Assembly: GCA_965215885.1 (NCBI GenBank)
Contig: CBDCEW010000101.1
Location: 64,001-128,000, forward strand
DNA length: 64,000 bases
Origin: Candidatus Moanibacter sp.
Lineage (GTDB): Bacteria > Verrucomicrobiota > Verrucomicrobiia > Opitutales > UBA2987
Direction: 5' to 3'
Positions 1 through 64,000 of this stretch are shown here, piece after piece (the stretch's first letter is position 1; each line of letters opens with the position of its first letter). The notes beneath the pieces were generated by a model. The model was not told where the DNA came from, searched no databases, and saw only the letters and a list, made by a program, of their open reading frames with translations. The position numbers and the translations under genes are program-made.

Positions 1-911
1 TTCGACAGATCGTGGCCGAACTGCCTCGTCGCCCCTTGATGATCGGCAGGGACGGACTCCGACTCTCACTTGCCGGCGCGCAGGACAAACTGCCTGTCGT
101 TGTTTATGGCAACGCAATCTATCTCCCCTTGGGCGGCACCCCCAGCACCCATATACTGAAACCGGAGCCGGAGCGATTCCCGGGACTGGCCGGTAATGAG
201 ATGTTTTGCATGTCCCTGGCGCGGGCTGTCGGATTGAAAGTACCCGACACAGAATGCCGGCTTGTGGGAGAGAAGCCCTGCATGCTTGTTGAAAGGTACG
301 ACCGCAGGAAGGGTGAAGACGGCTGTACGATCCGAATTCATCAGGAGGACTTCTGCCAGGCGATGGGGTTTCCGCCGGAGCGAAAGTACCAGGTGGAAGG
401 CGGGCCCATGCTGCGCGACTGCGTTTCGCTGCTTCGGGAGTGGTCCACAGCGCCGGCAATCGATATTCCGTCTTTTATAAAGGGCTTGATCTTCAACGTG
501 TTGATTGGCAACGCCGACGCCCATGGCAAGAACTTCTCGATCTTGTATTCCAGTGGCGAACGGAGGCTGTCTCCCTTTTACGATCTGGTTTCTACGCTCG
601 CCTGGCCCGAACTTTCCAAGAGGCTCGCGATGAAAATTGGCAGTTGCGACTCGGTAAACGCCTTCACGGTAGGTGACTGGAAGAGGATGGCAGTCCATGC
701 CGGCCTCGGTTGGCCGATGTTACGAGAACGAATGGCTGAAACCAGCCACGCGATACTGAAGGAACTCGATACCGTGCGGATGCAGACCAGAGAACACAGT
801 GGAGAGATGGCTGAACGGCTCCACGAAATCATCGGCGGCCGTTCCAAAAGAGTGCTCGAAGTGCTTGCCAAACAGCACCCTGCCAGGGCGAAACGGTTGC
901 ACCTGCCATGA
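1..911 (+). CDS. hipA: HipA-family toxin kinase (5' part outside the window)
   Basis: Motifs LSLAGAQDKL, HILKP, RIHQEDFCQ, NADAHGKNFS; the frame is open to the window edge. Confidence 0.9.
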   Translation, partial: RQIVAELPRRPLMIGRDGLRLSLAGAQDKLPVVVYGNAIYLPLGGTPSTHILKPEPERFPGLAGNEMFCMSLARAVGLKVPDTECRLVGEKPCMLVERYDRRKGEDGCTIRIHQEDFCQAMGFPPERKYQVEGGPMLRDCVSLLREWSTAPAIDIPSFIKGLIFNVLIGNADAHGKNFSILYSSGERRLSPFYDLVSTLAWPELSKRLAMKIGSCDSVNAFTVGDWKRMAVHAGLGWPMLRERMAETSHAILKELDTVRMQTREHSGEMAERLHEIIGGRSKRVLEVLAKQHPARAKRLHLP

Positions 912-1127
912 GTCTTCGGATTTGAGAAACCGTGTCACCGCAAAGAAGCTGTTGCAACAGGAGCAGCATCACCTCAATCGAGTAGACCGGCCCGGTTGCG
1001 GAGCGGCCCGCGCCGCACGCGACGTCTACAACACCCAACCCGGCGGAAATGGTTGAAATCCGTTACCACGCCAGATTCGATCAACCGCCATGGAATTACC
1101 ATCGCCTCGACCAGCTGCTCCCGAATG

Positions 1128-1192
1128 CAGGGAACAGACAGGGAACAGAATCTGCAGAATTAAGGCGAATTTGGGCGAAATACTGTTCCCTG
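1128..1192. repeat. Tandem 11-bp repeat CAGGGAACAGA x2 plus one inverted copy; possible integrase arm-type sites
   Basis: Direct copies at 1128-1149, inverted CTGTTCCCTG at 1183-1192, about 60 bp from the tRNA 3' end. Confidence 0.5.
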
Positions 1193-1251
1193 CGAAGAAG
1201 CAAGCGTTAGCTTTAGGTTTTTGTAAGTTGTTTATCTACAACTTTGTAAAG

Positions 1252-1329
1252 TGGTCGGGACGACTGGATTCGAACCAGCGACTTCCTGCTCCCAAAGCAG
1301 GTGCTCTGACCAGGCTGAGCTACGTCCCG
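1252..1329 (-). tRNA. tRNA-Pro(UGG)
   Basis: Reverse complement CGGGACGTAGCTCAGCCTGG...CCTGC-TTTGGGA-GCAGG...GGTTCGAATCC...CCCGACCA folds as a cloverleaf with encoded CCA. Confidence 0.97.
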
Positions 1330-1403
1330 TTAATCTGCGATCGATTGCTTATTGAGGCTCCTTATTGAAGAGTTTCTCAGCGAATATCAATGCCATATAG
1401 TCA

Positions 1404-3143
1404 CTACACTTTCTCCGCGAGCATTTCGTTAAAGTAGCTCTCTGCCTTGGAGAGATTTTCATAGGTTCCACTCTCGACGATCCGCCCCTCCCTGAGGACG
1501 ACGATCAGGTCGGCGTTCTTGATCGTGCTGAGCCGGTGGGCGATGGTGATAACGGTCCTGCCGTGGCTCACCCGTTCGATGGCTTCCTGGACGAGACTCT
1601 CGCTTTCGTAATCGAGTGAGGAGGTGGCCTCATCGAGAATGAGGACTTTGGGATTGCGCAGAATAGCTCGCGCAATAGAGATTCTCTGGCGCTGACCTCC
1701 GGAAAGCTGCACTCCGCCCTCACCGACCTCGCTGTTGTAGCGGTCGGGCATCTTTTGAATAAACTCGTCGGCATTGGCCTGTCTGGCAGCTTCGCGAATC
1801 TCGAATTCAGTGGCGTTGGGCCGGGCGAAGCGCAGATTGTCACGGACTGAGCCGGATAAGAGCATACTCTCCTGCATAACGATAGAGGAATTCCTCCGGA
1901 ACCACCGCATATTGAGGGCGGATTGCGGAACTCCATCAATGAGAATCTCACCCTTCGTAGTCCGATATAACCCGAGGATGAGATTGGTCAGGGTGCTCTT
2001 TCCGGAACCGGACGGCCCCACGAAGGCGACGTGCTGTCCCGGTTCGATATGAAGATCGATGTTTCGAACGGCGGGTAATTGGGACTCTTTGTAGGTGAAT
2101 GTAACATCCTCGAAAGTGATCTCACCGCGTAAATCACGGAGTTTCATGGTACCCTTCCATCCCTCCACATACTTCGAATCGAGAAGCTCTTTAACGCTGC
2201 GGAAACTCTCCCGGGCGAGAAAGTACTGCTGGCTGAAACTGACGAACGCCTGGACGGGTGACAGGATGATGGGCAGACCGACGAGGAACGCGACAAGGGT
2301 ACCGAAGGAGAGGCTGCCGTTGATCACGAGGAGAGCTCCGCCGGCCACTACGATGAGAGAGAGTGATTGGGTACTGACGTATGCGTAAGCCTGAAATATC
2401 GCCGTGATCGACGACAATTCGGCGCGTGACTGGGCCAGGAACTCGCTTTTTTCGTGCATCGACTGCCGGGCCGCCCGTTCCTCTCCATAGCCCCTGATAA
2501 GTCTAGTGGCGCTGATCAGTTCACTCGCCTGGCCAGTGAGACCCTCTTGCGCTACGCGGGCCGCCCGTTGGCTTCTTTTCATTCTCCCAAAGAAAACCAA
2601 CCGGCCGATTGCGTAAACGGGCACTATCATTCCAAGGATGAGCATCAACTGCCAATTGAAATAGGTGAGCAGTGCGATGGTGCACAGGCTGACAAGGCTT
2701 TCCGGCAGCAATTGCCGGAGGACGGGCAAGACAGCCGTTTCGATGCGCTGGGTGTCGAAAGCGTATTTCGAGATAAGGCGCCCGGTCTGCTGTTCGTCGA
2801 GGTATCCGAAGCTGAGGAGTTGCAGTTTATGAAAAATCCGTCCTCGCAGGTCCATCATCATCCGCGCCACCGCAACGGCATAGAAGCGTGATGCAGACAC
2901 GGCGAAGAAATAGTGTAAACAGAGCAGACCCAGGAAAGTGAAAACGGAGCTGGCGATCCCCAGGAGATTGCCGGTTCGAACATGCTCATCGATTATAATG
3001 CGGAAGATAAAAGGAAGCGGCGCGATGAGCGCGGCACGCCCGAGCGTCAACCCGATACCTTTGCCGAATCGAAACCGGTAGGCCCAGATGTAGCGGAGGA
3101 GGGTGGGAGAGTCGGTGGGATCGTTCTGTTCTATCGAATCCAT
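1404..3143 (-). CDS. ABC exporter, fused permease/ATP-binding subunit
   Basis: TM region, Walker A GPSGSGKS, LSGGQRQR, ILDEATS. Confidence 0.93.
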   Translation of the reverse strand: MDSIEQNDPTDSPTLLRYIWAYRFRFGKGIGLTLGRAALIAPLPFIFRIIIDEHVRTGNLLGIASSVFTFLGLLCLHYFFAVSASRFYAVAVARMMMDLRGRIFHKLQLLSFGYLDEQQTGRLISKYAFDTQRIETAVLPVLRQLLPESLVSLCTIALLTYFNWQLMLILGMIVPVYAIGRLVFFGRMKRSQRAARVAQEGLTGQASELISATRLIRGYGEERAARQSMHEKSEFLAQSRAELSSITAIFQAYAYVSTQSLSLIVVAGGALLVINGSLSFGTLVAFLVGLPIILSPVQAFVSFSQQYFLARESFRSVKELLDSKYVEGWKGTMKLRDLRGEITFEDVTFTYKESQLPAVRNIDLHIEPGQHVAFVGPSGSGKSTLTNLILGLYRTTKGEILIDGVPQSALNMRWFRRNSSIVMQESMLLSGSVRDNLRFARPNATEFEIREAARQANADEFIQKMPDRYNSEVGEGGVQLSGGQRQRISIARAILRNPKVLILDEATSSLDYESESLVQEAIERVSHGRTVITIAHRLSTIKNADLIVVLREGRIVESGTYENLSKAESYFNEMLAEKV

Positions 3144-3148
3144 AGCGA

Positions 3149-4288
3149 TCAGTTGCGTCGCTCCTGAGGCTGATTAACTAACATTTTCAGGAGGGATTGC
3201 TTGCCGAGGAGAAAATAGACATCGATTCCGGAGCCGAGCACGAGGGGATGGGGAGTTTCCTCAACCTCGATCTCGACTCTGAAAATTGAAACACCGCTTG
3301 TATCGGATTCCGACTGGGTGCCTTCGGGATCGATAATCGTGACATGCCCATATATAGCACCCTCGAGGATTGAATCGAAGACCTTGGATTCCATGCGCAC
3401 CCGCGTGCCTTCGCGAATGAGATCGAAATTTCGCTCCCCCACCTGGGCGATTACGATATAGGGACTTTCCGGATTACTGATTTTCAGGATCTGCGCGCCT
3501 TTCGCCACGGCCATACCGGCATATTTGTAAATGAGATCGGTCACCCTTCCGGTAATCGGAGCGGTGAGCTGATAGTCGCGCTTTTGCTCCTCCAGAATCG
3601 AGATTTCGCGGTCGATAAGGTCAATTTGCCGGCGCAGTCGATCACGATTCAGGATGAGGCGTTCCCGCTCGATTTCAAGAATGTCGTTGTCCAGCCAGGC
3701 GACGCGCTCCGCTGCTTCCATTCTCTCCAGCTCCACTCTCAGATGGTCGACGGCCTGCTCCTGATAGGCTGTCTGGGATACGGCTTTCTTTTCTACGAGC
3801 GACTTCAATGTGTTCAGGTTTTCGCGCTGTATACTCTCGATCTCGCTAAGCAGCGTCAGGCGATCGGATGCTCTTGCCAGTTCCGGATCGGAAGGTCTTA
3901 CTTTCGATTCTTTCAGGTTGAGCTCGTTTCCAGCCAGTTGAAATTCAAGTATTTGGCGGTCACGCCTTTTCTGGAGGAGTTCCAGATCGATTTCTTTGTC
4001 ATCGAGCGCACAAAGCGGCTCGCCTTTCATGACGAGGGCACCTTCGAGAATATCGACACTGGCGATGACGCCTTCGGCCGGTGAGAAGACTATGAATTCG
4101 TCATGTTGCAGGACGACACCCGTTGCGCGAACCGTCAGTTCCATGCGGAAAAACGCGATACCGGCGAGGACGAACATGATGCCGGCGATTATTAATAGCT
4201 TCATCTGAAGCGATCGGCGCCGCGTCAGATCGTCCTCTACATGGGCGAGGGCGTCGTCAGGTTCGTCTCGCAATGGAAGTGCGGGCAT
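3149..4288 (-). CDS. HlyD-family membrane fusion (periplasmic adaptor) protein
   Basis: N-terminal TM, lipoyl-like halves (SPAEGVIA...KGEPL; APITGRV), long coiled coil; adjacent to the ABC gene; start inferred. Confidence 0.85.
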   Translation of the reverse strand: MPALPLRDEPDDALAHVEDDLTRRRSLQMKLLIIAGIMFVLAGIAFFRMELTVRATGVVLQHDEFIVFSPAEGVIASVDILEGALVMKGEPLCALDDKEIDLELLQKRRDRQILEFQLAGNELNLKESKVRPSDPELARASDRLTLLSEIESIQRENLNTLKSLVEKKAVSQTAYQEQAVDHLRVELERMEAAERVAWLDNDILEIERERLILNRDRLRRQIDLIDREISILEEQKRDYQLTAPITGRVTDLIYKYAGMAVAKGAQILKISNPESPYIVIAQVGERNFDLIREGTRVRMESKVFDSILEGAIYGHVTIIDPEGTQSESDTSGVSIFRVEIEVEETPHPLVLGSGIDVYFLLGKQSLLKMLVNQPQERRN

Positions 4289-4457
4289 TAGTTTTGATGA
4301 AAGTCGCAAGGTGCAGCGATGCGGGTACACCGATCATGGCTATTCTTCTACTCTTGTAAAGGATGGGCCCAAATCCGGCCTGCAGCCGCGAGTCGACAGA
4401 GACGCGATAAAAGTTTCTTGTATAGTGAAAAGTTTACGAATATTAGTCTCAACATTC

Positions 4458-5663
4458 ATGTATAAGAGAACATTGTATCTGGAGAGGATCGCTCCGTTCA
4501 TGAACAAACCGGTGATCAAGGTAATCACGGGGATGCGCCGGGTGGGAAAGAGTTTTCTCCTTCGTCAGTTCATTGAGCAGCTCGTGGAAGATGGCACTCC
4601 AAGGGAGAACATTCTCTATATAGACAAGGAATCGCTTGATTTTGAGGAGATCCGTACCTACCTGGATCTGAACAGGATGGCGATGAAAATCTTGGGCCCG
4701 CGTCCTGTTCCCAAATATCTGTTCGTCGACGAAGTGCAGGAAATTCAGGATTGGGAAAAGGCGATCGCCTCTCTCGCGCGAAGGCAAGACATCGACATCT
4801 ATATCACGGGCTCAAATGCCCATCTGTTCTCATCCGAACTGGCTACTCTACTCTCCGGTCGCTACATAGAGTTCCCGGTCTACTCACTGAGTTTCGATGA
4901 ATTCCGCCTCTTTAGCGGTAGGGAAAGTTCAGAGATGCAGGAGAGTTTCCTCGATTATCTACGCTTCGGGGGTTTGCCGGCGATCCACCATTTCGAGGCG
5001 GCCGATGAGGTCGTCTATGAATACATCGGCTCCGTCTACAATACGATCCTCCTGAAGGATATCGTCAAGAGGCACAACATTCGTAACGTGCAACTGCTGG
5101 AAAACATCGCCCGCTACCTCTTTGACAACATAGGCAACATTTTCTCATCCAAGAAAATCGCGGATTACTTGAAATCACAGCGCCTGCGTGTCGGAGTGGA
5201 AACGGTTCAGAACTATCTTGGGCATTTCCTCGAAGCGCTCATCGCTCACAAAGTGCCCCGTTATGACCTGAAGGGAAAGCGCCTGCTCGAAATCCACGAG
5301 AAATACTATCTGGGTGATATCGGGATTCGCCATGCCCTGCTTGGCTACAGGGAAGCCGATATCTCGGGCATTCTGGAGAATCTCACCTATCTTGAGCTGA
5401 AACGCCGTGGCTACGAAGTCTATATAGGCAAGTTCGGGGATCGCGAGATCGACTTTGTCGCGACGCGTGAAAAGGAAAAACTTTACATCCAGGTCGCCTA
5501 TCTGCTCGCCGCACCCCAGACAATTGAGCGCGAATTCGGTGCCCTGCTCGCTATCCCCGACAACTATCCAAAGTTCGTTCTGAGCCTGGATACCGCCTTC
5601 GGCGAGGACTTCGAAGGTATCCGTCGGCTCAACCTGCTCGACTTTCTGCTCCAACAGGACTGA
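4458..5663 (+). CDS. AAA ATPase with DUF4143 domain
   Basis: GMRRVGKS, FVDEVQ, ITGSNA, ENLTYLEL..EIDFV..YIQV. Confidence 0.9.
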   Translation: MYKRTLYLERIAPFMNKPVIKVITGMRRVGKSFLLRQFIEQLVEDGTPRENILYIDKESLDFEEIRTYLDLNRMAMKILGPRPVPKYLFVDEVQEIQDWEKAIASLARRQDIDIYITGSNAHLFSSELATLLSGRYIEFPVYSLSFDEFRLFSGRESSEMQESFLDYLRFGGLPAIHHFEAADEVVYEYIGSVYNTILLKDIVKRHNIRNVQLLENIARYLFDNIGNIFSSKKIADYLKSQRLRVGVETVQNYLGHFLEALIAHKVPRYDLKGKRLLEIHEKYYLGDIGIRHALLGYREADISGILENLTYLELKRRGYEVYIGKFGDREIDFVATREKEKLYIQVAYLLAAPQTIEREFGALLAIPDNYPKFVLSLDTAFGEDFEGIRRLNLLDFLLQQD

Positions 5664-5699
5664 ACGTCTAGCAGCCGAGGGGCTAAGTCCGACAGATAT

Positions 5700-6875
5700 C
5701 TAGAGCTTGCGAATAAAAAGCGGTACCGGTTCGGAGCCGTCGATTTCGACGGTTGTGTCGACGGCTCCGTAGTTGATGCCAATGGAGGTATGACCATTGG
5801 CATCGATCATGGTGAACCATTCGCCCGTTTCGTAATCCGAGTAATTCTGGCCGAGTTTCGACTCAAAGGTCATACCTTTAATGCGGACCTCGAAGCGGTC
5901 CCCAAGTGCGATATCGAGGCGCCTGAAGTCGGCTTCCACGAAATCGGCCGTCGCATTCCCGTAGGCGGCGTCGATCGATACGATATTGGCGTAAGCTCCG
6001 CCGTCAGCAAAACGCGCTCTTGATGCGGGTGGCGGCGGATTAATGGTAGCGTTCTTGAATCGCTCGACGTGCCCCGTGTCGAGCCAGCGGTCGAGTCCGG
6101 CGAGGGCGGCGATGTACTCTTCGGAGGAGAGTTTGACGTGACCGAACCGGTCGATCCACCAGAAGGCGGGGAGCACAGTCGCATTTCGCGCGTGATAGAT
6201 ATACTCGAGAACACGTGGAGTCTCATTGCTGTTGCACAGAAAGAGAAGAGGCGCCTCGGGATTGTGCGAGCGCGCGAGCGGATACTGCGAATCGCGGCTG
6301 TTTCCAATCGAAATGGCGATAGCGCCATGGTACTTCTCAGGTTCGCTTTCGACCATGAGGAGACTGATTGTGGCCCCCATCGATTCGCCGAGAAGGACTG
6401 TGCGCTTCGGCGTGCCGAATATGGACACGATGGTGTCGTAGAGAGTACTCGAGTCCTCGATGGCGTCGCGAATGATGCTCACCTGGCGCCGGAAGCTGCT
6501 CGAGGCTACCATCCAGCCATCCCCCAGCCACTTTCGATAGCGTTTCGATCGCAGCGGCAGGTCGCTTGAAAGAGGCCGCGGATCAAACCGCCCTCCGTGG
6601 TTATAGAGAAGAAGCTTCCCGTTCCAGGCGCCTTCCGGGTAGGCGATTGTGACGAGGCAGGGACCCAGCGTCCCGCTTTGGACCGTGATCTGCTGATCGT
6701 CAAGAGTGAGGCTGCTTTTTTCCAAAGAAGCATCGCCGCTTCCCCAACCGGATTCTGCAATGAGCAGAAATAGCGTGATACTAAGCGTCGATCGCGCGAG
6801 ACGAGAAGTCAACGAATCTGAAGTGTCTCGGACGAAGTTGGTTATTGCGTGAAAGTAATCTACGAGCGTTCTCAT
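5700..6875 (-). CDS. Alpha/beta hydrolase fused to a SAM hydroxide adenosyltransferase-like C-terminal domain
   Basis: GESMG nucleophile motif and GH; C-terminal IDAAYGN..YSDYETGE..IDANG..IGINYG; start uncertain. Confidence 0.65.
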   Translation of the reverse strand: MRTLVDYFHAITNFVRDTSDSLTSRLARSTLSITLFLLIAESGWGSGDASLEKSSLTLDDQQITVQSGTLGPCLVTIAYPEGAWNGKLLLYNHGGRFDPRPLSSDLPLRSKRYRKWLGDGWMVASSSFRRQVSIIRDAIEDSSTLYDTIVSIFGTPKRTVLLGESMGATISLLMVESEPEKYHGAIAISIGNSRDSQYPLARSHNPEAPLLFLCNSNETPRVLEYIYHARNATVLPAFWWIDRFGHVKLSSEEYIAALAGLDRWLDTGHVERFKNATINPPPPASRARFADGGAYANIVSIDAAYGNATADFVEADFRRLDIALGDRFEVRIKGMTFESKLGQNYSDYETGEWFTMIDANGHTSIGINYGAVDTTVEIDGSEPVPLFIRKL

Positions 6876-7008
6876 TTCCTTAGAATTCGTGCTGTGCGGT
6901 GTGTTCAACAGCGCACTGATCCTCCTGGCAATTGTCCTGGTGCGAAAATCAGGGTAACTGATGAGTGCCTACCCGCAATCAAATAAGGGTTTTCTTATCA
7001 AGCGAGAA

Positions 7009-8754
7009 CTACCCCCTATCCCAGGGGAACAGCAGGGTGGGTGAGTTGGCGTAGCGTTTCATTTCAATCTTGAGACGGCTGCCGCAACCTGGCGCCAAAC
7101 GCACTTTGAAGGCCGAATTATCCACGGAAACGGTCTGATCGTCGATCGAAACCGTTTGAAACTGATGCTCGGCGTAGGCGCCTCCCTGGACGATAACGGT
7201 GCGTTCCTGGTGGGGGTTGATGTTGACGAGGCTAACCGTTGCCGCGTCGTCCGTCATTCCTTCGACGAGGGCGGCTACGTCGGGTGGGGTTCCGGCCCGC
7301 CCCTGGTCGGGATCGAAATAGCGCAATCGGCAATGGAGAGGGAATCCGACTCGGCCGGTCGGAAGGCCGCCCAACATCAGTTGAGTAAGCGTTTCAGTAG
7401 TAGCCGGATTAGTAGAATTCATTACGTCTGAGAGTCGGGTATCGGGCGTCGACATATCGTTTCGCATAGTTTCGACCTTGATTCGGACTCTTTCTAAATC
7501 TTCCTGCAGCGCCTCCACCGGGTATTGCGAATTCTCGCCGTGCAGATAGCTTATCCACTGGTCCGAAGCGACCCGCTTCAGGTCGTCGGTATTCATCGAC
7601 CAGTAGTAGACCTCGAGGGCGCCATCATCAAACGGCTGTGTCGTGTAGTCGTACCAACCGTCATCGCCATGCATGTGGGGGTAATGCGTTTGCCCGTCAA
7701 TTTCGCGGGCGTTTTCATTCACCCTGTCGATGATTCCCCGCCAGGTGTCGACGTAACGCTGTTTTCCGGTCTGCAGCAGGGCATTACCGAATCCATAGGG
7801 AGCCCTCCAGAGAAACGATGGCCGGTGGGCGAGTTCGCCGGTTTGCGGCACCTCGACCGAGAAACCCCAGCCGTAGACGCCGCCGTACCATTTACCGTCA
7901 CAAGCCCCGCCGATGGCGCCGTCGAGACCGATATTGGTCGGAATGATTCCGCCGTTTGCTTCCGTGCGTTCAACCCACGCGTCGACATAATCGATGAGCC
8001 AGTTCCGGTACTTTGCCTCTCCGGAGAACATGTATGCGTTCAGGGCGAGCGTTGTCGTACAGAGGTTCAGGGGATGGTCGCCGACGACGTCGTTGTAATC
8101 CTTGAAGTGCGCCACCATTTCCTCGTAGCTGCGCTCGCCGTGAAGGAGCCCGAACCGCTCGACATCGATCGGATCGCCGGCCCAGTCAAGCCCGGTGGCT
8201 TTGCGCATGAGGGGACCGCGGCTTCCGTTGAACATGCTGCGAATCACCCTGTGCTCGGGGTCATAGTTTTCCGCGAGCGGATCTTCGTTCATGTAGAATC
8301 CGCAGTACCTCCGTGTGCGCTGCTGAAACAGTCGATCGTAAGGGTCCGAGAGTCCCTGCAGAAAAAAGGCCGAGAGCCCTTCACTGTGATGCATCCAATC
8401 AAACATGACCGGAAACTCCCGAAAGTACATACCGTCGCGGGCGAACGGCACATCCACCGTTTTCGCTTCTGTGTACTGCTGCAGGTGCCCCTCCCAGCCC
8501 CGCTTGTAGAGATCCAGGATGATGTCGGGGGCGCCCAGGGCGTGCAGGACCGTCCAGTTGAGCAAATTTTCGGCCGCGTCGTCCGGACCGTCGTCGCCTC
8601 CCCATCGCGGAACGCATTCCAGGTAGCCGCGTTCATCAAAATAGTGCGCGTAAAACTCCTCGACCGCGGAACTCTGTGTGCACAAAAGTTCGCGTTCGAG
8701 CAGGGCCCAGTATGGAGGTGGAGTGGGTGTGTTGATTTCGAGAGTCGTATTCAT
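7009..8754 (-). CDS. Hypothetical protein, 581 aa
   Basis: Long ORF rich in W/Y/G with AAGG-type spacing upstream; no confident family. Confidence 0.8.
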   Translation of the reverse strand: MNTTLEINTPTPPPYWALLERELLCTQSSAVEEFYAHYFDERGYLECVPRWGGDDGPDDAAENLLNWTVLHALGAPDIILDLYKRGWEGHLQQYTEAKTVDVPFARDGMYFREFPVMFDWMHHSEGLSAFFLQGLSDPYDRLFQQRTRRYCGFYMNEDPLAENYDPEHRVIRSMFNGSRGPLMRKATGLDWAGDPIDVERFGLLHGERSYEEMVAHFKDYNDVVGDHPLNLCTTTLALNAYMFSGEAKYRNWLIDYVDAWVERTEANGGIIPTNIGLDGAIGGACDGKWYGGVYGWGFSVEVPQTGELAHRPSFLWRAPYGFGNALLQTGKQRYVDTWRGIIDRVNENAREIDGQTHYPHMHGDDGWYDYTTQPFDDGALEVYYWSMNTDDLKRVASDQWISYLHGENSQYPVEALQEDLERVRIKVETMRNDMSTPDTRLSDVMNSTNPATTETLTQLMLGGLPTGRVGFPLHCRLRYFDPDQGRAGTPPDVAALVEGMTDDAATVSLVNINPHQERTVIVQGGAYAEHQFQTVSIDDQTVSVDNSAFKVRLAPGCGSRLKIEMKRYANSPTLLFPWDRG

Positions 8755-8908
8755 ATTAAAAGGAAATAACGATCAAATCGTCAATGGCTTACATCATATC
8801 TAGACCACCAGCCATCAAGTAAAAAACATCCGATGTACGTTTGTAAGTTGGCAAAAGATGCTATGCCGTCACTTGACCGACACCACAATATGTGTCATAT
8901 TTTGACAC

Positions 8909-9109
8909 ATGGCAACAAATCTAAAAATCGACGATAAACTTTTGGAAGAAGCACTGCGCCTTGGTCAGTTTAGGACGAAGAAGGAAGCAGTAAATCAGGC
9001 ATTGACCGAATTCGTACAACATCGCAAGCAACTTGAGATTCTTGACTGGGAGGGCAAAGTGGAATTTTTCAATGACTACGACCACAAGAAATTGAGGAAT
9101 CTGCGATGA
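8909..9109 (+). CDS. vapB: VapB-family antitoxin
   Basis: MATNLKIDDKLLEEA..TKKEAVN.AL; ATGA overlap with the PIN gene. Confidence 0.88.
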   Translation: MATNLKIDDKLLEEALRLGQFRTKKEAVNQALTEFVQHRKQLEILDWEGKVEFFNDYDHKKLRNLR

Positions 9110-9507
9110 GGATCGTTGCTGATACCTCCGTATGGTCACTGTTTCTGAGAAGAAAAAAAGAGCAAGAATCAAAGGAAGTCGATCTCCTCAGGCAAGCTAT
9201 TGTTGAGCGAAGGGTGCAAATGCTTGGCATTATTCGTCAAGAGCTCCTCTCAGGCATAAAAGGTAAAAGACAGTTCGCTAGCATTTCAGAGATATTGGAT
9301 GGATTCCCAGACTTACTTGCAGCTACGGCTGATCATACTCTAGCAGCAGAGTTTTTTAACAAGTGCAGATCTAAAGGAGTTCAAGGATCACCAATAGATT
9401 TTTTGATCTGTGCACAGGCCTACAGAAATGGATTGAGCATTCTATCTACAGATAAAGATTACTCTAACTATTCGAATCACCTTCCGATTGAACTCTCAAT
9501 TCTATAA
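9106..9507 (+). CDS. vapC: VapC PIN-domain toxin
   Basis: VADTSVW, QELLSG, DFLICA, STDKDY. Confidence 0.9.
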   Translation: MRIVADTSVWSLFLRRKKEQESKEVDLLRQAIVERRVQMLGIIRQELLSGIKGKRQFASISEILDGFPDLLAATADHTLAAEFFNKCRSKGVQGSPIDFLICAQAYRNGLSILSTDKDYSNYSNHLPIELSIL

Positions 9508-9588
9508 TGCCAATGCGAGGGAAGCGGCGCCTGAAGGGGTGCTTCCTCTTTAGCGTTCTACGATTCAAAAGATATTCAGGATTCGCTA

Positions 9589-10017
9589 ATGAATCGACAG
9601 CAACTTACGACGAAGCTCAGTACTGTGACCACCGAACTCCTCCGCGATAAAGGGTACATCAGCTTCGTGGAAGTTTTCATGAAGCTTGGTTACCTCGATC
9701 AAGCGGATTATGAAGACTGGAGGCGGAGGCGCATCTCTCACCTCGAGAGGGTGATCAAGGTCAACCTGAGCAAGATCAATTTCATTATGCGCGCCGTCCG
9801 GAAGAATTCCCTCAACGGAGGACTTAGACCGAGTTGGACGGGATACAAGTCATGGGGCAAAGGCAGAAAGACGCTTCTACGGTTTTCGAAGTCAGGACAG
9901 GAGACGATCGAGAAGACATATGCCACGCATTTCGTTGGCGGGAAAAGGAAGACCGAAGAAGCAAGGTGTTCACGCAACGCCCGCTTACGCCATCGGATGC
10001 GAAACAGGACGTTCTGA
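9589..10017 (+). CDS. Hypothetical protein
   Basis: Protein-like composition (YEDWRR..LERV..NLSK..LRFSKSG..Y.THF). Confidence 0.7.
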   Translation: MNRQQLTTKLSTVTTELLRDKGYISFVEVFMKLGYLDQADYEDWRRRRISHLERVIKVNLSKINFIMRAVRKNSLNGGLRPSWTGYKSWGKGRKTLLRFSKSGQETIEKTYATHFVGGKRKTEEARCSRNARLRHRMRNRTF

Positions 10018-10270
10018 GAAGGAAAATCTGATAAGTATTGATACCGGGAAGGAGAATCGAATGCCATGAGTTTCTTGTTTTCTGGGGTCCAAATTTGGAC
10101 AAGAGTAGAACAGATCAGGATTATGAATAAGGAAAGCAGGAAGGCAGGAAACTATAGGAAGATGTGCCCTTCTCATTTCCTTTTTGAAATAGTTGAACAG
10201 AATGCTAAGAACGATGCGAGGGGGTTACGGCCAAAGCCGCACCTAAACTAGAACGTTTTGAAAGGAAAAT

Positions 10271-10588
10271 ATGATGATTAGAAAAGCATTCATGATGGAA
10301 GTGAACCTCGAAAAGCACGAGGAGTACCGTGAGAGACACAATCCGATCTGGCCGGAACTCGAGGCGACCCTCAAAGAGCATGGTGTGCACAACTACTCGA
10401 TCTACCTTCATCCGGAGACAAGCCAGCTCTTTGCATATGTCGAAATTGAGGATGAAGCGCGCTGGCAGAGCATCGCGGAGACCGACGTCTGTAAGAGATG
10501 GTGGGCTTACATGCGCGACGTTATGCCCTCCAACCCCGACAGTAGCCCCTGTTCCGTAGACCTGCGAGAAGTCTTCCATTTCGACTGA
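10271..10588 (+). CDS. rhaM: L-rhamnose mutarotase
   Basis: [31 protein letters not shown]. Confidence 0.92.
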
Positions 10589-10728
10589 GAAACAGGCGAG
10601 ATTTTACAGGAGAAAACGGAGGGAGCAGAGAGTAAACTTTCCAGTGAATCTCGACAATCCACAAGGGGCGAATGGTGGGGATTCAGGTATGGTGCTATCA
10701 TTCCTGAAATCGAAGGCGGAGGCCGGGG

Positions 10729-10863
10729 GTATTGCTGCACACTTTCACCTGCAATCTCGGGTCAGATCTCTATTGCGATCATGTCCACTTCCCTGAGCAC
10801 GTCCGGGAGAAGCAGGCGGCGTTCATTGCCGGTTGGTTGAAGGGATTTAAGGAAGCCAATTGA
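10729..10863 (+). pseudogene. Orphan C-terminal fragment, possibly of an SGNH hydrolase
   Basis: Translates LHTFTCNLGSDLYCDHVHFPEHVREKQAAFIAGWL; DxxH motif; no start codon. Confidence 0.3.
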
Positions 10864-10924
10864 TGGATGTTGCTATGATTCAATTACGGGATTATTAGTA
10901 GCGAACTGCCGGGCCGCCCCGCTT

Positions 10925-11028
10925 TCATTGCGAGACCCGCGTAGCGTGCCGTGGCAATCCAGATCGGGGTGGAAATGTCCTCCTGCACTTCTGGATCGCC
11001 GCGCCTCCCTTCGGGCGGCTCGCGATGA
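10925..11028. repeat. Nested palindromic element
   Basis: Outer arms TCATTGCGAG/CTCGCGATGA; inner arms CGTGGCAATCCAGA/TCTGGATCGCCGCG. Confidence 0.7.
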
Positions 11029-11054
11029 CAGTGTGCTACTATCGAAGTGCGGTA

Positions 11055-12362
11055 CTAATAGATACCACAGACTGCGCCGGCATCTTTCAGGATTTCGACG
11101 GTGGCGTTGTGGTTTGCTTGCATGGCGTAATCGAGGGGAGTGAGTCCGTCGTCGTCAACCGCGTTCAGATCGCCTGGCGCTAAAGCCATGACCCGGTTGA
11201 AGACCTCAGCATACTCCCCTTGGAATGGAGCCGCCGCCAGATGCAATATGGTTGCTCCATGTGTATTTCGCTTGGAAAGGGAAGCCCCTTTGTCGATAAG
11301 CCACTCCATCGTTTCGGCATGTCCTTCCAGAACGGCAAAATGAAAAGGCGTGCAGCCATCTTCTTTGAATTTTTGCGAATTCGATCGACCGCTGAAGTTA
11401 CCCTTAACATCGGTTGCCGCGACGCGATACGCGGCGATTTCCGCCGGTTCAGCGGAAGAGCTGGCCAGATCGATATCTACGCCTGCATCCAGGTTTCGTT
11501 GAATGAGCGGAATGCGGCTTTGAATCGCCGCCCAGTGGATGGCGTTATTGCCAAGAGTCGAGGTGGCTGAAAGATCGGCTCCCGCTTCCAGGAGAATGTC
11601 GAAAATCTCGATTCGTCCCCAGATTCCGGCCATGAGAAGCGGGGTCCATCGATAAAGACCCTTCTCGACAAAATACTCGTCCCAGACGAACCAGTGAGCC
11701 TTTCTAAGCGGGCGGTTTGGATCTTCGCCGCGATTCAAAAGATGGCCTACGACCTCAGGTCGATTCGTCAGGATCGGGTACTGGATGGGAAACACGTCGT
11801 GAACGGTCTGGTTGAGCGCTTGAGGATACTTATCCAGATAAGCATCAATCGCCGCGAGGTCACCGAGTCCGCAAGCAGACCAAAGGTCCATTTCCGCTCC
11901 GTTTTCCAGTAGCAGCTCAACGTTGGGCGTGAACTTCCTTGATCGGGAACGGAAGGTCGCCAGTTGAAGGACCGAGCGACCGAATTCATCCTTCGCTTCG
12001 ATCAGTTGTTCCCTTTCTTGAGGGTTGTTTTCGAATAGTTCGCGGACCGTTTCGACGCCACCTCCATTGATCGCCTGAACAAATCGTTCTGTGAGGCTCT
12101 TGGAGCCCGCCAACCCCTCCATGTGCCGCTTCAACTTCGTCCAGCTTTCAAAGCCGTATTCTTGAGCGACGACGAACTGGGCGTTCGAAAGGCTGAGAGG
12201 CCGGTTGTGGATGGCTTCGTCGCCGAGGGTTGCCAGCGAACGATCAGAATTTCTGATTCGTTTTGCGGCTTCGCTCGATCTCTGCGAGTGTTGGCGTCGA
12301 AGCGATTTCGCCTGTTTCCTGAAGTTCTCGAAACTGGCGTTTTCGGGTACTGATATAGTCAT
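11055..12362 (-). CDS. Ankyrin repeat protein with an N-terminal E..RKQAK...AQ.V.A.EYGF.SW domain
   Basis: Several TPL/TPF/TILH ankyrin repeats. Confidence 0.9.
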   Translation of the reverse strand: MTISVPENASFENFRKQAKSLRRQHSQRSSEAAKRIRNSDRSLATLGDEAIHNRPLSLSNAQFVVAQEYGFESWTKLKRHMEGLAGSKSLTERFVQAINGGGVETVRELFENNPQEREQLIEAKDEFGRSVLQLATFRSRSRKFTPNVELLLENGAEMDLWSACGLGDLAAIDAYLDKYPQALNQTVHDVFPIQYPILTNRPEVVGHLLNRGEDPNRPLRKAHWFVWDEYFVEKGLYRWTPLLMAGIWGRIEIFDILLEAGADLSATSTLGNNAIHWAAIQSRIPLIQRNLDAGVDIDLASSSAEPAEIAAYRVAATDVKGNFSGRSNSQKFKEDGCTPFHFAVLEGHAETMEWLIDKGASLSKRNTHGATILHLAAAPFQGEYAEVFNRVMALAPGDLNAVDDDGLTPLDYAMQANHNATVEILKDAGAVCGIY

Positions 12363-12486
12363 GCAAACCTACTTTCAATTAAGCGCCTGTTGTCTGCATA
12401 ACCGGCTGAAAGAAGGTGAATCAGTATATGTCAAAGACAGGCTTAGCCATTTCCGCAGACTGGAGGTTGTCTTCAGCAACCGTCAT
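12363..12486 (-). ncRNA. Candidate structured 5' leader RNA with a pseudoknot
   Basis: Four complementary segment pairs, one crossing the others, one covering the RBS. Confidence 0.45.
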
Positions 12487-12665
12487 TAAAGTTTGCGAAT
12501 TTTCCGAATTGGTCAATGATTTTGAACTCCATGTTTGAGCGAGATCTCCTTAGGATATGATCAGTTGATACCGATCATTGAGGCCGAGAATGTAGCGTCT
12601 ATCCGAGTAACAGAATTCAACGAAGTATCGGGAGTCAGAAGAGACTAAATTGGCCGGACGATTGT

Positions 12666-12738
12666 CGAAACGCTCCCGCCCCGCTCAGCGGGCCTACGAG
12701 TCTCGGATATTTTCGTAGCGGAATGCGGAAGCATTTCG
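12666..12738. repeat. GTAG-type REP doublet with an inserted mini-hairpin
   Basis: CGTAGCGGAATGCGGAAGCATTTCG plus an inverted partner containing CCCGCTCAGCGGG. Confidence 0.55.
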
Positions 12739-12834
12739 TTCTCCTGGAGGAAATACCGTAGACCATTAGAGTGAGCAGATCTCGGCTTGAAATGTTCGCT
12801 TGTCAGTCGGAACGAATAGGGATAAATTCTATCT

Positions 12835-13053
12835 ATGCGTGGAGAATTTACTGTATTGATTGAGGCAGCTGAGGAAGGTGGCTTCTGGGCCACTTGCCCG
12901 GAGGTACCCGGAGCCAATGGTCAAGGCGAAACGGTTGAGAAGACAAAAGCCAACCTTGCAGAGGCCATTCGCCTGGTGATGCGAGATCGCGTAGAGGATG
13001 CCACTCGTGGATTGCCTGATGGCGCGATCAAGGATATCGTTACCGTTGAATGA
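12835..13053 (+). CDS. hicB: HicB-family antitoxin
   Basis: EEGGFWATCPEVPGANGQGET. Confidence 0.88.
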   Translation: MRGEFTVLIEAAEEGGFWATCPEVPGANGQGETVEKTKANLAEAIRLVMRDRVEDATRGLPDGAIKDIVTVE

Positions 13054-13238
13054 AGCGGTTTAGGCTGCTAAAGCATCTCAGGCGTAGCGGATGTTACTTA
13101 AAGAGAGAGGGTTCTTCTCATTCGTTGTGGATCAATCCTGAAAATGGGGTGACAGAGGCCGTGCCTCGGCACACCGAGGTCAAAGAAGGTTTAGCTCGGA
13201 AGATCTGTCACAGGCTGCAGATTCCGGACCCGAACTAG
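13050..13238 (+). CDS. hicA: HicA-family toxin
   Basis: REGSSHSLW..VPRH.E; overlaps hicB. Confidence 0.88.
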   Translation: MKRFRLLKHLRRSGCYLKREGSSHSLWINPENGVTEAVPRHTEVKEGLARKICHRLQIPDPN

Positions 13239-13288
13239 AGCAGAATGGGAGGAAGTAATGACCAATGTGTATTAGGTAAAGGGTAGAA

Positions 13289-14299
13289 GTGACAGACCGA
13301 ATACGCATGATCGTCGTTGGAGCGGGCCGCGGGCGCGCTCACTTGAAGAGTTTTCTGGCTTTGCCGGAGGCATTTGAGGTCGCCGGTTTGGTAGACCTGG
13401 ATGAGGAGCGATTGGAGAATGCGCTTGGGGAACACGAGCTCTCGCCGGATTTCGGATATACCTCCTACGACGAAGCGCTTTCGGAATCCGGCTGCGATGG
13501 AGTGATGGTGGCGACCTGGGCGCGCTCCCACGCTCCCCTGATCGAACAGGCAATGGATGCCGGGAAGCATGTTTTGGTGGAAAAGCCGTTTACGATCGAG
13601 TTGGCGGATGCGTTCCGCCTGCTCGAGATGGCGGAGGCGAAGGGGTTGAAGATTGTCGTCATTCAGCAGTGGCGCTTTCTTCCCGGTCAACGCACGGTAC
13701 GCCGGCTCATGAGTTCACTCAAGTACGGACAGCCGCAGGAGGGGCACCTGCTCTGCTACAAGGCGCGTGGAGGGGAGTATCCGGATTCGCCGCACTCTCA
13801 ACTTTGGCAGATGACGGTGCACGAGATCGACTCTCTCATTTCGATGATGAATCAGCCGGTGGTCGAAGTTTACGGACATTCCTTTCGCCCGCCGGAAACG
13901 ACGTGGAAGCGCGAATCGACTGCGACCGCGGAATTGAGATTCCGTAACGGATGCCGGGTGGTGATGGTCTCGACCTCGGACGCCCGCGTCGGCTCCTGCG
14001 AGTTTCGGGTCGAGTGCGAGCGCGCGGCCCTGGTTTACCGGGTTACAGCTCCCTTCGGTGGAACGGAATCGATATACTTGGGCGAAAGTCGTGAATCCGG
14101 CCTGCAGCCGCTGGCCATCGACGAGGGGCCCAGGGAGTCGCCGTTTCTCGATCGCCGCATAGCGGCCGGGTTTGCGGACTGGGTGCAGGGCGGTCCCGAA
14201 CCAGAGACGAGCGGCCGCAATAATCTGCAGGTACTGGGCGTCCTAGACGCACTCATGCAATCGGGAGAGAGCGGGAAGGCGATCGAGGTAGAGGTCTAG
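13289..14299 (+). CDS. Gfo/Idh/MocA oxidoreductase
   Basis: VVGAG.G, GKHVLVEKP. Confidence 0.88.
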   Translation: MTDRIRMIVVGAGRGRAHLKSFLALPEAFEVAGLVDLDEERLENALGEHELSPDFGYTSYDEALSESGCDGVMVATWARSHAPLIEQAMDAGKHVLVEKPFTIELADAFRLLEMAEAKGLKIVVIQQWRFLPGQRTVRRLMSSLKYGQPQEGHLLCYKARGGEYPDSPHSQLWQMTVHEIDSLISMMNQPVVEVYGHSFRPPETTWKRESTATAELRFRNGCRVVMVSTSDARVGSCEFRVECERAALVYRVTAPFGGTESIYLGESRESGLQPLAIDEGPRESPFLDRRIAAGFADWVQGGPEPETSGRNNLQVLGVLDALMQSGESGKAIEVEV

Positions 14300-14481
14300 C
14301 CCGAACCTTTCACAAACCATCTGCTGCGACCACGGATGTCACTGCGCCTCAAGGCCTTCTCTTGTCCGGCGACCTCAGAGAGTTCCAACACACTGTCGCC
14401 CGCCGGACTGCGAAAAGACCTTGATCCGCAGTCCCGGCACGCCGGGATCTCGCTACGATGTGTGTGAAATGTCCGGTCTAG
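14296..14481. mobile_element. MITE family 1, copy A (CTAG ends)
   Basis: About 25-bp imperfect TIR CTAGCCCG(A/G)AC.TTTCACA; homologous to 18316-18497. Confidence 0.8.
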
Positions 14482-14500
14482 TGTCGTGACACTGTTCTTG

Positions 14501-14774
14501 GGGTTTCAGGTGTCACTGGGAAGGTTTCAGGGGGCAGTGTTCAGGAGCTTCACACTTAAGTCCCCAAACAGACACGTGAAACCAAGAACCTCGAACCATG
14601 TTCAGTTTTCAACATCCAACGCCCAACATCCAATGTCCAAGTGGGGACCTCCGGTAGGACACTTTGTCGTAAGCTTTGTCGCGAACTTTGTCGAATTCGA
14701 TTCAACCAATCTCCTGATTCTCGGAGCATTAGGTCCTTCGTCGTCATATACACTAACACCCGAAACCTGACACC
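14501..14774. repeat. Nested short-period (7- and 12-bp) repeat arms
   Basis: GTTTCAGGTGTCA.. versus ..CCGAAACCTGACACC; CAACATC/CAACGCC 7-mers; CTTTGTCGNNAR x3 at 14662-14695. Confidence 0.6.
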
Positions 14775-14862
14775 ATTAACCGGCCACAGGCAGCGAACCA
14801 CCAGGCACCGGCCTCAAGCTTTGCGCTCGCGAAGTGCCGACAGAGCAATATCAGTTTCTCTA

Positions 14863-17616
14863 ATGGAGTTGGATTTACCTGTACCCGGGCAGCGCTGGGT
14901 GAGTGATTCCGAACCTGAACTCGGGCTCGGTATAATTGTATCGTCGGATTCAGGTCGGGTGGGGATTCTCTTCTCGGCGGCGCGGGAGCGTCGCCAATAT
15001 GCGTTGGAATCGGCTCCTCTACGCCGGGTGCACTTCAAAATTGGGGACAGGATCCGCACTCGCGGCGGTAAGGAGTTGCATGTCGAAGGCGTCGAGGAGA
15101 AGAATGGATTGCTGGCATACGAGGCGGATGGGTCAAAGGTGCCGGAAGCGGAACTGGCTGATTCCATCAGTTTCAGTAAGCCGGAGGAAAGATTCCTCGG
15201 TGGACAGATCGATGATCCGGAACTCTTCGATCTTCGGGTGGAGGCCTTGCAATGGCGAAGCCGGATACGAAAATCGCCCGTTCGAGGGTTTATCGGAGGG
15301 CGGGTGGACCTGATTCCGCATCAGCTATACATCAGCAGCGAAGTCGCCTCGCGACTGAATCCCCGTGTGCTTCTGGCGGATGAGGTAGGCCTTGGCAAGA
15401 CGATTGAAGCATGCCTGATCCTGCACCGGTTGTACCTGACCGGGCGAGCGGAACGAATCCTCATCCTTGTTCCGGAGTCGCTCATCCACCAATGGTTTGT
15501 GGAACTTTTGAGGCGCTTCAACCTGCTCTTTAATCTCTTCGACGAGGAACGCTGCGAGTCGATCCAGGGTGAGGATGCGCAGACAAACCCGTTTCTCGAT
15601 AGCCAATTGATTCTCTGCAGCATCGAATTCCTTGTAGCGGACCCGCGAAGATCGCGTGAAGTGACGAAAGCGGGTTGGGATCTGCTTGTGATCGATGAAG
15701 CGCATCACCTCATGTGGTCACCCGCGGAAGCGAGCGCGGAATATCTGCTGGCAGATGAATTGGCCTCCCGGACACCTTCCCTTCTTCTCTTGACGGCGAC
15801 ACCGCAACAGCTGGGAATGGAGGGTCATTTTGCTCGCCTGAGATTATTGGATCCTGATCGTTATTCGAACTTCGAAGCATTTATCGCCGAATCCAGGCAA
15901 TACATCGAAGTTGCTACGGCAGTGGATCGATTGATCGATGGCGCGCCGCTGGACAGCGCGGACCGGGATTTGTTCGCGGCGAGATCGCCGAGAATACATC
16001 GTGATTACGATGCCTTGATGGCTGGTGACGAATCGGCTCGAATACGGTTGATCGGGGAACTCCTCGACGCTTTTGGAACGGGACGTGTCATGTTTCGCAA
16101 CACGCGCACGGCCCTTACCGGGTTTCCGATTCGTCATGTGCACCTCTACCCGATCGAGCGCAGTGAATCGGCGGATTCCGATGCGAGTGTTGAAGCGTAT
16201 GGCAGGTGGCTTGCAAATCTCCTTAATGATCTGGGAGAAGAGAAGGTTCTTCTCATCTGCAAGACACCGGGTCTCGTGCGCGAGATCGAGGCGAGGCTGG
16301 AACGGGAGATCTCCGTTAACTGCGGTCAGTTTCATGAAGAAATGAACCTGATGCAGCGCGACCGCACGGCTGCCTGGTTCGCTGAGGAAGAGGGGGCACG
16401 CATCCTTCTCTGTTCGGAGATCGGCAGTGAGGGTCGGAATTTCCAGTTTGTGCACCATCTCGTATGCTTCGATCTGCCGGATGATCCGGAGCTGCTGGAG
16501 CAGCGAATCGGCCGTCTCGACCGCATCGGTCAGAACGAAGCCATTCACATTCACATTCCCTACGTTCCCGGTGGCGCCTCGGAAGTCATGGCTCGTTGGT
16601 ATCATGAGGGCCTGAATGCCTTCGAAGAGAACCTCCATGGGGCCACAGAGATCGCGTTGAATCTGAAAGCGGATTTGGATGGGTTGCGGCAAACGTTCGA
16701 TACCGTGGCGCTTGATCGGTTCGTGGCGCGGACCGCGAAACGGAAGAGCCATATAACGCGGAGACTCGAGCGGGGACACGATCGACTACTGGAATTGAAC
16801 TCTTCCAACCCGGAACGGGCGGAGGAAGTCATCAAGCGCATCCGTGCGAGTGACGCCGACAGCGAATTCGAAGATTTCATCCTGAATCTGATCGATCACT
16901 TCGGGCTTCGCCGGGAGGAGCATAGTGAGCGCACCTTTGTCCTTAAACACGGCGATCTCGTTACCGAAGATTTGCCCGGTTTGCCTGAGGAGGGTATGAC
17001 GCTGACTCTGGATCGAATAAGAGCTCTGAGCCGCGAGGATATTCATTTTCTGAGTGGAGACCATCCGCTCGTTCGCGGTGCACTCGACATCCTGCTCAGT
17101 TCAGAGTCGGGAAATACTGCCTATTGTATCTGGCCGCAGTCCGACGAAGAGGGTTTGGTTCTGGAGTTGCTCTCCGTGGCGGAATGTGTGGCACCGCCGG
17201 TTCTGCATGTTGACCGGTTCCTTCCTGCAACGGCCATTCGGACCGTAGTCGACCACGATCTCAATGATCTCAGCGATGACGCCGAGCTGCTATCCGCCCC
17301 GCTGCAAAGAGGAGATCCTGATCCCCTGATTTCGCGGAACTCATTCAGACGAAATGTTCTTCCCAGGATGCTCAGATCGGCGTTTGGCTTGGCTGAAAAA
17401 CGGATGCATGCTCTTGTAGCGGAGGCGAGGAGCTGCGGAGAGAATCACTACCAGAACGAAATCGATCGTCTTGTCGATCTCAAGGAGGTCAATGACCATG
17501 TGCGCCAAGAAGAGATTCAAGCGCTGATAGACGAGAAAGTCGCCCTGGCAGGCGTATTGGATTCCACCCATCTGCGCTCCGATGCCCTCCGGGTTATCTG
17601 GAAGATTGAGGCTTGA
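14863..17616 (+). CDS. rapA: RNA polymerase-associated SNF2 ATPase RapA
   Basis: GQRWVSDSEPELGLG, LADEVGLGKT, DEAHH, SEIGSEGRNFQF, EQRIGRLDRIGQ. Confidence 0.95.
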   Translation: MELDLPVPGQRWVSDSEPELGLGIIVSSDSGRVGILFSAARERRQYALESAPLRRVHFKIGDRIRTRGGKELHVEGVEEKNGLLAYEADGSKVPEAELADSISFSKPEERFLGGQIDDPELFDLRVEALQWRSRIRKSPVRGFIGGRVDLIPHQLYISSEVASRLNPRVLLADEVGLGKTIEACLILHRLYLTGRAERILILVPESLIHQWFVELLRRFNLLFNLFDEERCESIQGEDAQTNPFLDSQLILCSIEFLVADPRRSREVTKAGWDLLVIDEAHHLMWSPAEASAEYLLADELASRTPSLLLLTATPQQLGMEGHFARLRLLDPDRYSNFEAFIAESRQYIEVATAVDRLIDGAPLDSADRDLFAARSPRIHRDYDALMAGDESARIRLIGELLDAFGTGRVMFRNTRTALTGFPIRHVHLYPIERSESADSDASVEAYGRWLANLLNDLGEEKVLLICKTPGLVREIEARLEREISVNCGQFHEEMNLMQRDRTAAWFAEEEGARILLCSEIGSEGRNFQFVHHLVCFDLPDDPELLEQRIGRLDRIGQNEAIHIHIPYVPGGASEVMARWYHEGLNAFEENLHGATEIALNLKADLDGLRQTFDTVALDRFVARTAKRKSHITRRLERGHDRLLELNSSNPERAEEVIKRIRASDADSEFEDFILNLIDHFGLRREEHSERTFVLKHGDLVTEDLPGLPEEGMTLTLDRIRALSREDIHFLSGDHPLVRGALDILLSSESGNTAYCIWPQSDEEGLVLELLSVAECVAPPVLHVDRFLPATAIRTVVDHDLNDLSDDAELLSAPLQRGDPDPLISRNSFRRNVLPRMLRSAFGLAEKRMHALVAEARSCGENHYQNEIDRLVDLKEVNDHVRQEEIQALIDEKVALAGVLDSTHLRSDALRVIWKIEA

Positions 17617-18296
17617 AACCGTATCGACATCTCGCGGAAACGTTAACACCGGATTGCGCCACGCTCGCACTCTACGAGCACGACGGGACCTACTGCATCC
17701 GTCTGAACGGGCGGGAGCTCATGGATTCGGCCGCCCCCGCTTCCGAACTCATGCTTGGGGAACTGGGCACGAGCCGGCTTCTGAGCCGGGCGGATCCTTG
17801 TATTCTGATAGGCGGACTCGGTCTTGGTTTTACTTTGAAAAGTGTGCTCGAGAGGGTGGGGCCGCAGGCGAATGTGCTCGTGGTCGAATTGGTCCCTGAA
17901 ATAGTCGAGTGGAATCGGCGGTACCTTTCCGGACTAAATGCAAAGTGTCTGGATGATTGTCGGGTCGAAATACTGACGGCGGATGTGTGCGACGTCATTG
18001 TGAAGAGCGGACGGGACCGTTTTGACGCGATTCTGCTTGATGTTGATAATGGCCCGGCCGACAAGGCGCAGAGAAGCAGTGCTCGTCTCTATTACGAGAG
18101 GGGTATCCGGTCGATGGCACGGGCGTTAAAACCGGGCGGGCGCGTCGCCGTTTGGTCCGCCCGCCAAGACGCTGGGTTCATGAAACGCCTTAACAGGGCG
18201 GGTTTCCGTGTCGAAAGTGTTCCGGCGAAGCCCTATGCACAGGCAAAGCGTCCATCTTATACGATCTACGTGGCCGATCAGGGTAGATCCTCCTGA
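17613..18296 (+). CDS. Spermidine-synthase-like SAM-dependent methyltransferase
   Basis: LIGGLGLGFT, VELVPE, LLDVDNGP. Confidence 0.85.
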   Translation: MKPYRHLAETLTPDCATLALYEHDGTYCIRLNGRELMDSAAPASELMLGELGTSRLLSRADPCILIGGLGLGFTLKSVLERVGPQANVLVVELVPEIVEWNRRYLSGLNAKCLDDCRVEILTADVCDVIVKSGRDRFDAILLDVDNGPADKAQRSSARLYYERGIRSMARALKPGGRVAVWSARQDAGFMKRLNRAGFRVESVPAKPYAQAKRPSYTIYVADQGRSS

Positions 18297-18315
18297 TCTG
18301 TGAAGATCGATGCCC

Positions 18316-18497
18316 CTAGCCCGGACATTTCACAAACCATCTGCTGCGACCGCGGATCTCACTGCGTCTCAAAGCCTTCTCTTGTCCCGCGACCTCAGAA
18401 GGTTCTAACACGCTGTCGCCCGCCGGACTGCGATAGGGCATTGATTCACAGCAAGCTACGCGATCTCGCTACGATGTGTGTGAAATGTCCGGGCTAG
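18316..18497. mobile_element. MITE family 1, copy B
   Basis: CTAGCCCGGACATTTCACA...TGTGAAATGTCCGGGCTAG, perfect 19-bp TIR. Confidence 0.85.
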
Positions 18498-18542
18498 CTC
18501 ATCGCTTGACTTGTCGAGTAGTTAGGAGAATCCTCTGCCACT

Positions 18543-19334
18543 ATGGCTGAAGATAGTGATATGGGAAAAGGAAACGATCAAGTTGAAGGGGGTGGTTGGG
18601 GCGCAGTGCCGCAGGCCAAGAAAGAGGGCCGGGGACCAAAGATCTGGCTGGCAGGTGACCCTGAGGACCTGAAGGAATGGATGCCTCTCGGTATTGAGGG
18701 TATCGTCACTAACACAGTCGTGCTCAACCAGATGGTGCAGAAGTATGGCCAATTGATTGGCGTTGTGCAGCGTTACCTGGACATCACCGACAGACCTCTG
18801 GTGGTCGAGATCGACGGGCATACCGTGCCGGAGTTGCTCGAAGTGGGTCGTTGCTTCACCCGAATGTCGGATCAGGTTATCCTGAAGGTCCCCTGCGGCG
18901 TGAACGGATTGAGAGCCTTCGCCGCATTGAAGGATGAAGGTGTCGAAACCTTCTGCACAACGGTGTTCTCATTACCCCAGGCGGCCGCCGTAGCTCAGGC
19001 CGGAGTCGATCACATTTTGCCGTTTTGCGAACCTGTGAAGGAATTTGGCGGTGATCCCACTAAACTCATTCGCGAGTGCGCAAAGATGTTCAGCGGTTGG
19101 GAACAGCGCCCTTTTATTATGGCGGCGTTGGTGCGGTCGGTGGAGGTCGCCTACGCCGCCTTCCGGGATGGCGCCGACGAATTGGTGACCATGTGGACGG
19201 TCTACCGGGATATGATGGAGCATCCGCTCACCGACATCTGGAACAAGACATTCATGGACGAATGGCTTGCGATGCACGATGCCGGCCTCCTCGATGGGGT
19301 TCCGACGCGGTTAGGGGAAAAGGAAGGGAAATAA
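18543..19334 (+). CDS. Transaldolase / fructose-6-phosphate aldolase family protein
   Basis: GIVTN, ILKVP (Schiff-base Lys), TTVFSLPQA..AQAG. Confidence 0.8.
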   Translation: MAEDSDMGKGNDQVEGGGWGAVPQAKKEGRGPKIWLAGDPEDLKEWMPLGIEGIVTNTVVLNQMVQKYGQLIGVVQRYLDITDRPLVVEIDGHTVPELLEVGRCFTRMSDQVILKVPCGVNGLRAFAALKDEGVETFCTTVFSLPQAAAVAQAGVDHILPFCEPVKEFGGDPTKLIRECAKMFSGWEQRPFIMAALVRSVEVAYAAFRDGADELVTMWTVYRDMMEHPLTDIWNKTFMDEWLAMHDAGLLDGVPTRLGEKEGK

Positions 19335-19554
19335 CGCCCTCCTTCGCCAAGGCTTGTTTTCTTAAGAAGAAATTTCCCACTCGGAAATATAACCCGTTGA
19401 TGTTCAAGAAATATGGTTCTGTTCCTCCGTAGAGAAAGGCTCGCTAAGAAAACCTCATTGGAACATCCCGCTAAGCGGGACCGTACGGCAGACTCTACGA
19501 GATTGAAATATGAATAAGGAACGCAGGAAAGCCGGAATTGCACGTTGAATCAAC

Positions 19555-19660
19555 CCGCGGTTTTCTCAAATCCGTGGTCCCTTCCTCTTTATTCGCGTTC
19601 ATTCGCGGTTCTCTTACTCTCCTGTGGTTGCGGCTGTGCTGCGCTAGGGCGCTCTGTGGC
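19555..19660. repeat. 10-bp-period repeat module family (also 25692-25806, 27243-27498, 57100-57197)
   Basis: Shared CCGCGGTTTTCTC.AATCCGTGG, ATTCGCGTTC 10-mers and TGGTTGCGGCT..GC.GCGC. Confidence 0.75.
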
Positions 19661-19685
19661 TCTCAGTGGTGCTCTGAGACCCCTA

Positions 19686-20819
19686 CTAACCCTGCTTCTT
19701 GGCCCATCGGGCTTTCATTTTTTTCATTTCGGTGTTGAGCTCGATCTTCGGGCCCGGAGACTGATTTTTTCGGTTGTGGAGCCAGCGGCCCTGGTTATCG
19801 CGAAGCACAGGGAGGCGTTTGGAAACAGGCGGAGGCTTTGCCACTCGCGTGGGACGGTCGGCATACCAGTAGGCCACCGAAGCCATTTCGTTTGCCAGGT
19901 GATTGCCGTGGCCGTGTTCGATTGTGACCTTGATTTCCTTTTGAAACCGCACCGGATTTTCGATGTGGAAAACGTAGCTGGTCTGATAACCGTTGGTATC
20001 GGACTCGTGGATTGATGAGCCATTTCTGAGAAACGCGTTTGGCTGCATGCCCCATGCCTGGTTGAGATAGTCCTCGCTTCCGGTTCCATGGAGGTCGGGG
20101 GGCCACTTATAGCCGTCGACCCAGATCATGTCGTCTCCTTCTCCCCACCATTCTCCCTTAAAGTTCGTGACCGAAAGGTTACAACCCAGGTAGTGACCGC
20201 ATCCCTTGGTTTCGAGGATGACGTAGTTATTCCGCCAGGCGAGTCTTCCTCTGTTGGCAATGTTCGCCTCCGGCGCGTTGACCCGGATCTCATGACCCCA
20301 CCCCTGGGAGGGATTGGTCCGGCGAAACTCAGCGTGAAAGTAGCCTGAGTCGTCCGGAATCTCCTCCGTTGTCTCATAGTCAACGTAAAACCAGTTCCGC
20401 TGGATCTCCTTTCCCTCGTTCACAAGTTCCACCACCGCGCGCTCGCGAAAAGGCATCGGCGCATAACAGTTCAGGGCGCATCCCTTATTAAACTCGTTGT
20501 TGGTTTGGGTGGAGGCCGAGAAGAGGAGGGATTGGTAGCTGTTCACGATCCCGTGTCCCAGGCAAAAGAAGTCGCCCACCGGCACGAGGACGCTCGGATG
20601 CTTTGCATTGCCCCATGTAAACCGCAGAAGACATTCTCGCGATTGGCCTCGATTCGCCATCCAGATATGGGTGATGATGCCGGGTCCTTTAATGTCGGCG
20701 AGAATCCGCGACTCTCCCGGTTCAGTGTAAACGCAATCGGTGTTCCGGCCCGACCGATCCCAGGAAGAAGAGCGGCCTACCTTGCGATTCCGAATGATTG
20801 CCAGTTGATTCAGATTCAT
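19686..20819 (-). CDS. DUF2961 / GH172-family protein
   Basis: SSWDRSG.N.D, GPG.ITHIW, WWGEGDD, HGTGSEDY, IEHGHGN. Confidence 0.88.
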   Translation of the reverse strand: MNLNQLAIIRNRKVGRSSSWDRSGRNTDCVYTEPGESRILADIKGPGIITHIWMANRGQSRECLLRFTWGNAKHPSVLVPVGDFFCLGHGIVNSYQSLLFSASTQTNNEFNKGCALNCYAPMPFRERAVVELVNEGKEIQRNWFYVDYETTEEIPDDSGYFHAEFRRTNPSQGWGHEIRVNAPEANIANRGRLAWRNNYVILETKGCGHYLGCNLSVTNFKGEWWGEGDDMIWVDGYKWPPDLHGTGSEDYLNQAWGMQPNAFLRNGSSIHESDTNGYQTSYVFHIENPVRFQKEIKVTIEHGHGNHLANEMASVAYWYADRPTRVAKPPPVSKRLPVLRDNQGRWLHNRKNQSPGPKIELNTEMKKMKARWAKKQG

Positions 20820-21412
20820 GGTGAAATCAAATATTAGAGGGTTAATCTGGATTTGCTATTATGCGATAGTTAGAGCCTGTTCTGCTGCTCCAGATTTCGC
20901 TATTAAGTGGAAGAGTGGCAAGATAATCCGCAGAGTGCGCAGAGATCGCGGAGGGAGGCAGAGAATTGAGATACTCCGAGATCGAGAGAGAATAAGGAAA
21001 GCAGGAAAGCAGGAACCGATCGAATGATAGAACGAGGCGGGAGTCGACTTAGCCTCACTCTGCCGAACGGCAGAGACAAAAACGCGGTCTTTACAGTGTA
21101 CCTGTTCAGAAATCATCGGAGCAATCCCGCCCGGCGCATACGTGTAAACTCTACCCTTCCATAAGTCCCTTAAAGTCAATTTGTTGAAGCTTATTGCGAG
21201 CAAACGCAAAAAGCACTGCGATGCAGTGTTGTGCTGGAGCCTCGAGTTTCAACCCGAGGAAAAGGAGAAGCAACAGATCTGCGGTCTGGAGGACCGTCGT
21301 GAGCTTAGAGCCACAGGGCCCGAGCCTTGGTGGATCCGTGGACAAAATCCATTGTCAGATATCCGTTGGACCTTCGCTTGCAAATGGAGAAGATCCAGCT
21401 CATCGTCGATTG

Positions 21413-22285
21413 ATGGTTACGACAGCGGACATGCCGGTGGATTTGGATTGGCACCAACTTCCCGAAGAGGAAATCCAACATTTTGACGACAACGGTTACC
21501 TTGTCGTTCGTGATGTGCTCGACCGGCCGATGATTGATCGGGTGACGGCGGCGGCGGAACGTCATATTGCGAGCGACCGTCAGGAGAATCGGATCGCGAG
21601 CAAGGGGGGGCTTAACGACGGTTTTCGCAATTGCGTTGCCCTGGACGACGATTTTATTCCCCTTCTGACTCATCCGAAAGCGCTCTCAGTTATCGTTCAG
21701 CTCCTGGGCGCGCACGTGCAACTGATGACCTCTCACATCATCTATAAGTATCCGGATCCGCCCAGCGAGTCGGGTGCCGCGAAGACCCAGGGATGGCATC
21801 GCGACTACGGCGCAGCTACCAAGATTTATGGTAACCATGTTCCGCGGATCATGGTGAAATGCGCTTTCTATCTGAACGATCTAATGGAGCCGAATTCGGG
21901 CGCGACCCTCGTTGTGCCGGGAAGCAACCATAACACAAATCCGACTAAGGTAGCTGAGGGCGAATTCGGTCCGCCCGGTTACGTTGAACCGAAACTGCGG
22001 GCGGGCGATTGCCTGCTGTTCGAAAATCGCGTCGTCCACGCTTCGGGTCCAAACCTGACCCAACGAACACGGAAAGCGGTGATGTTCGGTTATGGTTTCC
22101 GATGGATCATGCCCATCGATTTTCGCCAGCAGGATACCGCCCTTCTGGAAAAGCTCGACCTGCCCGGACGCTATCTCGTCGGCGAGCGCTACCCGCCCAG
22201 CGTGGATTATACTCCCGGCGGTGGTGACAGCCCGCTCGCTCCGTGGTGTGAGCGGTACGGCGCTCCCGCGGTCAGGCCGGTCTAA
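21413..22285 (+). CDS. Phytanoyl-CoA dioxygenase family protein
   Basis: WHRD, VVPGSN, GDCLLF...HAS; start inferred. Confidence 0.85.
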   Translation: MVTTADMPVDLDWHQLPEEEIQHFDDNGYLVVRDVLDRPMIDRVTAAAERHIASDRQENRIASKGGLNDGFRNCVALDDDFIPLLTHPKALSVIVQLLGAHVQLMTSHIIYKYPDPPSESGAAKTQGWHRDYGAATKIYGNHVPRIMVKCAFYLNDLMEPNSGATLVVPGSNHNTNPTKVAEGEFGPPGYVEPKLRAGDCLLFENRVVHASGPNLTQRTRKAVMFGYGFRWIMPIDFRQQDTALLEKLDLPGRYLVGERYPPSVDYTPGGGDSPLAPWCERYGAPAVRPV

Positions 22286-22447
22286 ACCGATGCCCATTGG
22301 CGGCCGAACGGTGATCGATCTGAATTCTTGTACTCTGGTTGGACCAGTCCGTCAGGCTGAGGCCCGACTCGATGCCATAATCGATCCCTTTCACTGTATC
22401 CATTGCGCGAATGGCTCAGGGCAGGAAAGAGAATGGAAGAGTAACTA

Positions 22448-22528
22448 CCACGTTCTTGCGAACGCGGCTACTCTGCCGTACGGCAGAGTAAGTCGTTGAG
22501 ACTTGTAGCCGCGTTCGCAAGAACGTGG
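22448..22528. repeat. GTAG REP doublet (REPIN-like) with a central 18-bp palindrome
   Basis: 24-bp perfect inverted arms CCACGTTCTTGCGAACGCGGCTAC; same arms at 27875-27947. Confidence 0.85.
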
Positions 22529-22553
22529 TCGAAGACTCAAAACGACGACTTTA

Positions 22554-23624
22554 TCAGCAGAATCCCAGATACGCCCTGACGATATCGATGACCAGTGCGA
22601 TGTCGTATCGCGCCTCGTCGACGGAAGTACGGCATGGAACTCCCTCGGTAATGCAGGCGTGGAAGTGGCGCAATTCGCGCACGAAAGCGCTCTCCCATTC
22701 GATGGCGGGTTCCTTGCTGAAGCTCCGGCCATCTTCGTCGATGCCGTGAATCGTTAACCTTGAAGGTATACCCCGAGCAAACCCGCAAGGATATTCGAGA
22801 ATCGCTCTTCTGTCGTCTCCGTAAACTTCCAGTGTCTCTTCAAAGTCCCACAGTCTGGGCAGATCTATCCATGAGGCGGCGCAGCGCGCCCCATTCGCGT
22901 AGGCGAGGACCGTATTGATGGCGCGGCCCTGGTTCCAGATTTCCGTGCTGACGACGCATTCAGGCTGTCCTGCGATTAGACGAAGCCCGTAAATGTCGTG
23001 GATCATGCTGCCCGATATGGTGTGAAAAGCGCTCTGGACGTCCGGCGGCGCTTCACCAATTGCTTCCATTGTTGCAGATGCTTCCGCCTTCCGGGGCGAT
23101 TCTTCGTTGGGGAGGTCGTCGAATCGCTTGAGCCGGAAATTTCGCAGATGGAGTGCGTTGTCCGGGTGGAGGTGGTTGACCTGGATGAATCGGATGGAAT
23201 CCATGCTGTCTACCTCCTTTTGCGCGATCTCAAAGGCCGGGTCGTAGACCTTCATGTAGGCCACCATTCCAACCTTGTTGGAGGCTCGCGCGGCATCGAT
23301 GATAGCGTCCGCTTCCTGCAGGGAGTAACACATCGGTTTTTCGATGAGGACGTGCAGGCCGGCTTCGAAGGCACTGACCGCCACTTCCGTTTTTGGGTCG
23401 GAATGGCATAGGAGGATGGCGCCCAGGTTCATTTTGAGAAGTTCATGGTAGTCATCGGTATGAAATGGAACGTCGAAATCCGCTGCCATGGTGCGCGCCA
23501 GAGTCGGGGAGATATCACAGACCCCGGCAACTTCAAATTCGTCCGGCAACGCCTTCAAATTCGGCAGATGCTGGACCTGGGCGACAGCCCCGCAGCCAAC
23601 GACTCCAATGCGTATTCGGTTCAT
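22554..23624 (-). CDS. Gfo/Idh/MocA oxidoreductase
   Basis: IGVVGCG, HVLIEKP. Confidence 0.88.
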   Translation of the reverse strand: MNRIRIGVVGCGAVAQVQHLPNLKALPDEFEVAGVCDISPTLARTMAADFDVPFHTDDYHELLKMNLGAILLCHSDPKTEVAVSAFEAGLHVLIEKPMCYSLQEADAIIDAARASNKVGMVAYMKVYDPAFEIAQKEVDSMDSIRFIQVNHLHPDNALHLRNFRLKRFDDLPNEESPRKAEASATMEAIGEAPPDVQSAFHTISGSMIHDIYGLRLIAGQPECVVSTEIWNQGRAINTVLAYANGARCAASWIDLPRLWDFEETLEVYGDDRRAILEYPCGFARGIPSRLTIHGIDEDGRSFSKEPAIEWESAFVRELRHFHACITEGVPCRTSVDEARYDIALVIDIVRAYLGFC

Positions 23625-23748
23625 ATGCTCTTTCCTCTCATTGAATTGACCGCTCTTTCGAATTCAGAACATGATTAAAGTTTCAACCCGTGTCTTCTAT
23701 GCAGTTTTTGTAGATACCCAATGTAGGTAAGTCAGTAACAGATAGCTA

Positions 23749-25665
23749 GACCCCATTCGAAAAGCCTTTCGAGCGGGCGGTTTAAGGTTCTCCGCCACGG
23801 GCGGACCAGCCTATGGCTGGCAGGTTTCGGGTTTTAGGCTGCCGGCGCTGCCGATGAGCAGGTATTGAGCGGCCATCGGCGTGGCTTGCTGCACAATACG
23901 TATATTTGCCGCTGTCTGGAGGCATACTCATCCCGTGGTGCTTTTTTCTCTGAGCTTCAAAGCGGTCAGATTCAGGCTGCCTGTTCCAGTTCCTCCCCTC
24001 GGCGTTTCTTCATCAGTATGATGCGGCAGAAGTTGTAGGCCAGAACCTTCTCGAGCAGTTCATCGCCTACCGCATCGATGCCGCGGCGGCCGAGTTCGCC
24101 AAAGGCAAATCCATCTTTAATCGTGAACATCAGCGACTCCACTGCGGAGCGATCGCGGCGTGCCTCGCGATACGCCTCGCTCTCCCAGTCCTCGGGGGTG
24201 GTCAACTTCTTGCCCTTCGCCCCACTGATACTGATCTGCTTTACCCCCATGCTCAGCACCTCCTTGCGTCCCTTCGCCGAAGCATATCCGTCATCGGTGC
24301 TGACCAGTTCAGCAATGACACCGGTGCGCTTGATCGAATCGCCGATGGCCGGCGCCAGCTCAATGGAGTCTGCCGCGTTGCCTTGCGGTACGATCAGGCT
24401 GGTGACAAAACCGTTTTCGCTGCGAACCAGTTGTGGCTTGTACCCGATCACTGGATTGCGGCTGCCCTTCTTGATGTAGGCCGCCGATCCGTCCGAGAGG
24501 CTCAGGACCTTCTGTGTGGACGGTAGCTTCTTTTCGTGAAACACCCGATCATGAGCATACTCAACAACCCGCTTGGCGTCGGCAATATCGCCCCTGATCT
24601 GGCTCAATGCCCGCTCCAGAAGCTCCCGGCGAGTGGGAGGCAGTGAATCCATCGACAGGCCCTCTTCAAGATGGCTCAGTTCCCCCGTTAGTGAGTCGGC
24701 CGCCTTGCGGCCCCGCTTGAGCAACCGCCGGTAGTGTTTCTTCAGCTTGCCCTTCGACTTCGGTTTGCCCGCGGCCAGACAAATCTGAAACTCCAGCTTG
24801 TCCATTTCCTCCAGCCAACGCCCAACCCATCCCTTGCGAAAATCCTCCAGCCCGAAGACATGCAACTTCTGACCCAAACGATTGGCCCGCATCAAAAGAC
24901 CGCTCAGAATCTTCCCATCGGTGGGCCAGCAGCTGTTTGCTTTCACCGAGGTGCTGTCGATCGTCAGCTTCCCGAAATCGTCCCATTGCTCCTGGAGGAT
25001 AAACCCAATCTGTTTATCAAAGATCAACTCGCGGGTCGTATGGCTGACCAGGTTCACGTTCTCCAGAATCGTCGTCACCGCCGGCATTCTCAGTCCCCCG
25101 CTCTGCAAAAATCCGTACAAGCTCATCGACTCGCGCACAAACCGCCGTGCCGGTTTCGTGGTCAACGAACCCAGAAACCCTCGAATCATCACGAACACGT
25201 ATACCGCATAAGCCGGCATCCGCGGCCGGCCTGCCCCAAGATTCAATTCAGCAGCCAGAATATTCTCCTCCTCGATGTCCAGCTCCGGCAGCTCCGCTGT
25301 GCGCCCTTCAAAGAACCTGCGATCTTCCAATCGAAGTTTCTTCTTCTCACGCGCATGGGCGTCCAGATCCTTCTCGATCGCCTCGATGATTTGCGCCGCG
25401 AACCCGGCCAATTCTTCAACTTCATCCAGAAAATCACGGAAATCCGTGTCTGGAACCGGCAGAATGAGGTTGCTAAGGGGCGTCTTATCGCTTTTGTTCT
25501 CCTCTGTCGCACATGTTGGCATGTTTAACTCCTTTCTTAATCTTAAGTTGTTAAACACTAGCATGTTGCGACACTTTTTATCAAGCCAAAACATGATTTT
25601 TCTCAAGTTTTTCTTGCGCCTTTTGCGCCTCTTTGCGGCCAATCAGTAGCTTTTCGGATAAGGTC
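23749..25665 (-). mobile_element. IS5/ISNCY-like IS, copy 1 (1917 bp)
   Basis: TIRs GACCTTATCCGAAAAGC / GACCCCATTCGAAAAGC; three near-identical copies in the window. Confidence 0.92.
23972..25522 (-). CDS. DDE transposase
   Basis: DSTSVKAN..PTD, STDDGY, RSAVES; AAGGAG before MPTC. Confidence 0.9.
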   Translation of the reverse strand: MPTCATEENKSDKTPLSNLILPVPDTDFRDFLDEVEELAGFAAQIIEAIEKDLDAHAREKKKLRLEDRRFFEGRTAELPELDIEEENILAAELNLGAGRPRMPAYAVYVFVMIRGFLGSLTTKPARRFVRESMSLYGFLQSGGLRMPAVTTILENVNLVSHTTRELIFDKQIGFILQEQWDDFGKLTIDSTSVKANSCWPTDGKILSGLLMRANRLGQKLHVFGLEDFRKGWVGRWLEEMDKLEFQICLAAGKPKSKGKLKKHYRRLLKRGRKAADSLTGELSHLEEGLSMDSLPPTRRELLERALSQIRGDIADAKRVVEYAHDRVFHEKKLPSTQKVLSLSDGSAAYIKKGSRNPVIGYKPQLVRSENGFVTSLIVPQGNAADSIELAPAIGDSIKRTGVIAELVSTDDGYASAKGRKEVLSMGVKQISISGAKGKKLTTPEDWESEAYREARRDRSAVESLMFTIKDGFAFGELGRRGIDAVGDELLEKVLAYNFCRIILMKKRRGEELEQAA

Positions 25666-26249
25666 AAGCTAAATCGTAGCTAATTCACAGTCACAGAGGG
25701 TCCTAGCGCGGCGTAGCCGCAACCAAAAAAGAAAGAGAGAACCGCGAATGAACGCGAATGGACACGAATGAAGAGGAAGGTACCACGGATTCGAGAAAAC
25801 CGCGGATTTGATGAAGAGGGGTTGGCAACGGATTGGAGAAGGCAGAACATCGAAGTAAAGACCTTCGGCGTTCGATGTTGAATGTTCGACATTTTCCACC
25901 GCCACAGCTTCCACTGCAATCTTTTAGCCGCACATACAACCCGTTGATGTTCAAAGTACATGGTTCTGTTGTTCAGAAAAGAATGTTTGGCTTCGAAAAC
26001 TTCAATGGACCACAGATTTCTCAGATCGTAGCCCTACCGATTCCTTTCCCATCCGTGGTACTGCGGAGCCATCCGTGGGCATACCTTTCTTCTCATATTC
26101 CTCTCTGTTTCCTCCTGTTCAATTCTCTTCTCGACAGAAGCACCTACCAGTTTGATTGCGGCTTTGCTGCGCCAGGGGTTCAGCGGTTCTGTCATACCAG
26201 AATAGGTGGGCAATGGAATGATCGATTTCACAGCGGCGACGGACTACTC

Positions 26250-26879
26250 CTACTTTCCAACTCTCGGCGCCAGGTTGTTCCATACCTCGCCGAGTTCGAA
26301 AATGCTTTGATAGGTTTGGCGAAGATCTTCCCATACTTCGTTGCGCGTATTGATGGTTCGGCCATCACTTGAACTACTGCTGGCTTCTTTGAGATCGGCC
26401 GCTTTTTCGGCTCCCGCCAACAGCTTCTCGGAAGCGGCCCGAGCGAGTTCTATGTAACGGTCGATCAACTCCTCGTCTGGGGTGTCGGTGTCTCCTTTAG
26501 CATCGTATTGGCTGGGCGGTCCAAATTTGGGGGGCAAGCGACCGCCCTCCGGTGTCCGCCCGGTGTGGGTGGGCACGATGTGGGGAGTGACCGAGAGATA
26601 CATGATTACCGGTTCATCGCCGACGACCGTGACCTTGTGAGGCTGGTCGAGTAGTGCGATGCACATTTGTCCGGGCCCAAGTTCGGCTTCCTCGCCGTCG
26701 ATCTCAAAGAGGCACCGCCCCTGCAGGATGAGAAAGATCTCGTGGCCGAGGTCGTGGCTGTGAAAGGAGGTGGTTTCTTTGCCTGGATCCAAGCGAAGGA
26801 GGCGGGAGCGTATCTGGGGTGTAACCAGGACGTTTCGTAAGTCCTCTTCCCTGCGAAAATCGAATACTTTGAGTTTCAT
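26250..26879 (-). CDS. Cupin domain protein
   Basis: HSHDLGHEIFLILQG...PH. Confidence 0.82.
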   Translation of the reverse strand: MKLKVFDFRREEDLRNVLVTPQIRSRLLRLDPGKETTSFHSHDLGHEIFLILQGRCLFEIDGEEAELGPGQMCIALLDQPHKVTVVGDEPVIMYLSVTPHIVPTHTGRTPEGGRLPPKFGPPSQYDAKGDTDTPDEELIDRYIELARAASEKLLAGAEKAADLKEASSSSSDGRTINTRNEVWEDLRQTYQSIFELGEVWNNLAPRVGK

Positions 26880-27242
26880 TTTATGGCATATATGATCGCA
26901 GCCGTTCGATGGCAAAGAGAATTGAATCCGGGCGCGCCGGGAGAAACGGAGAAGAAGAGGGAATAATTCTCATCCCGGCAAGCCGGGACAAAGACGCAAA
27001 GGGGGGAGAGGAAGACCCCGATGTACGACAGGGCCAGCGTGTCTGGACTCCGCAGTACCACGGTCGGGAAGTCGAATGAAACGACCATGCTGACGGGGTT
27101 CTCTGAAAGGCAGGATGTCCTTGAGCTTGTATCCGAGCTTAAAGACTGTCTGGGGCTGGATTAGCCGGTGGTCGCGTCAAAGACTTCCAGTAACGGCAAC
27201 CCTTCGATTGGGTCAGGAAGCCGTTGATTTGCCGCGAAAGAA

Positions 27243-27498
27243 CCTGGCGCAGCAAAGCCGCAACCAAAGGAGAAGAAGAGAACCGCAGATGCACGCAGAT
27301 GGACGCGAATGCAGAAGGAAACTCCTACTTCCCTTGGAAACTTCGTCGCGAACCTTTTCCCAATGCTCAAGAGATCACTCTCGCTCATTCTCTTTGGGTT
27401 TCCTGCAGCCGCCTCTTTCCCTGGTCTGTCATCCGCGGTTTTCTCGAATCCGTGGGATTTCCTTCTGCATCTGCGTGCATTCGCGTTAATCTGCGGTT
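27243..27498. repeat. Element with about 41-bp inverted arms built from 10-mers
   Basis: AACCGCAGATGCACGCAGATGGACGCGAATGCAGAAGGAAA and its inverse; the left part recurs inverted at 57100-57197. Confidence 0.8.
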
Positions 27499-27542
27499 CC
27501 ACTCTTTCTTTCAATTTGTCGAAGCGAGATTGCCAGTCCGGG

Positions 27543-27833
27543 CTAGCGTGGCCGTTCGATAACGGTCGCGAGAGTTGTCACAGTGCCATCCGGGGATACT
27601 TTGCGAACGCGGGGAAGCCAGTCCTCTGCACGCTCAACCTCGATGTACCGGAACTCGAGCGCATAGAGGTCGTCTCCCGCCGCTACGACGCCTGTCGGTA
27701 ACCAGGTGTCCGACGAACGAAGGGCCACGGAAACGTCTCCCTGGCTGTCGACCACGATTCCCGACCCGGGGTGCGCAGATGCGCTGTCGAGCAGGGCTGC
27801 CAGAAGAAAGATGCAGAAGGGAGCAGGCCTCAT
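27543..27833 (-). pseudogene. Small secreted-protein gene, probably internally deleted
   Basis: Signal peptide + HPGSGIVVD joined directly to W.PTGV..LE..PRVRK..DG.VTTLA. Confidence 0.45.
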
Positions 27834-27874
27834 ATATGATTCCTGTGAAAAAGTCGTCGTTTCGGATTCCGTGA

Positions 27875-27947
27875 CCACGTTCTTGCGAACGCGGCTACAT
27901 ATATCAACGACTTAAGATACGTTGTAGCCGCGTTCGCAAGAACGTGG
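27875..27947. repeat. GTAG REP doublet around an IHF consensus box
   Basis: Arms as at 22448; TATCAACGACTTA at 27902-27914 matches WATCAANNNNTTR. Confidence 0.85.
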
Positions 27948-28034
27948 AGATTTCACACCGGAATTCTGTATTGGTATAGCAAATTCACCTGGCGAACAAT
28001 TCGGTCGGCATATACCAATATATGAAGCCTGGCC

Positions 28035-28214
28035 CTAATGGCGCTAAGATAACGGACTTATCGCTCGCAACGGTCTTCGTCCTGGTGCGCGAACTGCGCC
28101 CAGTCAAGAGCGAGCTTCCTACGAGTGTCATAATTTGTTGTAGGAAGGCCGCTTGCGGCCGAAACGGATCGTCGCCGAATTTACCGTTAACGCCAATTAT
28201 TTTGGCGCCATTCA
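28035..28214. mobile_element. MITE with IS4-type ends
   Basis: AATGGCGCTAAGATAA...TTATTTTGGCGCCATT matches the TIRs of the IS4 at 31243-32818. Confidence 0.7.
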
Positions 28215-28229
28215 AGCCTCCTTTTCACC

Positions 28230-29663
28230 TCAATATTCCCGTGCCCGATAAAACATCCTGTCGCTGGGGGGACTGAATTGCGAGGGGCAGAGAGGCTGCG
28301 GAGAAACGTCGGTCCATACTGTGAGGTCGTCGCTGCTCTGCAGCACGCCTGAATAAAATAGCTCGAGTGTATTCCCGTCGATCTTCGAGAGGCTGATGGT
28401 CGGCGGATCCCCTATGGAAGAGAGAGTGACGAACACATCATCAATTGCCCACGACTCATCTGCTGCTCCTCCGTCCCCATTATGATCCCAACCCGCTCCG
28501 CTGGCGTACCATTCGATCACCGCGGTTGAGGCCGAATGCTGAATCTCTTGAAAAATTGGATCGTTACCCATACTGAACCCCGACTCCCTGTCGTTTGGCG
28601 AGGCGTCCCGAAATCCCAACTGCAACTTCTCCACAAGCAACACCCCGGGGGGCGCCGCGTAATTATTCTCTCCGAGGAACGCGTTCTGAAAGCTCTCCGA
28701 AAAGATCACGACTCCATCGAGAGATACGTTAAAGAAGTCCGGTCCGCTTTCCGCGACTTCCCCATCCCACGTATCGATGATGGCCAACAAAAATCCAATG
28801 GAGATGAAATCGTGCGGAGGCAGGTTGGTCAGAGTAAGGGTCGTTTTCTCCGGTGGGTCGGAAGTCAGATTCCGAAGGAAATTCCCGGAAAACCCGTGAT
28901 CGGAATATCCTTGAACACTCTCGGTCGTCGTGATGCCTGAGAACTCCGCTGGAACTCCCAATTCGAAATCACAGGAGAACTTCCCGTCACTGATGGGGGA
29001 AGCATCCTCCACTCTGATATAGTCGACTAACGCATGGCTCGATTCAGTGGGATCGACACCGGCCCAGATACCGATAAAGTTAGGAGTGCCATCACCATAG
29101 GTTATCGATGACAGGCCCTGCATGAAGGTAGTCCCATCCAGGCTGTAGGACTGAGTATAGGTGTTACCTATCTTCTCGAGACGGAAAAAGAAAGGTGATG
29201 AACCAAGATCCAATGCACTGACAGCATTGGTCCATACCGAGGAGACTTCGGCACCGAATTCAAGATTCCTACCACCGAATACGTGCCCGTAGATCGACCT
29301 TACAAGATTGTCCTGATCATCAAAGGCGACAATATCGAATTGGGTAAAATTCTGGGACACCGGAACAAAGCTCTGAAGACGTACCGTAACTCTGAAATCG
29401 CCCGTCGTCGGCGTGCTGATGAGGAGCATGTTCTCATGGTTATTCTGAGTCGAAAACACATCTCCAGCCGTAGCCTCGAGATCCAGGATTCCCCCGCTTA
29501 AATTGTAGTGAGCAGGATCCTCATTCAAAATTACCCAGTCGCTTGACAACTGCGTCCCCGAGAAATCATCGAAAAATAGAATTTCGGCAAAAGAGTCGGA
29601 TCCAAGGAGCAAACTGAACAGAATCGGGATGACAGTGTCCAATTTACTCCGAGGAAATTTCAT
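28230..29663 (-). CDS. Secreted beta-sandwich (lectin/LamG-like) protein with a verrucomicrobial-type C-terminal domain
   Basis: Signal peptide; FFDDFSG; C-terminal GVLQSSDDL..W.....MFYRA. Confidence 0.7.
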   Translation of the reverse strand: MKFPRSKLDTVIPILFSLLLGSDSFAEILFFDDFSGTQLSSDWVILNEDPAHYNLSGGILDLEATAGDVFSTQNNHENMLLISTPTTGDFRVTVRLQSFVPVSQNFTQFDIVAFDDQDNLVRSIYGHVFGGRNLEFGAEVSSVWTNAVSALDLGSSPFFFRLEKIGNTYTQSYSLDGTTFMQGLSSITYGDGTPNFIGIWAGVDPTESSHALVDYIRVEDASPISDGKFSCDFELGVPAEFSGITTTESVQGYSDHGFSGNFLRNLTSDPPEKTTLTLTNLPPHDFISIGFLLAIIDTWDGEVAESGPDFFNVSLDGVVIFSESFQNAFLGENNYAAPPGVLLVEKLQLGFRDASPNDRESGFSMGNDPIFQEIQHSASTAVIEWYASGAGWDHNGDGGAADESWAIDDVFVTLSSIGDPPTISLSKIDGNTLELFYSGVLQSSDDLTVWTDVSPQPLCPSQFSPPSDRMFYRAREY

Positions 29664-29822
29664 GATTCCTACTCGCTGATGCTATCAGACGGTAATTTTC
29701 CGTCAACGTCTGTTAGACAGAGTCCGACAGGCTCACAGCTTTAAAATCTCACACGCTTTCCGGGCTTGTTTGGTGCGGCCCACGGAGTTCGCATGCCAAC
29801 TCGGATTCGCCCGGCAGCCTCA

Positions 29823-30707
29823 TTACAACGTGAAAAACGCGTAGGGTTCATTGAAACCCGGAACGGAGAAATCCCCGAGATGTTGCAGCGTAGCCGAATC
29901 CCTCAGCTTCTCAGCCGCTTTTCCGGAAATAAAGAACCCGTTCTCCTTTGCCTCACTCGCGACCTTTTCGGCTTTGAAAACGAAGTGGACATCGGCGCCG
30001 GTGATGCGTTCCTTACCGCTGGTCGGCCCACCGCCTCCTATGAGAACCTCGCCTCTATGCAGCACGATGCGAAATGGGACCTTTGAGCTGCCGCGGTAGG
30101 CGCGAAATTCCTCCAGTGCAGGGTAGAGTCGTTTTGCGGTATCCTCTTGGTCGATCCAAATGGCGAGTAACCCGTCACCCATGAACTCGTTTACAAAACC
30201 GCCGTGGTTTTCGACGACCTGCTCACACCCAGTCGCCCAGGTCTTAAAACGCCGGCTTACCTCATCTGCGCCCAGTTCGCGGGTGAGGCGAGTGGACCCG
30301 ACGACGTCCGCGAAGAGGAGCCAACACACGCGCTTGGTCGCTTCGACGAGGGTCACATCGCTCCCCGAAAGGGAGTAATCCATTTCGGTGGCCGGGTCGT
30401 CGCTGCGAAAATGCCAGGTCGTCCTTCCAATGCGGATGCGATCACCGGGACGGAGCCTGGAGGCCGTTTGGATCTTCCGGTCGTTAAGATAGCTCCCGTT
30501 GGTGCTGTCGAGATCGGACAGCCACCAGCATCGCCGGGAGGGATCAAAGCTCAAAAGGGCATGCTCTCGCGAGGCCTGGATACCCGGCAGACGCAGATGA
30601 CAGCGGGACGACCGCCCGATCATGAATGAGGAAGTCACTTCGGTGCTCACGCCGTTTTGATCTTCCAACCACGCCCGGCCGCCCTCTTGTCCAGCGAAAG
30701 TACTCAT
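29823..30707 (-). CDS. FHA domain + adenylate/guanylate cyclase
   Basis: IGRSS..SREHA..DLDSTNGSYLN; FADVVGST, FMGDG. Confidence 0.88.
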   Translation of the reverse strand: MSTFAGQEGGRAWLEDQNGVSTEVTSSFMIGRSSRCHLRLPGIQASREHALLSFDPSRRCWWLSDLDSTNGSYLNDRKIQTASRLRPGDRIRIGRTTWHFRSDDPATEMDYSLSGSDVTLVEATKRVCWLLFADVVGSTRLTRELGADEVSRRFKTWATGCEQVVENHGGFVNEFMGDGLLAIWIDQEDTAKRLYPALEEFRAYRGSSKVPFRIVLHRGEVLIGGGGPTSGKERITGADVHFVFKAEKVASEAKENGFFISGKAAEKLRDSATLQHLGDFSVPGFNEPYAFFTL

Positions 30708-30849
30708 TGGCTGTCCTCTACGGTAACTTCTACGTCCCAACTTCCTTCATTTCGAGTTGTATTATGGACAGGAATGGCCACTTGGCCAGCCATCATCGAG
30801 CACTGCACTTCTTTCATTCAGGGCGCGCTCCGCCTACCGTTTTTCGAAC

Positions 30850-31130
30850 TCAGCGAACCAGTTCTGCACGACAGTGTTCCAGGGTCTGCTCCAGCGGCAG
30901 TGCTCCTTTCTCCAGCCGGGCAGACAGCGTTTCACCCTCCAGGTACTCAAAGACCAGGTAGTGGATAGCCTGGCCTGAGCCTGACGGAGTCCCTGAGCCT
31001 GCCCGCCCTGAGCTCTCTCCCGGGGCCGAATGGGTCGAGGGATCCTGCTCACCGATGTCATAGAGGGTGCTGATATGGGGATGGTTGAGGCTGGAGACGG
31101 CTCGGGCTTCTCGCTCAAACCGCCCTGTCC
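30850..31130 (-). pseudogene. Ser/Thr kinase fragment containing an in-frame repeat insertion
   Basis: RFEREARAVSSLNHPHI..YDIG..YLVFEYLEGETL; truncated on both sides. Confidence 0.75.
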
Positions 31131-31242
31131 TCTTGGGAGGAATGTTCGCCGATACCAGATCGTTTCGGGATTGAAGGCGATGCAAACGAACGAGTAGAGC
31201 AGACTTTTACTGTCAAAGTGGCGACGTGAAAGGGTCAGACAT

Positions 31243-32818
31243 CGAATGGCGCTAAGATAAGCCAAAAATAATTGTAAAAAATATGTAAAAAAGCTTGTAC
31301 TATGACCGTTAGTAGGCTAATCTTGTTGTATGAAAAATATGACAAGATTCCTGCCTGGGTTTAATCACATTCTATGCGGTCGCCCGCCTAAGTCGGCCCT
31401 GGCACAATTAAAGCAAAAACTGGCTCATCTAAGAGAGTCAACTCTATCGGAGTTGTCGGATCTGTTTGATCGGTGGATTCCTCTGGGAGTTTTGCAACCC
31501 AAGAGCGAAAAAGAAAACAGCCGGGAACGAGTCTACTCACTCAGAACGACCTTCTGGGGCTTTCTGTTCCAGGTGCTCTCCCCGCAGACAGCCTGCCGGG
31601 AGGTCGTCAGAAAGGTGCAGAGCTACTGTAGTGAGCGGGAGTTGAACCTGCCCAGTTCCTCCACCTCGGCCTATTGCCAGGCACGTCAGCGCATAGGTAT
31701 AGAGGACTTACAAAAGATCGGTGAAGAGGTCAGCGAGCAGATACACAAGGAGGTAAGGCAAGCGCAGCGGTGGAAGGGGCACGAGGTCAGAGTGATAGAC
31801 GGTACTGGGATCAGTATGCCCGATACCGAGCAGAACCAGAGGGCCTTTCCCCAACCCGGGGGGGCAGAAAGAGGGGTGCGGATTTCCCGTCATGCTTCTG
31901 GTGGGCTGTTTCTGTTTGGCCAGCGGGGCCTTGCTGCACTGTGTCGAGACCACCTTAAAAAACCATGAAAGCGGCATTTTGCGCAAATTCGTTGGGTATT
32001 TGAAAAAAGCAGAGGTGGTTCTGTGCGACCGCGGTTATTGCTCTTATGCCAATCTGGGGCTGCTTCTAAACCATCAAATGGACGCGGTCATGCGCCTGCA
32101 CCAAAGGCGCAAATGCGACTTCCGTAGCGGCCAAACACTGGGCCGATACGATCGGCTGGTGACCTGGAAAAAACCGCAGAGACAGCACGGGTTCAGCCCG
32201 GAAGAATGGGCTCAATTACCGGCCGAACTGACTCTGCGAATGGTGCGTTTCTTCGTTCAGATCAAAGGATTCCGTACCCGAAAGATCGATCTTGTGACCA
32301 CCTTTACCGACCCCCTCCAATACACCGTAGAGGATCTGGCCGATCTCTACTTCCGCCGCTGGTCAGTGGAACTGTTTTTTCGCGACATTAAAACGACTAT
32401 GAAGATGGAAACGGTACGCTGCCTTACTCCCGAAATGGTGCGTAAGGAAATCCAGCTGTTCTTTATCGCCTATAATCTCATCCGCGCCCTCATGCAACAC
32501 GCCGCCACCCTCTATCAGCGTGACCTGCATCGGCTCAGCTTCAAGAGCACGGTCGACACCGTTCGGCAGTACTGCACCGCTCTGAACGCCACCCGCAAGC
32601 AACCTCGAAAGCAACAACGCATCATTGACGAGATGGTTCTGATTATTGCCGAGGAGACTGTTCCACTACGAGAACACCGCAGCGAACCACGAGCGGTCAA
32701 ACGAAGACCGAAACCTTACCAATTACTAACGAAGCCGCGAGGGAAAATGAAAGTCTCGCGCTCGCGCAGAAACAAAGGCAAAAATCGTCGTTAATCGGGC
32801 TTATCTTAGCGCCATTCG
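31243..32818 (+). mobile_element. IS4-family element
   Basis: 21-bp perfect TIR CGAATGGCGCTAAGATAAGCC; 10-bp TSD GGTCAGACAT at 31233-31242 and 32819-32828. Confidence 0.93.
31330..32794 (+). pseudogene. IS4 transposase with a frameshift in a G7 run
   Basis: IDGT, CDRGY, Y.RRW.VE.FFR.IK; removing one G at 31858-31864 joins the two ORFs (PGGQKEGCGFP). Confidence 0.85.
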
Positions 32819-32841
32819 GGTCAGACATGGTATGGCGCTAA

Positions 32842-34758
32842 GACCCCATTCGAAAAGCCTTTCGAGCGGGCGGTTTAAGGTTCTCCGCCACGGGCGGACC
32901 AGCCTATGGCTGGCAGGTTTCGGGTTTTAGGCTGCCGGCGCTGCCGATGAGCAGGTATTGAGCGGCCATCGGCGTGGCTTGCTGCACAATACGTATATTT
33001 GCCGCTGTCTGGAGGCATACTCATCCCGTGGTGCTTTTTTCTCTGAGCTTCAAAGCGGTCAGATTCAGGCTGCCTGTTCCAGTTCCTCCCCTCGGCGTTT
33101 CTTCATCAGTATGATGCGGCAGAAGTTGTAGGCCAGAACCTTCTCGAGCAGTTCATCGCCTACCGCATCGATGCCGCGGCGGCCGAGTTCGCCAAAGGCA
33201 AATCCATCTTTAATCGTGAACATCAGCGACTCCACTGCGGAGCGATCGCGGCGTGCCTCGCGATACGCCTCGCTCTCCCAGTCCTCGGGGGTGGTCAACT
33301 TCTTGCCCTTCGCCCCACTGATACTGATCTGCTTTACCCCCATGCTCAGCACCTCCTTGCGTCCCTTCGCCGAAGCATATCCGTCATCGGTGCTGACCAG
33401 TTCAGCAATGACACCGGTGCGCTTGATCGAATCGCCGATGGCCGGCGCCAGCTCAATGGAGTCTGCCGCGTTGCCTTGCGGTACGATCAGGCTGGTGACA
33501 AAACCGTTTTCGCTGCGAACCAGTTGTGGCTTGTACCCGATCACTGGATTGCGGCTGCCCTTCTTGATGTAGGCCGCCGATCCGTCCGAGAGGCTCAGGA
33601 CCTTCTGTGTGGACGGTAGCTTCTTTTCGTGAAACACCCGATCATGAGCATACTCAACAACCCGCTTGGCGTCGGCAATATCGCCCCTGATCTGGCTCAA
33701 TGCCCGCTCCAGAAGCTCCCGGCGAGTGGGAGGCAGTGAATCCATCGACAGGCCCTCTTCAAGATGGCTCAGTTCCCCCGTTAGTGAGTCGGCCGCCTTG
33801 CGGCCCCGCTTGAGCAACCGCCGGTAGTGTTTCTTCAGCTTGCCCTTCGACTTCGGTTTGCCCGCGGCCAGACAAATCTGAAACTCCAGCTTGTCCATTT
33901 CCTCCAGCCAACGCCCAACCCATCCCTTGCGAAAATCCTCCAGCCCGAAGACATGCAACTTCTGACCCAAACGATTGGCCCGCATCAAAAGACCGCTCAG
34001 AATCTTCCCATCGGTGGGCCAGCAGCTGTTTGCTTTCACCGAGGTGCTGTCGATCGTCAGCTTCCCGAAATCGTCCCATTGCTCCTGGAGGATAAACCCA
34101 ATCTGTTTATCAAAGATCAACTCGCGGGTCGTATGGCTGACCAGGTTCACGTTCTCCAGAATCGTCGTCACCGCCGGCATTCTTAGTCCCCCGCTCTGCA
34201 AAAATCCGTACAAGCTCATCGACTCGCGCACAAACCGCCGTGCCGGTTTCGTGGTCAACGAACCCAGAAACCCTCGAATCATCACGAACACGTATACCGC
34301 ATAAGCCGGCATCCGCGGCCGGCCTGCCCCAAGATTCAATTCAGCAGCCAGAATATTCTCCTCCTCGATGTCCAGCTCCGGCAGCTCCGCTGTGCGCCCT
34401 TCAAAGAACCTGCGATCTTCCAATCGAAGTTTCTTCTTCTCACGCGCATGGGCGTCCAGATCCTTCTCGATCGCCTCGATGATTTGCGCCGCGAACCCGG
34501 CCAATTCTTCAACTTCATCCAGAAAATCACGGAAATCCGTGTCTGGAACCGGCAGAATGAGGTTGCTAAGGGGCGTCTTATCGCTTTTGTTCTCCTCTGT
34601 CGCACATGTTGGCATGTTTAACTCCTTTATTAATCTTAAGTTGTTAAACACTAGCATGTTGCGACACTTTTTATCAAGCAACAAAATGATTTTTCTCAAG
34701 TTTTTCTTGCGCCTTTTGCGCCTCTTTGCGGCCAATCAGTAGCTTTTCGGATAAGGTC
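32842..34758 (-). mobile_element. IS5/ISNCY-like IS, copy 2
   Basis: Same TIRs and length; no matching TSD. Confidence 0.92.
33065..34615 (-). CDS. DDE transposase
   Basis: Protein identical to copy 1 from MPTC onward. Confidence 0.9.
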   Translation of the reverse strand: MPTCATEENKSDKTPLSNLILPVPDTDFRDFLDEVEELAGFAAQIIEAIEKDLDAHAREKKKLRLEDRRFFEGRTAELPELDIEEENILAAELNLGAGRPRMPAYAVYVFVMIRGFLGSLTTKPARRFVRESMSLYGFLQSGGLRMPAVTTILENVNLVSHTTRELIFDKQIGFILQEQWDDFGKLTIDSTSVKANSCWPTDGKILSGLLMRANRLGQKLHVFGLEDFRKGWVGRWLEEMDKLEFQICLAAGKPKSKGKLKKHYRRLLKRGRKAADSLTGELSHLEEGLSMDSLPPTRRELLERALSQIRGDIADAKRVVEYAHDRVFHEKKLPSTQKVLSLSDGSAAYIKKGSRNPVIGYKPQLVRSENGFVTSLIVPQGNAADSIELAPAIGDSIKRTGVIAELVSTDDGYASAKGRKEVLSMGVKQISISGAKGKKLTTPEDWESEAYREARRDRSAVESLMFTIKDGFAFGELGRRGIDAVGDELLEKVLAYNFCRIILMKKRRGEELEQAA

Positions 34759-35124
34759 TAGGTATCAGATGTGGCCTCCGCTGAATGTTTTTTCTCTTTT
34801 ACTTCCTATTCGGCGCTCACCACTTAGGGCTGGACTGTAGCAAGCCCTTGACCTCCATAGCAAGCAAAGCTTAGGACGATCCGCGCGCTGGCGCGCACGG
34901 ATTGCGGCGCTCTCTTCGTTCCGCGGCCTTGCCCCGCCGTTGCGCGCAGCTCGACGAGAGATCAAGGCCCCTGCTCTTCGAGGGAATCTTGACATCAACC
35001 TAATTCGGACATTAGAAAATCATGGATGCTTGAGTTCGTTTGCAGACGAATAGGCAATTACTTCGGATTGATGTACTAAGTACTCGAGTACTAAGGCTGC
35101 TTCTTTCAATAATTCCCACGACCG

Positions 35125-35856
35125 ATGTCTGCTTTGCCGCGACAAAAGCCGGCCTTCTCGACGACCCGCTGGAGCCTCGTGCTGGCGTTGCGCGAAGAAT
35201 CGTCGAAGGAAGCAGACGAAGCTTTGGCTGAGCTTTGCCGCTGCTACTGGTTTCCTCTCTACGCTTACGTGCGCAGGCGGGGTTGTTCTCCTGAAGATGC
35301 CGAAGACGATGTGCAGGGGTTCATTGCCGAGTTTCTGACCAAGAGATACTTTGCCCGTGCCGACCCGCAACGCGGCCGCTTTCGCACCTTTCTCCTTTCT
35401 TCCATGAGCCATTACCTGAGCAAAGGGACGAGGAACTCGAGGAGGTTAAAACGTGGCGGGGGCCTCACAGCGATTTCATGGGATCGGCAAACGGCGGAAG
35501 ACCGCTATCAGCTCGAGCCGGTGGATGAGGATACGCCGGAGTCTGTATACGACCGGCAATGCGCCCGTTTGCTCATGGATGGGGTCCTCAAGAAACTGCA
35601 AACGGAATTCCAGGCACAGGGCAAATCGGAAACTTTCGAAGCCCTCTCCCAATTCTTATGGGGAGAATCAAGCCGAACGGCGTATAAGGACATCGCAAGT
35701 CAGATGAAGATGAGCGTGGGTGCCGTTACGGTGGCGGTTCATCGCCTGCGTCACAGATTTCGAAATCTGCTGCGTAACGAACTGGCAGAGACGGTCGCCG
35801 ATCCCAACGAAGTGGACGACGAGCTCCGGCACTTGATCTCAGTGGTGCGCCAATAA
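35125..35856 (+). CDS. ECF sigma-70 factor (kinase-associated type)
   Basis: TTRWSLV..ALAELC..YW.PLY, DAED.VQ.F, region 4 VAVHRLR. Confidence 0.88.
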   Translation: MSALPRQKPAFSTTRWSLVLALREESSKEADEALAELCRCYWFPLYAYVRRRGCSPEDAEDDVQGFIAEFLTKRYFARADPQRGRFRTFLLSSMSHYLSKGTRNSRRLKRGGGLTAISWDRQTAEDRYQLEPVDEDTPESVYDRQCARLLMDGVLKKLQTEFQAQGKSETFEALSQFLWGESSRTAYKDIASQMKMSVGAVTVAVHRLRHRFRNLLRNELAETVADPNEVDDELRHLISVVRQ

Positions 35857-35877
35857 CCGAATTCCATCGAACATCCT

Positions 35878-38265
35878 ATGACGATGTGCCCACAATGCGG
35901 CAGCGCGATGATTCGTTCTGTAACGGCGGCTCCGCTTTGCCCGAGTTGTGTGCTCGAGGAGGGTCTGGCCGAATCGGTTGATAGCGTGCTCCCCGGTACC
36001 GTGATTGAGCATTTTGAGGTGAAAGGGAGGATCGGCCGGGGAGGGATGGGCGAAGTCTACCTCGCCCGCGATACCAGGCTCGATCGCCTCGTAGCGCTCA
36101 AGTTTCTTCCCCTTGAGCTCCAGACCGACTCAAAAGCGCGAGCGCGCTTCCTCCGCGAAGCCAAAACGGCGGCGAACCTGAATCACTCGTTTATCTGCAA
36201 GATCCACGACATCGGAGAGGTCGGCGGTGCGAGCTTTATCAGCATGGAGTATGTCGAGGGCGAGACGCTTGAGGCCCGCATTGCCAGGGGAGCCATACCG
36301 GTTGACGAAACGGTTCACATTGCCACCGAAATCGCGGATGCGCTATCGGAAGCCCATGAACGCGGTATCGTTCATCGTGACATCAAGCCCGCCAATATCA
36401 TGCTCACCCGCGTCGGGCACGTGAAGGTAATGGATCTGGGGCTGGCCAAGTCGACTATCGGAAGGGGTCCATCAGGCCCAGAGGGAACGACCATCAGCGC
36501 GCTCACGGCCACCCATACCGTTGTCGGTTCGCTCCCCTATCTCTCGCCGGAACAGGCGCGGGGCGAGGAAGTCGATCCACGTTCCGATATTTTTTCACTG
36601 GGATGCGTCCTCTATGAGATGTTTACCGGGAGGCGTCCGTTCGACGGAACAACCCCCGGTTTGCTCTTCGATCAGATCCTGAATCGCGACCCGGTTCCTC
36701 TCTGGGAACACAATGCCGCTATCCCTGAAGATCTCCACACCATAACTTCGAAGGCGTTGGAGAAGGATCGCGAGCTTCGCTATCAGAGCTTTGACGAACT
36801 TAGGAGCGATCTGGGCGCTTTAGACCTGGAAGGATCCGATTACATGGGAAACGCTCGTTGGCGAACCCTGCCAAAGCGGTTGCAATCTCTAACAAGGCCT
36901 CGCATTGCCGCCGCAGCCGCCATCGTATTAGCGCTCGCCGCGGCTTTTGTCTATTGGAATGTCCTGGCTCCACGGCAGGAATCCGGAGAGGCAAGAGAAC
37001 AAGACAAATCGGATAATTCCACTATCGCGGAGGAAGCTTTGGAAGTGGCGAGTGCACCCACGCAGAATGCCGAAGCCTATGACTTCTTCCGCCGCGGGCG
37101 CATCTACGAACAGCGCGCCGGTTGGAAGCCTGAAGATCGCAAAAACGCGCAGCGCATGTTTGAAAAGGCTCTTACCCTCGATCCGCGGTTCGCTCAAGCA
37201 AGAGCCAGGCTGGCCATAGTGGCGCGGGATCCCGAGGAGGCGAAACACGCGCTCAGGCTGGATCCGAATTTACCCGAGGGCCACCTCGCTTTGGCGGTGT
37301 GCCATATTCTCTATAAGGACTTTGAAAGTGCCCTGCGCGAGCTGGATCTGGCCGAAAAGGGTCTTCCCGATAGCGGTGAGATCGCATTCCGGCGAGCTGA
37401 AGTAGCAATGAGGCAGGCCGACTGGGAAGCGCAGCTACGTCACTCAGAAAAGGCGGTTGAACTGGAACCGAGAAACCCGGTATACCTCTACCGTTTAGGC
37501 AAGTCTTTGCGAAGGTTTAATCGTTACCGGGAGGCGATCGCGTATTACGACCGCGCCCTTGAACTCGCTCCGGAGTTCGAAGAAGCTAGGTTTCACCGGG
37601 CCTATGTCCACCTGCTGGGATTTGGCGATCCGCAGCCACTCAGAAAGTATCTTTCGGAACTCCCTCCGCACAAGACACGAGCCGGCGGACTTTCCCCAAA
37701 CGAGATCCTCTTTCTCAAATGGTCTGTTGAGTACAATAGTGGTGATTATCCAGCCGCTCTGACCGTACTCGCTGAAACCGATGAGGAAACGTTCACTATG
37801 AGCCGGTACAAACACAATCGGTGGCACCTGGAAGGAATGACTTTATACAGAATGAGTGGAATCGACTCGGCCCGCACAGCCCTGGAAACAGCCCGTTCTG
37901 AGTACCAAAAGCGATTGAAAAGCCGTCCCAACGACATTACGGTCACGGCACTTCTCGGAGTCGTCGTGGCGGCGCTCGGTGAAAAGGATCGGGCCATTGA
38001 AATCGGTAACCGCGTCATGGAACTGTGCCGAGGCCCTGAACGGGAAAGAGCTTTGATGGAGGGTGCTCTGAGACATCTAGCGCGCATCTACACCCTGATC
38101 GGGGAGTACGAGCAGGCCTTCGATTACCTCGATCGATTGCTAGATTTTGGAACTGTTACCTCCCTGGGCAATTTTCGCAACAACCCCGCCTTTGAGGAGC
38201 TCCGTCGCCACCCCAGATGGAACGATTTTGAAAAGAAACATGCCTTCGGAGAGCTGGCTCGGTGA
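35878..38265 (+). CDS. Membrane Ser/Thr kinase with an N-terminal CxxC pair and C-terminal TPRs
   Basis: GRGGMGEVY, VALK, HRDIKPAN, DLG, SPEQ; TM segment; TPR repeats. Confidence 0.92.
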   Translation: MTMCPQCGSAMIRSVTAAPLCPSCVLEEGLAESVDSVLPGTVIEHFEVKGRIGRGGMGEVYLARDTRLDRLVALKFLPLELQTDSKARARFLREAKTAANLNHSFICKIHDIGEVGGASFISMEYVEGETLEARIARGAIPVDETVHIATEIADALSEAHERGIVHRDIKPANIMLTRVGHVKVMDLGLAKSTIGRGPSGPEGTTISALTATHTVVGSLPYLSPEQARGEEVDPRSDIFSLGCVLYEMFTGRRPFDGTTPGLLFDQILNRDPVPLWEHNAAIPEDLHTITSKALEKDRELRYQSFDELRSDLGALDLEGSDYMGNARWRTLPKRLQSLTRPRIAAAAAIVLALAAAFVYWNVLAPRQESGEAREQDKSDNSTIAEEALEVASAPTQNAEAYDFFRRGRIYEQRAGWKPEDRKNAQRMFEKALTLDPRFAQARARLAIVARDPEEAKHALRLDPNLPEGHLALAVCHILYKDFESALRELDLAEKGLPDSGEIAFRRAEVAMRQADWEAQLRHSEKAVELEPRNPVYLYRLGKSLRRFNRYREAIAYYDRALELAPEFEEARFHRAYVHLLGFGDPQPLRKYLSELPPHKTRAGGLSPNEILFLKWSVEYNSGDYPAALTVLAETDEETFTMSRYKHNRWHLEGMTLYRMSGIDSARTALETARSEYQKRLKSRPNDITVTALLGVVVAALGEKDRAIEIGNRVMELCRGPERERALMEGALRHLARIYTLIGEYEQAFDYLDRLLDFGTVTSLGNFRNNPAFEELRRHPRWNDFEKKHAFGELAR

Positions 38266-38395
38266 TGAATTGCGGAATCTTGTCGTGTGAGATACGTGAT
38301 GCCCTTCGACAGGCTCAGGGTCTGCGCTACGCTCCGACGGGATGCCCTTCGACTTGGTCAGGACTTTCGGCGGGATATTCGAAGGAGAGCATGGT

Positions 38396-38476
38396 GTAGC
38401 CGCGGCCGCTAAGGACGCGGACCGACGGGCCCGCAACACTGTTCCGATCCACCGCGTCCTTGGCGGCCGCGGCTAC
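38396..38476. repeat. GTAG REP doublet
   Basis: GTAGCCGCGGCCGCTAAGGACGCGG...CCGCGTCCTTGGCGGCCGCGGCTAC. Confidence 0.8.
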
Positions 38477-38942
38477 GCTATCGGCTGATACACCCTTTCA
38501 ATTAGAAACCCTAGTCGGGCTGCTGCGTGGACATCGGTTGCTACCCTCACTAGATCTTGATCGTAGTCATGATCGCGAACTAAAATCGGAAGAAGGGAAG
38601 ATCGACTGGAGATCACGATTGAGAGGCACGATGGGAGTGAGGAGAACACGTTAGATCTTCCCTTCGTGATCCTTGGAGCGCAGCGATCTTTATCGAACCA
38701 TCTATCCGAGAAATCACTCCTACCACTCTCTGATTCACTTTGATCGAGCGTCAACTTTGTATTTTGGCCTGTTTAGAGGACGATTACGAGGACGAGAACG
38801 ATTGGATCGCTGGGTCGCGCGAGAACGCAGCAAGTTTCATTCCGCCGTACGGCAGAGTTTGATCCGGCAAGGGTCAACGCGCCGGAGCCCGGACTGACCT
38901 GAACTATCAAACCCCGGATACAGGCTTGGCTGATTTCCAGTG

Positions 38943-38977
38943 TTGACACAAGAGGATGGTATTAATTTAATACCACT
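38943..38977 (+). promoter_or_regulatory. Sigma70-like promoter and operator of the TA operon
   Basis: TTGACA-17-TTTAAT-6-ATG; perfect inverted repeat TGGTATTAA-T-TTAATACCA. Confidence 0.65.
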
Positions 38978-39208
38978 ATGAAAGCGATACACGTCCGTAA
39001 CGTTGATCCCGGAACTCTGGCTAGTCTGAAACGTCTGGCACGGAGCCACAACCGTTCACTACAGGGCGAACTGCACGCCATTCTGGAAAGGGCTGCTCGG
39101 ATGGCGGCGCCGGCAGGCCGAAGCAGGCAATTGAGACTGATTACGGTGAACACAGGCGGCAAGTCGAGGTGGCGGCGAGAGGAGATCTATGGATCTGAAG
39201 GCCGGTGA
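38978..39208 (+). CDS. FitA-like ribbon-helix-helix antitoxin
   Basis: IHVRNVD..LK.LA..H.RSLQ.E...IL. Confidence 0.85.
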   Translation: MKAIHVRNVDPGTLASLKRLARSHNRSLQGELHAILERAARMAAPAGRSRQLRLITVNTGGKSRWRREEIYGSEGR

Positions 39209-39674
39209 CATTCTGTTTCTGGATACGAATATCCTTCTCACGGCAACGGACGAGAGCCGGGCGCAGCATTCAGAGGCGCAATTAGTGATAAGCACGGCCT
39301 CGGAGAACGGCATTCACCTTGCTCTGAACGGTCAAATTGTGCGCGAGTATCTCGTCGTGGCCACCCGTAGGCTGGACGTCAATGGACTTGGGTTGAGCAC
39401 CGCCGACGCTCTTGGGAATGTCGAGGAATTCCTGGGACACACCGTGTTTTATGAGGAAACAGAGGAAGTCGCTCTCAGGCTACGCGAATTGGTTCAAGAG
39501 GTTGAATTGACGGGGAAACGCATTCATGACGCCAATATTGCAGCGACCATGTTGTCGTACGGCGTGGCGGAAATCCTTACGCAGAATCGGGAAGATTTCG
39601 AAGGCATCCCGGGCATACGACCGGTAAGTCTCTCCGAGGTCTCTCGCGCGTTCGCCGACAGCGAGGAAAACTAA
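39189..39674 (+). CDS. vapC: PIN-domain (VapC-like) toxin
   Basis: FLDTNIL, QIVREY, IHDANI.A, T.N..DF. Confidence 0.88.
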   Translation: MDLKAGDILFLDTNILLTATDESRAQHSEAQLVISTASENGIHLALNGQIVREYLVVATRRLDVNGLGLSTADALGNVEEFLGHTVFYEETEEVALRLRELVQEVELTGKRIHDANIAATMLSYGVAEILTQNREDFEGIPGIRPVSLSEVSRAFADSEEN

Positions 39675-39799
39675 GACAGTATCGCGGCACGAGCAGGTAC
39701 AACATATATCTGCCCCCTTTCTTAATCCCTAGGATGGACCTCTTGAGTTGAAGATTGGGAATTTCGGGTTTCGGGGGGATCGGGTTTCCCAGGTGACGT

Positions 39800-40484
39800 C
39801 TTTGTCGTAAGCTTCGTCGTAAACTTTGTCGAACCTCCCTAAGCCCGAGTGAAGCTCTTTCCAGCGGCCAAGGAAACACGTGGTGGCGAGTAGAATCGAC
39901 GAAGTTCACGACTAAGCTTACGATTAAGTTTGGGGAGGCTTTTAACCCGTGAGGGAATCTTCGTCGTAAACTTTGTCGAATCTCCCCTAAGCCGGAGTGA
40001 AGCTCTTTCCGGCGGCCCAGGAAACACGTGGTGGCGAGTAGAATCGACGAAGTTCACGACTAAGCTTACGACGAAGTTTTGGAGAAACTTTTCACCCGTG
40101 AGGGAACCTTTGTCGCGAGCTTTGTCGCCGTATTAGGTCCCACTCTCGATCAAGTTCACGACGAAGCTTACGATTAAGTTTTGGAAGGGCTCTTCTCCCC
40201 GTGAGGGATCCTTTGTCGCGAGCTTCGTCGTAAGCTTTGTCGCCGTATTCCGTCCTCTCTCGACCAAGCTTACGACGAAGTTTTGGAGGAGCTTTTCACC
40301 CCGTGAGGGAACCATAGTCGCGAGCTTCGTCGTCAACTTTGTCGAATCTCCCCTCAGCCGGAGTGAAACTCTTTCCGGCGCCAAAGGAGCAAGTAGGAGG
40401 CACGAAGAATCGTCCAAGCTCACGACTAAGCTTACGACAAAGTTTTGGGAAGCTTTTAACCCGTGAGGGAACCTCTGTCGCGAG
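39800..40484. repeat. Five-unit array of palindromic modules (BIME-like)
   Basis: Inverted 12-mer arms with invariant CCCGTGAGGGA at 39946, 40095, 40198, 40300 and 40460. Confidence 0.85.
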
Positions 40485-40700
40485 TCCCGCTGAGCGGTAC
40501 GTCAACTCTGGCGAACCTCGTACTCTCATCACCCCCTCCCCCCGGCGCGTCGAAGACGCGCCTTTATTTTTCCGGCGAATCTGCCGGTTAAATCTCGCCG
40601 GAAAAAATCCCGTAAGGGTAGCCGCAAAACGGGTTAGAAACCTTGAAAGCCCATCGTCCGGGCTTAACGCGAATCCGATTGAAGAAAACCCAGGAAGCGA

Positions 40701-41435
40701 ATGTCTCAATTCGACCGAGAAATGAAAGCGATGCGGAGCTCGTGGAAGAGCTATGCAGGATCCATGTTGCTTACCTTCCTGATCTTCTTCCTCATTGCAT
40801 CGGCCCAACTCGGATTAGTTCTCGATCGCCCGGAAGCGAAAACGGAATTGATGGATCTCTATCAACCTCCACCACCTCCAGCACCACCACCACCTCCACC
40901 GCCCGCCGTGACCAGACCGGCGCGCTCCCTCGTTTCGAAAAATCCGGCCACATTCGATCTCCAATTCCCGGATGAGATGGACTCCGTGGAAAAGGATCCG
41001 ATCGAGCATTTGCCCTTGGAATTTCTCGATCTAACCTTCGGATCGGAAATGGAGCCCGAGATCTACATTGACTTTGATCTCCGATCGCAACTCCGAGCTG
41101 TTAAACCCAACCTAATGGACAGGCTGATCGTCTACGACCCCGATCAGGTCGATGAGAATCCTGTCCGGCTGCATGCTCCGAACTTATATATCTCTCCGAA
41201 ATTACTGAAAGAAAGAGCCGAACTCCTCGTCCTCTATCGTGTTACGAAAAAAGGACGAACGGAGGACATTCACGTCCTTGAATCAACCAACGAGGAGATC
41301 AACAAGCTCGCTCTTAATATCATCAGCGGTTCCCGATTTCGACCCGCTCGCAAAAATGGAAATCCAGTCAACATATGGGTCCAACAGGAGATGATTTTTA
41401 AGAAAAAAAGGCGCACCGATCCATTTGGGATCTAG
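40701..41435 (+). CDS. tonB: Energy transducer TonB family protein
   Basis: TM anchor, poly-Pro stretch, C-terminal RFRPARKNGNPV.W. Confidence 0.8.
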   Translation: MSQFDREMKAMRSSWKSYAGSMLLTFLIFFLIASAQLGLVLDRPEAKTELMDLYQPPPPPAPPPPPPPAVTRPARSLVSKNPATFDLQFPDEMDSVEKDPIEHLPLEFLDLTFGSEMEPEIYIDFDLRSQLRAVKPNLMDRLIVYDPDQVDENPVRLHAPNLYISPKLLKERAELLVLYRVTKKGRTEDIHVLESTNEEINKLALNIISGSRFRPARKNGNPVNIWVQQEMIFKKKRRTDPFGI

Positions 41436-41496
41436 TCCCGGCGAGCCGGGATCGGACTTATTCGAACTGTTTTCATTCCCGGCTTGCCGGGACTAG
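41432..41496. repeat. 65-bp CTAG-bounded inverted repeat
   Basis: CTAGTCCCGGCGAGCCGGGA...TCCCGGCTTGCCGGGACTAG; overlaps the tonB stop codon. Confidence 0.7.
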
Positions 41497-41796
41497 AAAC
41501 AAGAAAATGAAACTGAGATTTGTGGGAAAGTGGACGAATTGTTGCACAGTGTTTTCGTTATGGGCCATTTTGACACGATCAACCCGAGAGCCACAATCGT
41601 TCATCATCAGATTCGTAGTCGAGGATGGAATAGATATGACAATATGCCTCAAATCTCAGGTTCATTTTCTTCAAAGGAATCTGTCGGTCTCATCTGGATC
41701 GAAACATCGATCTGTCATCATGAAATCTGCACCAAAAGGGTGTTAGAAATTCTAAGTCCGACAGATTCCCAGGAAAACGCAGACTTCTCAGACTAA

Positions 41797-42075
41797 GTAC
41801 TCGAGTTCGTAAATACGGTGATGTATGTCCCGGCATGCCGGGACTGGGGGGGTAGTGCAAGGCGCGCCCACGATGGACAGCCGGGAAGCGCTTTCCTCGT
41901 CGGCGCAACGCTGCAATACCCCCGGTGCCGCCCCATCCCTATGGGACCGGGCGCTTTTGGCGCTGGGCAGCGTTGGTCGAGTCGAGCAAGGGCTCCTGCC
42001 TGGAACGACTCGACCGCCTCCCCCAGCATCCAAAATCGCCTCGGCATACATCACCGTATTTACGAACTCGAGTAC
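41797..42075. mobile_element. MITE family 2 (279 bp)
   Basis: 31-bp perfect TIR GTACTCGAGTTCGTAAATACGGTGATGTATG; TAA on both sides. Confidence 0.88.
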
Positions 42076-42396
42076 TAAGGGTAGATCGACCGATCCGCAC
42101 CATCAAGGAAGCGGCGATTCCCTGGATTTCTGCTCGAATCTCTCCCTCAGCTCGGCTCTCTCGGATAGATGCTGGGGCAGGATCTTGAGAGCGATTTCCT
42201 ATCAGTCTTGCCGTGCCCGCGAATCTTCCCGCAGATCGAGAAAGTTGGCTCTAATATCCAGGTAACCGAGATTAGTTAATTCGGATAATGCACTGATATC
42301 ACTGATCTGGTTGTTGCCGAGGTATAGCTCCATCAGGCTGGTGAGCCCGCTGAGGGCGCTGATATGGCTGATCTGGTTGGTGGCGAGCCTTAGCTT

Positions 42397-44313
42397 GACC
42401 TTATCCGAAAAGCTACTGATTGGCCGCAAAGAGGCGCAAAAGGCGCAAGAAAAACTTGAGAAAAATCATTTTTTGGCTTGATAAAAAGTGTCGCAACATG
42501 CTAGTGTTTAACAACCTAAGATTAAGAAAGGAGTTAAACATGCCAACATGTGCGACAGAGGAGAACAAAAGCGATAAGACGCCCCTTAGCAACCTCATTC
42601 TGCCGGTTCCAGACACGGATTTCCGTGATTTTCTGGATGAAGTTGAAGAATTGGCCGGGTTCGCGGCGCAAATCATCGAGGCGATCGAGAAGGATCTGGA
42701 CGCCCATGCGCGTGAGAAGAAGAAACTTCGATTGGAAGATCGCAGGTTCTTTGAAGGGCGCACAGCGGAGCTGCCGGAGCTGGACATCGAGGAGGAGAAT
42801 ATTCTGGCTGCTGAATTGAATCTTGGGGCAGGCCGGCCGCGGATGCCGGCTTATGCGGTATACGTGTTCGTGATGATTCGAGGGTTTCTGGGTTCGTTGA
42901 CCACGAAACCGGCACGGCGGTTTGTGCGCGAGTCGATGAGCTTGTACGGATTTTTGCAGAGCGGGGGACTGAGAATGCCGGCGGTGACGACGATTCTGGA
43001 GAACGTGAACCTGGTCAGCCATACGACCCGCGAGTTGATCTTTGATAAACAGATTGGGTTTATCCTCCAGGAGCAATGGGACGATTTCGGGAAGCTGACG
43101 ATCGACAGCACCTCGGTGAAAGCAAACAGCTGCTGGCCCACCGATGGGAAGATTCTGAGCGGTCTTTTGATGCGGGCCAATCGTTTGGGTCAGAAGTTGC
43201 ATGTCTTCGGGCTGGAGGATTTTCGCAAGGGATGGGTTGGGCGTTGGCTGGAGGAAATGGACAAGCTGGAGTTTCAGATTTGTCTGGCCGCGGGCAAACC
43301 GAAGTCGAAGGGCAAGCTGAAGAAACACTACCGGCGGTTGCTCAAGCGGGGCCGCAAGGCGGCCGACTCACTAACGGGGGAACTGAGCCATCTTGAAGAG
43401 GGCCTGTCGATGGATTCACTGCCTCCCACTCGCCGGGAGCTTCTGGAGCGGGCATTGAGCCAGATCAGGGGCGATATTGCCGACGCCAAGCGGGTTGTTG
43501 AGTATGCTCATGATCGGGTGTTTCACGAAAAGAAGCTACCGTCCACACAGAAGGTCCTGAGCCTCTCGGACGGATCGGCGGCCTACATCAAGAAGGGCAG
43601 CCGCAATCCAGTGATCGGGTACAAGCCACAACTGGTTCGCAGCGAAAACGGTTTTGTCACCAGCCTGATCGTACCGCAAGGCAACGCGGCAGACTCCATT
43701 GAGCTGGCGCCGGCCATCGGCGATTCGATCAAGCGCACCGGTGTCATTGCTGAACTGGTCAGCACCGATGACGGATATGCTTCGGCGAAGGGACGCAAGG
43801 AGGTGCTGAGCATGGGGGTAAAGCAGATCAGTATCAGTGGGGCGAAGGGCAAGAAGTTGACCACCCCCGAGGACTGGGAGAGCGAGGCGTATCGCGAGGC
43901 ACGCCGCGATCGCTCCGCAGTGGAGTCGCTGATGTTCACGATTAAAGATGGATTTGCCTTTGGCGAACTCGGCCGCCGCGGCATCGATGCGGTAGGCGAT
44001 GAACTGCTCGAGAAGGTTCTGGCCTACAACTTCTGCCGCATCATACTGATGAAGAAACGCCGAGGGGAGGAACTGGAACAGGCAGCCTGAATCTGACCGC
44101 TTTGAAGCTCAGAGAAAAAAGCACCACGGGATGAGTATGCCTCCAGACAGCGGCAAATATACGTATTGTGCAGCAAGCCACGCCGATGGCCGCTCAATAC
44201 CTGCTCATCGGCAGCGCCGGCAGCCTAAAACCCGAAACCTGCCAGCCATAGGCTGGTCCGCCCGTGGCGGAGAACCTTAAACCGCCCGCTCGAAAGGCTT
44301 TTCGAATGGGGTC
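42397..44313 (+). mobile_element. IS5/ISNCY-like IS, copy 3
   Basis: TIRs; 6-bp TSD TAGCTT at 42391-42396 and 44314-44319. Confidence 0.95.
42540..44090 (+). CDS. DDE transposase
   Basis: Same protein as the other two copies. Confidence 0.9.
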   Translation: MPTCATEENKSDKTPLSNLILPVPDTDFRDFLDEVEELAGFAAQIIEAIEKDLDAHAREKKKLRLEDRRFFEGRTAELPELDIEEENILAAELNLGAGRPRMPAYAVYVFVMIRGFLGSLTTKPARRFVRESMSLYGFLQSGGLRMPAVTTILENVNLVSHTTRELIFDKQIGFILQEQWDDFGKLTIDSTSVKANSCWPTDGKILSGLLMRANRLGQKLHVFGLEDFRKGWVGRWLEEMDKLEFQICLAAGKPKSKGKLKKHYRRLLKRGRKAADSLTGELSHLEEGLSMDSLPPTRRELLERALSQIRGDIADAKRVVEYAHDRVFHEKKLPSTQKVLSLSDGSAAYIKKGSRNPVIGYKPQLVRSENGFVTSLIVPQGNAADSIELAPAIGDSIKRTGVIAELVSTDDGYASAKGRKEVLSMGVKQISISGAKGKKLTTPEDWESEAYREARRDRSAVESLMFTIKDGFAFGELGRRGIDAVGDELLEKVLAYNFCRIILMKKRRGEELEQAA

Positions 44314-45140
44314 TAGCTTAGTCAGGCTGGTGAGCCCGCTCAGGGCGCTGATATCGCTGATCCGATTGGTGGCGAGGTTAAGAAATGTCAGGCTGTTCAG
44401 CCCGCGGAGGGCGCTGATATCACTGATCCGGTTGTTGTAGAGGGATAACCTTCTCAGGATGGTGAGCCCGCTCAGGGCGCTGATATCACTGATCTGGTTG
44501 TTCCAGAGGTTTACCTCTAACAGGCTGGTGAGTCCGCTCAGGGCGCTGATATCGCTGATCGGATTGTTGTAGAGGGATACCCTTCTCAGGCTGGTGAACC
44601 CGCTCAAGGCGCTGATATCGCTGATCTGGTTGTTGTAGAGGTTAAGAAATCTCAGGCTGGTGAGCCCGCTAAGGGCGCTGATATCGCTGATCCGGTTGGT
44701 GGCGAGCCATAGCTCTGTGAGGCTGGTGAGCCCGCTCAAGGCGCTGATATCACTGATCTGGTTGTTGTAGAGGTTAAGAAATCTCAGGCTGGTGAGCCCG
44801 CTCAAGGCGCCGGTATCGCTTATCTCGTTGTTCCAGAGATTTAGCTCTAGCAGGCTGGTGAGCCCGCTCAGGGCACTGATATCACTGAGCTGGTTGTTGG
44901 AGAGGTTTAGCGAGGTCAGGTTCACGGCAGCCTCCAGGCCGGTCAGGTCGGCGATGCCACTTAGGTGGGCCGAAAGGCTGGTTAGCGATTCCATGTCAGT
45001 GGCGGTTATATCGCCGGTGGGTTTTCCCAAAGCGTCTCGGATGGCCGACTCTAGACCGCTGTCCGGGATAGGCGTCTGCGCGTTGGCGATGTGCCCGAAA
45101 GGGGCGAAGACTGCCATGAATGCAATTGTTATGCGCCGAA

Positions 45141-45347
45141 TTACCATAATGCTTCTTTTGGAGAAATTGCCTTAAGCTCTTTTTTCAGGGTTTTGATTTG
45201 AATCCTTAATTCGTCCTTCTTGATTGGCGGAGCGGCTTTAAGATCCCGTTTCAAAGACTTCAATTCTAGCTTCTTATTCTTGATCTTTTCTTGAACTTCC
45301 GGCGACGCATGGTGTCGCATGGCTCCATCTGGTAGGAATTTTGTCAT
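45141..45347 (-). CDS. Small basic coiled-coil hypothetical protein
   Basis: 68-aa Lys-rich ORF overlapping the LRR start codon. Confidence 0.35.
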   Translation of the reverse strand: MTKFLPDGAMRHHASPEVQEKIKNKKLELKSLKRDLKAAPPIKKDELRIQIKTLKKELKAISPKEALW

Positions 45348-45381
45348 ACTGATTTAAGTTGGTTAACAGGCTACATGCCAT

Positions 45382-46134
45382 TCACTCAACGAACCTTTTC
45401 CGGAAACGCATCACATTGACTTGGGGTTTGTATCCTAGGATTTCTTTGGCAACGGAAAGATCAAGAAAACCGGTGTGTCCTTCATGCACATTCTCGGAGG
45501 CTCCATAGGTGAGGAGGAATTTCTCCGGGCCCCCGTAGTCGACCGCCAGCGTGAAGAGTTGCACGGCGTCAATGGGGGCCAGCAAGGTGCTGCAATGACG
45601 CAAATCCCGAGGCTCTGTAGTGCCGTTATAGGTACCGATGCGGATTCCTATGAAGCGCCGGCCGCAGACATTAACGAGGTACTTACCGGCCGCCTCGGCC
45701 ATGCATTTCATAGCTCCGTACCAGCCGTCCGGATTGATCTGGTCGACGGTGGAGAAAGTGGGGGGATCGCTGATCTTTTCATTCCAGCCGCTGGTGTGGT
45801 TGGAGCTGGCGTAAACGATTTTGCCCACGTCCGCTCGATGGGCGATTTCGAACAGTTGCATCTGCATCCCTATGTCGGTCATGCCACAGTCCGGTTCTCC
45901 GATTTTTGGGGCGCGCAGGTAGGCGAGAGAGATCAGGACATCCTGATCGGCACAGACTCGAGCGGCGAACTCCGGATCCCGCAGGTCCCCCACTTCGACG
46001 CGAGAGCGTGCGCCCTCAATCTCGCACTGATCGACGAGGGTCAGTTCGTAACGGTCCTCCGCCTCCCAGGCCGGCCAGAGGCCCGATCCGACCCTACCGG
46101 AAGCGCCGGTTAAAAGTACTCTCTTCTTACTCAA
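45382..46134 (-). CDS. NAD-dependent epimerase/dehydratase (uronate dehydrogenase-like)
   Basis: LTGASGRVG, ASSNH, YGAMK, RIG; TTG start inferred. Confidence 0.85.
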   Translation of the reverse strand: MSKKRVLLTGASGRVGSGLWPAWEAEDRYELTLVDQCEIEGARSRVEVGDLRDPEFAARVCADQDVLISLAYLRAPKIGEPDCGMTDIGMQMQLFEIAHRADVGKIVYASSNHTSGWNEKISDPPTFSTVDQINPDGWYGAMKCMAEAAGKYLVNVCGRRFIGIRIGTYNGTTEPRDLRHCSTLLAPIDAVQLFTLAVDYGGPEKFLLTYGASENVHEGHTGFLDLSVAKEILGYKPQVNVMRFRKRFVE

Positions 46135-46169
46135 GTATATCCCTTTCGTTTCTGTGTGTTCTGCTTTGA

Positions 46170-46388
46170 TCAAGAAGCCCATTTCATGGAGGGCTTCTTC
46201 TGATTTACTACGCAGTCTCTCAGATATGAGTTAATAAGGTTCTGGTAGGGGATGCCGGTTTCTTGAGCCAGCGCTTTGAAATAATCGAGGACGTCTACCC
46301 CCATGCGAATCGTAATTTGCTTTTTCAAACGCTTCGCATAAGGATTCCTTCTGAACTTTATTTTGCTTAGGTCGTATTCCTTTTTCAT
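46170..46388 (-). CDS. brnA: BrnA-family antitoxin
   Basis: MKKEYD.S..NPY..KKQITIR..YFK..GIPYQ.LIN..L. Confidence 0.85.
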   Translation of the reverse strand: MKKEYDLSKIKFRRNPYAKRLKKQITIRMGVDVLDYFKALAQETGIPYQNLINSYLRDCVVNQKKPSMKWAS

Positions 46389-46678
46389 CACTTGTTCTCT
46401 TGGTAGATTTTTCTTTCCTTCGCGGTCGCCTTGCGAGCCGAAATAATTCGGATGATATCTTCCGGCTCTCGATAGCAGTGACACGTCATCAGTGTGCGAA
46501 ATCGAAAGCTCTGACCGAGCATGAGAATCCGATCCTCGGTCTTATCATGATCGACGTCATAGAATTCGAGAGCATCCTCATCGAAGAACACGGTTTGAGC
46601 TTCTTCAAAGGAGATGCCGTGCTTTCGCTGGTTGGCGTGATTCTTCGCCTCATCCCATTCGAAATGAAGCTCGCTCAT
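46388..46678 (-). CDS. brnT: BrnT-family toxin
   Basis: FEWDEAKN..N.RKHGISFEEA..IRIISARKA. Confidence 0.92.
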   Translation of the reverse strand: MSELHFEWDEAKNHANQRKHGISFEEAQTVFFDEDALEFYDVDHDKTEDRILMLGQSFRFRTLMTCHCYREPEDIIRIISARKATAKERKIYQENK

Positions 46679-47325
46679 AACTACAATGTAATTAAGACAT
46701 GGACCGAAAGCAAGTCCCAAAATCCTTCAAGTTCAGAAAAGGAGATTTTAGGAGAATGCGGCACTCAACAACGTTCTGCCAGATTTTGGTAGACTCTTGA
46801 CATCCATGGCAAGCGAAGGTTGGTAGGTGTTTTGCATTTCTGAGGCTGCCCCGGGCTTGCACGCCTCGGCGAAGACGGGTGCCCGGGTGGGGCACGCTAA
46901 ACAGATACAAAGATTACGACGGAGTTTGGGAAGGAACCCTGCCCTTTAGCGGAGTCCTACAAGACTCATCGACAAGGTTCGCGCCAGGGTTTCGCGACGA
47001 GGTTTGAACAAAGGTGATTCGAGCTCCTCCTCTGAGTTTTCTCTTCCCTTTAGGCCGGAATACCCGAAAGGGAAACCTCGTCGCGAACCTTGTCGAATCC
47101 CTTTCGATTTTAGATCACGATTACGGATCGAATGGATATCCACCTGAATGTCTTCTCTGCCGTACGGCAGAGTAGTCGATTGTCGATTTCTGTTTCTCGA
47201 TTTTAGATTGCGATTATGAGGCGTTCGACGTTTTCGCGAACACGGCTCCATATAACAACGATTTACGGAGCACTGTAGCCGCCCCGCCCAGCGGAATAAC
47301 AACGTGGTGGTTTTTCAGCAGAATC

Positions 47326-49167
47326 ATGACTATAACCGAATCCATGAACACAACAACAGATCAAGTAATGAAGCGAAAGGACGTAGAATCTGCGCACACC
47401 TGGGACCTCGAGAGTGTGTTCCCTACAGCCGAAGACTGGGAGAAAGAGCGGCGGGCGGTGATGGCAACGCTGCCCACGCTCGCCGGGTTCAAGGGAAAGC
47501 TGGGAGAATCCCCACTTGTTCTGGCAGACTACCTGGAGGCTGCAGGGTCCATGGCGGTGCGCACCGTCAGGCTTATGACCTATGCCAATATGGAAATTAT
47601 TGTCGACACGACCAACCCCAAGGCGCTGGCGCTGAAGGGACAGGCTACCGGGCTCTTTGGGCAGTGCTGCGCCACCGTCTCCTTTTCTCAACCTGAACTT
47701 CAGGATCTGGGAGATATTCTCTTCGAGTGGGCAGAGAAGGAACCGCGACTTTCGATCTACCGGCACTATTTCGAAGACCTGATTCGTCAGAAGGACCATC
47801 TGCGCTCCGCGGAAGTTGAGCAGGTTCTGGGTCTTTTGATCGATCCCTTTTCAGGGCCCCAGGCTACCGCCAGTGCCCTTACGGATTCGGACCTGCAGTT
47901 CGCTGATGCCGTTGGGGGCAACGGAGAGGCGTTTCGCGTCGGCCAGACAACCATTCCGCCGACCGGCATCCAGAGTCCGGACCGGGAGCGCCGTCGCACT
48001 GCGTGGGAGAGCTTCAGCGACGGTTATCTCGGCGTGAAGAACACACTGGCCAGTAACTACCTGACCTGCGTCAAACAGCGAGTATTCAACATTCGGGTGC
48101 GCTCCTATGAGTCGGTCCTGCAGAGCATGCTTTCACCGGGCAACGTGCCGACTGCTGTATTCCAAAACCTGATCGATACGTTCACTGCCAATCTTCCTAC
48201 ATGGCACCGTTACTGGGACGTCCGCCTCCGTTTGCTGCGAGTCGATACGTTGCATCCATACGATCAGTGGGCTCCCCTGCAGGATAACGAAATCCGGATC
48301 CCTTATGAAGAGGCGGTCGACTGGTGCTGCGCATCCATGGAACCTCTGGGTGATGAATATGTCGCTGCGATGCGTTCCGGCTGCACCGAGGAGCGCTGGG
48401 TCGACTACGAGCCAAACATCGAAAAGCGGCAGGGCGCAGCTGCGGTGGGCGGCGGTCTCGGCAGCACGAGGAACTTCCTCTACACCTCCTACGACAGCAC
48501 CCTTCAGGCGGTCAGCGTGCTCGCCCACGAGCTTGGGCATGCCATGCACGGATACCTTATCAATCAAACGCAGCCCATCGTCTACCGCAGCATGGGGATG
48601 TCGATGGTGGCCGAAACCGCGTCGAATTTCAATCAGGCTCTGCTGCGTTCCTACCTGATGCGCGAAAAGGTTGACGATGACTCCTTCCAACTCGCTCTGT
48701 TGGACGAAGCGATGTTCAACTTCCATCGCTATTTCTTCATAATGCCAACCCTGGCGCGCTTTGAGTTCGAAGTCTTCAGTCGAGCCGAGAAAGGACAGCC
48801 CCTCAATGCCGACATCCTTAACGGAATAATGGGAGAGCTTTTCGCGGAAGGCTACGGGTCGACCCTTTCCGATGATCCGGATCGCACCGCAATAACATGG
48901 GCCCAGTTTCAGCATATTTACATGCCCTTCTATACCTTCCAGTACGCCATCGGAATCAGCGCCGCCCACGCCATGGCCGAAGGCGTTATCGCAGGCGATG
49001 GAGAGGCGCGGCAGCGTTACCTTAGTTTCCTGAAAGCGGGCGGCTCCCTCTACCCGCTTGAAGTTTTCCGGCTCGGTGGCGTCGACATGACGACACCTGA
49101 ACCGGTGGAGCAGGCCTTCGCTGTGCTCGACGACATCGTTACTCGCCTGGACGCGCTGGCTCCGTGA
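47326..49167 (+). CDS. pepF: Oligoendopeptidase F (M3B)
   Basis: TWDL, AHELGHAMH, VAETAS, H.Y.PFY.FQYA. Confidence 0.9.
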   Translation: MTITESMNTTTDQVMKRKDVESAHTWDLESVFPTAEDWEKERRAVMATLPTLAGFKGKLGESPLVLADYLEAAGSMAVRTVRLMTYANMEIIVDTTNPKALALKGQATGLFGQCCATVSFSQPELQDLGDILFEWAEKEPRLSIYRHYFEDLIRQKDHLRSAEVEQVLGLLIDPFSGPQATASALTDSDLQFADAVGGNGEAFRVGQTTIPPTGIQSPDRERRRTAWESFSDGYLGVKNTLASNYLTCVKQRVFNIRVRSYESVLQSMLSPGNVPTAVFQNLIDTFTANLPTWHRYWDVRLRLLRVDTLHPYDQWAPLQDNEIRIPYEEAVDWCCASMEPLGDEYVAAMRSGCTEERWVDYEPNIEKRQGAAAVGGGLGSTRNFLYTSYDSTLQAVSVLAHELGHAMHGYLINQTQPIVYRSMGMSMVAETASNFNQALLRSYLMREKVDDDSFQLALLDEAMFNFHRYFFIMPTLARFEFEVFSRAEKGQPLNADILNGIMGELFAEGYGSTLSDDPDRTAITWAQFQHIYMPFYTFQYAIGISAAHAMAEGVIAGDGEARQRYLSFLKAGGSLYPLEVFRLGGVDMTTPEPVEQAFAVLDDIVTRLDALAP

Positions 49168-49186
49168 GCCGGGTGCTTGCTGGATT

Positions 49187-49453
49187 TCATCCGAAGAGAT
49201 CGCAATGACTGCCGGTCCGTTCCAACCTGAGTTCGGTATCGCACAATCGATAGATGAGCACCCAATCGGGCTCCAAATGACAGTCTCTCCGACCCTTCCA
49301 GTCCCCTCTTAACGGATGGTCCTGGTAGCGTTCCGGTAGCGGTTCTCCCGCCATGAGAATATCAACAGCCCGCCTGAGCTTGCTTGAATCCTTTCCTCTC
49401 CTAATTTGCTTTCTGATGTCTCTCTTAAACTGCCCGGTTTGAGAGAGCCTCAT
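49187..49453 (-). CDS. yafQ: YafQ-family toxin
   Basis: FKRD, DHPL.G.WKG.RDCH.EPDW.LIY, RTGSH.DLF. Confidence 0.92.
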   Translation of the reverse strand: MRLSQTGQFKRDIRKQIRRGKDSSKLRRAVDILMAGEPLPERYQDHPLRGDWKGRRDCHLEPDWVLIYRLCDTELRLERTGSHCDLFG

Positions 49454-49713
49454 CTGTCCTTCCAACTGGCGGCCAACTCCTCTACGGAGTCGAAATACTC
49501 CACTTCTTCATCGCGATCACTCTTCGCAAGGGTCTCCGCGGTGAGCTTATTCGGGACACGGAGCTCCAATGGGAATCCCTTTCTCAGAGCGATCTGACGG
49601 TAAAGCAAGCGTACCGCTTCGGTTGCTGTCATACCAATTCGGCGAAGAACACGTTCAGATTCCTCTTTCGTCTTTCGGTCTATTCGAGCATGTACAGTTG
49701 CAGTTTGACTCAT
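49450..49713 (-). CDS. dinJ: RelB/DinJ antitoxin
   Basis: VHARID..K..E.VL..G....AV.L...I....G.P.E..VPN..T. Confidence 0.9.
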   Translation of the reverse strand: MSQTATVHARIDRKTKEESERVLRRIGMTATEAVRLLYRQIALRKGFPLELRVPNKLTAETLAKSDRDEEVEYFDSVEELAASWKDR

Positions 49714-49852
49714 GGGTCTAATGTAGCACATGTACTACACAAGTCAATTCCGGTGTTCAGGATACACCAGTTCTCACTCACAAGGCTTTGCCGAATTGTA
49801 TAAAGGGCATGGTTCTAGAGTTGCCATCTATTTTTGTGCAACCTCCTTTCGA

Positions 49853-51124
49853 TTAGCCCTCCTCGACCTCGCGCAATCTCCCTTCAAGAAAAGCCCGCTC
49901 CGGCGCGTTTCCGGCCAGTTCGAGCGCACGCTGATAGGCCGCCACGGCTTCCTTTCCCTTTCCTACCCGTCGTAAAAAATCCGCCTCGGTGGCATGAAAC
50001 GGCAGGTAGTTCTGGAGTTGCGGTTCATCGCGGATTTCCGCGAGTGCGTCCAACGCCGCATCCGGTCCGCCCGCATAGGAGAGAGAAACGAGAGCATTGA
50101 GTCGGACGACCGGGTCGGGTTGGAGTCGGAGGAGCGCCTGGTAAAGGAGGTAGATCTGTTGCCAATCGGTCGATGCGTGATTTGCGGCCTCGGCATGGAG
50201 GGCGCTGATCGCAGCCTGTAGTTGGTAGGGCCCCGGTGTTTGATGGGCGAGTCCCTCCTCGAGAATAATGACGCCCTGTCCAATGAGTTCACGGTTCCAC
50301 AGCCCCCGATCCTGGTCCTCCAGGATGATCAGATTTCCGTCGGAGTCGATGCGCGCTGCAGAGCGCGAGTGATGAAGCAACATCAGAGCAAGCAGACCTT
50401 TGGCCTCCGCGTGCTCGGGCGCCACCGTGACGAGGATCCGCCCCAGCCGAATCGCCTCTTCACAAAGATCAGAACGCACGGAATCATCGCCCGACGATGC
50501 GGAGTAACCCTCATTGAAGATCAAATAGATTGTCGCGAGCACGGACGATAGCCGCTCCGGTAGATCCTCGGCCTCCGGGATCTCGTAGGGGATACGCGCG
50601 ACTTTGATCTTTCGTTTCGCCCTGACGAGACGTTGCGCCATCGTAGCTTCCGGAATGAGGAACGATTTCGCGATCTCTGGCGTCTTGAGTCCACCCAGAG
50701 TCTGCAGCGTCAGGCCAACGCGTGCCTCTTCCGAGAGGGCCGGGTGGCAGCAGGTGAATATCAGACGGAGCCGCTCGTCGGGAATGGCGAACTCCTCGTC
50801 GGCTCCCGAAGGATCTGGTGGAAGCTGGAAATTGGATTCGATAGCGGCCACAATCTCGTCCTGTTTCCGGCGTATGTTTTCCCTTCGGCGGACCTGATCG
50901 ATCATCTTGCGCCTGGCGACCTTGAGGAGCCAGGCGCTTGGGTCTTCCGGAATGCCCGTTGCCGCCTCGCCCCACTGTTCCAGGGCGACAATCAAGGCGT
51001 CCTGCAGAGAATCCTCGGCGAGTTCGAAATCTCGGATCTGTCCGACGAGGACCGAGAGCACGCGGCCCCATTCTTCCCGGATGACGTCTTCGATGATTAC
51101 ATGAGGATGCTCTCCGGACACCAT
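49853..51124 (-). CDS. ECF42-type sigma factor with a C-terminal TPR extension
   Basis: D.RLRLIFTCCHPAL, MAQRLVRAK, YLIFNEGY, GPYQLQAAI; preceded by a DGPF gene. Confidence 0.9.
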   Translation of the reverse strand: MVSGEHPHVIIEDVIREEWGRVLSVLVGQIRDFELAEDSLQDALIVALEQWGEAATGIPEDPSAWLLKVARRKMIDQVRRRENIRRKQDEIVAAIESNFQLPPDPSGADEEFAIPDERLRLIFTCCHPALSEEARVGLTLQTLGGLKTPEIAKSFLIPEATMAQRLVRAKRKIKVARIPYEIPEAEDLPERLSSVLATIYLIFNEGYSASSGDDSVRSDLCEEAIRLGRILVTVAPEHAEAKGLLALMLLHHSRSAARIDSDGNLIILEDQDRGLWNRELIGQGVIILEEGLAHQTPGPYQLQAAISALHAEAANHASTDWQQIYLLYQALLRLQPDPVVRLNALVSLSYAGGPDAALDALAEIRDEPQLQNYLPFHATEADFLRRVGKGKEAVAAYQRALELAGNAPERAFLEGRLREVEEG

Positions 51125-51149
51125 GATCGTTCGGGGCGCAAGTGGCCCC

Positions 51150-51512
51150 TTATTCGCCGCTCCCTGGGATATTCATGATGGGTCGCACCTCCACCCGACC
51201 GCTCTTCGCGCCAGGGATTTTCTCGGCGTATCGGAGCGCCACGTCCAGGTCCTGGCAGTCGAGGATGTAGAAGCCCCCGAGCTGCTCCTTCGTCTCGGCA
51301 AAGGGCCCGTCGGTGACGATGCGCTTGCCGTCCCGGACAGCCACGGTTGATGCGCTTGTCACAGACTCGAGCGGTTCTCCGGCGACGAAGACTCCGTCAT
51401 CTTGGATCTGCTTACTGAAGGCGCCGTAACCTGCCATGGTTTCTCCAAATTCCGGGGTGCCGGGACTGGGATTCTGTGCCTCTTCCGTGTAGATAAGGAA
51501 TATGTATTTCAT
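51150..51512 (-). CDS. YCII/DGPF-domain protein
   Basis: VTDGPFAETKEQLGGFY..EVRP. Confidence 0.92.
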   Translation of the reverse strand: MKYIFLIYTEEAQNPSPGTPEFGETMAGYGAFSKQIQDDGVFVAGEPLESVTSASTVAVRDGKRIVTDGPFAETKEQLGGFYILDCQDLDVALRYAEKIPGAKSGRVEVRPIMNIPGSGE

Positions 51513-52831
51513 CACTACTGTCCGGTTGTTTTTCTAGGAACGCAGGTTAATCGATTGATAACCAACATTTTACATATGATTTCTGCTGTCTTCGACTTGA
51601 AATTGCAAAAAGCCTTGTGGACTCTCAAAAATTTCGAGGGTCCAAATCATGTATACAGGCCGATTCGTTTTTTCTCAAATCATAGATTATCTTCCGCGCC
51701 ATCAGTTCCATCGTTGCGTCCAATGCTACGGAGGCGACTACAAAGTTCAAAAGTTCAGTTGCTTCGAACAATTTCTCTGCATGGGTTTTGCCGAGTTGAC
51801 CTACCGGGAGAGTCTGCGCGACATCGAAACCTGCCTGCGGGCAGTACAACCAAAACTATACCACGCAGGGATTCGAAGCGGAGTATCCAAAAGCACGCTC
51901 GCCGATGCCAACGAGAAACGAGACTGGCGCAGCTACGCCGACTTTGCACAGGTCCTCATCGCAATGGCTCGTCCTTTGTATTCAAACGAGGATCTGGGCA
52001 TCGACCTGGACAATACGCTCTACGCTCTGGACTCCACCACGATCGATCTATGTCTATCACTCTTCCCGTGGGCACGTTTCCGCAAGCACAAGGGGGCGGT
52101 GAAGGTCCATACGCTTCTCGATCTCAGAGGCTCTATCCCTTATTTTATCGAGATTACCGATGGAAAAGTTCACGACGTAAACATTCTGGATCTCATCATC
52201 CCCGAGGCCGGTGCTTACTATGTAATGGACCGAGCCTATCTGCATTACGAGCGCCTCTATCGGATCGCACAATGCGGTTCTTTCTTCGTCACACGCGCCC
52301 GCCGCGGCTTTCAGTTTCGCCGCCTCTACTCTCAAAAGGTCGACAAATCAACCGGTCTGCGTTCGGACCAGACCGTTGCCCTGGTCAGCTTCTATCCTGC
52401 CAAGGCCTACCCCGAAAGACTCCGGCGTATCACTTACCTCGACCCCGACAGTTCCGAGCGCTTCGTGTTTCTCACCAACCAGTTTGCCCTCCCAGCCATA
52501 ATCATCACCCAGATTTACCGTTTACGCTGGCAGATCGAATTGTTCTTCAAATGGATCAAACAGCACTTGCGCATCAAGAGCTTTTTCGGCACCTCCGAGA
52601 ATGCTGTGAAGACTCAAATCTGGATTGCCGTCAGCGTCTATGTGCTCATCGCCATCATCCGCAAACGCCTTCGCCTGGAGATCAGTTTGCACAAAATCCT
52701 ACAGATTCTCAGCTTCACCCTATTTGAGAAAACTCCTATGACTGAACTACTTACAGAAACCGATTACACTTTCAATGAACACCGCATTCCTAAACAGTTG
52801 GAGTTGTTTGACTTATAACCGGACAGTACTG
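51513..52831 (+). mobile_element. IS4-family element
   Basis: TIR CA(C/G)TACTGTCCGGTT; 9-bp TSD GTATTTCAT at 51504-51512 and 52832-52840. Confidence 0.93.
51649..52818 (+). CDS. IS4 transposase (DUF4372-type N-terminus)
   Basis: LDSTTIDL, MDRAY, YRLRWQIELFFKWIKQ. Confidence 0.93.
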   Translation: MYTGRFVFSQIIDYLPRHQFHRCVQCYGGDYKVQKFSCFEQFLCMGFAELTYRESLRDIETCLRAVQPKLYHAGIRSGVSKSTLADANEKRDWRSYADFAQVLIAMARPLYSNEDLGIDLDNTLYALDSTTIDLCLSLFPWARFRKHKGAVKVHTLLDLRGSIPYFIEITDGKVHDVNILDLIIPEAGAYYVMDRAYLHYERLYRIAQCGSFFVTRARRGFQFRRLYSQKVDKSTGLRSDQTVALVSFYPAKAYPERLRRITYLDPDSSERFVFLTNQFALPAIIITQIYRLRWQIELFFKWIKQHLRIKSFFGTSENAVKTQIWIAVSVYVLIAIIRKRLRLEISLHKILQILSFTLFEKTPMTELLTETDYTFNEHRIPKQLELFDL

Positions 52832-52905
52832 GTATTTCATCAGTTCTTAGCGTTGTATCCTTTTTTGAGTTGTGGGCAGCCGTTGATGGCTCCCTTTCAC
52901 ACCAG

Positions 52906-52932
52906 GTCGAACCGCGATCAACGAAATCGACA
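52906..52932 (-). promoter_or_regulatory. Putative ECF42 autoregulated promoter
   Basis: TGTCGA-N16-TCGAC upstream of the original DGPF start; fits the ECF42 consensus as I recall it. Confidence 0.65.
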
Positions 52933-53140
52933 CCTCACAGACGATTTCTTCGATTTTTTCCCGTGAGTATCATTATTCCGCTGTCTGCATTAACTCCCTC
53001 TTTCCGATCTTCCCGAACTTTCTGTGAAAATCTCTTAATCACTTGTCCAAACATCGACTGCCAAACGTCCCTCATCGTCTCAAAAGTCGCCGGAAAGGAG
53101 CAAACCACCAGGCCGAAAAGAGCGAGTTCATGATCTGTTC

Positions 53141-54496
53141 TCATTTCTCCTGTTCGTGATCGAGGTCGAACAGCTCTTCACGGAGAGGCGTGAGTCGTGT
53201 ACTGAGGTATTCTTCGATCCAGATCGGTTCCACAAGCCCGGCAAAACTCATTTTCACTTCTTCGGCAACCTCGTCCGCTTCTCCGAGGATGTCACGTAAC
53301 TTGCTCAGGCTCTTACTCGCCATACGTGAACCGCTTCGACGCGCGTCCTTACGGCAAAATACAACCTGTTCGCGTAACGATTGGATGGATTGCCAGCCTC
53401 GTTGGCGAATGGCTGCTAGATTTTCCATGGCTGTTTTGCAGGATTCGAAGCGATCCCTTTCGCCGAGTTCTTCCAGGGCAGATATGCAAGCATCAATGCC
53501 GCCTTCAGGTGGCCGGCCATCGTGCATGATTACTCCAATGTTGACTAACGAGTCGAGTGAGGCATCAATGGTCTCACACTGCACACGATCGGTGGAGTAA
53601 CGGCTCCATCCGGTGGCAATGACACCCACATATCCATAGCGCTGCGCAATTTCCATCCAGGCGAGAGCATTGCGCTCCCGCTCTTGGATATCCGGGCGAT
53701 CGATATTGTGGCCATCGGCTCCCTTATATGCCGTGCCGCCCCACAGAGTGATATTGTGGTCGTGAAAGCGTTTGATGTATTTGGTGCTGAAATGAAGGTC
53801 CGTTGTGTCTGGATGGCCTGAATATCCCCACGTCAGAAGATCACTCTTGGCGGCAAGAACTCTCAATGCGTCAGTTTCCCAGTTGATCATCATATCGTGC
53901 CACAGAATTGGCCGGATACCTCGGGCATTGAGACTGTCCAAGATTGGCTCCACGTGCTGTAGGTAAAGCGCCCCCTTTCCGTGTTCATCTATGTAGACCT
54001 TGGTTTGTGGGTGTTTTCCCATACTCCAGGCTTCATCACCCCCGAGATGGAAATAGCGGACCTCCGGCAGGAGATTAAGAACGTCATCCACCATCCTCTG
54101 GACCAGGTCGCGGGCGCCAGTAGCCAACGGATTAAGCACAGAGGAGTCATCAGGCTCCTCACGAAAGTGTTCGTAACCGGGAACACTGAGAGGCGTTTCC
54201 ATGTGTCCCAGACACTGCACCAGAGGAATGATTTCGAGACCGAGAGTCCGCGCCGCCTCTTGAAAATGACGGATATCCTCAGCCGTGTATGCTGTGGGAC
54301 TGCGAAACCGTTCGTCCACAGTCCAGGGAAAAGTGTCTTCCCACTCGACCGAGACGGCATTGTAGTGTGCGGCTGCAAACAGTTTCAGAAGCTCCCGAAA
54401 CCGGTTGGCCGTCGGAGGCATCCCCTTCAGGTCCAGATGAACGCCACGCGTAGGGATGATTGGTTGTGCCGCTCTGAATAATTCACTACCCGTCAT
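53141..54496 (-). CDS. GH20-like hexosaminidase
   Basis: RGVHLDLKG, IPLVQCLGH.E, HLGGDEA. Confidence 0.85.
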   Translation of the reverse strand: MTGSELFRAAQPIIPTRGVHLDLKGMPPTANRFRELLKLFAAAHYNAVSVEWEDTFPWTVDERFRSPTAYTAEDIRHFQEAARTLGLEIIPLVQCLGHMETPLSVPGYEHFREEPDDSSVLNPLATGARDLVQRMVDDVLNLLPEVRYFHLGGDEAWSMGKHPQTKVYIDEHGKGALYLQHVEPILDSLNARGIRPILWHDMMINWETDALRVLAAKSDLLTWGYSGHPDTTDLHFSTKYIKRFHDHNITLWGGTAYKGADGHNIDRPDIQERERNALAWMEIAQRYGYVGVIATGWSRYSTDRVQCETIDASLDSLVNIGVIMHDGRPPEGGIDACISALEELGERDRFESCKTAMENLAAIRQRGWQSIQSLREQVVFCRKDARRSGSRMASKSLSKLRDILGEADEVAEEVKMSFAGLVEPIWIEEYLSTRLTPLREELFDLDHEQEK

Positions 54497-54653
54497 CTTT
54501 TCCCCTTCTCCGTTGTTCTTATCAAACGTTTAGTATTGTATCCGGCGTATCGGCGAAGCGGGATGCCGGAAACAATCTGTTAGCGATCATGTTTCGACAA
54601 GCTTGTATTCTTTTTTCACTTCACGCTTTTGACTAGGAATCATGTGATGCGAA

Positions 54654-54825
54654 TCATGGTATGATCCAGGATTCCGGGATATCCAGTCCGAAGCCGGGAG
54701 CATCGCTGGGTGTCAGCCGGCCATTTTTTGGAATGGGTGTTCCCGGTAGGCGGGGAAGCTCTTCGAGCGGGACTCCGGGCTCTGAGCCCACGAAATATTC
54801 TGCCCACGGTAGGGACGGCGTAGCG
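54654..54825 (-). pseudogene. C-terminal remnant of an enolase-superfamily dehydratase
   Basis: AEYFVGSEPGVPLEE..PG.P.PKNG.L.PSDAPGFGLDI; upstream is repeat DNA. Confidence 0.55.
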
Positions 54826-54945
54826 ATCGTTCTCCTCCTCGAAGTCTTGGCTAAAACTTGGCAGGAACCCACCCCTAACCCCTCCTGGGAGGGGAACGCT
54901 GATCAGATAACGGTGTAGGGATGGTATTAGTAATATTGATCTCTC

Positions 54946-55130
54946 CGTCGTAATCATAATCGTAATCTAAATTCGAAAGAAGAAAGCTCGACGGGAGATC
55001 ACGATTTAGAGTCACGATGGGAAGAGGGGAGCCGATTGGATCTTTCGTCGTGAATCGTAATCGTGATCTAAAATCGAAAGAGGACAAGATCGACTTGAGA
55101 TCACGATTTAGAGTCACGACGGAAGAGGAG
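54946..55130. repeat. Tandem pair of hexamer-armed palindromic units (homologue at 38561-38644)
   Basis: CGTAATCGTGATCTAAAATCGAAAGA..TCGAC..GAGATCACGATTTAGAGTCACGA. Confidence 0.75.
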
Positions 55131-55160
55131 GGTCGCAATACGAGGAAGCCTGCATCAATA

Positions 55161-56804
55161 CTACCGCCATTCGTCAACAGAGATACTTTTCCTGTATTTG
55201 CAACCCATGATTCGCCAGTAGCCGTTCGTTTCTCCGCCTACCACGACGACTTCTATTTGATCCTTCGGGAATATCCGGATGTGTTCGGTGTCCGCGGCTT
55301 TGAGCATCGTGGCATAGGGCTCGACTCCCTTGAGAGCCCTTGGGTAAATGTAATTCTGGACGAGTTGATAATCCCAATAAATGCCGGCTGGCATTGTGGC
55401 GTTTTCGTGCACCCAATCGATCAGCTTTTCTTTGGTGTCAAGCCCGCCGCGGTCGACAAATTGTCGCGCGGTGATGGGATCGAGGACGAGAGTCGGGGGA
55501 CTGTGCGGGTTCATGCCGACGAGCAGGTTACGCACGTGCTCGCGCCAGAATTTTTCCCGCAGCCCCAAATGAAATGACGTGGACCGACAGCCCGAGAAGG
55601 CGCTGACGACGCTATCATCTTTCTTAAAACCATGTTGTTCGTGAAACGGCACCCAGGGACTTCCGTCCTCATTCTCCGCGAACGTTATGCTATTGTAAGC
55701 GTAGTTATTGCCTTGAGATCCAAGGTAGGTCACCTCCGGCAGGGAACCCCCTTGAAGATTCTGAGAGAGGAGACCGTAGGAGCGACCGATGGTGGCGTTG
55801 GCGTGGTTGTACGGCCCCATGGCTCCGATACCCCAATTCATGCCGATCTCATGGCGGATAGGGCCGTTGACGACAGCCATGCCCGCCGCTGAACTCGTGG
55901 TGCTGGCTCGCGCCGTGGCCTCGGTAGCGGCAAGAGCGAGGATCACCGGGAAGTACTCCGGTTTCGCGCCGGCCATGACGGCGTTTACGGCCACTTTCTC
56001 AACGGTGTATTCCCAGGCCTCGCGCCCGGCAGTCGGCCGCATGCGACCCACCACTTGGTCCGGACTCCGGCTCGTTCCCTTCAGCATATCCGCGACCCGT
56101 TCCTCGGTAGGGAGGATGATGGGCAGTTTGTCGGTCCAGTTCTTTTCCAGGAAGAGCTGATGCAGGTTTTCTTCCGTGTCCGGGTCGACGAACCGAGGTG
56201 TTGATCGATCGAAGCGCACTTGCCTGGTCTCCGCATCCGAGAGTGGAGTTGCAAGAGCGTCCAACACTACCTGCATAAATGGCTGCCCGGTGATGGCGTC
56301 TGCGCCGTCGACATAAGCGCGCAGCTCGGTGGGCGACTTCCCCATAACCGGTTGGGGCACAAAGGCGAATCGCTGTTTGGGCATGCCCCGTTGCATGGAC
56401 GAGGCCCGCACCAGGGGTTCAAAGATGTTCGTTTGGACGGAGGCCGTTGGGACCCCGTATTCAGTCTCGAGAATGAAGCATTGGTCGGCGACCGCCGGCG
56501 CACAGGTGCTTCAGTGGCCGACTCCGACTATCGCGGCAGCCCCTCGGGATTGAATCTCCTCGTAAAGTTTCGGATCCCGCTCAGTGTAGACACCCTCCTT
56601 GCTCCGCAGCTCAGTCTTCACCGAAGGCATGTGCTCCGAAAACCAGCCCTGCATCTGCTCCATGAGGATGTCGCCGTCATCGAAGCGGCAGTCGACGAGA
56701 TAAACCGTTTTACCCTCCAGACTTTCCATTCTCGGCGCCATTCCCATCTGCGTGATTTGGGGCGGATACCCCATCGGATTCATTACTTCAATTTCGTTGC
56801 CCAT
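55161..56804 (-). CDS. UGSC-like selenoprotein candidate (in-frame UGA at 56511-56513, GH-U-STC) fused to a TDxLPI..PT..RV domain
   Basis: The 97-aa and 416-aa ORFs are in one frame separated by a single TGA; UxxC motif; hairpin just downstream. Confidence 0.82.
56477..56510 (-). promoter_or_regulatory. Putative bacterial SECIS
   Basis: AGCA/TGCT lower stem; CGGC-GGTC-GCCG apical hairpin with a G-initial loop 18 nt after UGA. Confidence 0.6.
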
Positions 56805-57408
56805 GACTGACCTCTTTTATGTTCTTACCGATTCTTTTTAGGACGGCTGTAGATTGAAAGGATCTACGAGTTTTTTCAATCTTTAACCCATTTATCTTTT
56901 AAGATTGTTTGGTCTAAAGTTTGCAAGATCAGCGGGTTAGGGTAGCTGAACCCCGGGTTGTGCGTGTTTAGCGTGATTTGAAGCTGCCCCGGTCTTGCGC
57001 CGGGGACCAGCTAACAGAATGACGTAAGTCGTCGACAAGGTTCGGGAGTGAGGTTCGCGACCCGTCGTCGCTCTGCTTTGCCGAGGCATGCAAGGTTACC
57101 CAAGGGAAGTAGGAGTTTCCTTCTGCATTCGCGTCCATCTGCGTACATCTGCGGTTCTCTTCTTCTCTTTTTTTGGTTGCGGCTACGCTGCGCCAGGTCA
57201 TCCGTGGTTGGAATTTTTAGTTTCCTTTTCCACTCCCTGGTTGGTCCTGCGTTCCGATCTCAGAAACGAGGAAACACTTTGGTTTTCATACAGCATGAAG
57301 AAGATTGATCTTCCTCTTTATCGGTTTTGCTTTCAGATTCCTGGCATGCGAGGATCTTTGGAATTTTCCGGATCGTTCCCGGAGCGTTAATCGAGCACAG
57401 GAGAAACA

Positions 57409-58848
57409 ATGCCTAAAGTTGTAATCGTGGGTGCGGGGAGCCTGGTGTTTTCCAGCCGGTTGACCGCTGATATTCTTTCATTCGATCAGACTCGTGAGAC
57501 GGAGTTTGCCCTCGTCGACATCGACGAGGAGCGTCTCGCATACGCGAGCAGGATCATCGAACGGATCTTTGAAGGGGGCGGATACGACAACGCCTCCTAC
57601 ACTGCCACCACTGACCGGCGAGAGGCATTGCCGGGTGCTGACTACGTGATCAGCAGCCTTCTCGTGGGAGGGTACGAAGCAATCGAGAAGGAGATCGATA
57701 TTTCCATGAGATATGGGGTGGATCAGTGCATCGGCGACACCTTGAACCCGGGCGGAATTTTGAGGTGTCTGCGCACGCTTCCCCATCAGGCGGGGATCGC
57801 ACAGGATATCATGGAACTCTGTCCCGATGCCCTCCTGCTGAATTACACCAATCCGATGTCCATGCTCTGCTGGGGGATGTACCGGCAGGCGACGGGAATC
57901 AAACTGGTGGGACTTTGTCACTCCGTTCAACACACAACGAAACAATGGGCGAAGCGCTTGGGGCTCGCTTTCGCAGACATTCAATGGAAATGCGCGGGGA
58001 TCAATCACCAGGCCTGGATTTACCAGTACAGGAAAAATGGCGAAGACCTGCTACCGAGGATCCGCGAACTGGCGGTCCAGCCCGAGATCTGGCTGGGGGA
58101 TGCCGTGCGAATGGAGTATGTCAAGCATCTGGGATACCCGGTCACCGAATCGAGCGGGCACTGCTCCGAGTACACACCGTGGTGGCGAAAGCGTCAGGAG
58201 CTGATCGATAAGTATTGTCCTGACAACGACCCGTGGAACGGGAAGAGCGGGTTTATAAAGGACCTCTACGCAAGGCCGGACTGGAAAGAGCAGATGGAAC
58301 GGATGGCCAGCGGCGAGGAACCGGTGAATCTCGAACGCAGTCACGAATACGGATCCCAGATCATCAATGCCTGTGAAGGGGGCGATCCGGTGGTGATTCA
58401 CGGAAACGTGGAGAACACCGGGTTGATCGACAACCTGCCGGAGGGCTGTTGTGTGGAAGTTCCAATCTACGTCGATCGAAACGGGCTACAGCCGATGTGC
58501 GTGGGTGAGCTACCGATGCACCTGGCGGCGATCAACCGGAACCAGGTAACGATGCAGGAGTTGGCGGTGGAGGCCGCTATCACGGCTGACCCGGAGCTTG
58601 TCTTTCAGGCCTTTTCCATGGATCCCTTGACCGCGACGGTGCTCACTCTTGACGAGATTCGCGAGATGACGCGGGAGTTACTCGAGGCCCTGGCGTTCTG
58701 TTTACCGACATTCGAAGGAAAGCAACTCTCCCTGAAACCATACATGGTGGGATCGACGGCGGAGAGTGTCGAACGGCATGAGGACGACGCGGAGAAGCGC
58801 GCGCCGATCGAGAATGAAAAGAAAAGAGGGGTCACAGAGCTTCACTGA
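57409..58848 (+). CDS. melA: GH4 alpha-galactosidase
   Basis: VGAGS..F, Q.IGDT..PGG, LNYTNP, GLCHS, GINH, TESS.H. Confidence 0.88.
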   Translation: MPKVVIVGAGSLVFSSRLTADILSFDQTRETEFALVDIDEERLAYASRIIERIFEGGGYDNASYTATTDRREALPGADYVISSLLVGGYEAIEKEIDISMRYGVDQCIGDTLNPGGILRCLRTLPHQAGIAQDIMELCPDALLLNYTNPMSMLCWGMYRQATGIKLVGLCHSVQHTTKQWAKRLGLAFADIQWKCAGINHQAWIYQYRKNGEDLLPRIRELAVQPEIWLGDAVRMEYVKHLGYPVTESSGHCSEYTPWWRKRQELIDKYCPDNDPWNGKSGFIKDLYARPDWKEQMERMASGEEPVNLERSHEYGSQIINACEGGDPVVIHGNVENTGLIDNLPEGCCVEVPIYVDRNGLQPMCVGELPMHLAAINRNQVTMQELAVEAAITADPELVFQAFSMDPLTATVLTLDEIREMTRELLEALAFCLPTFEGKQLSLKPYMVGSTAESVERHEDDAEKRAPIENEKKRGVTELH

Positions 58849-59387
58849 GAAGCACAGAGGACCACGGAGGTTGAAAATGGTTCTGTGGAGAAGAGGAATA
58901 AACAGAAGGCAACAGAGAGAAACGGCGACGGGGAGACGCAACGAAAACAGAGTGGGGGAAGCGGTGAAGCGACCGGACCTTTGTCGTAAGCTTCGTCGTC
59001 AACTTTGTCGCTAGCTTTGTCGCGGAATTCGGTCACTTTCTTGAGGAAGCTTTCGATGAAGTTTGGGTGTTCTGTAAAGAAGCTGATTGAATCCCGGCAA
59101 GTCTGGAGAAACTGAGGGTTACAGGGAGAAAAAAATTCTCACGCAACGGTCTTCGACCCGCAAGCGGCACTACGCCCTGTCGAGAAGCCGCAAAGTAGGG
59201 AATGGAGATTAGAATCGTATGGGAGAATATCCCAAGAGGGTGATGGCAACGGATAAGGGCAGTGCAGCGGATAGAGGGATGTAGTTTTCGGCTTGGTGCA
59301 AATCCTACTGTAGAGGAACGCGGGAGCGTTTCTCTTGAATCGATCAGCGATTATACCTTAATCTCGAAGGGAAACAAACATCGAATC

Positions 59388-60254
59388 ATGACTACCGAAA
59401 ATCATACCACGACGATAGATAAATCCGACAGCTTACCTGATACCGAGCCGGTTCCCATGACACCGGAGCAAGAGTTCTTCTTCGACCTCCGTGGATGGAT
59501 ATTGCTGCCTTCCGTATTGTCGGGGGCGGAGATTGACGAGATGAAGGCGGAGGTATACGCGGGCGCCAAGAAAGGTTACGAGGGTGCGCTGCAGCGACTC
59601 CTGGATCATCCGGCGATTGCAGGAATCCTCTCCGAGATCTTGTGCGAGGATCCGTACGTTTCGGACGAATGCTACGGTTTTCGGTGCGAGAGCTCCTTCA
59701 CGACGGTTCGGCCGCCCGGATGGAGCATGACGGAGCGGGGTGACGGCGGTCGGGCCCACGTCGTGCGTCCTCCCCAACAGGCCAATGCCATGCGCTACCA
59801 AGTGGCGGGGGGCAAGATTTTCGCCGGACTGACCCGGGTGGTATGGGAGTTGGAAGAGGTAAAAGCCGGTCAAGGCGGCACCTCCTTCCTCAGTGGCTCA
59901 CACAAGGCTCATTTCAACTACGGTGGCCCGAACCGGTACCAGCCGAATACCGACGGCTCGCCCTGGAAAGATAACATCAGGGCCATGATGGAGGACTACA
60001 GTTGCCCTGCGGGATCGGTGGTTGTCTTTACCGAGAGCCTCGTCCACGCCGCCAATAGTTGGACGAACCCGGACAATCCGCGGTGTGCCGTCTTCAACTG
60101 CTACAACTCGGTCTGGGCGCAGTGGCACCGAACCAATCTCAGTCACGACCTCATCGTGACCATGCCTCCGAAGCGAAGAACCCTCTTTCGCGGTACCTGG
60201 CAACTCGGAGAAGGCGGAAACCGTGAGTATTCGGCTGAGAACCGGGCGCTTTGA
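59388..60254 (+). CDS. Phytanoyl-CoA dioxygenase family protein
   Basis: FFDLRGW, GSHKA, AGSVVVFTESLVH; start inferred. Confidence 0.78.
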   Translation: MTTENHTTTIDKSDSLPDTEPVPMTPEQEFFFDLRGWILLPSVLSGAEIDEMKAEVYAGAKKGYEGALQRLLDHPAIAGILSEILCEDPYVSDECYGFRCESSFTTVRPPGWSMTERGDGGRAHVVRPPQQANAMRYQVAGGKIFAGLTRVVWELEEVKAGQGGTSFLSGSHKAHFNYGGPNRYQPNTDGSPWKDNIRAMMEDYSCPAGSVVVFTESLVHAANSWTNPDNPRCAVFNCYNSVWAQWHRTNLSHDLIVTMPPKRRTLFRGTWQLGEGGNREYSAENRAL

Positions 60255-60712
60255 AGTTGGTACTCCGGAGATTGAATCGTAGCACACTGTTCCCGCTCGG
60301 CGGGAACCAGGAGGCAAAGCAAGTTGCAGGTTGAATTCTATCTCTATCCTTATTCTATCAGCAGTAGAATAATTGACTGCGGTTGGGTGAACGGGTGATC
60401 GCTCAATCGGAAGATTCAAAAGGAGTCTGCTGAAATACTTTCCACGTTCTGACGAACGCGGCTACCACTGGAATTGGAATGAAGGCCGAGACCGCTTACG
60501 CGATTGGATATTACCGAATCGAGACTGTAGCTGAAAGCGGAAGTTTTTCGATTCTCGCGAATTCTCGAGAACGAGGACGATTACGAGGACGAAAGGAATC
60601 GTGGGATAAACCCACTCCTACAATCTTTCATGGCAATAGGACCATCGTTTGGTGTAGGAGCGGCTTTATGCCGCGATGGAATTTCAGAATGGAAACTCCC
60701 CCACCTGGAATC

Positions 60713-62038
60713 TCACCCCATCCTCGGACCATCAACATCACTTCTTTTCGAGCTGTCGTCGCGTTGCCTCTCGTCATCGATGAGGTCTGAGAGTTCCCTG
60801 ACGATCTGAGGGTTGTCGGAGGCCTGTTCGATTGTTTCGTAGGGATCTTCCGCGATATTGAAGAGTTCGGATTCGGTCTCGCCTTCCACCTGGCGGCGGA
60901 TTAGCTTCCAGTCGCCGCGGCGGATGCCGAGTTGAGCCGCTCCTTTAAAGTTCCAGAAAAATGCGCGTTCTGCTGGTTGTTCGGCTTCGCCGCTGATCAG
61001 GGGCCAGATATCGGCGCCGTCCCATTGCGGATCAGTCTGGGGTTCCGCACCCGTGAGTCTGGTAAATGTCGGCATCCAGTCAGCGACGTGCACGGGATGA
61101 TTCATCTTCCCGGGAGAGAGGTGACCACGCCAGTTGATTACAGTCGGCGTTCGTATGCCTCCTTCGTAGAGCTGTGCCTTCACCCCGCGGAAGGGGAGGT
61201 TTGACCCGAGACGAGGATAGGCTTCCTGCCACCCGGGATACATGTCGGTTCCGTGAAGCGGGCAATCGTTGATAGCGCCGTTATCCGAAGAGAATATCAC
61301 GATCGTGTTCTCGCGCTGTGTAGTGCGCTCGAGGGCCTCGAGAAGCTCGCCGATCCCCTGGTCCATGTGACTCGTATAGGCCGCGTACTTCTTGTAAGAG
61401 ATGTCCTTCGCGGGAACGTCGTCGAAGTTCTCAAACTGATAGCGGTCGAGCCATGACTGAACGGGTTTCACTGGGACGTGCACGGCGGTAAACGGGACGT
61501 AGCAGAACCAGGGACGATTCCGGCTTTCAATCCATTCCGCGGCTTCTCTTACGATCAAATCGGTGACGTGACCCTTCTCTTCAACCAGGGTGCCGTCCCG
61601 GTGCCAGGTGGCGGAGAATTCACCACGTTTGTAGCAGTGATTGTAGGGATCGACACCGCCCGCCAGACTTCCGTAGGCGGTGTCGAAACCGTGGTTGTTG
61701 GGGCCAAATTGCGGCGATGAACCGAGATGCCATTTGCCGAAGAGACCGGTGTCGTATCCGCGGTTGCGCATAACGGTAGCGAGAGTCTCGTATCCATCCG
61801 GAAGGACGGGGGCGTTGCTCGGGACAGTAGCGTGGGCGCCGAAACGCCCGGGATGGCGCCCTGTCAGGAGTGCGGCCCGGGTCGGGGTGCACATCGGGCA
61901 GACGTAGTGCTGCTCCAGTTCAATTCCATCGGAAGCGAGCCGATCGATGTTCGGGGTCCGGATAGGCGACCCGTGCAGACTCAAATCCGCCCATCCGAGG
62001 TCATCAGCGAGGATGAAGAGGATGTTGGGGGTGGTCAT
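60713..62038 (-). CDS. Arylsulfatase
   Basis: PNILFILADDLG, CTPTR formylglycine motif, GKWHLG, SDNG, YEGG.R. Confidence 0.93.
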   Translation of the reverse strand: MTTPNILFILADDLGWADLSLHGSPIRTPNIDRLASDGIELEQHYVCPMCTPTRAALLTGRHPGRFGAHATVPSNAPVLPDGYETLATVMRNRGYDTGLFGKWHLGSSPQFGPNNHGFDTAYGSLAGGVDPYNHCYKRGEFSATWHRDGTLVEEKGHVTDLIVREAAEWIESRNRPWFCYVPFTAVHVPVKPVQSWLDRYQFENFDDVPAKDISYKKYAAYTSHMDQGIGELLEALERTTQRENTIVIFSSDNGAINDCPLHGTDMYPGWQEAYPRLGSNLPFRGVKAQLYEGGIRTPTVINWRGHLSPGKMNHPVHVADWMPTFTRLTGAEPQTDPQWDGADIWPLISGEAEQPAERAFFWNFKGAAQLGIRRGDWKLIRRQVEGETESELFNIAEDPYETIEQASDNPQIVRELSDLIDDERQRDDSSKRSDVDGPRMG

Positions 62039-62449
62039 CGGTTGGTCCTGCTCGAGGAGAAAAGATGAAGGCATATGGCGGAAATGATGATGAAGATTTG
62101 ACAGGTGTCGATGGGGTTTCGGGTGACGAGTGGTTTCAGGGGCTTCTTTGTCGAACTCCAGGTCTACTGAAACGGCGGCAATTTCCCGGAACCTGTTTTT
62201 CAAATCGCTTCTGCTCAGATACCGGATCCCGTCTCCTTTATCGTCAATCGACGATAAACGATTCTGTGCGATTGGTTTGTTCAGGATGGGATCCGAACGA
62301 CGAAGTTGTCCGGCTACTGTCGAGTCCCGACACCCGAAACCCTTGAATCCATGGCATCTTCTTATCCGGACTCGACATCGGCGCCGTGATCTGAAACCTG
62401 AATCCGGAAATCCTTTTCGAATAGGTTCCATATTGAATGTTCAGCTAAA

Positions 62450-64000
62450 ATGACCGGTAACCTTCACAACAGCTGGCCGGTTCTGAAGTCCTACGATCAG
62501 GAGCATCTTGATCGCATTGCGATGCCGATCGGAGGGATCGGAACCGGGACGATAAGCCTGGGCGGGCGGGGCGACTTGCGTGACTGGGAGATCATGAACC
62601 GTCCGGCGAAGGGATTTATTCCGTGTTGGCCGTTGAGTCACGGGAACCGGGCGCGGATTGGGCCTTTCTTCGCCCTCTATGCGAAGCCAAGCACCGGCGA
62701 TGCGGTTGCACGGTTGCTCGAAGGCCCGTTGCCGATTGAGGCCTACGAGGGCCAGATGGGCGCGACAGGTCCCAACCACGGCCTGCCGCGGTTTCGGAAT
62801 TGCCGGTTTTCGGCGGCCTATCCTCTCGCCCAGGTATCCCTGGACGATCCGGCTGTTCCCCTTGTTGCGAGGATGGAAGCGTTTAATCCGATGGTCCCGG
62901 GCGATGCCGAGGCGAGTGGTTTACCGGTCGCGGTCCTCCGTATTGTCCTGACCAACAAGACGAAGCTTCCGGTTCAGACCTCAGTTTGCGGATCGCTCCC
63001 GAACTTTATCGGTTTTGAGTCTGGTAGTGAGATGGAAGAAGCTCCGGGAAAGGAGCGCCGCGTACGTTTTCGTGTCGGTAAATCGGTCCGTGGTCTTTTC
63101 TACGATGCCCCGGGTGTGGAGGGCAGAAGAGAATCCTTGGGCACGATGGCGTTGGCGACGACGGCACGAATCGGCATTTCGCACCGCACTTCTTGGATCG
63201 AAGCGCACTGGAGCCGGGCATCACTTGATTTTTGGGATGATTTCAGCACTGACGGCAAACTCGAGCCACGTAAGGGGTCCGGCCAGACGGAGCCGATGGG
63301 ATCTCTCGGGGTCTCTCTCCGCGTGCCACCGGGAGCGGCGCGTGCCGTGACGTTTTTGATCACCTGGCATTTTCCCAATCGATTCGCGTGGGCGCCGCAG
63401 ACCGAGAAACCCTGCTGCGGCGATTCGGGCTCCCGAGGCCGCGGCACGGTTGAAGAGGCCGGGGAGGGAAACTGGTATTGCACCCGCTACAAGGACGCCT
63501 GGAACGCCGCGGCTGAGATCGCACCCCGTTTGCCGCAGCTGGAACGGGCCACGGTAGCGTTTGTGAAAGCCTTTTGTAGCTCTGATTTGCCTGAACCGGT
63601 GAAAGAGGCCGCCCTTTTCAACACTTCGACGCTCCGCACGGAGACCTGCTTTCGCACACGTGAAGGACATTTCCTGGCGTGGGAAGGTTGCCGGGACGAA
63701 GAGGGTTGCTGCCATGGCTCTTGCACGCACGTTTGGAATTATGAGCACGCGACGGCGCATCTATTCGGCGACTTGAGCCGGTCCATGCGCGAAACCGAGT
63801 TTCTGCACGCTACTGACGAAGAGGGCAAGATGGCTTTCCGGGTCGACTTGCCTCTGCCGGAGCGCCAGACCGAAGGGCCCGCCGCGGCGGATGGACAGAT
63901 GGGCTGTTTGCTCAAACTCTACCGGGACTGGCAACTGTCCGGGGACGACGAATTTCTGCGCGCCCTCTGGCCGCATGCGCGCCGGGCGCTCGAGTTCTGC
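62450..64000 (+). CDS. GH116 glycoside hydrolase (runs off the window; absent from the ORF track)
   Basis: Manual translation: IAMPIGGIGTG..WEIMNRP, SCTHVWNY, AADGQMG..YRDWQLSGD. Confidence 0.9.
   Translation, partial: MTGNLHNSWPVLKSYDQEHLDRIAMPIGGIGTGTISLGGRGDLRDWEIMNRPAKGFIPCWPLSHGNRARIGPFFALYAKPSTGDAVARLLEGPLPIEAYEGQMGATGPNHGLPRFRNCRFSAAYPLAQVSLDDPAVPLVARMEAFNPMVPGDAEASGLPVAVLRIVLTNKTKLPVQTSVCGSLPNFIGFESGSEMEEAPGKERRVRFRVGKSVRGLFYDAPGVEGRRESLGTMALATTARIGISHRTSWIEAHWSRASLDFWDDFSTDGKLEPRKGSGQTEPMGSLGVSLRVPPGAARAVTFLITWHFPNRFAWAPQTEKPCCGDSGSRGRGTVEEAGEGNWYCTRYKDAWNAAAEIAPRLPQLERATVAFVKAFCSSDLPEPVKEAALFNTSTLRTETCFRTREGHFLAWEGCRDEEGCCHGSCTHVWNYEHATAHLFGDLSRSMRETEFLHATDEEGKMAFRVDLPLPERQTEGPAAADGQMGCLLKLYRDWQLSGDDEFLRALWPHARRALEFC

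Follow-up and report, generated by a model that had tools for sequence, protein, structure and literature searches.

The ankyrin gene and its leader

The window analysed here is a stretch of 64,000 nucleotides from Candidatus Moanibacter sp., which carries on its minus strand the gene of an ankyrin-repeat protein preceded by a structured leader and a predicted promoter:

11055..12362, minus strand: ORF of 435 aa, N-terminal domain followed by ankyrin repeats
12111..12362, minus strand: N-terminal helical domain (residues 1-84), homologous to the N-terminus of Glyoxalase_8 and proposed to bind RNA
12363..12482, minus strand: complete structured 5' leader RNA of type I, about 120 nt, by CM R1 match and covariation
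12488..12493, minus strand: predicted -10 hexamer, weak, assigned by sequence and spacing (17-nt spacer)
12511..12516, minus strand: predicted sigma70-type -35 hexamer TTGACC, its start 56 nt 5' of PK2

As an earlier note on this DNA had stated, the gene downstream of the leader encodes an ankyrin protein that starts with E..RKQAK...AQ.V.A.EYGF.SW. Residues 1-85 of this 435-aa protein have no Pfam name, and a convergent rhaM gene faces the stop of the ORF. The -10 hexamer was missed by a consensus promoter scan; transcription would start near position 12481. Among 199 homologous loci, 121 carry -35-like 5-mers at -54 to -57 from PK2. Since a -35 word stands at this constant distance before PK2, the RNA probably represents the entire 5' UTR.

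Architecture of the leader RNA

Across the family, the RNA is about 125 nt long and comprises P1, PK1, a short P2 and P3, the kissing loop PK2 and a long hairpin P4. The P1 loop pairs with the bases directly behind P3, forming PK1. P2 consists of 2-3 bp and a loop containing GUCCGC, followed by the conserved GGAAA and P3. A variable linker of 16-54 nt leads from P3 to P4, whose loop contains GCGGAC and kisses the P2 loop, and whose lower stem is made of a pyrimidine tract and the Shine-Dalgarno (SD) sequence. The copy in the window is matched by CM R1 at 12354-12484 (minus strand) with 73.9 bits, the window sequence being part of the training set, and is built as follows:

12466..12480, minus strand: P1 hairpin, 12480-12477 with 12469-12466 (97% paired)
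12473-12470, minus strand: PK1 5' strand AAGA, which is the P1 loop
12452..12464, minus strand: P2, UCC 12464-12462 with GGA 12454-12452; its loop contains the PK2 5' strand
12460-12455, minus strand: PK2 5' strand GUCUGC, in the P2 loop
12440..12448, minus strand: P3 hairpin GGC-UAA-GCC (99% paired)
12434..12437, minus strand: PK1 3' strand UCUU, partner of AAGA 12473-12470 (top mutual-information pair in both alignments)
12402..12417, minus strand: P4 5' arm, anti-SD ACCUUCUUUCA 12417-12407 and P4b GCCGG 12406-12402
12392..12397, minus strand: PK2 3' strand GCAGAC in the P4 loop, kissing the P2 loop (100% paired, 78 sequences)
12367..12389, minus strand: P4 3' arm, CAGGC 12389-12385, an internal loop and UGAAAGUAGGU 12377-12367

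The segment UGAAAGUAGGU (12377-12367) holds the ribosome-binding site (RBS) and ends 4 nt before the AUG; it forms 10 of 11 pairs with ACCUUCUUUCA (12417-12407). In P2, the inner two pairs are 98% paired with GC/AU swaps and the outer pair is weak. The window copy is divergent, with one mismatch each in P3, P4a and P4b; the family form of P3 is GGGC-N3-GCCC, and its outer pair in the window is U.U.

Pseudoknot-free folding of the window leader did not recover the consensus. On the transcribed strand, the leader alone folds no better than its shuffles (z -0.39; 64 of 200 shuffles equally good), so a single sequence proves nothing, and we rejected single-sequence folding of either strand as not diagnostic.

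Covariation across homologs

Mutual information was computed without a given structure on a MAFFT alignment of 46 dissimilar leaders and on a model alignment of 78 sequences, and the top pairs were identical in both. Pairing in the 78 homologs reaches 92.5% of the cells, with two-sided changes in 31 of 35 pairs and a covariation of 0.323, as against 0.153 for shuffled and 0.06-0.11 for slid partners, the slid controls being 38-49% paired. The 46-sequence alignment, fitted to no structure, gave 85.9% paired cells and two-sided changes in 29 of 35 pairs. PK1 and PK2 lie outside the CM, so their counts are unfitted. After tree correction, for which simple parsimony was used rather than R-scape, every one of the 13 top-ranked column pairs (of 8316) fell within the model. 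Compensatory events on the tree numbered 8 in P1 (vs 1.4 joint changes expected), 28 in PK1 (vs 7.4), 7 in P2 (vs 4.1), 5 in PK2 (vs 0.1) and 12 in P3 (vs 0.6); P4a, 83% paired, had 32 (vs 16.8), and P4b, 97% paired, had 19 (vs 3.4).

The RBS-pairing helix P4 covaries with its SD across homologs, and the anti-SD:SD duplex is 4.1 kcal/mol better in cognate than in non-cognate combinations. By the same measure, a candidate ON-state helix joining the anti-SD to the GAAAGGG junction has a cognate advantage of -0.006 kcal/mol and was rejected; no ON-state helix supported by covariation was found. Locking the 5' module raises predicted SD pairing from a median of 0.81 to 0.99, and from 0.50 to 0.81 in the window, a rise that is partly a by-product of competitor removal. 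P4 is predicted to be mostly closed even without ligand. Covarying, sharing the gene's strand, located directly before its start codon and equipped with a promoter and an expression platform, the leader qualifies, as judged from sequence, as a cis-regulatory structured 5' element.

The earlier note had proposed four helices from eight segments, all of which are complementary and lie where it placed them. As a set, however, this 21-pair structure is paired to 71.9% in the 78 homologs, compared with 72.2% after shuffling. One of the helices is conserved: GTCTGC/GCAGAC corresponds to PK2 and is paired in 100% of the 78 homologs. The other three were rejected as conserved structure on the homolog and tree counts, with the outer helix AACCT/AGGTT paired in 46% of the same homologs, GGCT/AGCC in 77% with no compensatory event on the tree, and GCCTGT/ACAGGC in 61% with two such events. 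Because P3 and P4b are alike in sequence, the 3-bp cores of the rejected helices could form as a strand-swapped alternative; this alternative shows no covariation. The region itself is conserved as a structured RNA far beyond chance. A helix covering the RBS does exist, although it is 12417-12407/12377-12367 rather than the one that had been named, and the leader is indeed pseudoknotted, with two pseudoknots in the conserved fold, but not through the crossing that had been proposed.

Co-occurrence of the RNA and the N-terminal domain

By tblastn and profile searches, we found six loci encoding the N-terminal domain in the genome of the window. All five with enough upstream DNA have the RNA motif, in one case with an intervening 50-aa ORF, and the genome holds five RNA copies besides that of the window. 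In the phylum of the window, the domain was matched in 10 of 301 genomes; outside the window's own genome, the motif precedes 14 of 14 full-domain loci, and one more (the fifteenth) sits where its contig ends. Scanning GTDB, we confirmed 578 loci. The best 80 of these carry the complete motif in 77 cases, a number that does not count independent events, as the loci are kin to one another (many are Acidobacteriota); the other three are broken by contig ends. The search queries had been derived from motif-bearing loci. These best 80 are mostly from Acidobacteriota and include Verrucomicrobiota, Pseudomonadota, Actinomycetota, Chloroflexota, Gemmatimonadota, Haliangiales and Chthonomonas records. 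New samples of 251 Actinomycetota and 301 Pseudomonadota genomes had domain matches in 9 and 15 genomes, respectively, and 19 of 23 new domain loci have a CM match (E<=0.01) directly upstream. Of the four loci without an RNA match, L281 is a fragment and L282 a short copy; L299 and L300 are divergent DUF1835 fusions.

Searching from the RNA side, a 25-nt pattern taken from the 5' module retrieved at least 120 metagenome loci and two viral loci. Where at least 330 nt were available downstream, the domain is encoded in 69 of 71 cases, and both exceptions contain the 5' half of the RNA only. At a shorter locus (L201), the PK2 strand is lost and the ORF ends after 8 codons. A CM search of 61 further genomes, not exhaustive in that 54 candidates were scored per genome, yielded four new matches, all four before the domain. 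As an exception to this pairing, the window's genome contains an intact RNA (L253, G000:C22:18961-19091, minus strand, 64.8 bits) that is followed by a start codon and then a stop, with an ankyrin-like remnant lacking the N-terminal domain downstream.

Between the RNA and the domain gene at L004:1650-1950 (G000:C37), a short ORF (50 aa, no Pfam match) overlaps the start of the domain gene; a similar gap between RNA and domain gene is seen at L263.

What follows the domain varies. Among 61 proteins from the RNA-first search, ankyrin repeats stand behind it in 36, and FliG_C, Clp_N and DUF4440 in one each; 22 have no Pfam match in the roughly 270 aa available. Carboxypeptidase-regulatory, DUF1835 and glyoxalase domains were found as well at hand-picked loci. 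The upstream neighbours are not conserved, with 142 ORFs falling in 122 clusters. The leader is tied to a single downstream protein module, as would be expected of an autogenous protein-binding leader. Plasmid searches returned 0 and 1 short matches, and viral contigs gave no domain loci; a loose type II pattern hit 114 loci in viral contigs, none with the domain, and was set aside as chance.

The N-terminal domain

The domain comprises 8351 clusters (50% identity, E<=0.001) and is nearly always N-terminal among the 150 matches listed. Its consensus reads LPxRPxLEQLKKQAKxLL, a spacer of 0-45 aa, then LxDAQLVIAREYGFxSWxKLK; the AlphaFold2 model is helical (pLDDT 86), and the minimal domain is a three-helix unit. 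Among 82 tandem-copy proteins, K/R is kept at the surface positions 15, 16, 19, 23, 35 and 76 in 72-98% of first copies, whereas second copies retain the core A, L, A, A and W with K/R in only 19-40%, a contrast to be read with the profile having been made mostly from first copies. At L235, where the protein starts with a domain of the second-copy type, the RNA was not found. From the co-occurrence and the conserved basic residues, we infer that the N-terminal domain binds its leader RNA.

Fold searches with the domain returned no clear solved relative, which says nothing on the novelty of the fold. DUF1244 (PDB 3fyb and 2o35) was the best or second-best solved fold-alike for both domain types (models m95b2c07ec5fe and m66ceebf3b7c1), with weak Z scores of 3.8 and 5.4; the best match, itself weak (Z 5.4), has an rmsd of 2.3 over 48 aligned positions. 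ANTAR appeared neither in the fold searches nor in the Pfam scans of the domain. The ESM Atlas gave unnamed clusters only, under 0.9, and NCBIfam, PADLOC and PHROGs had no name for the domain. In phages, a BFVD search found stand-alone fold-alikes of 47-73 aa (TM 0.68-0.84, E 0.025-0.35). Xanthomonas phage PhiXhv-7 (L302:901-1062) encodes a domain-like ORF of about 50 aa, with a weak sequence match (E 0.8), which sits in a tight operon after the DNA polymerase and lacks the leader RNA.

Glyoxalase_8 and a second RNA type

The N-terminal domain resembles the first ~55 positions of Glyoxalase_8 (PF20066; hhalign 97.2%, E 3e-11), and the direct Pfam match (E 0.008, 16.7 bits) stays below the cut-off of 23.7 bits. 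We consider these ~55 N-terminal positions homologous to the window's domain, which differs in having an insert of about 25 aa and a type I RNA. The name Glyoxalase_8 derives from the fusion partners, and our literature search found no RNA link or function.

In two Pseudomonadota samples (24 Glyoxalase_8 loci), an RNA of type II precedes every locus that has the N-terminal part (22 of 22) and neither of the two that match the C-terminal part only. In this type, a P3-like hairpin lies inside P2 and GGUGAA replaces GGAAA, with PK1 and the kissing loop as in type I; 88.8% of cells are paired, and covariation is 0.496 vs 0.206 (20 sequences). Its partner domains include VOC, Lon-N and the ClpX zinc finger. 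The two models do not cross-match: CM R1 (type I) hits 0 of 9 type II loci, and CM R2 (type II) 0 of 2 type I loci.

Relation to known RNA and protein families

In Rfam 15, a tRNA at 1255-1329 (minus strand) is the sole match in the window at gathering score, the best hit over the leader having an E value of 4.6, and homologous loci of both types (18 and 17) gave no match over the leader. Our literature search found the RNA family described nowhere, and the motif may stand without a name in supplements or large catalogues (e.g., among the 1.5 million COMPASS clusters of bioRxiv 10.64898/2026.10.21.760802); the supplements of PMC8632094 and PMC6429828 contain no match to it. In the accessible text of the bioRxiv work, a cluster linked to glyoxalase is presented with monooxygenases and NmrA; section 2.2 does not contain the word 'ankyrin'. 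The earlier note had suggested a conserved cis-RNA that would form an autoregulatory or riboswitch-like unit with the N-terminal domain. This core idea is strongly supported, as the homologous upstream regions share a conserved, covarying structure, co-occur strictly with the domain and carry a motif without a name in Rfam 15. We conclude that the leader belongs to a genuine, widespread and apparently undescribed family of RNAs, for which there is a specific candidate partner protein.

The closest parallels are autogenous leaders, such as that of S15 or the 'protein-binding candidates' of Narunsky et al. 2024 (PMC11109978, accessible text), in which a structured 5' UTR directly precedes the gene of a protein that, as proposed, binds this UTR and so restricts translation of its own message. 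Here, instead, the gene encodes no known nucleic-acid-binding protein, the shared part is a separable module placed N-terminally to many unrelated C-terminal domains, and the RNA has two pseudoknots and no match to an Rfam leader. ANTAR, as portrayed in the accessible part of PMC8934654, is likewise a small three-helix domain with many partner domains that acts on leader RNA. Its targets, however, are dual hexaloops, and it works by blocking terminators, mostly those of other operons. The present domain is N-terminal and faces a double pseudoknot and an anti-SD helix in cis, and the consensus contains neither a dual hexaloop motif nor a terminator. With the cobalamin riboswitch, in the available text of PMC6158498, the leader shares a compact 5' module, a variable linker (here 16-54 nt), a regulatory hairpin and a loop-loop contact, but not a sequence or model match, and its gene context is one protein domain rather than a cofactor pathway. 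The leader would work like an autogenous leader with a riboswitch-like architecture, being a member of no tested family.

Proposed mechanism and alternatives

We consider it quite probable that the leader and the N-terminal domain form an autogenous translational switch, in which the domain binds the folded RNA, clamps P4 and represses its own translation. The comparison of homologs shows that a promoter at a set position produces a 5' UTR of about 125 nt, of which P1, PK1, P2, P3 and the conserved junction bases fold into a compact module that docks via PK2 onto P4, with P4 pairing with the SD. With the basic face of its helix 1 and last helix, the domain may bind this module and hold the kissing loop; once bound, it would keep P4 closed, resulting in negative feedback. 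More loosely, the appended domain (ankyrin, VOC, Clp-N, Lon-N, ClpX zinc finger or DUF1835) might bind a partner or ligand and thereby tune the amount of free protein left for the RNA. Across the loci, the RNA stays with the N-terminal domain while the remaining protein is exchanged; promoter, RNA and domain might form a portable dosage-control cassette. The direction of control is uncertain, since there is no covarying ON-state helix and P4 is predicted to be mostly closed anyway.

An extension of this model, which we put forward tentatively and would not bet on, sees phylum-spanning one-component regulators with an RNA output. A ~50-aa RNA-binding domain and its own double-pseudoknot leader would constitute a portable protein-gated riboswitch whose appended domain senses the signal, with orthogonal pairs of RNA and domain types, and stand-alone phage copies would act on host leaders in trans. 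The sensing domain would often be protein- or substrate-binding (ankyrin, Clp-N, Lon-N, ClpX zinc finger, VOC), and the thousands of clusters of the domain would be misfiled as 'glyoxalase' or 'ankyrin'.

An orphan riboswitch, in which binding of a small molecule or ion by the 5' module is relayed through the kissing loop to the RBS hairpin, strikes us as rather unlikely. The N-terminal-domain proteins would then be the regulated genes, and the domain may handle the same signal. The highly conserved junction bases, the two pseudoknots and the loop-loop contact do resemble the cobalamin L5-L13 switch (accessible text of PMC6158498), and the dominance of ankyrins in type I (36/61) makes a shared pathway with a small-molecule signal possible. 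Yet behind the RNA in 69 of 71 RNA-first loci stands the same domain of 45-85 aa, and the other two are half elements; neither a transporter nor a pathway enzyme lacking the domain was seen among these loci, so that the RNA does not stand before unrelated genes of one pathway, and the RNA type tracks the domain type (R1 in 0/9 type II loci, R2 in 0/2 type I loci). Still less probable, in our view, is a stable RNA-protein particle acting in trans or an antitoxin-like RNA, with RBS masking being secondary. Type III toxin-antitoxin systems have tandem RNA repeats and a terminator before a nuclease toxin. A pseudoknotted RNA immediately upstream of its partner gene would fit such a system, as would the stand-alone phage fold-alikes of 47-73 aa, one of them without an upstream leader; in our loci, however, the RNA is a single copy with no tandem repeats and no terminator before the gene, its 3' half is organised around the start site, covarying with the SD, and the domain has no PADLOC match and no match to a toxin family.

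We give little credence to a cassette of promoter, RNA and domain that spreads by recombination and provides constant low expression, in which the structure is passive (stability or damping of translation) and binds nothing specifically. Such a cassette would account for the patchy distribution (10/301, 9/251 and 15/301 genomes), the several copies per genome and the existence of decayed copies, but not for the preservation of two pseudoknots and of unpaired bases across phyla and in two structural types, which exceeds what damping needs, nor for basic residues retained in the first domain copy only. A self-cleaving ribozyme or a DNA-level operator appears the most improbable of all. Small ribozymes often contain two pseudoknots, and helical basic domains often bind DNA; against these parallels, no Rfam ribozyme matched even at E<=10, and the G-U swaps, long-range crossing pairs and SD complementarity indicate single-stranded RNA.

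Large RNA families that cross phyla, have two pseudoknots and lie outside Rfam are rare, and the one described here brings a candidate partner amenable to immediate testing (a 50-85-aa domain and a 125-nt RNA). If the proposed binding holds true, it would give a function to a domain found in about 8000 protein clusters, Pfam Glyoxalase_8 would be re-read as an RNA-linked module, a modular RNA-binding regulator would be added beside ANTAR, and synthetic biology would gain natural, possibly orthogonal RNA-protein feedback parts. If the ligand is instead a small molecule, the leader would represent a new widespread riboswitch class.

Other features of the window

A hicBA-like pair lies at 12835-13238 (plus strand), comprising a HicB-like gene (E 7e-5, under the cut-off) and a HicA toxin gene (E 8e-9). 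The antitoxin gene comes first, and the pair is divergent from the leader and is not kept beside the homologous loci. Directly behind the ankyrin stop, at 10925-11040, lies an inverted-repeat element that looks to us like a REP-type palindromic repeat; the interval 10987-11063 is matched by many unrelated contigs. One related contig joins places within 12097-12432 (runs X1 and X3), with the 3' half of the RNA and the N-terminal domain seemingly both absent, and single contigs in runs X4 and X5 have 1-2 additional bases after 12152; these differences may be assembly errors. Further along, the plus-strand ORF at 14641-17616 presumably encodes a RapA/HepA-like SNF2 helicase, its translation having been judged by eye.

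Follow-up and report, generated by a model that had tools for sequence, protein, structure and literature searches.

In the 64,000 nucleotides analysed here (the window), short palindromes stand inside repeats whose sister copies read differently at the same place, which raises the question of how units of so few nucleotides are written into DNA, and by what. The multiplication of short palindromic repeats (REPs, NTS/dRS3 and their kin) is indeed still called poorly understood in the available parts of published accounts (PMC8266576, PMC11893778). The sequence-only reading of this stretch had proposed a trans-acting mechanism that overwrites DNA by replacement; every hairpin that it named was found at its position, the two checks that could have refuted it both came out in its favour, and the recurrence across many unrelated hosts and the trans-acting source held up in the present analysis.

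Hairpin families and their sites in the window

The genome-wide over-representation on which that proposal depended was clear for the perfect forms of all three hairpin families. Hairpin A (TCCCGGCnnGCCGGGA) was present in 283 copies, hairpin B (TCCCGCnnnGCGGGA) in 139 and hairpin C (core CTGCCGnnCGGCAG) in 141, against 0.15, 1.19 and 1.03 copies expected under an order-5 Markov model and 0, 1 and 1 copies of reversed-pattern controls, respectively. The units were 15, 16 or 18 nt long across the three families, and 95% of them were extragenic, as judged from gene calls made with a crude ORF model. Empty paralogues were found for 260 of the 642 core hairpin sites. Distinct flank contexts numbered 200 for A, 114 for B and 103 for C, and loops differed in 17 of the 18 contexts represented by at least three copies.

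Within the window (Table 1), paralogous copies bore out the overwriting of a REP-like arm placed earlier at 12680-12692, although the unit extends over 12679-12693 and the lost piece is CATTCCG, not ATTCCG. The MITE site near 14432 is likewise a replacement, of 12 nt (CAAGCTACGCGA) and not of 10; its six commonest empty alleles are all 12 nt long (28 copies together). The REPIN spacer is overwritten at 22471-22488 as described, but since the sister at 27875 reads CAACGTATCT, the boundary of the replaced segment lies one base wider than noted. Replacement also stood at 26973-26988, but the comparator invoked at 59138 carries a different 49-nt insert; the replaced piece is ambiguous because of the tandem repeat. 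The hairpin at 19466-19480 does adjoin what remains, on the right, of a C hairpin; for the claimed loss of the palindrome's left part, however, no empty allele was found, each of the four matching copies (this site among them) being filled. Near 41827, a hairpin described as abutting an element end in fact overwrites part of it. Among the copies regarded as free, those at 38840-38857 and 47155-47172 have empty paralogues and that at 21058 lies in a recurring repeat context, only 60291 being without a paralogue. As previously stated, no responsible enzyme is visible in the window; the GIY-YIG candidate considered below sits elsewhere in the genome.

Table 1. Hairpins and host copies in the window, with the sequence replaced as read from paralogues.
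Feature	Position	Strand	Remarks
Hairpin B variant CCCCGCTCAGCGGGC	12679..12693	.	One arm of a REP-like pair; takes the place of CATTCCG; two empty paralogues, CATTCCG and CGTTCCG
173-bp MITE host copy with hot spot 4 filled	14300..14476	+	Paralogue comparison
Hairpin A TCCCGGCACGCCGGGA	14432..14447	.	Replaces 12 nt beginning with C
Empty copy of the 173-bp MITE	18320..18492	+	Ancestral state, 173 bp; carries CAAGCTACGCGA where 14432-14447 is filled
Hairpin B TCCCGCTAAGCGGGA	19466..19480	.	Abuts right remnant of C hairpin, 19481-19493
Hairpin C, loop AA	21058..21075	.	Diverged repeat context; exact empty allele not found
REPIN-like host with hairpin C in spacer	22448..22528	.	Paralogue comparison
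Hairpin C CTCTGCCGTACGGCAGAG	22471..22488	.	Replaces 10-nt C...G spacer (e.g. CAACGTTTCG, CAAGATCTCG)
Hairpin A	26973..26988	.	In CGCAAAG-type tandem repeat; replaces CG or CGCAAAGCCG
Empty sister of REPIN-like host	27875..27947	-	Spacer CAACGTATCT
Decayed hairpin C	38840..38857	.	Replaces 6-nt C...G; three empty paralogues, each 6 nt, all C...G
Hairpin A	41436..41451	.	Absent from the sequence-only reading; exact empty allele not found
Hairpin A	41477..41492	.	Absent from the sequence-only reading; replaces CAGGCTG
Hairpin A	41828..41843	.	Overwrites about 11-12 nt of element end
Hairpin C	47155..47172	.	Short tandem-repeat tract; empty paralogues end ...AATCG
Hairpin B TCCCGCTCGGCGGGA	60291..60305	.	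Paralogous site not found

Replacement footprint and derived state

Replacement, and not insertion, was confirmed by 66 base-exact events, in which a fixed unit of 15-18 nt stands in place of 2-66 nt (mode 7); three of 69 exact events had been dropped, as their 'empty' allele held another hairpin. At least 2 nt were lost in 66/66 events, with no target-site duplication of the DDE/MITE kind, in agreement with the earlier claim. Direct repeats of 2-3 nt across the flanks were in mild excess; repeats of at least 3 nt occurred in 7/66 exact events, both copies being already present in the empty allele.

The junctions follow a strict rule, purine/C...G/pyrimidine with self-pairing ends (slashes mark the junctions), which refines the earlier description. 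Replaced segments ran C...G in 47 of 65 cases, against 1-16 when the interval was slid, and usually lay between a purine and a pyrimidine. The first replaced base was C at 83/98 half-junctions of A, 18/36 of B and 31/33 of C (background 0.23), although the family C unit often starts with C, so that the C there may be kept, not replaced. The first two bases of the segment paired with the last two in 32/65 cases (0.22 expected; 0/5000 shuffles), the one 2-nt event being left out of these statistics, whereas the outer flanks paired at chance level (0.35 vs 0.36). By MFE folding, a stable hairpin was not seen in most of the replaced segments, so that looping-out of the target is deduced from 2-3 bp. 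Each event involved one intact donor, and the outer pairs of family C were symmetric (1 CT/GT hybrid among 72 contexts). The same site accepts different hairpin families, CAGCCTG being replaced by A or by B. A swap of hairpin tips inside long host stems was rejected as a general rule, given the chance-level pairing of the outer flanks; perfect extension by at least 11 bp was seen in only 6/228, 1/122 and 1/118 contexts. Nor do the junctions share a fixed methylation or restriction motif, only pyrimidines at -4/-3, the purine and the C being found there.

Two kinds of host give the direction of change. The 173-bp MITE, a single host family that has been hit repeatedly, exists in 58 copies: 38 are empty, 36 of these measuring exactly 173 bp, and the other 20 carry hairpins, distributed over five hot spots; one filled copy is identical to an empty copy apart from the hairpin. 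In this genome, copies of tRNA-His and tRNA-Met, both dead, have been overwritten under the same junction rule, with CACTGGATTG and CCTGAAGG replaced. Since the empty MITE copies are uniform in length and tRNA genes fix the ancestral state, the hairpin is the derived state, as the sequence-only reading had supposed. Intergenic DNA commonly contains hairpins, and these could be taken for ancestral motifs, terminators or assembly artefacts, the empty copies having decayed; such a view is barely credible, since the polarity of the tRNA copies and of the MITE refutes it. The T tract of an intrinsic terminator (TTTT 3' of the hairpin) follows only 4/563 copies, and the same hairpins turn up beyond this assembly, 9 named Verrucomicrobiota MAGs being among the carriers.

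A few primary events might also have been spread by gene conversion or transposition of filled hosts, recurrence being mere inheritance. In line with this, hairpin junctions recur within hosts and are common to this genome (G000) and G006, and the filled MITE copies C54 and C86 are mutual nearest neighbours. Yet the many distinct flank contexts and the 66 distinct exact events, the different loops borne by filled MITE copies at the same junction and the exchange of A and B at the CAGCCTG site speak against it, as does the unclustered distribution of filled copies on the MITE tree (20 changes needed by parsimony; 12-20 in shuffles, mean 16.9). Inheritance, which would still require a primary writing mechanism, is thus largely refuted as the sole account, and we hold it to be quite improbable.

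An independent set comprised 26 tRNA-copy events, found at GIY-YIG loci and at two loci chosen by their hairpins; most of them belong to other genomes of the phylum. Their ends paired in 24 events, with two pairs in 17-20, the corresponding fractions in random tRNA segments being 0.26 and 0.07; this set counts one artefact row (L079), excludes one zero-length row and includes three tRNA-Pro rows with a shorter alternative reading. By eye, 15-17 of 20 tRNA copies were counted. Among distant metagenome loci with a tRNA-like copy, overwriting was seen in only 10/32, five of the 10 being near-identical, and three 28-nt rows of this set duplicate other rows. In a genome selected by hairpin A alone (G024), 4/4 copies lay inside tRNA-Asn copies, two of them directly 3' of GIY-YIG genes. 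With regard to read-level polymorphism, contigs of four public runs at 8800-28200 were shallow, and no listed piece bridged a hairpin site.

As a separate observation, the hairpins of four tRNA copies (L033, L043, L053 and L074) lie between repeated CG or CA, which resembles a different, duplicating mode.

A candidate small GIY-YIG nuclease

The hairpins are linked, physically and at the genome level, to GIY-YIG genes lodged in tRNA genes. Outside the window, the overwritten tRNA copies border small GIY-YIG genes of UPF0213/SLX1-like type; the distance between hairpin and gene is 17 and 20 nt at two of the four small GIY-YIG genes, compared with 0/52 other candidate genes having a hairpin within 100 nt, and hairpins A, B and C recur adjoining such genes in other genomes. 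Within the family, small GIY-YIG genes and hairpin B were found together only in G000 (139 copies) and G006 (98 copies), with no hairpin B in 7 others. One candidate protein (C36) is 85 aa long, within the range of about 80-100 aa for single-domain GIY-YIG proteins of the Ssn kind, matches PF01541 and retains the invariant catalytic residues Y16, G18, R26, E62 and K66; among solved structures, UPF0213 proteins and SLX1 come closest to it (PDB 1zg2, 1ywl, 7cq2). Searches with C36 gave no match among homologous proteins, nor in viral contigs, and no useful NCBIfam family.

Most hairpin copies lie far from GIY-YIG genes (1 weak match in 62 genome loci, 0 in 126 viral loci), neither G000 (90% complete) nor G006 yielded a GIY-YIG gene next to hairpin A, the most abundant of the three families, and the B-linked gene of G000 is frameshifted. 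Dead tRNA copies may be overwritten simply through being tolerated targets; GIY-YIG-free tRNA fragments that could serve as a control are almost absent from the genome. A broad degenerate pattern run on 6 genomes was uninformative. Among other candidates, a hairpin was found within 100 nt of none of the reverse transcriptases (2, both of which we take to be group II intron-like), DUF559 (1), GxxExxY (9) and four-helix-bundle (12) genes. GxxExxY-type tandem repeats act themselves as hairpin targets.

In precisely the two genomes G000 and G006, the long RAYT-like Y1 genes and the GxxExxY genes have expanded as well, so that co-occurrence fails to single out the GIY-YIG genes. An HUH (Y1) enzyme, most likely of this long RAYT-like family, could then have acted through two rounds of ssDNA cleavage and strand transfer, the GIY-YIG cassettes providing only tolerant targets. 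Such chemistry needs no ligase to cut and rejoin DNA on the 5' or the 3' side of a hairpin (PMC3333891, PMC8266576), the genome holds 29 Y1 matches, about a dozen of them open frames of 330-440 aa (many more in G006), and the resident IS200-like element has end hairpins similar to the GCnnGC core of hairpin A. We nevertheless consider this route unlikely: the known TnpA-REP sites, C/T and CA, are picked by a GTAG tag (PMC8266576), whereas the footprint here is purine/C and only 18/283 (A), 6/139 (B) and 18/141 (C) copies have a GTAG at a distance of 7 nt or less; moreover, no hairpin was found within 100 nt of any of 27 Y1 genes, and G003 contains 55 Y1 matches but neither hairpin A nor hairpin B.

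From a mechanistic point of view, we give about even chances to a swap of hairpins by an SLX1-like GIY-YIG enzyme. A short target segment whose ends can pair would form a weak stem-loop, target and donor being single-stranded on the lagging strand or in an extruded cruciform; the small nuclease would cut ssDNA at the foot of this stem-loop and likewise at that of a donor hairpin, which repair would join in where the target segment had been. The cutter, the single-stranded state of both partners and the manner of joining are our inference. The hairpins would then be minimal non-autonomous passengers of a cassette formed by tRNA gene, GIY-YIG gene and tRNA copy, retained only where selection tolerates them, i.e., in other repeats, MITEs and dead tRNA copies. 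GIY-YIG enzymes are not known to ligate DNA, so a host ligase, a polymerase or an unrecognised strand-transfer step would be required.

Alternatively, nicks on opposite strands 5' of C, which any nuclease could make, might yield a break to whose two 3' ends a host polymerase adds hairpin copies, the self-complementary tails then annealing. This would explain the palindromic unit, the strand symmetry of the rule and the variable deletion length, fits the diversity of loops, and possibly accounts for the mild excess of short flank repeats. It is rather improbable, however, as it predicts donor-subtype hybrids, of which family C offers a single case, and leaves the pairing of the deleted piece's ends, beyond the C preference, unexplained. 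A Ku gene was not found in the genome (90% complete), and Ku-based end joining was rejected.

Dozens of before-and-after pairs are preserved in one genome and, with an exact cut rule, hot spots in known host sequence and an 85-aa candidate enzyme, the question of spreading becomes directly testable with oligonucleotides. We suggest, tentatively, that these hairpins could be the smallest mobile elements known, and the 85-aa GIY-YIG protein a hairpin-swap recombinase that excises any short stem-closed ssDNA loop at its foot and swaps in a donor hairpin; a defined 15-18-nt sequence would thereby be written with no homology or duplication and with neither an RNA guide nor a transposase. Were the nuclease able to join DNA as well, it would make a very small sequence-writing tool. 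A practical point for genome analysis is that hairpins lodged in tRNA copies and repeats can be misread as terminators or small RNAs.

Comparison with known systems

A small nuclease accompanied by hairpin repeats represents a known kind of system. By contrast, spread by replacement of a stem-closed segment without duplication was not found described in searches of open-access literature, and no tested family matches; the hairpins are not REP, Ssn/SRM or DDE elements.

The Ssn/NTS-SRM system of Neisseria also combines a small single-domain GIY-YIG gene with hairpin repeats that adjoin it and occur by the hundred genome-wide, and SsnA, a related single-domain GIY-YIG nuclease, cleaves ssDNA immediately 5' of a hairpin (Chenal et al. 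2025, PMC11893778). Its authors suspect a domesticated mobile element, and the available part of that study gives neither a spreading mechanism nor a replacement footprint (PMC11893778). The present hairpins are shorter, untagged and perfect, the candidate nuclease matches UPF0213/SLX1-like structures, and the GIY-YIG genes are lodged in tRNA genes; NTS motifs near GIY-YIG genes numbered 0 at up to 3 mismatches, and SRM was found within 500 nt of 0/4 own GIY-YIG genes and 0/90 loci. SLX1 and UPF0213 make up the protein family of the candidate: SLX1 cuts branched DNA near junctions but is a repair nuclease that is not known to move DNA, and bacterial UPF0213 members are only predicted to act in repair (PMC1564403, PMC9071465). 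The free-standing GIY-YIG gene segB likewise lies among tRNA genes, in the T4 tRNA cluster, and its product cuts a tRNA motif and spreads itself; it differs by a 27-bp dsDNA site and by homing via recombination, and the available part of the report describes no hairpin writing (PMC2330249). What the present genes have in common with Seg-type homing endonucleases is their location beside tRNA genes only.

REP/BIME and REPIN sequences, which come with RAYT enzymes, are likewise short palindromes found by the hundred in intergenic DNA and processed as ssDNA hairpins, and Di Nocera et al. found REPs inserted inside other palindromes (PMC3333891, PMC8266576, PMC3733652). The hairpins described here lack a GTAG or CGTC tag (GTAG alone was counted), dimers and BIMEs, and their flanks vary freely; the cut footprint, which is not an enzyme assay, is purine/C against C/T, no RAYT gene is adjacent, and target DNA is deleted. 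Yeast mitochondrial GC clusters are tiny, GC-rich, palindromic and noncoding mobile DNA for which endonuclease help has been proposed, but they are longer (42 nt in the one studied) and duplicate AG or ACT at the target (PMC4478555), where here the target is deleted. Finally, IS200/IS605 elements carry distinct left and right end hairpins around a cargo and cause no target loss, whereas here one symmetric hairpin takes the place of deleted target DNA.

Copy number, setting and direction of the hairpins

The hairpins are a real and derived feature, one that recurs and obeys a rule. All those named by the sequence-only reading were found where it had placed them in the window, which corresponds to C101:64001-128000, and the over-representation that it presupposed was evident throughout the genome of the Candidatus Moanibacter sp. 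(G000; 6.36 Mb, 105 contigs, 90% complete). Hairpin A (TCCCGGCnnGCCGGGA) occurs there in 283 copies, hairpin B (TCCCGCnnnGCGGGA) in 139 and the core of hairpin C (CTGCCGnnCGGCAG) in 141, against 0.15, 1.19 and 1.03 expected under an order-5 Markov model, and reversed-pattern controls gave 0, 1 and 1 matches, respectively. Looser cores gave 642 sites, 607 of them outside the gene set (crude gene calls, covering 76% of the genome); intergenic sites touched multi-copy DNA in 72% of cases, against 40% for 3000 random intergenic positions. Among the matches listed for hairpin C, 23 of 62 loci belonged to named Verrucomicrobiota (9 MAGs). The six replacements read in the window were borne out with slightly corrected boundaries, except that the case at 19466-19480 has no empty allele (a paralogue without hairpin) and that the boundary at 26973-26988 is blurred by a tandem repeat.

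The 173-bp MITE, captured by sequence pattern in 58 full copies, was informative as to recurrence. Thirty-eight copies are empty (36 of exactly 173 bp) and 20 are filled; five hot spots in the latter account for 23 perfect hairpins. On a tree built from about 170 bp with the hairpins stripped, parsimony required 20 changes, against 12-20 (mean 16.9) in shuffles. The nearest neighbour of a filled copy was an empty one in 14/20 cases, as expected without clustering; a single event probably underlies the copies C54 and C86. Hairpin aside, one filled copy does not differ from an empty one, which indicates that the events are recent. Loops vary within 17 of the 18 contexts having at least three copies. 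As for the alternative that the hairpin state is ancestral, two dead tRNA copies in G000 give polarity from outside: hairpin C stands in place of CACTGGATTG in a tRNA-His copy and hairpin B in place of CCTGAAGG in a tRNA-Met copy, both following the junction rule described below, and the hairpin is thus the derived state.

Other elements were also encountered (see table). An IS with a 556-aa open frame has three copies in the window, and its internal palindromes occur about 120-125 times each in G000, which points to some 120 copies made in a recent burst. An empty 173-bp MITE copy breaks a GxxExxY gene. A fourth hairpin type, TCCTCCnnnGGAGGA, has a single G000 copy, at a junction held by hairpin A in a paralogue, and its type also plugs tRNA-His copies of two other genomes (L007, L008). 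The viral contig IMGVR_UViG_3300029799_000063 (L226-L231) carries seven A hairpins, several within short tandem repeats, with no GIY-YIG within 400 nt of them.

Segments lost and junctions formed

A paralogue with both 30-nt flanks in common was available for 299/642 sites, with at least one empty allele for 260 and filled alleles only for 39. The written unit has a constant length, 16 nt for A and 15 nt for B, with T...A ends in both. For C it is 18 nt, and the two outer pairs fall into symmetric subtypes (CT/AG 66, GT/AC 31, CC/GG 14 and TC/GA 5 of 141). Demanding five exact bases on each side yielded 69 distinct events, reduced to 66 by removing three in which the other allele was another hairpin. 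All 66 had lost 2-66 nt, most commonly 7 nt (19/66), and none duplicated its target, in agreement with the earlier remark that target duplications are absent. Direct repeats of 2-3 nt across the flanks were in mild excess after de-duplication (23 vs 12.7 expected for A, 13 vs 9.4 for B, 25 vs 12.7 for C); in the seven exact events with repeats of at least 3 nt, both copies were already present in the empty allele. The site CAGCCTG receives either A or B, a single site being open to different families.

The first replaced base, on either strand, was C in 83/98 half-junctions for A, 18/36 for B and 31/33 for C (0.23 for C following a purine in the vicinity), the family C unit being often C-initial, so that the junction C may be retained rather than replaced. 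Replaced segments were of the form C...G in 47 of the 65 events with at least 5 nt lost, against 1-16 when the frame was slid by 1-6 nt. Their first and last bases were complementary in 53/65 (0.66 expected) and two end pairs were complementary in 32/65 (0.22 expected; 0/5000 shuffles reach it), whereas pairing of the retained flanks was at chance (0.35 vs 0.36; 65 events). Both strands had a purine as the retained 5' neighbour in 124/200 (A), 64/114 (B) and 75/103 (C) contexts, and neither strand did in 4, 2 and 1. Pairing ends, non-pairing flanks and the purine|C junction together indicate that what is lost is a segment with a 2-3-bp stem closing it, removed at the foot of that stem; MFE folding gave a stable hairpin in the replaced segment for a minority of events only.

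In our estimate there is an even chance that an SLX1-like GIY-YIG enzyme initiates a swap of hairpins in single-stranded DNA. It would cut where single strand meets stem, on either side of a short loop-out, preferably with C:G closure; like cuts would release the donor hairpin, which the host would then secure in place by ligation or by filling the gap. An origin of such events from two independent nicks that annealed tails then patch is distinctly improbable, since the lost ends pair, the flanks do not, and donors are intact and symmetric, with one CT/GT hybrid in 72 contexts among C donors; these same features favour the swap.

A candidate enzyme beside tRNA copies

The sequence-only reading had advised looking for hairpin-flanked genes. 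In a screen of G000 for GIY-YIG, Y1, GxxExxY, four-helix-bundle, DUF559 and RT genes, this held for 2/4 small GIY-YIG genes, with a hairpin at 17 and 20 nt, and for none of 52 other candidates within 100 nt. Both loci (C36 and C105) show an intact tRNA, the small GIY-YIG gene and, directly after it, an overwritten tRNA copy; the C36 gene, at 37748-38002 on the minus strand, is intact (85 aa) and the C105 gene frameshifted. The protein is of the UPF0213/SLX1-like family, matching solved structures 1zg2 and 1ywl at E about 1e-14 and SLX1 at 1e-6 to 1e-3, with catalytic-type residues preserved, Y16, R26 and E62 among them. We regard it as a good but unproven candidate for the responsible enzyme.

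Relatives occur in 158/401 genomes of the phylum. At 89 loci examined, a tRNA lay upstream in 36 and a tRNA copy downstream in 20, of which 15-17 were overwritten (judged by eye). A refined script, applied to these loci, further loci and two hairpin-picked loci and counting events with at least 4 nt lost, found 26 tRNA-copy events. Ends paired in 24 and were C...G in 14; two pairs formed in 20, or in 17 with the short reading of three ambiguous tRNA-Pro rows. Random tRNA segments gave 0.26 for paired ends and 0.07 for two pairs. Many mini-stems, as read from the sequences, differ from native tRNA stems (CAG...CTG, CCT...AGG, CAA...TTG). Hairpin A was the sole criterion for picking two genomes, in which it lay in tRNA-Asn copies beside GIY-YIG genes: 4/4 copies in G024, two of them immediately behind the gene, and two clear plus one partial of 10 in G057. 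Within a nine-genome family, small GIY-YIG genes and hairpin B occurred only in G000 and G006 (98 B copies in the latter); in G006, hairpin B adjoins an intact tRNA-Met GIY-YIG. Distant metagenome relatives showed overwriting at 10/32 loci with a tRNA-like copy, nine by TCCCGA...TCGGGA hairpins; among the overwritten loci, five are near-identical.

In the tRNA-Pro copies of L011, L012, L018, L020, L038, L041, L050 and L092, the plug is a longer, nested hairpin ending in TCCCGA...TCGGGA, and a TCCCG...CGGGA foot is common to these, to families A and B and to the distant metagenome loci. Tandem pairs of hairpins occupy the T loop of tRNA-Asn or tRNA-Cys copies beside GIY-YIG genes (L033, L043, L053, L074). 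Each hairpin has CG or CA/TG at its borders; the arrangement resembles insertion accompanied by 2-nt repeats and may reflect a second mode of writing. A near-identical stretch common to G000 and G006 ends in a likeness to a tmRNA/tRNA 3' fragment; the small GIY-YIG genes that come next differ between the two genomes, as do their repeats.

Against the enzyme link, GIY-YIG near dispersed hairpins amounted to one weak match in 62 genome loci (among matches listed) and none in 126 viral loci, and no hairpin A-linked GIY-YIG gene was found in G000 (90% complete) or G006. Dead tRNA copies could be merely tolerated targets, GIY-YIG-free tRNA fragments for comparison being almost absent. G000 and G006 also share an expansion of long RAYT-like Y1 and of GxxExxY genes, and kin genomes do not count as independent. 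Joining is the weakest part of the swap model, and an HUH enzyme moving the hairpins would bring a joining chemistry; none is known for GIY-YIG enzymes. Neither the GTAG tag nor the C|T site nor adjacency bears this reading out, and we consider it unlikely, if slightly less so than the two nicks; G003 has 55 Y1 matches and neither hairpin A nor B. Members of the expanded Y1/HUH family have 330-440-aa open frames and a C-terminal motif in common, without obvious REPs on their flanks. GxxExxY and four-helix-bundle genes carry their own short tandem repeats at their flanks, a kind of repeat that is a frequent hairpin target.

Coordinates of features in the window, G000 and G006 (further long Y1/HUH genes occur in G000)
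Feature	Sequence	Position
IS, 556-aa open frame	window	23972-25642
IS, 556-aa open frame	window	33065-34735
IS, 556-aa open frame	window	42420-44090
Long Y1/HUH gene	G000 C59	10306
Long Y1/HUH gene	G000 C36	22995 (plus strand)
Long Y1/HUH gene	G000 C89	58220
Long Y1/HUH gene	G000 C104	142587
Long Y1/HUH gene	G000 C44	44610
Long Y1/HUH gene	G000 C103	171308
Long Y1/HUH gene	G000 C88	46208
Long Y1/HUH gene	G000 C36	70614
GxxExxY/four-helix-bundle, tandem repeats	G000 C104	176318
GxxExxY/four-helix-bundle, tandem repeats	G000 C104	28009
GxxExxY/four-helix-bundle, tandem repeats	G000 C101	129455
GxxExxY gene broken by MITE	G000 C96	15506-16034
Fourth hairpin type	G000 C94	112883
Common stretch	G000 C95	78200-78816
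Common stretch	G006 C3	about 854400-855000

Relation to known systems

The G000 system works like REP/RAYT and, as far as the available part of PMC11893778 describes it, resembles Ssn/NTS in pairing a small GIY-YIG with a hairpin repeat; the defining features of both that were tested are absent from the G000 hairpins. Also absent are the target duplications of DDE elements and those described for yeast GC clusters in the accessible part of PMC4478555. We found no account in the open-access literature of mini-hairpin replacement or of the tRNA/GIY-YIG/tRNA-copy arrangement, the nearest printed remark, in the portion available, being that of Di Nocera et al. on REPs inserted within palindromes. 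If confirmed, the hairpin swap would be a categorically new mode of spread of nuclease-partnered hairpin repeats.
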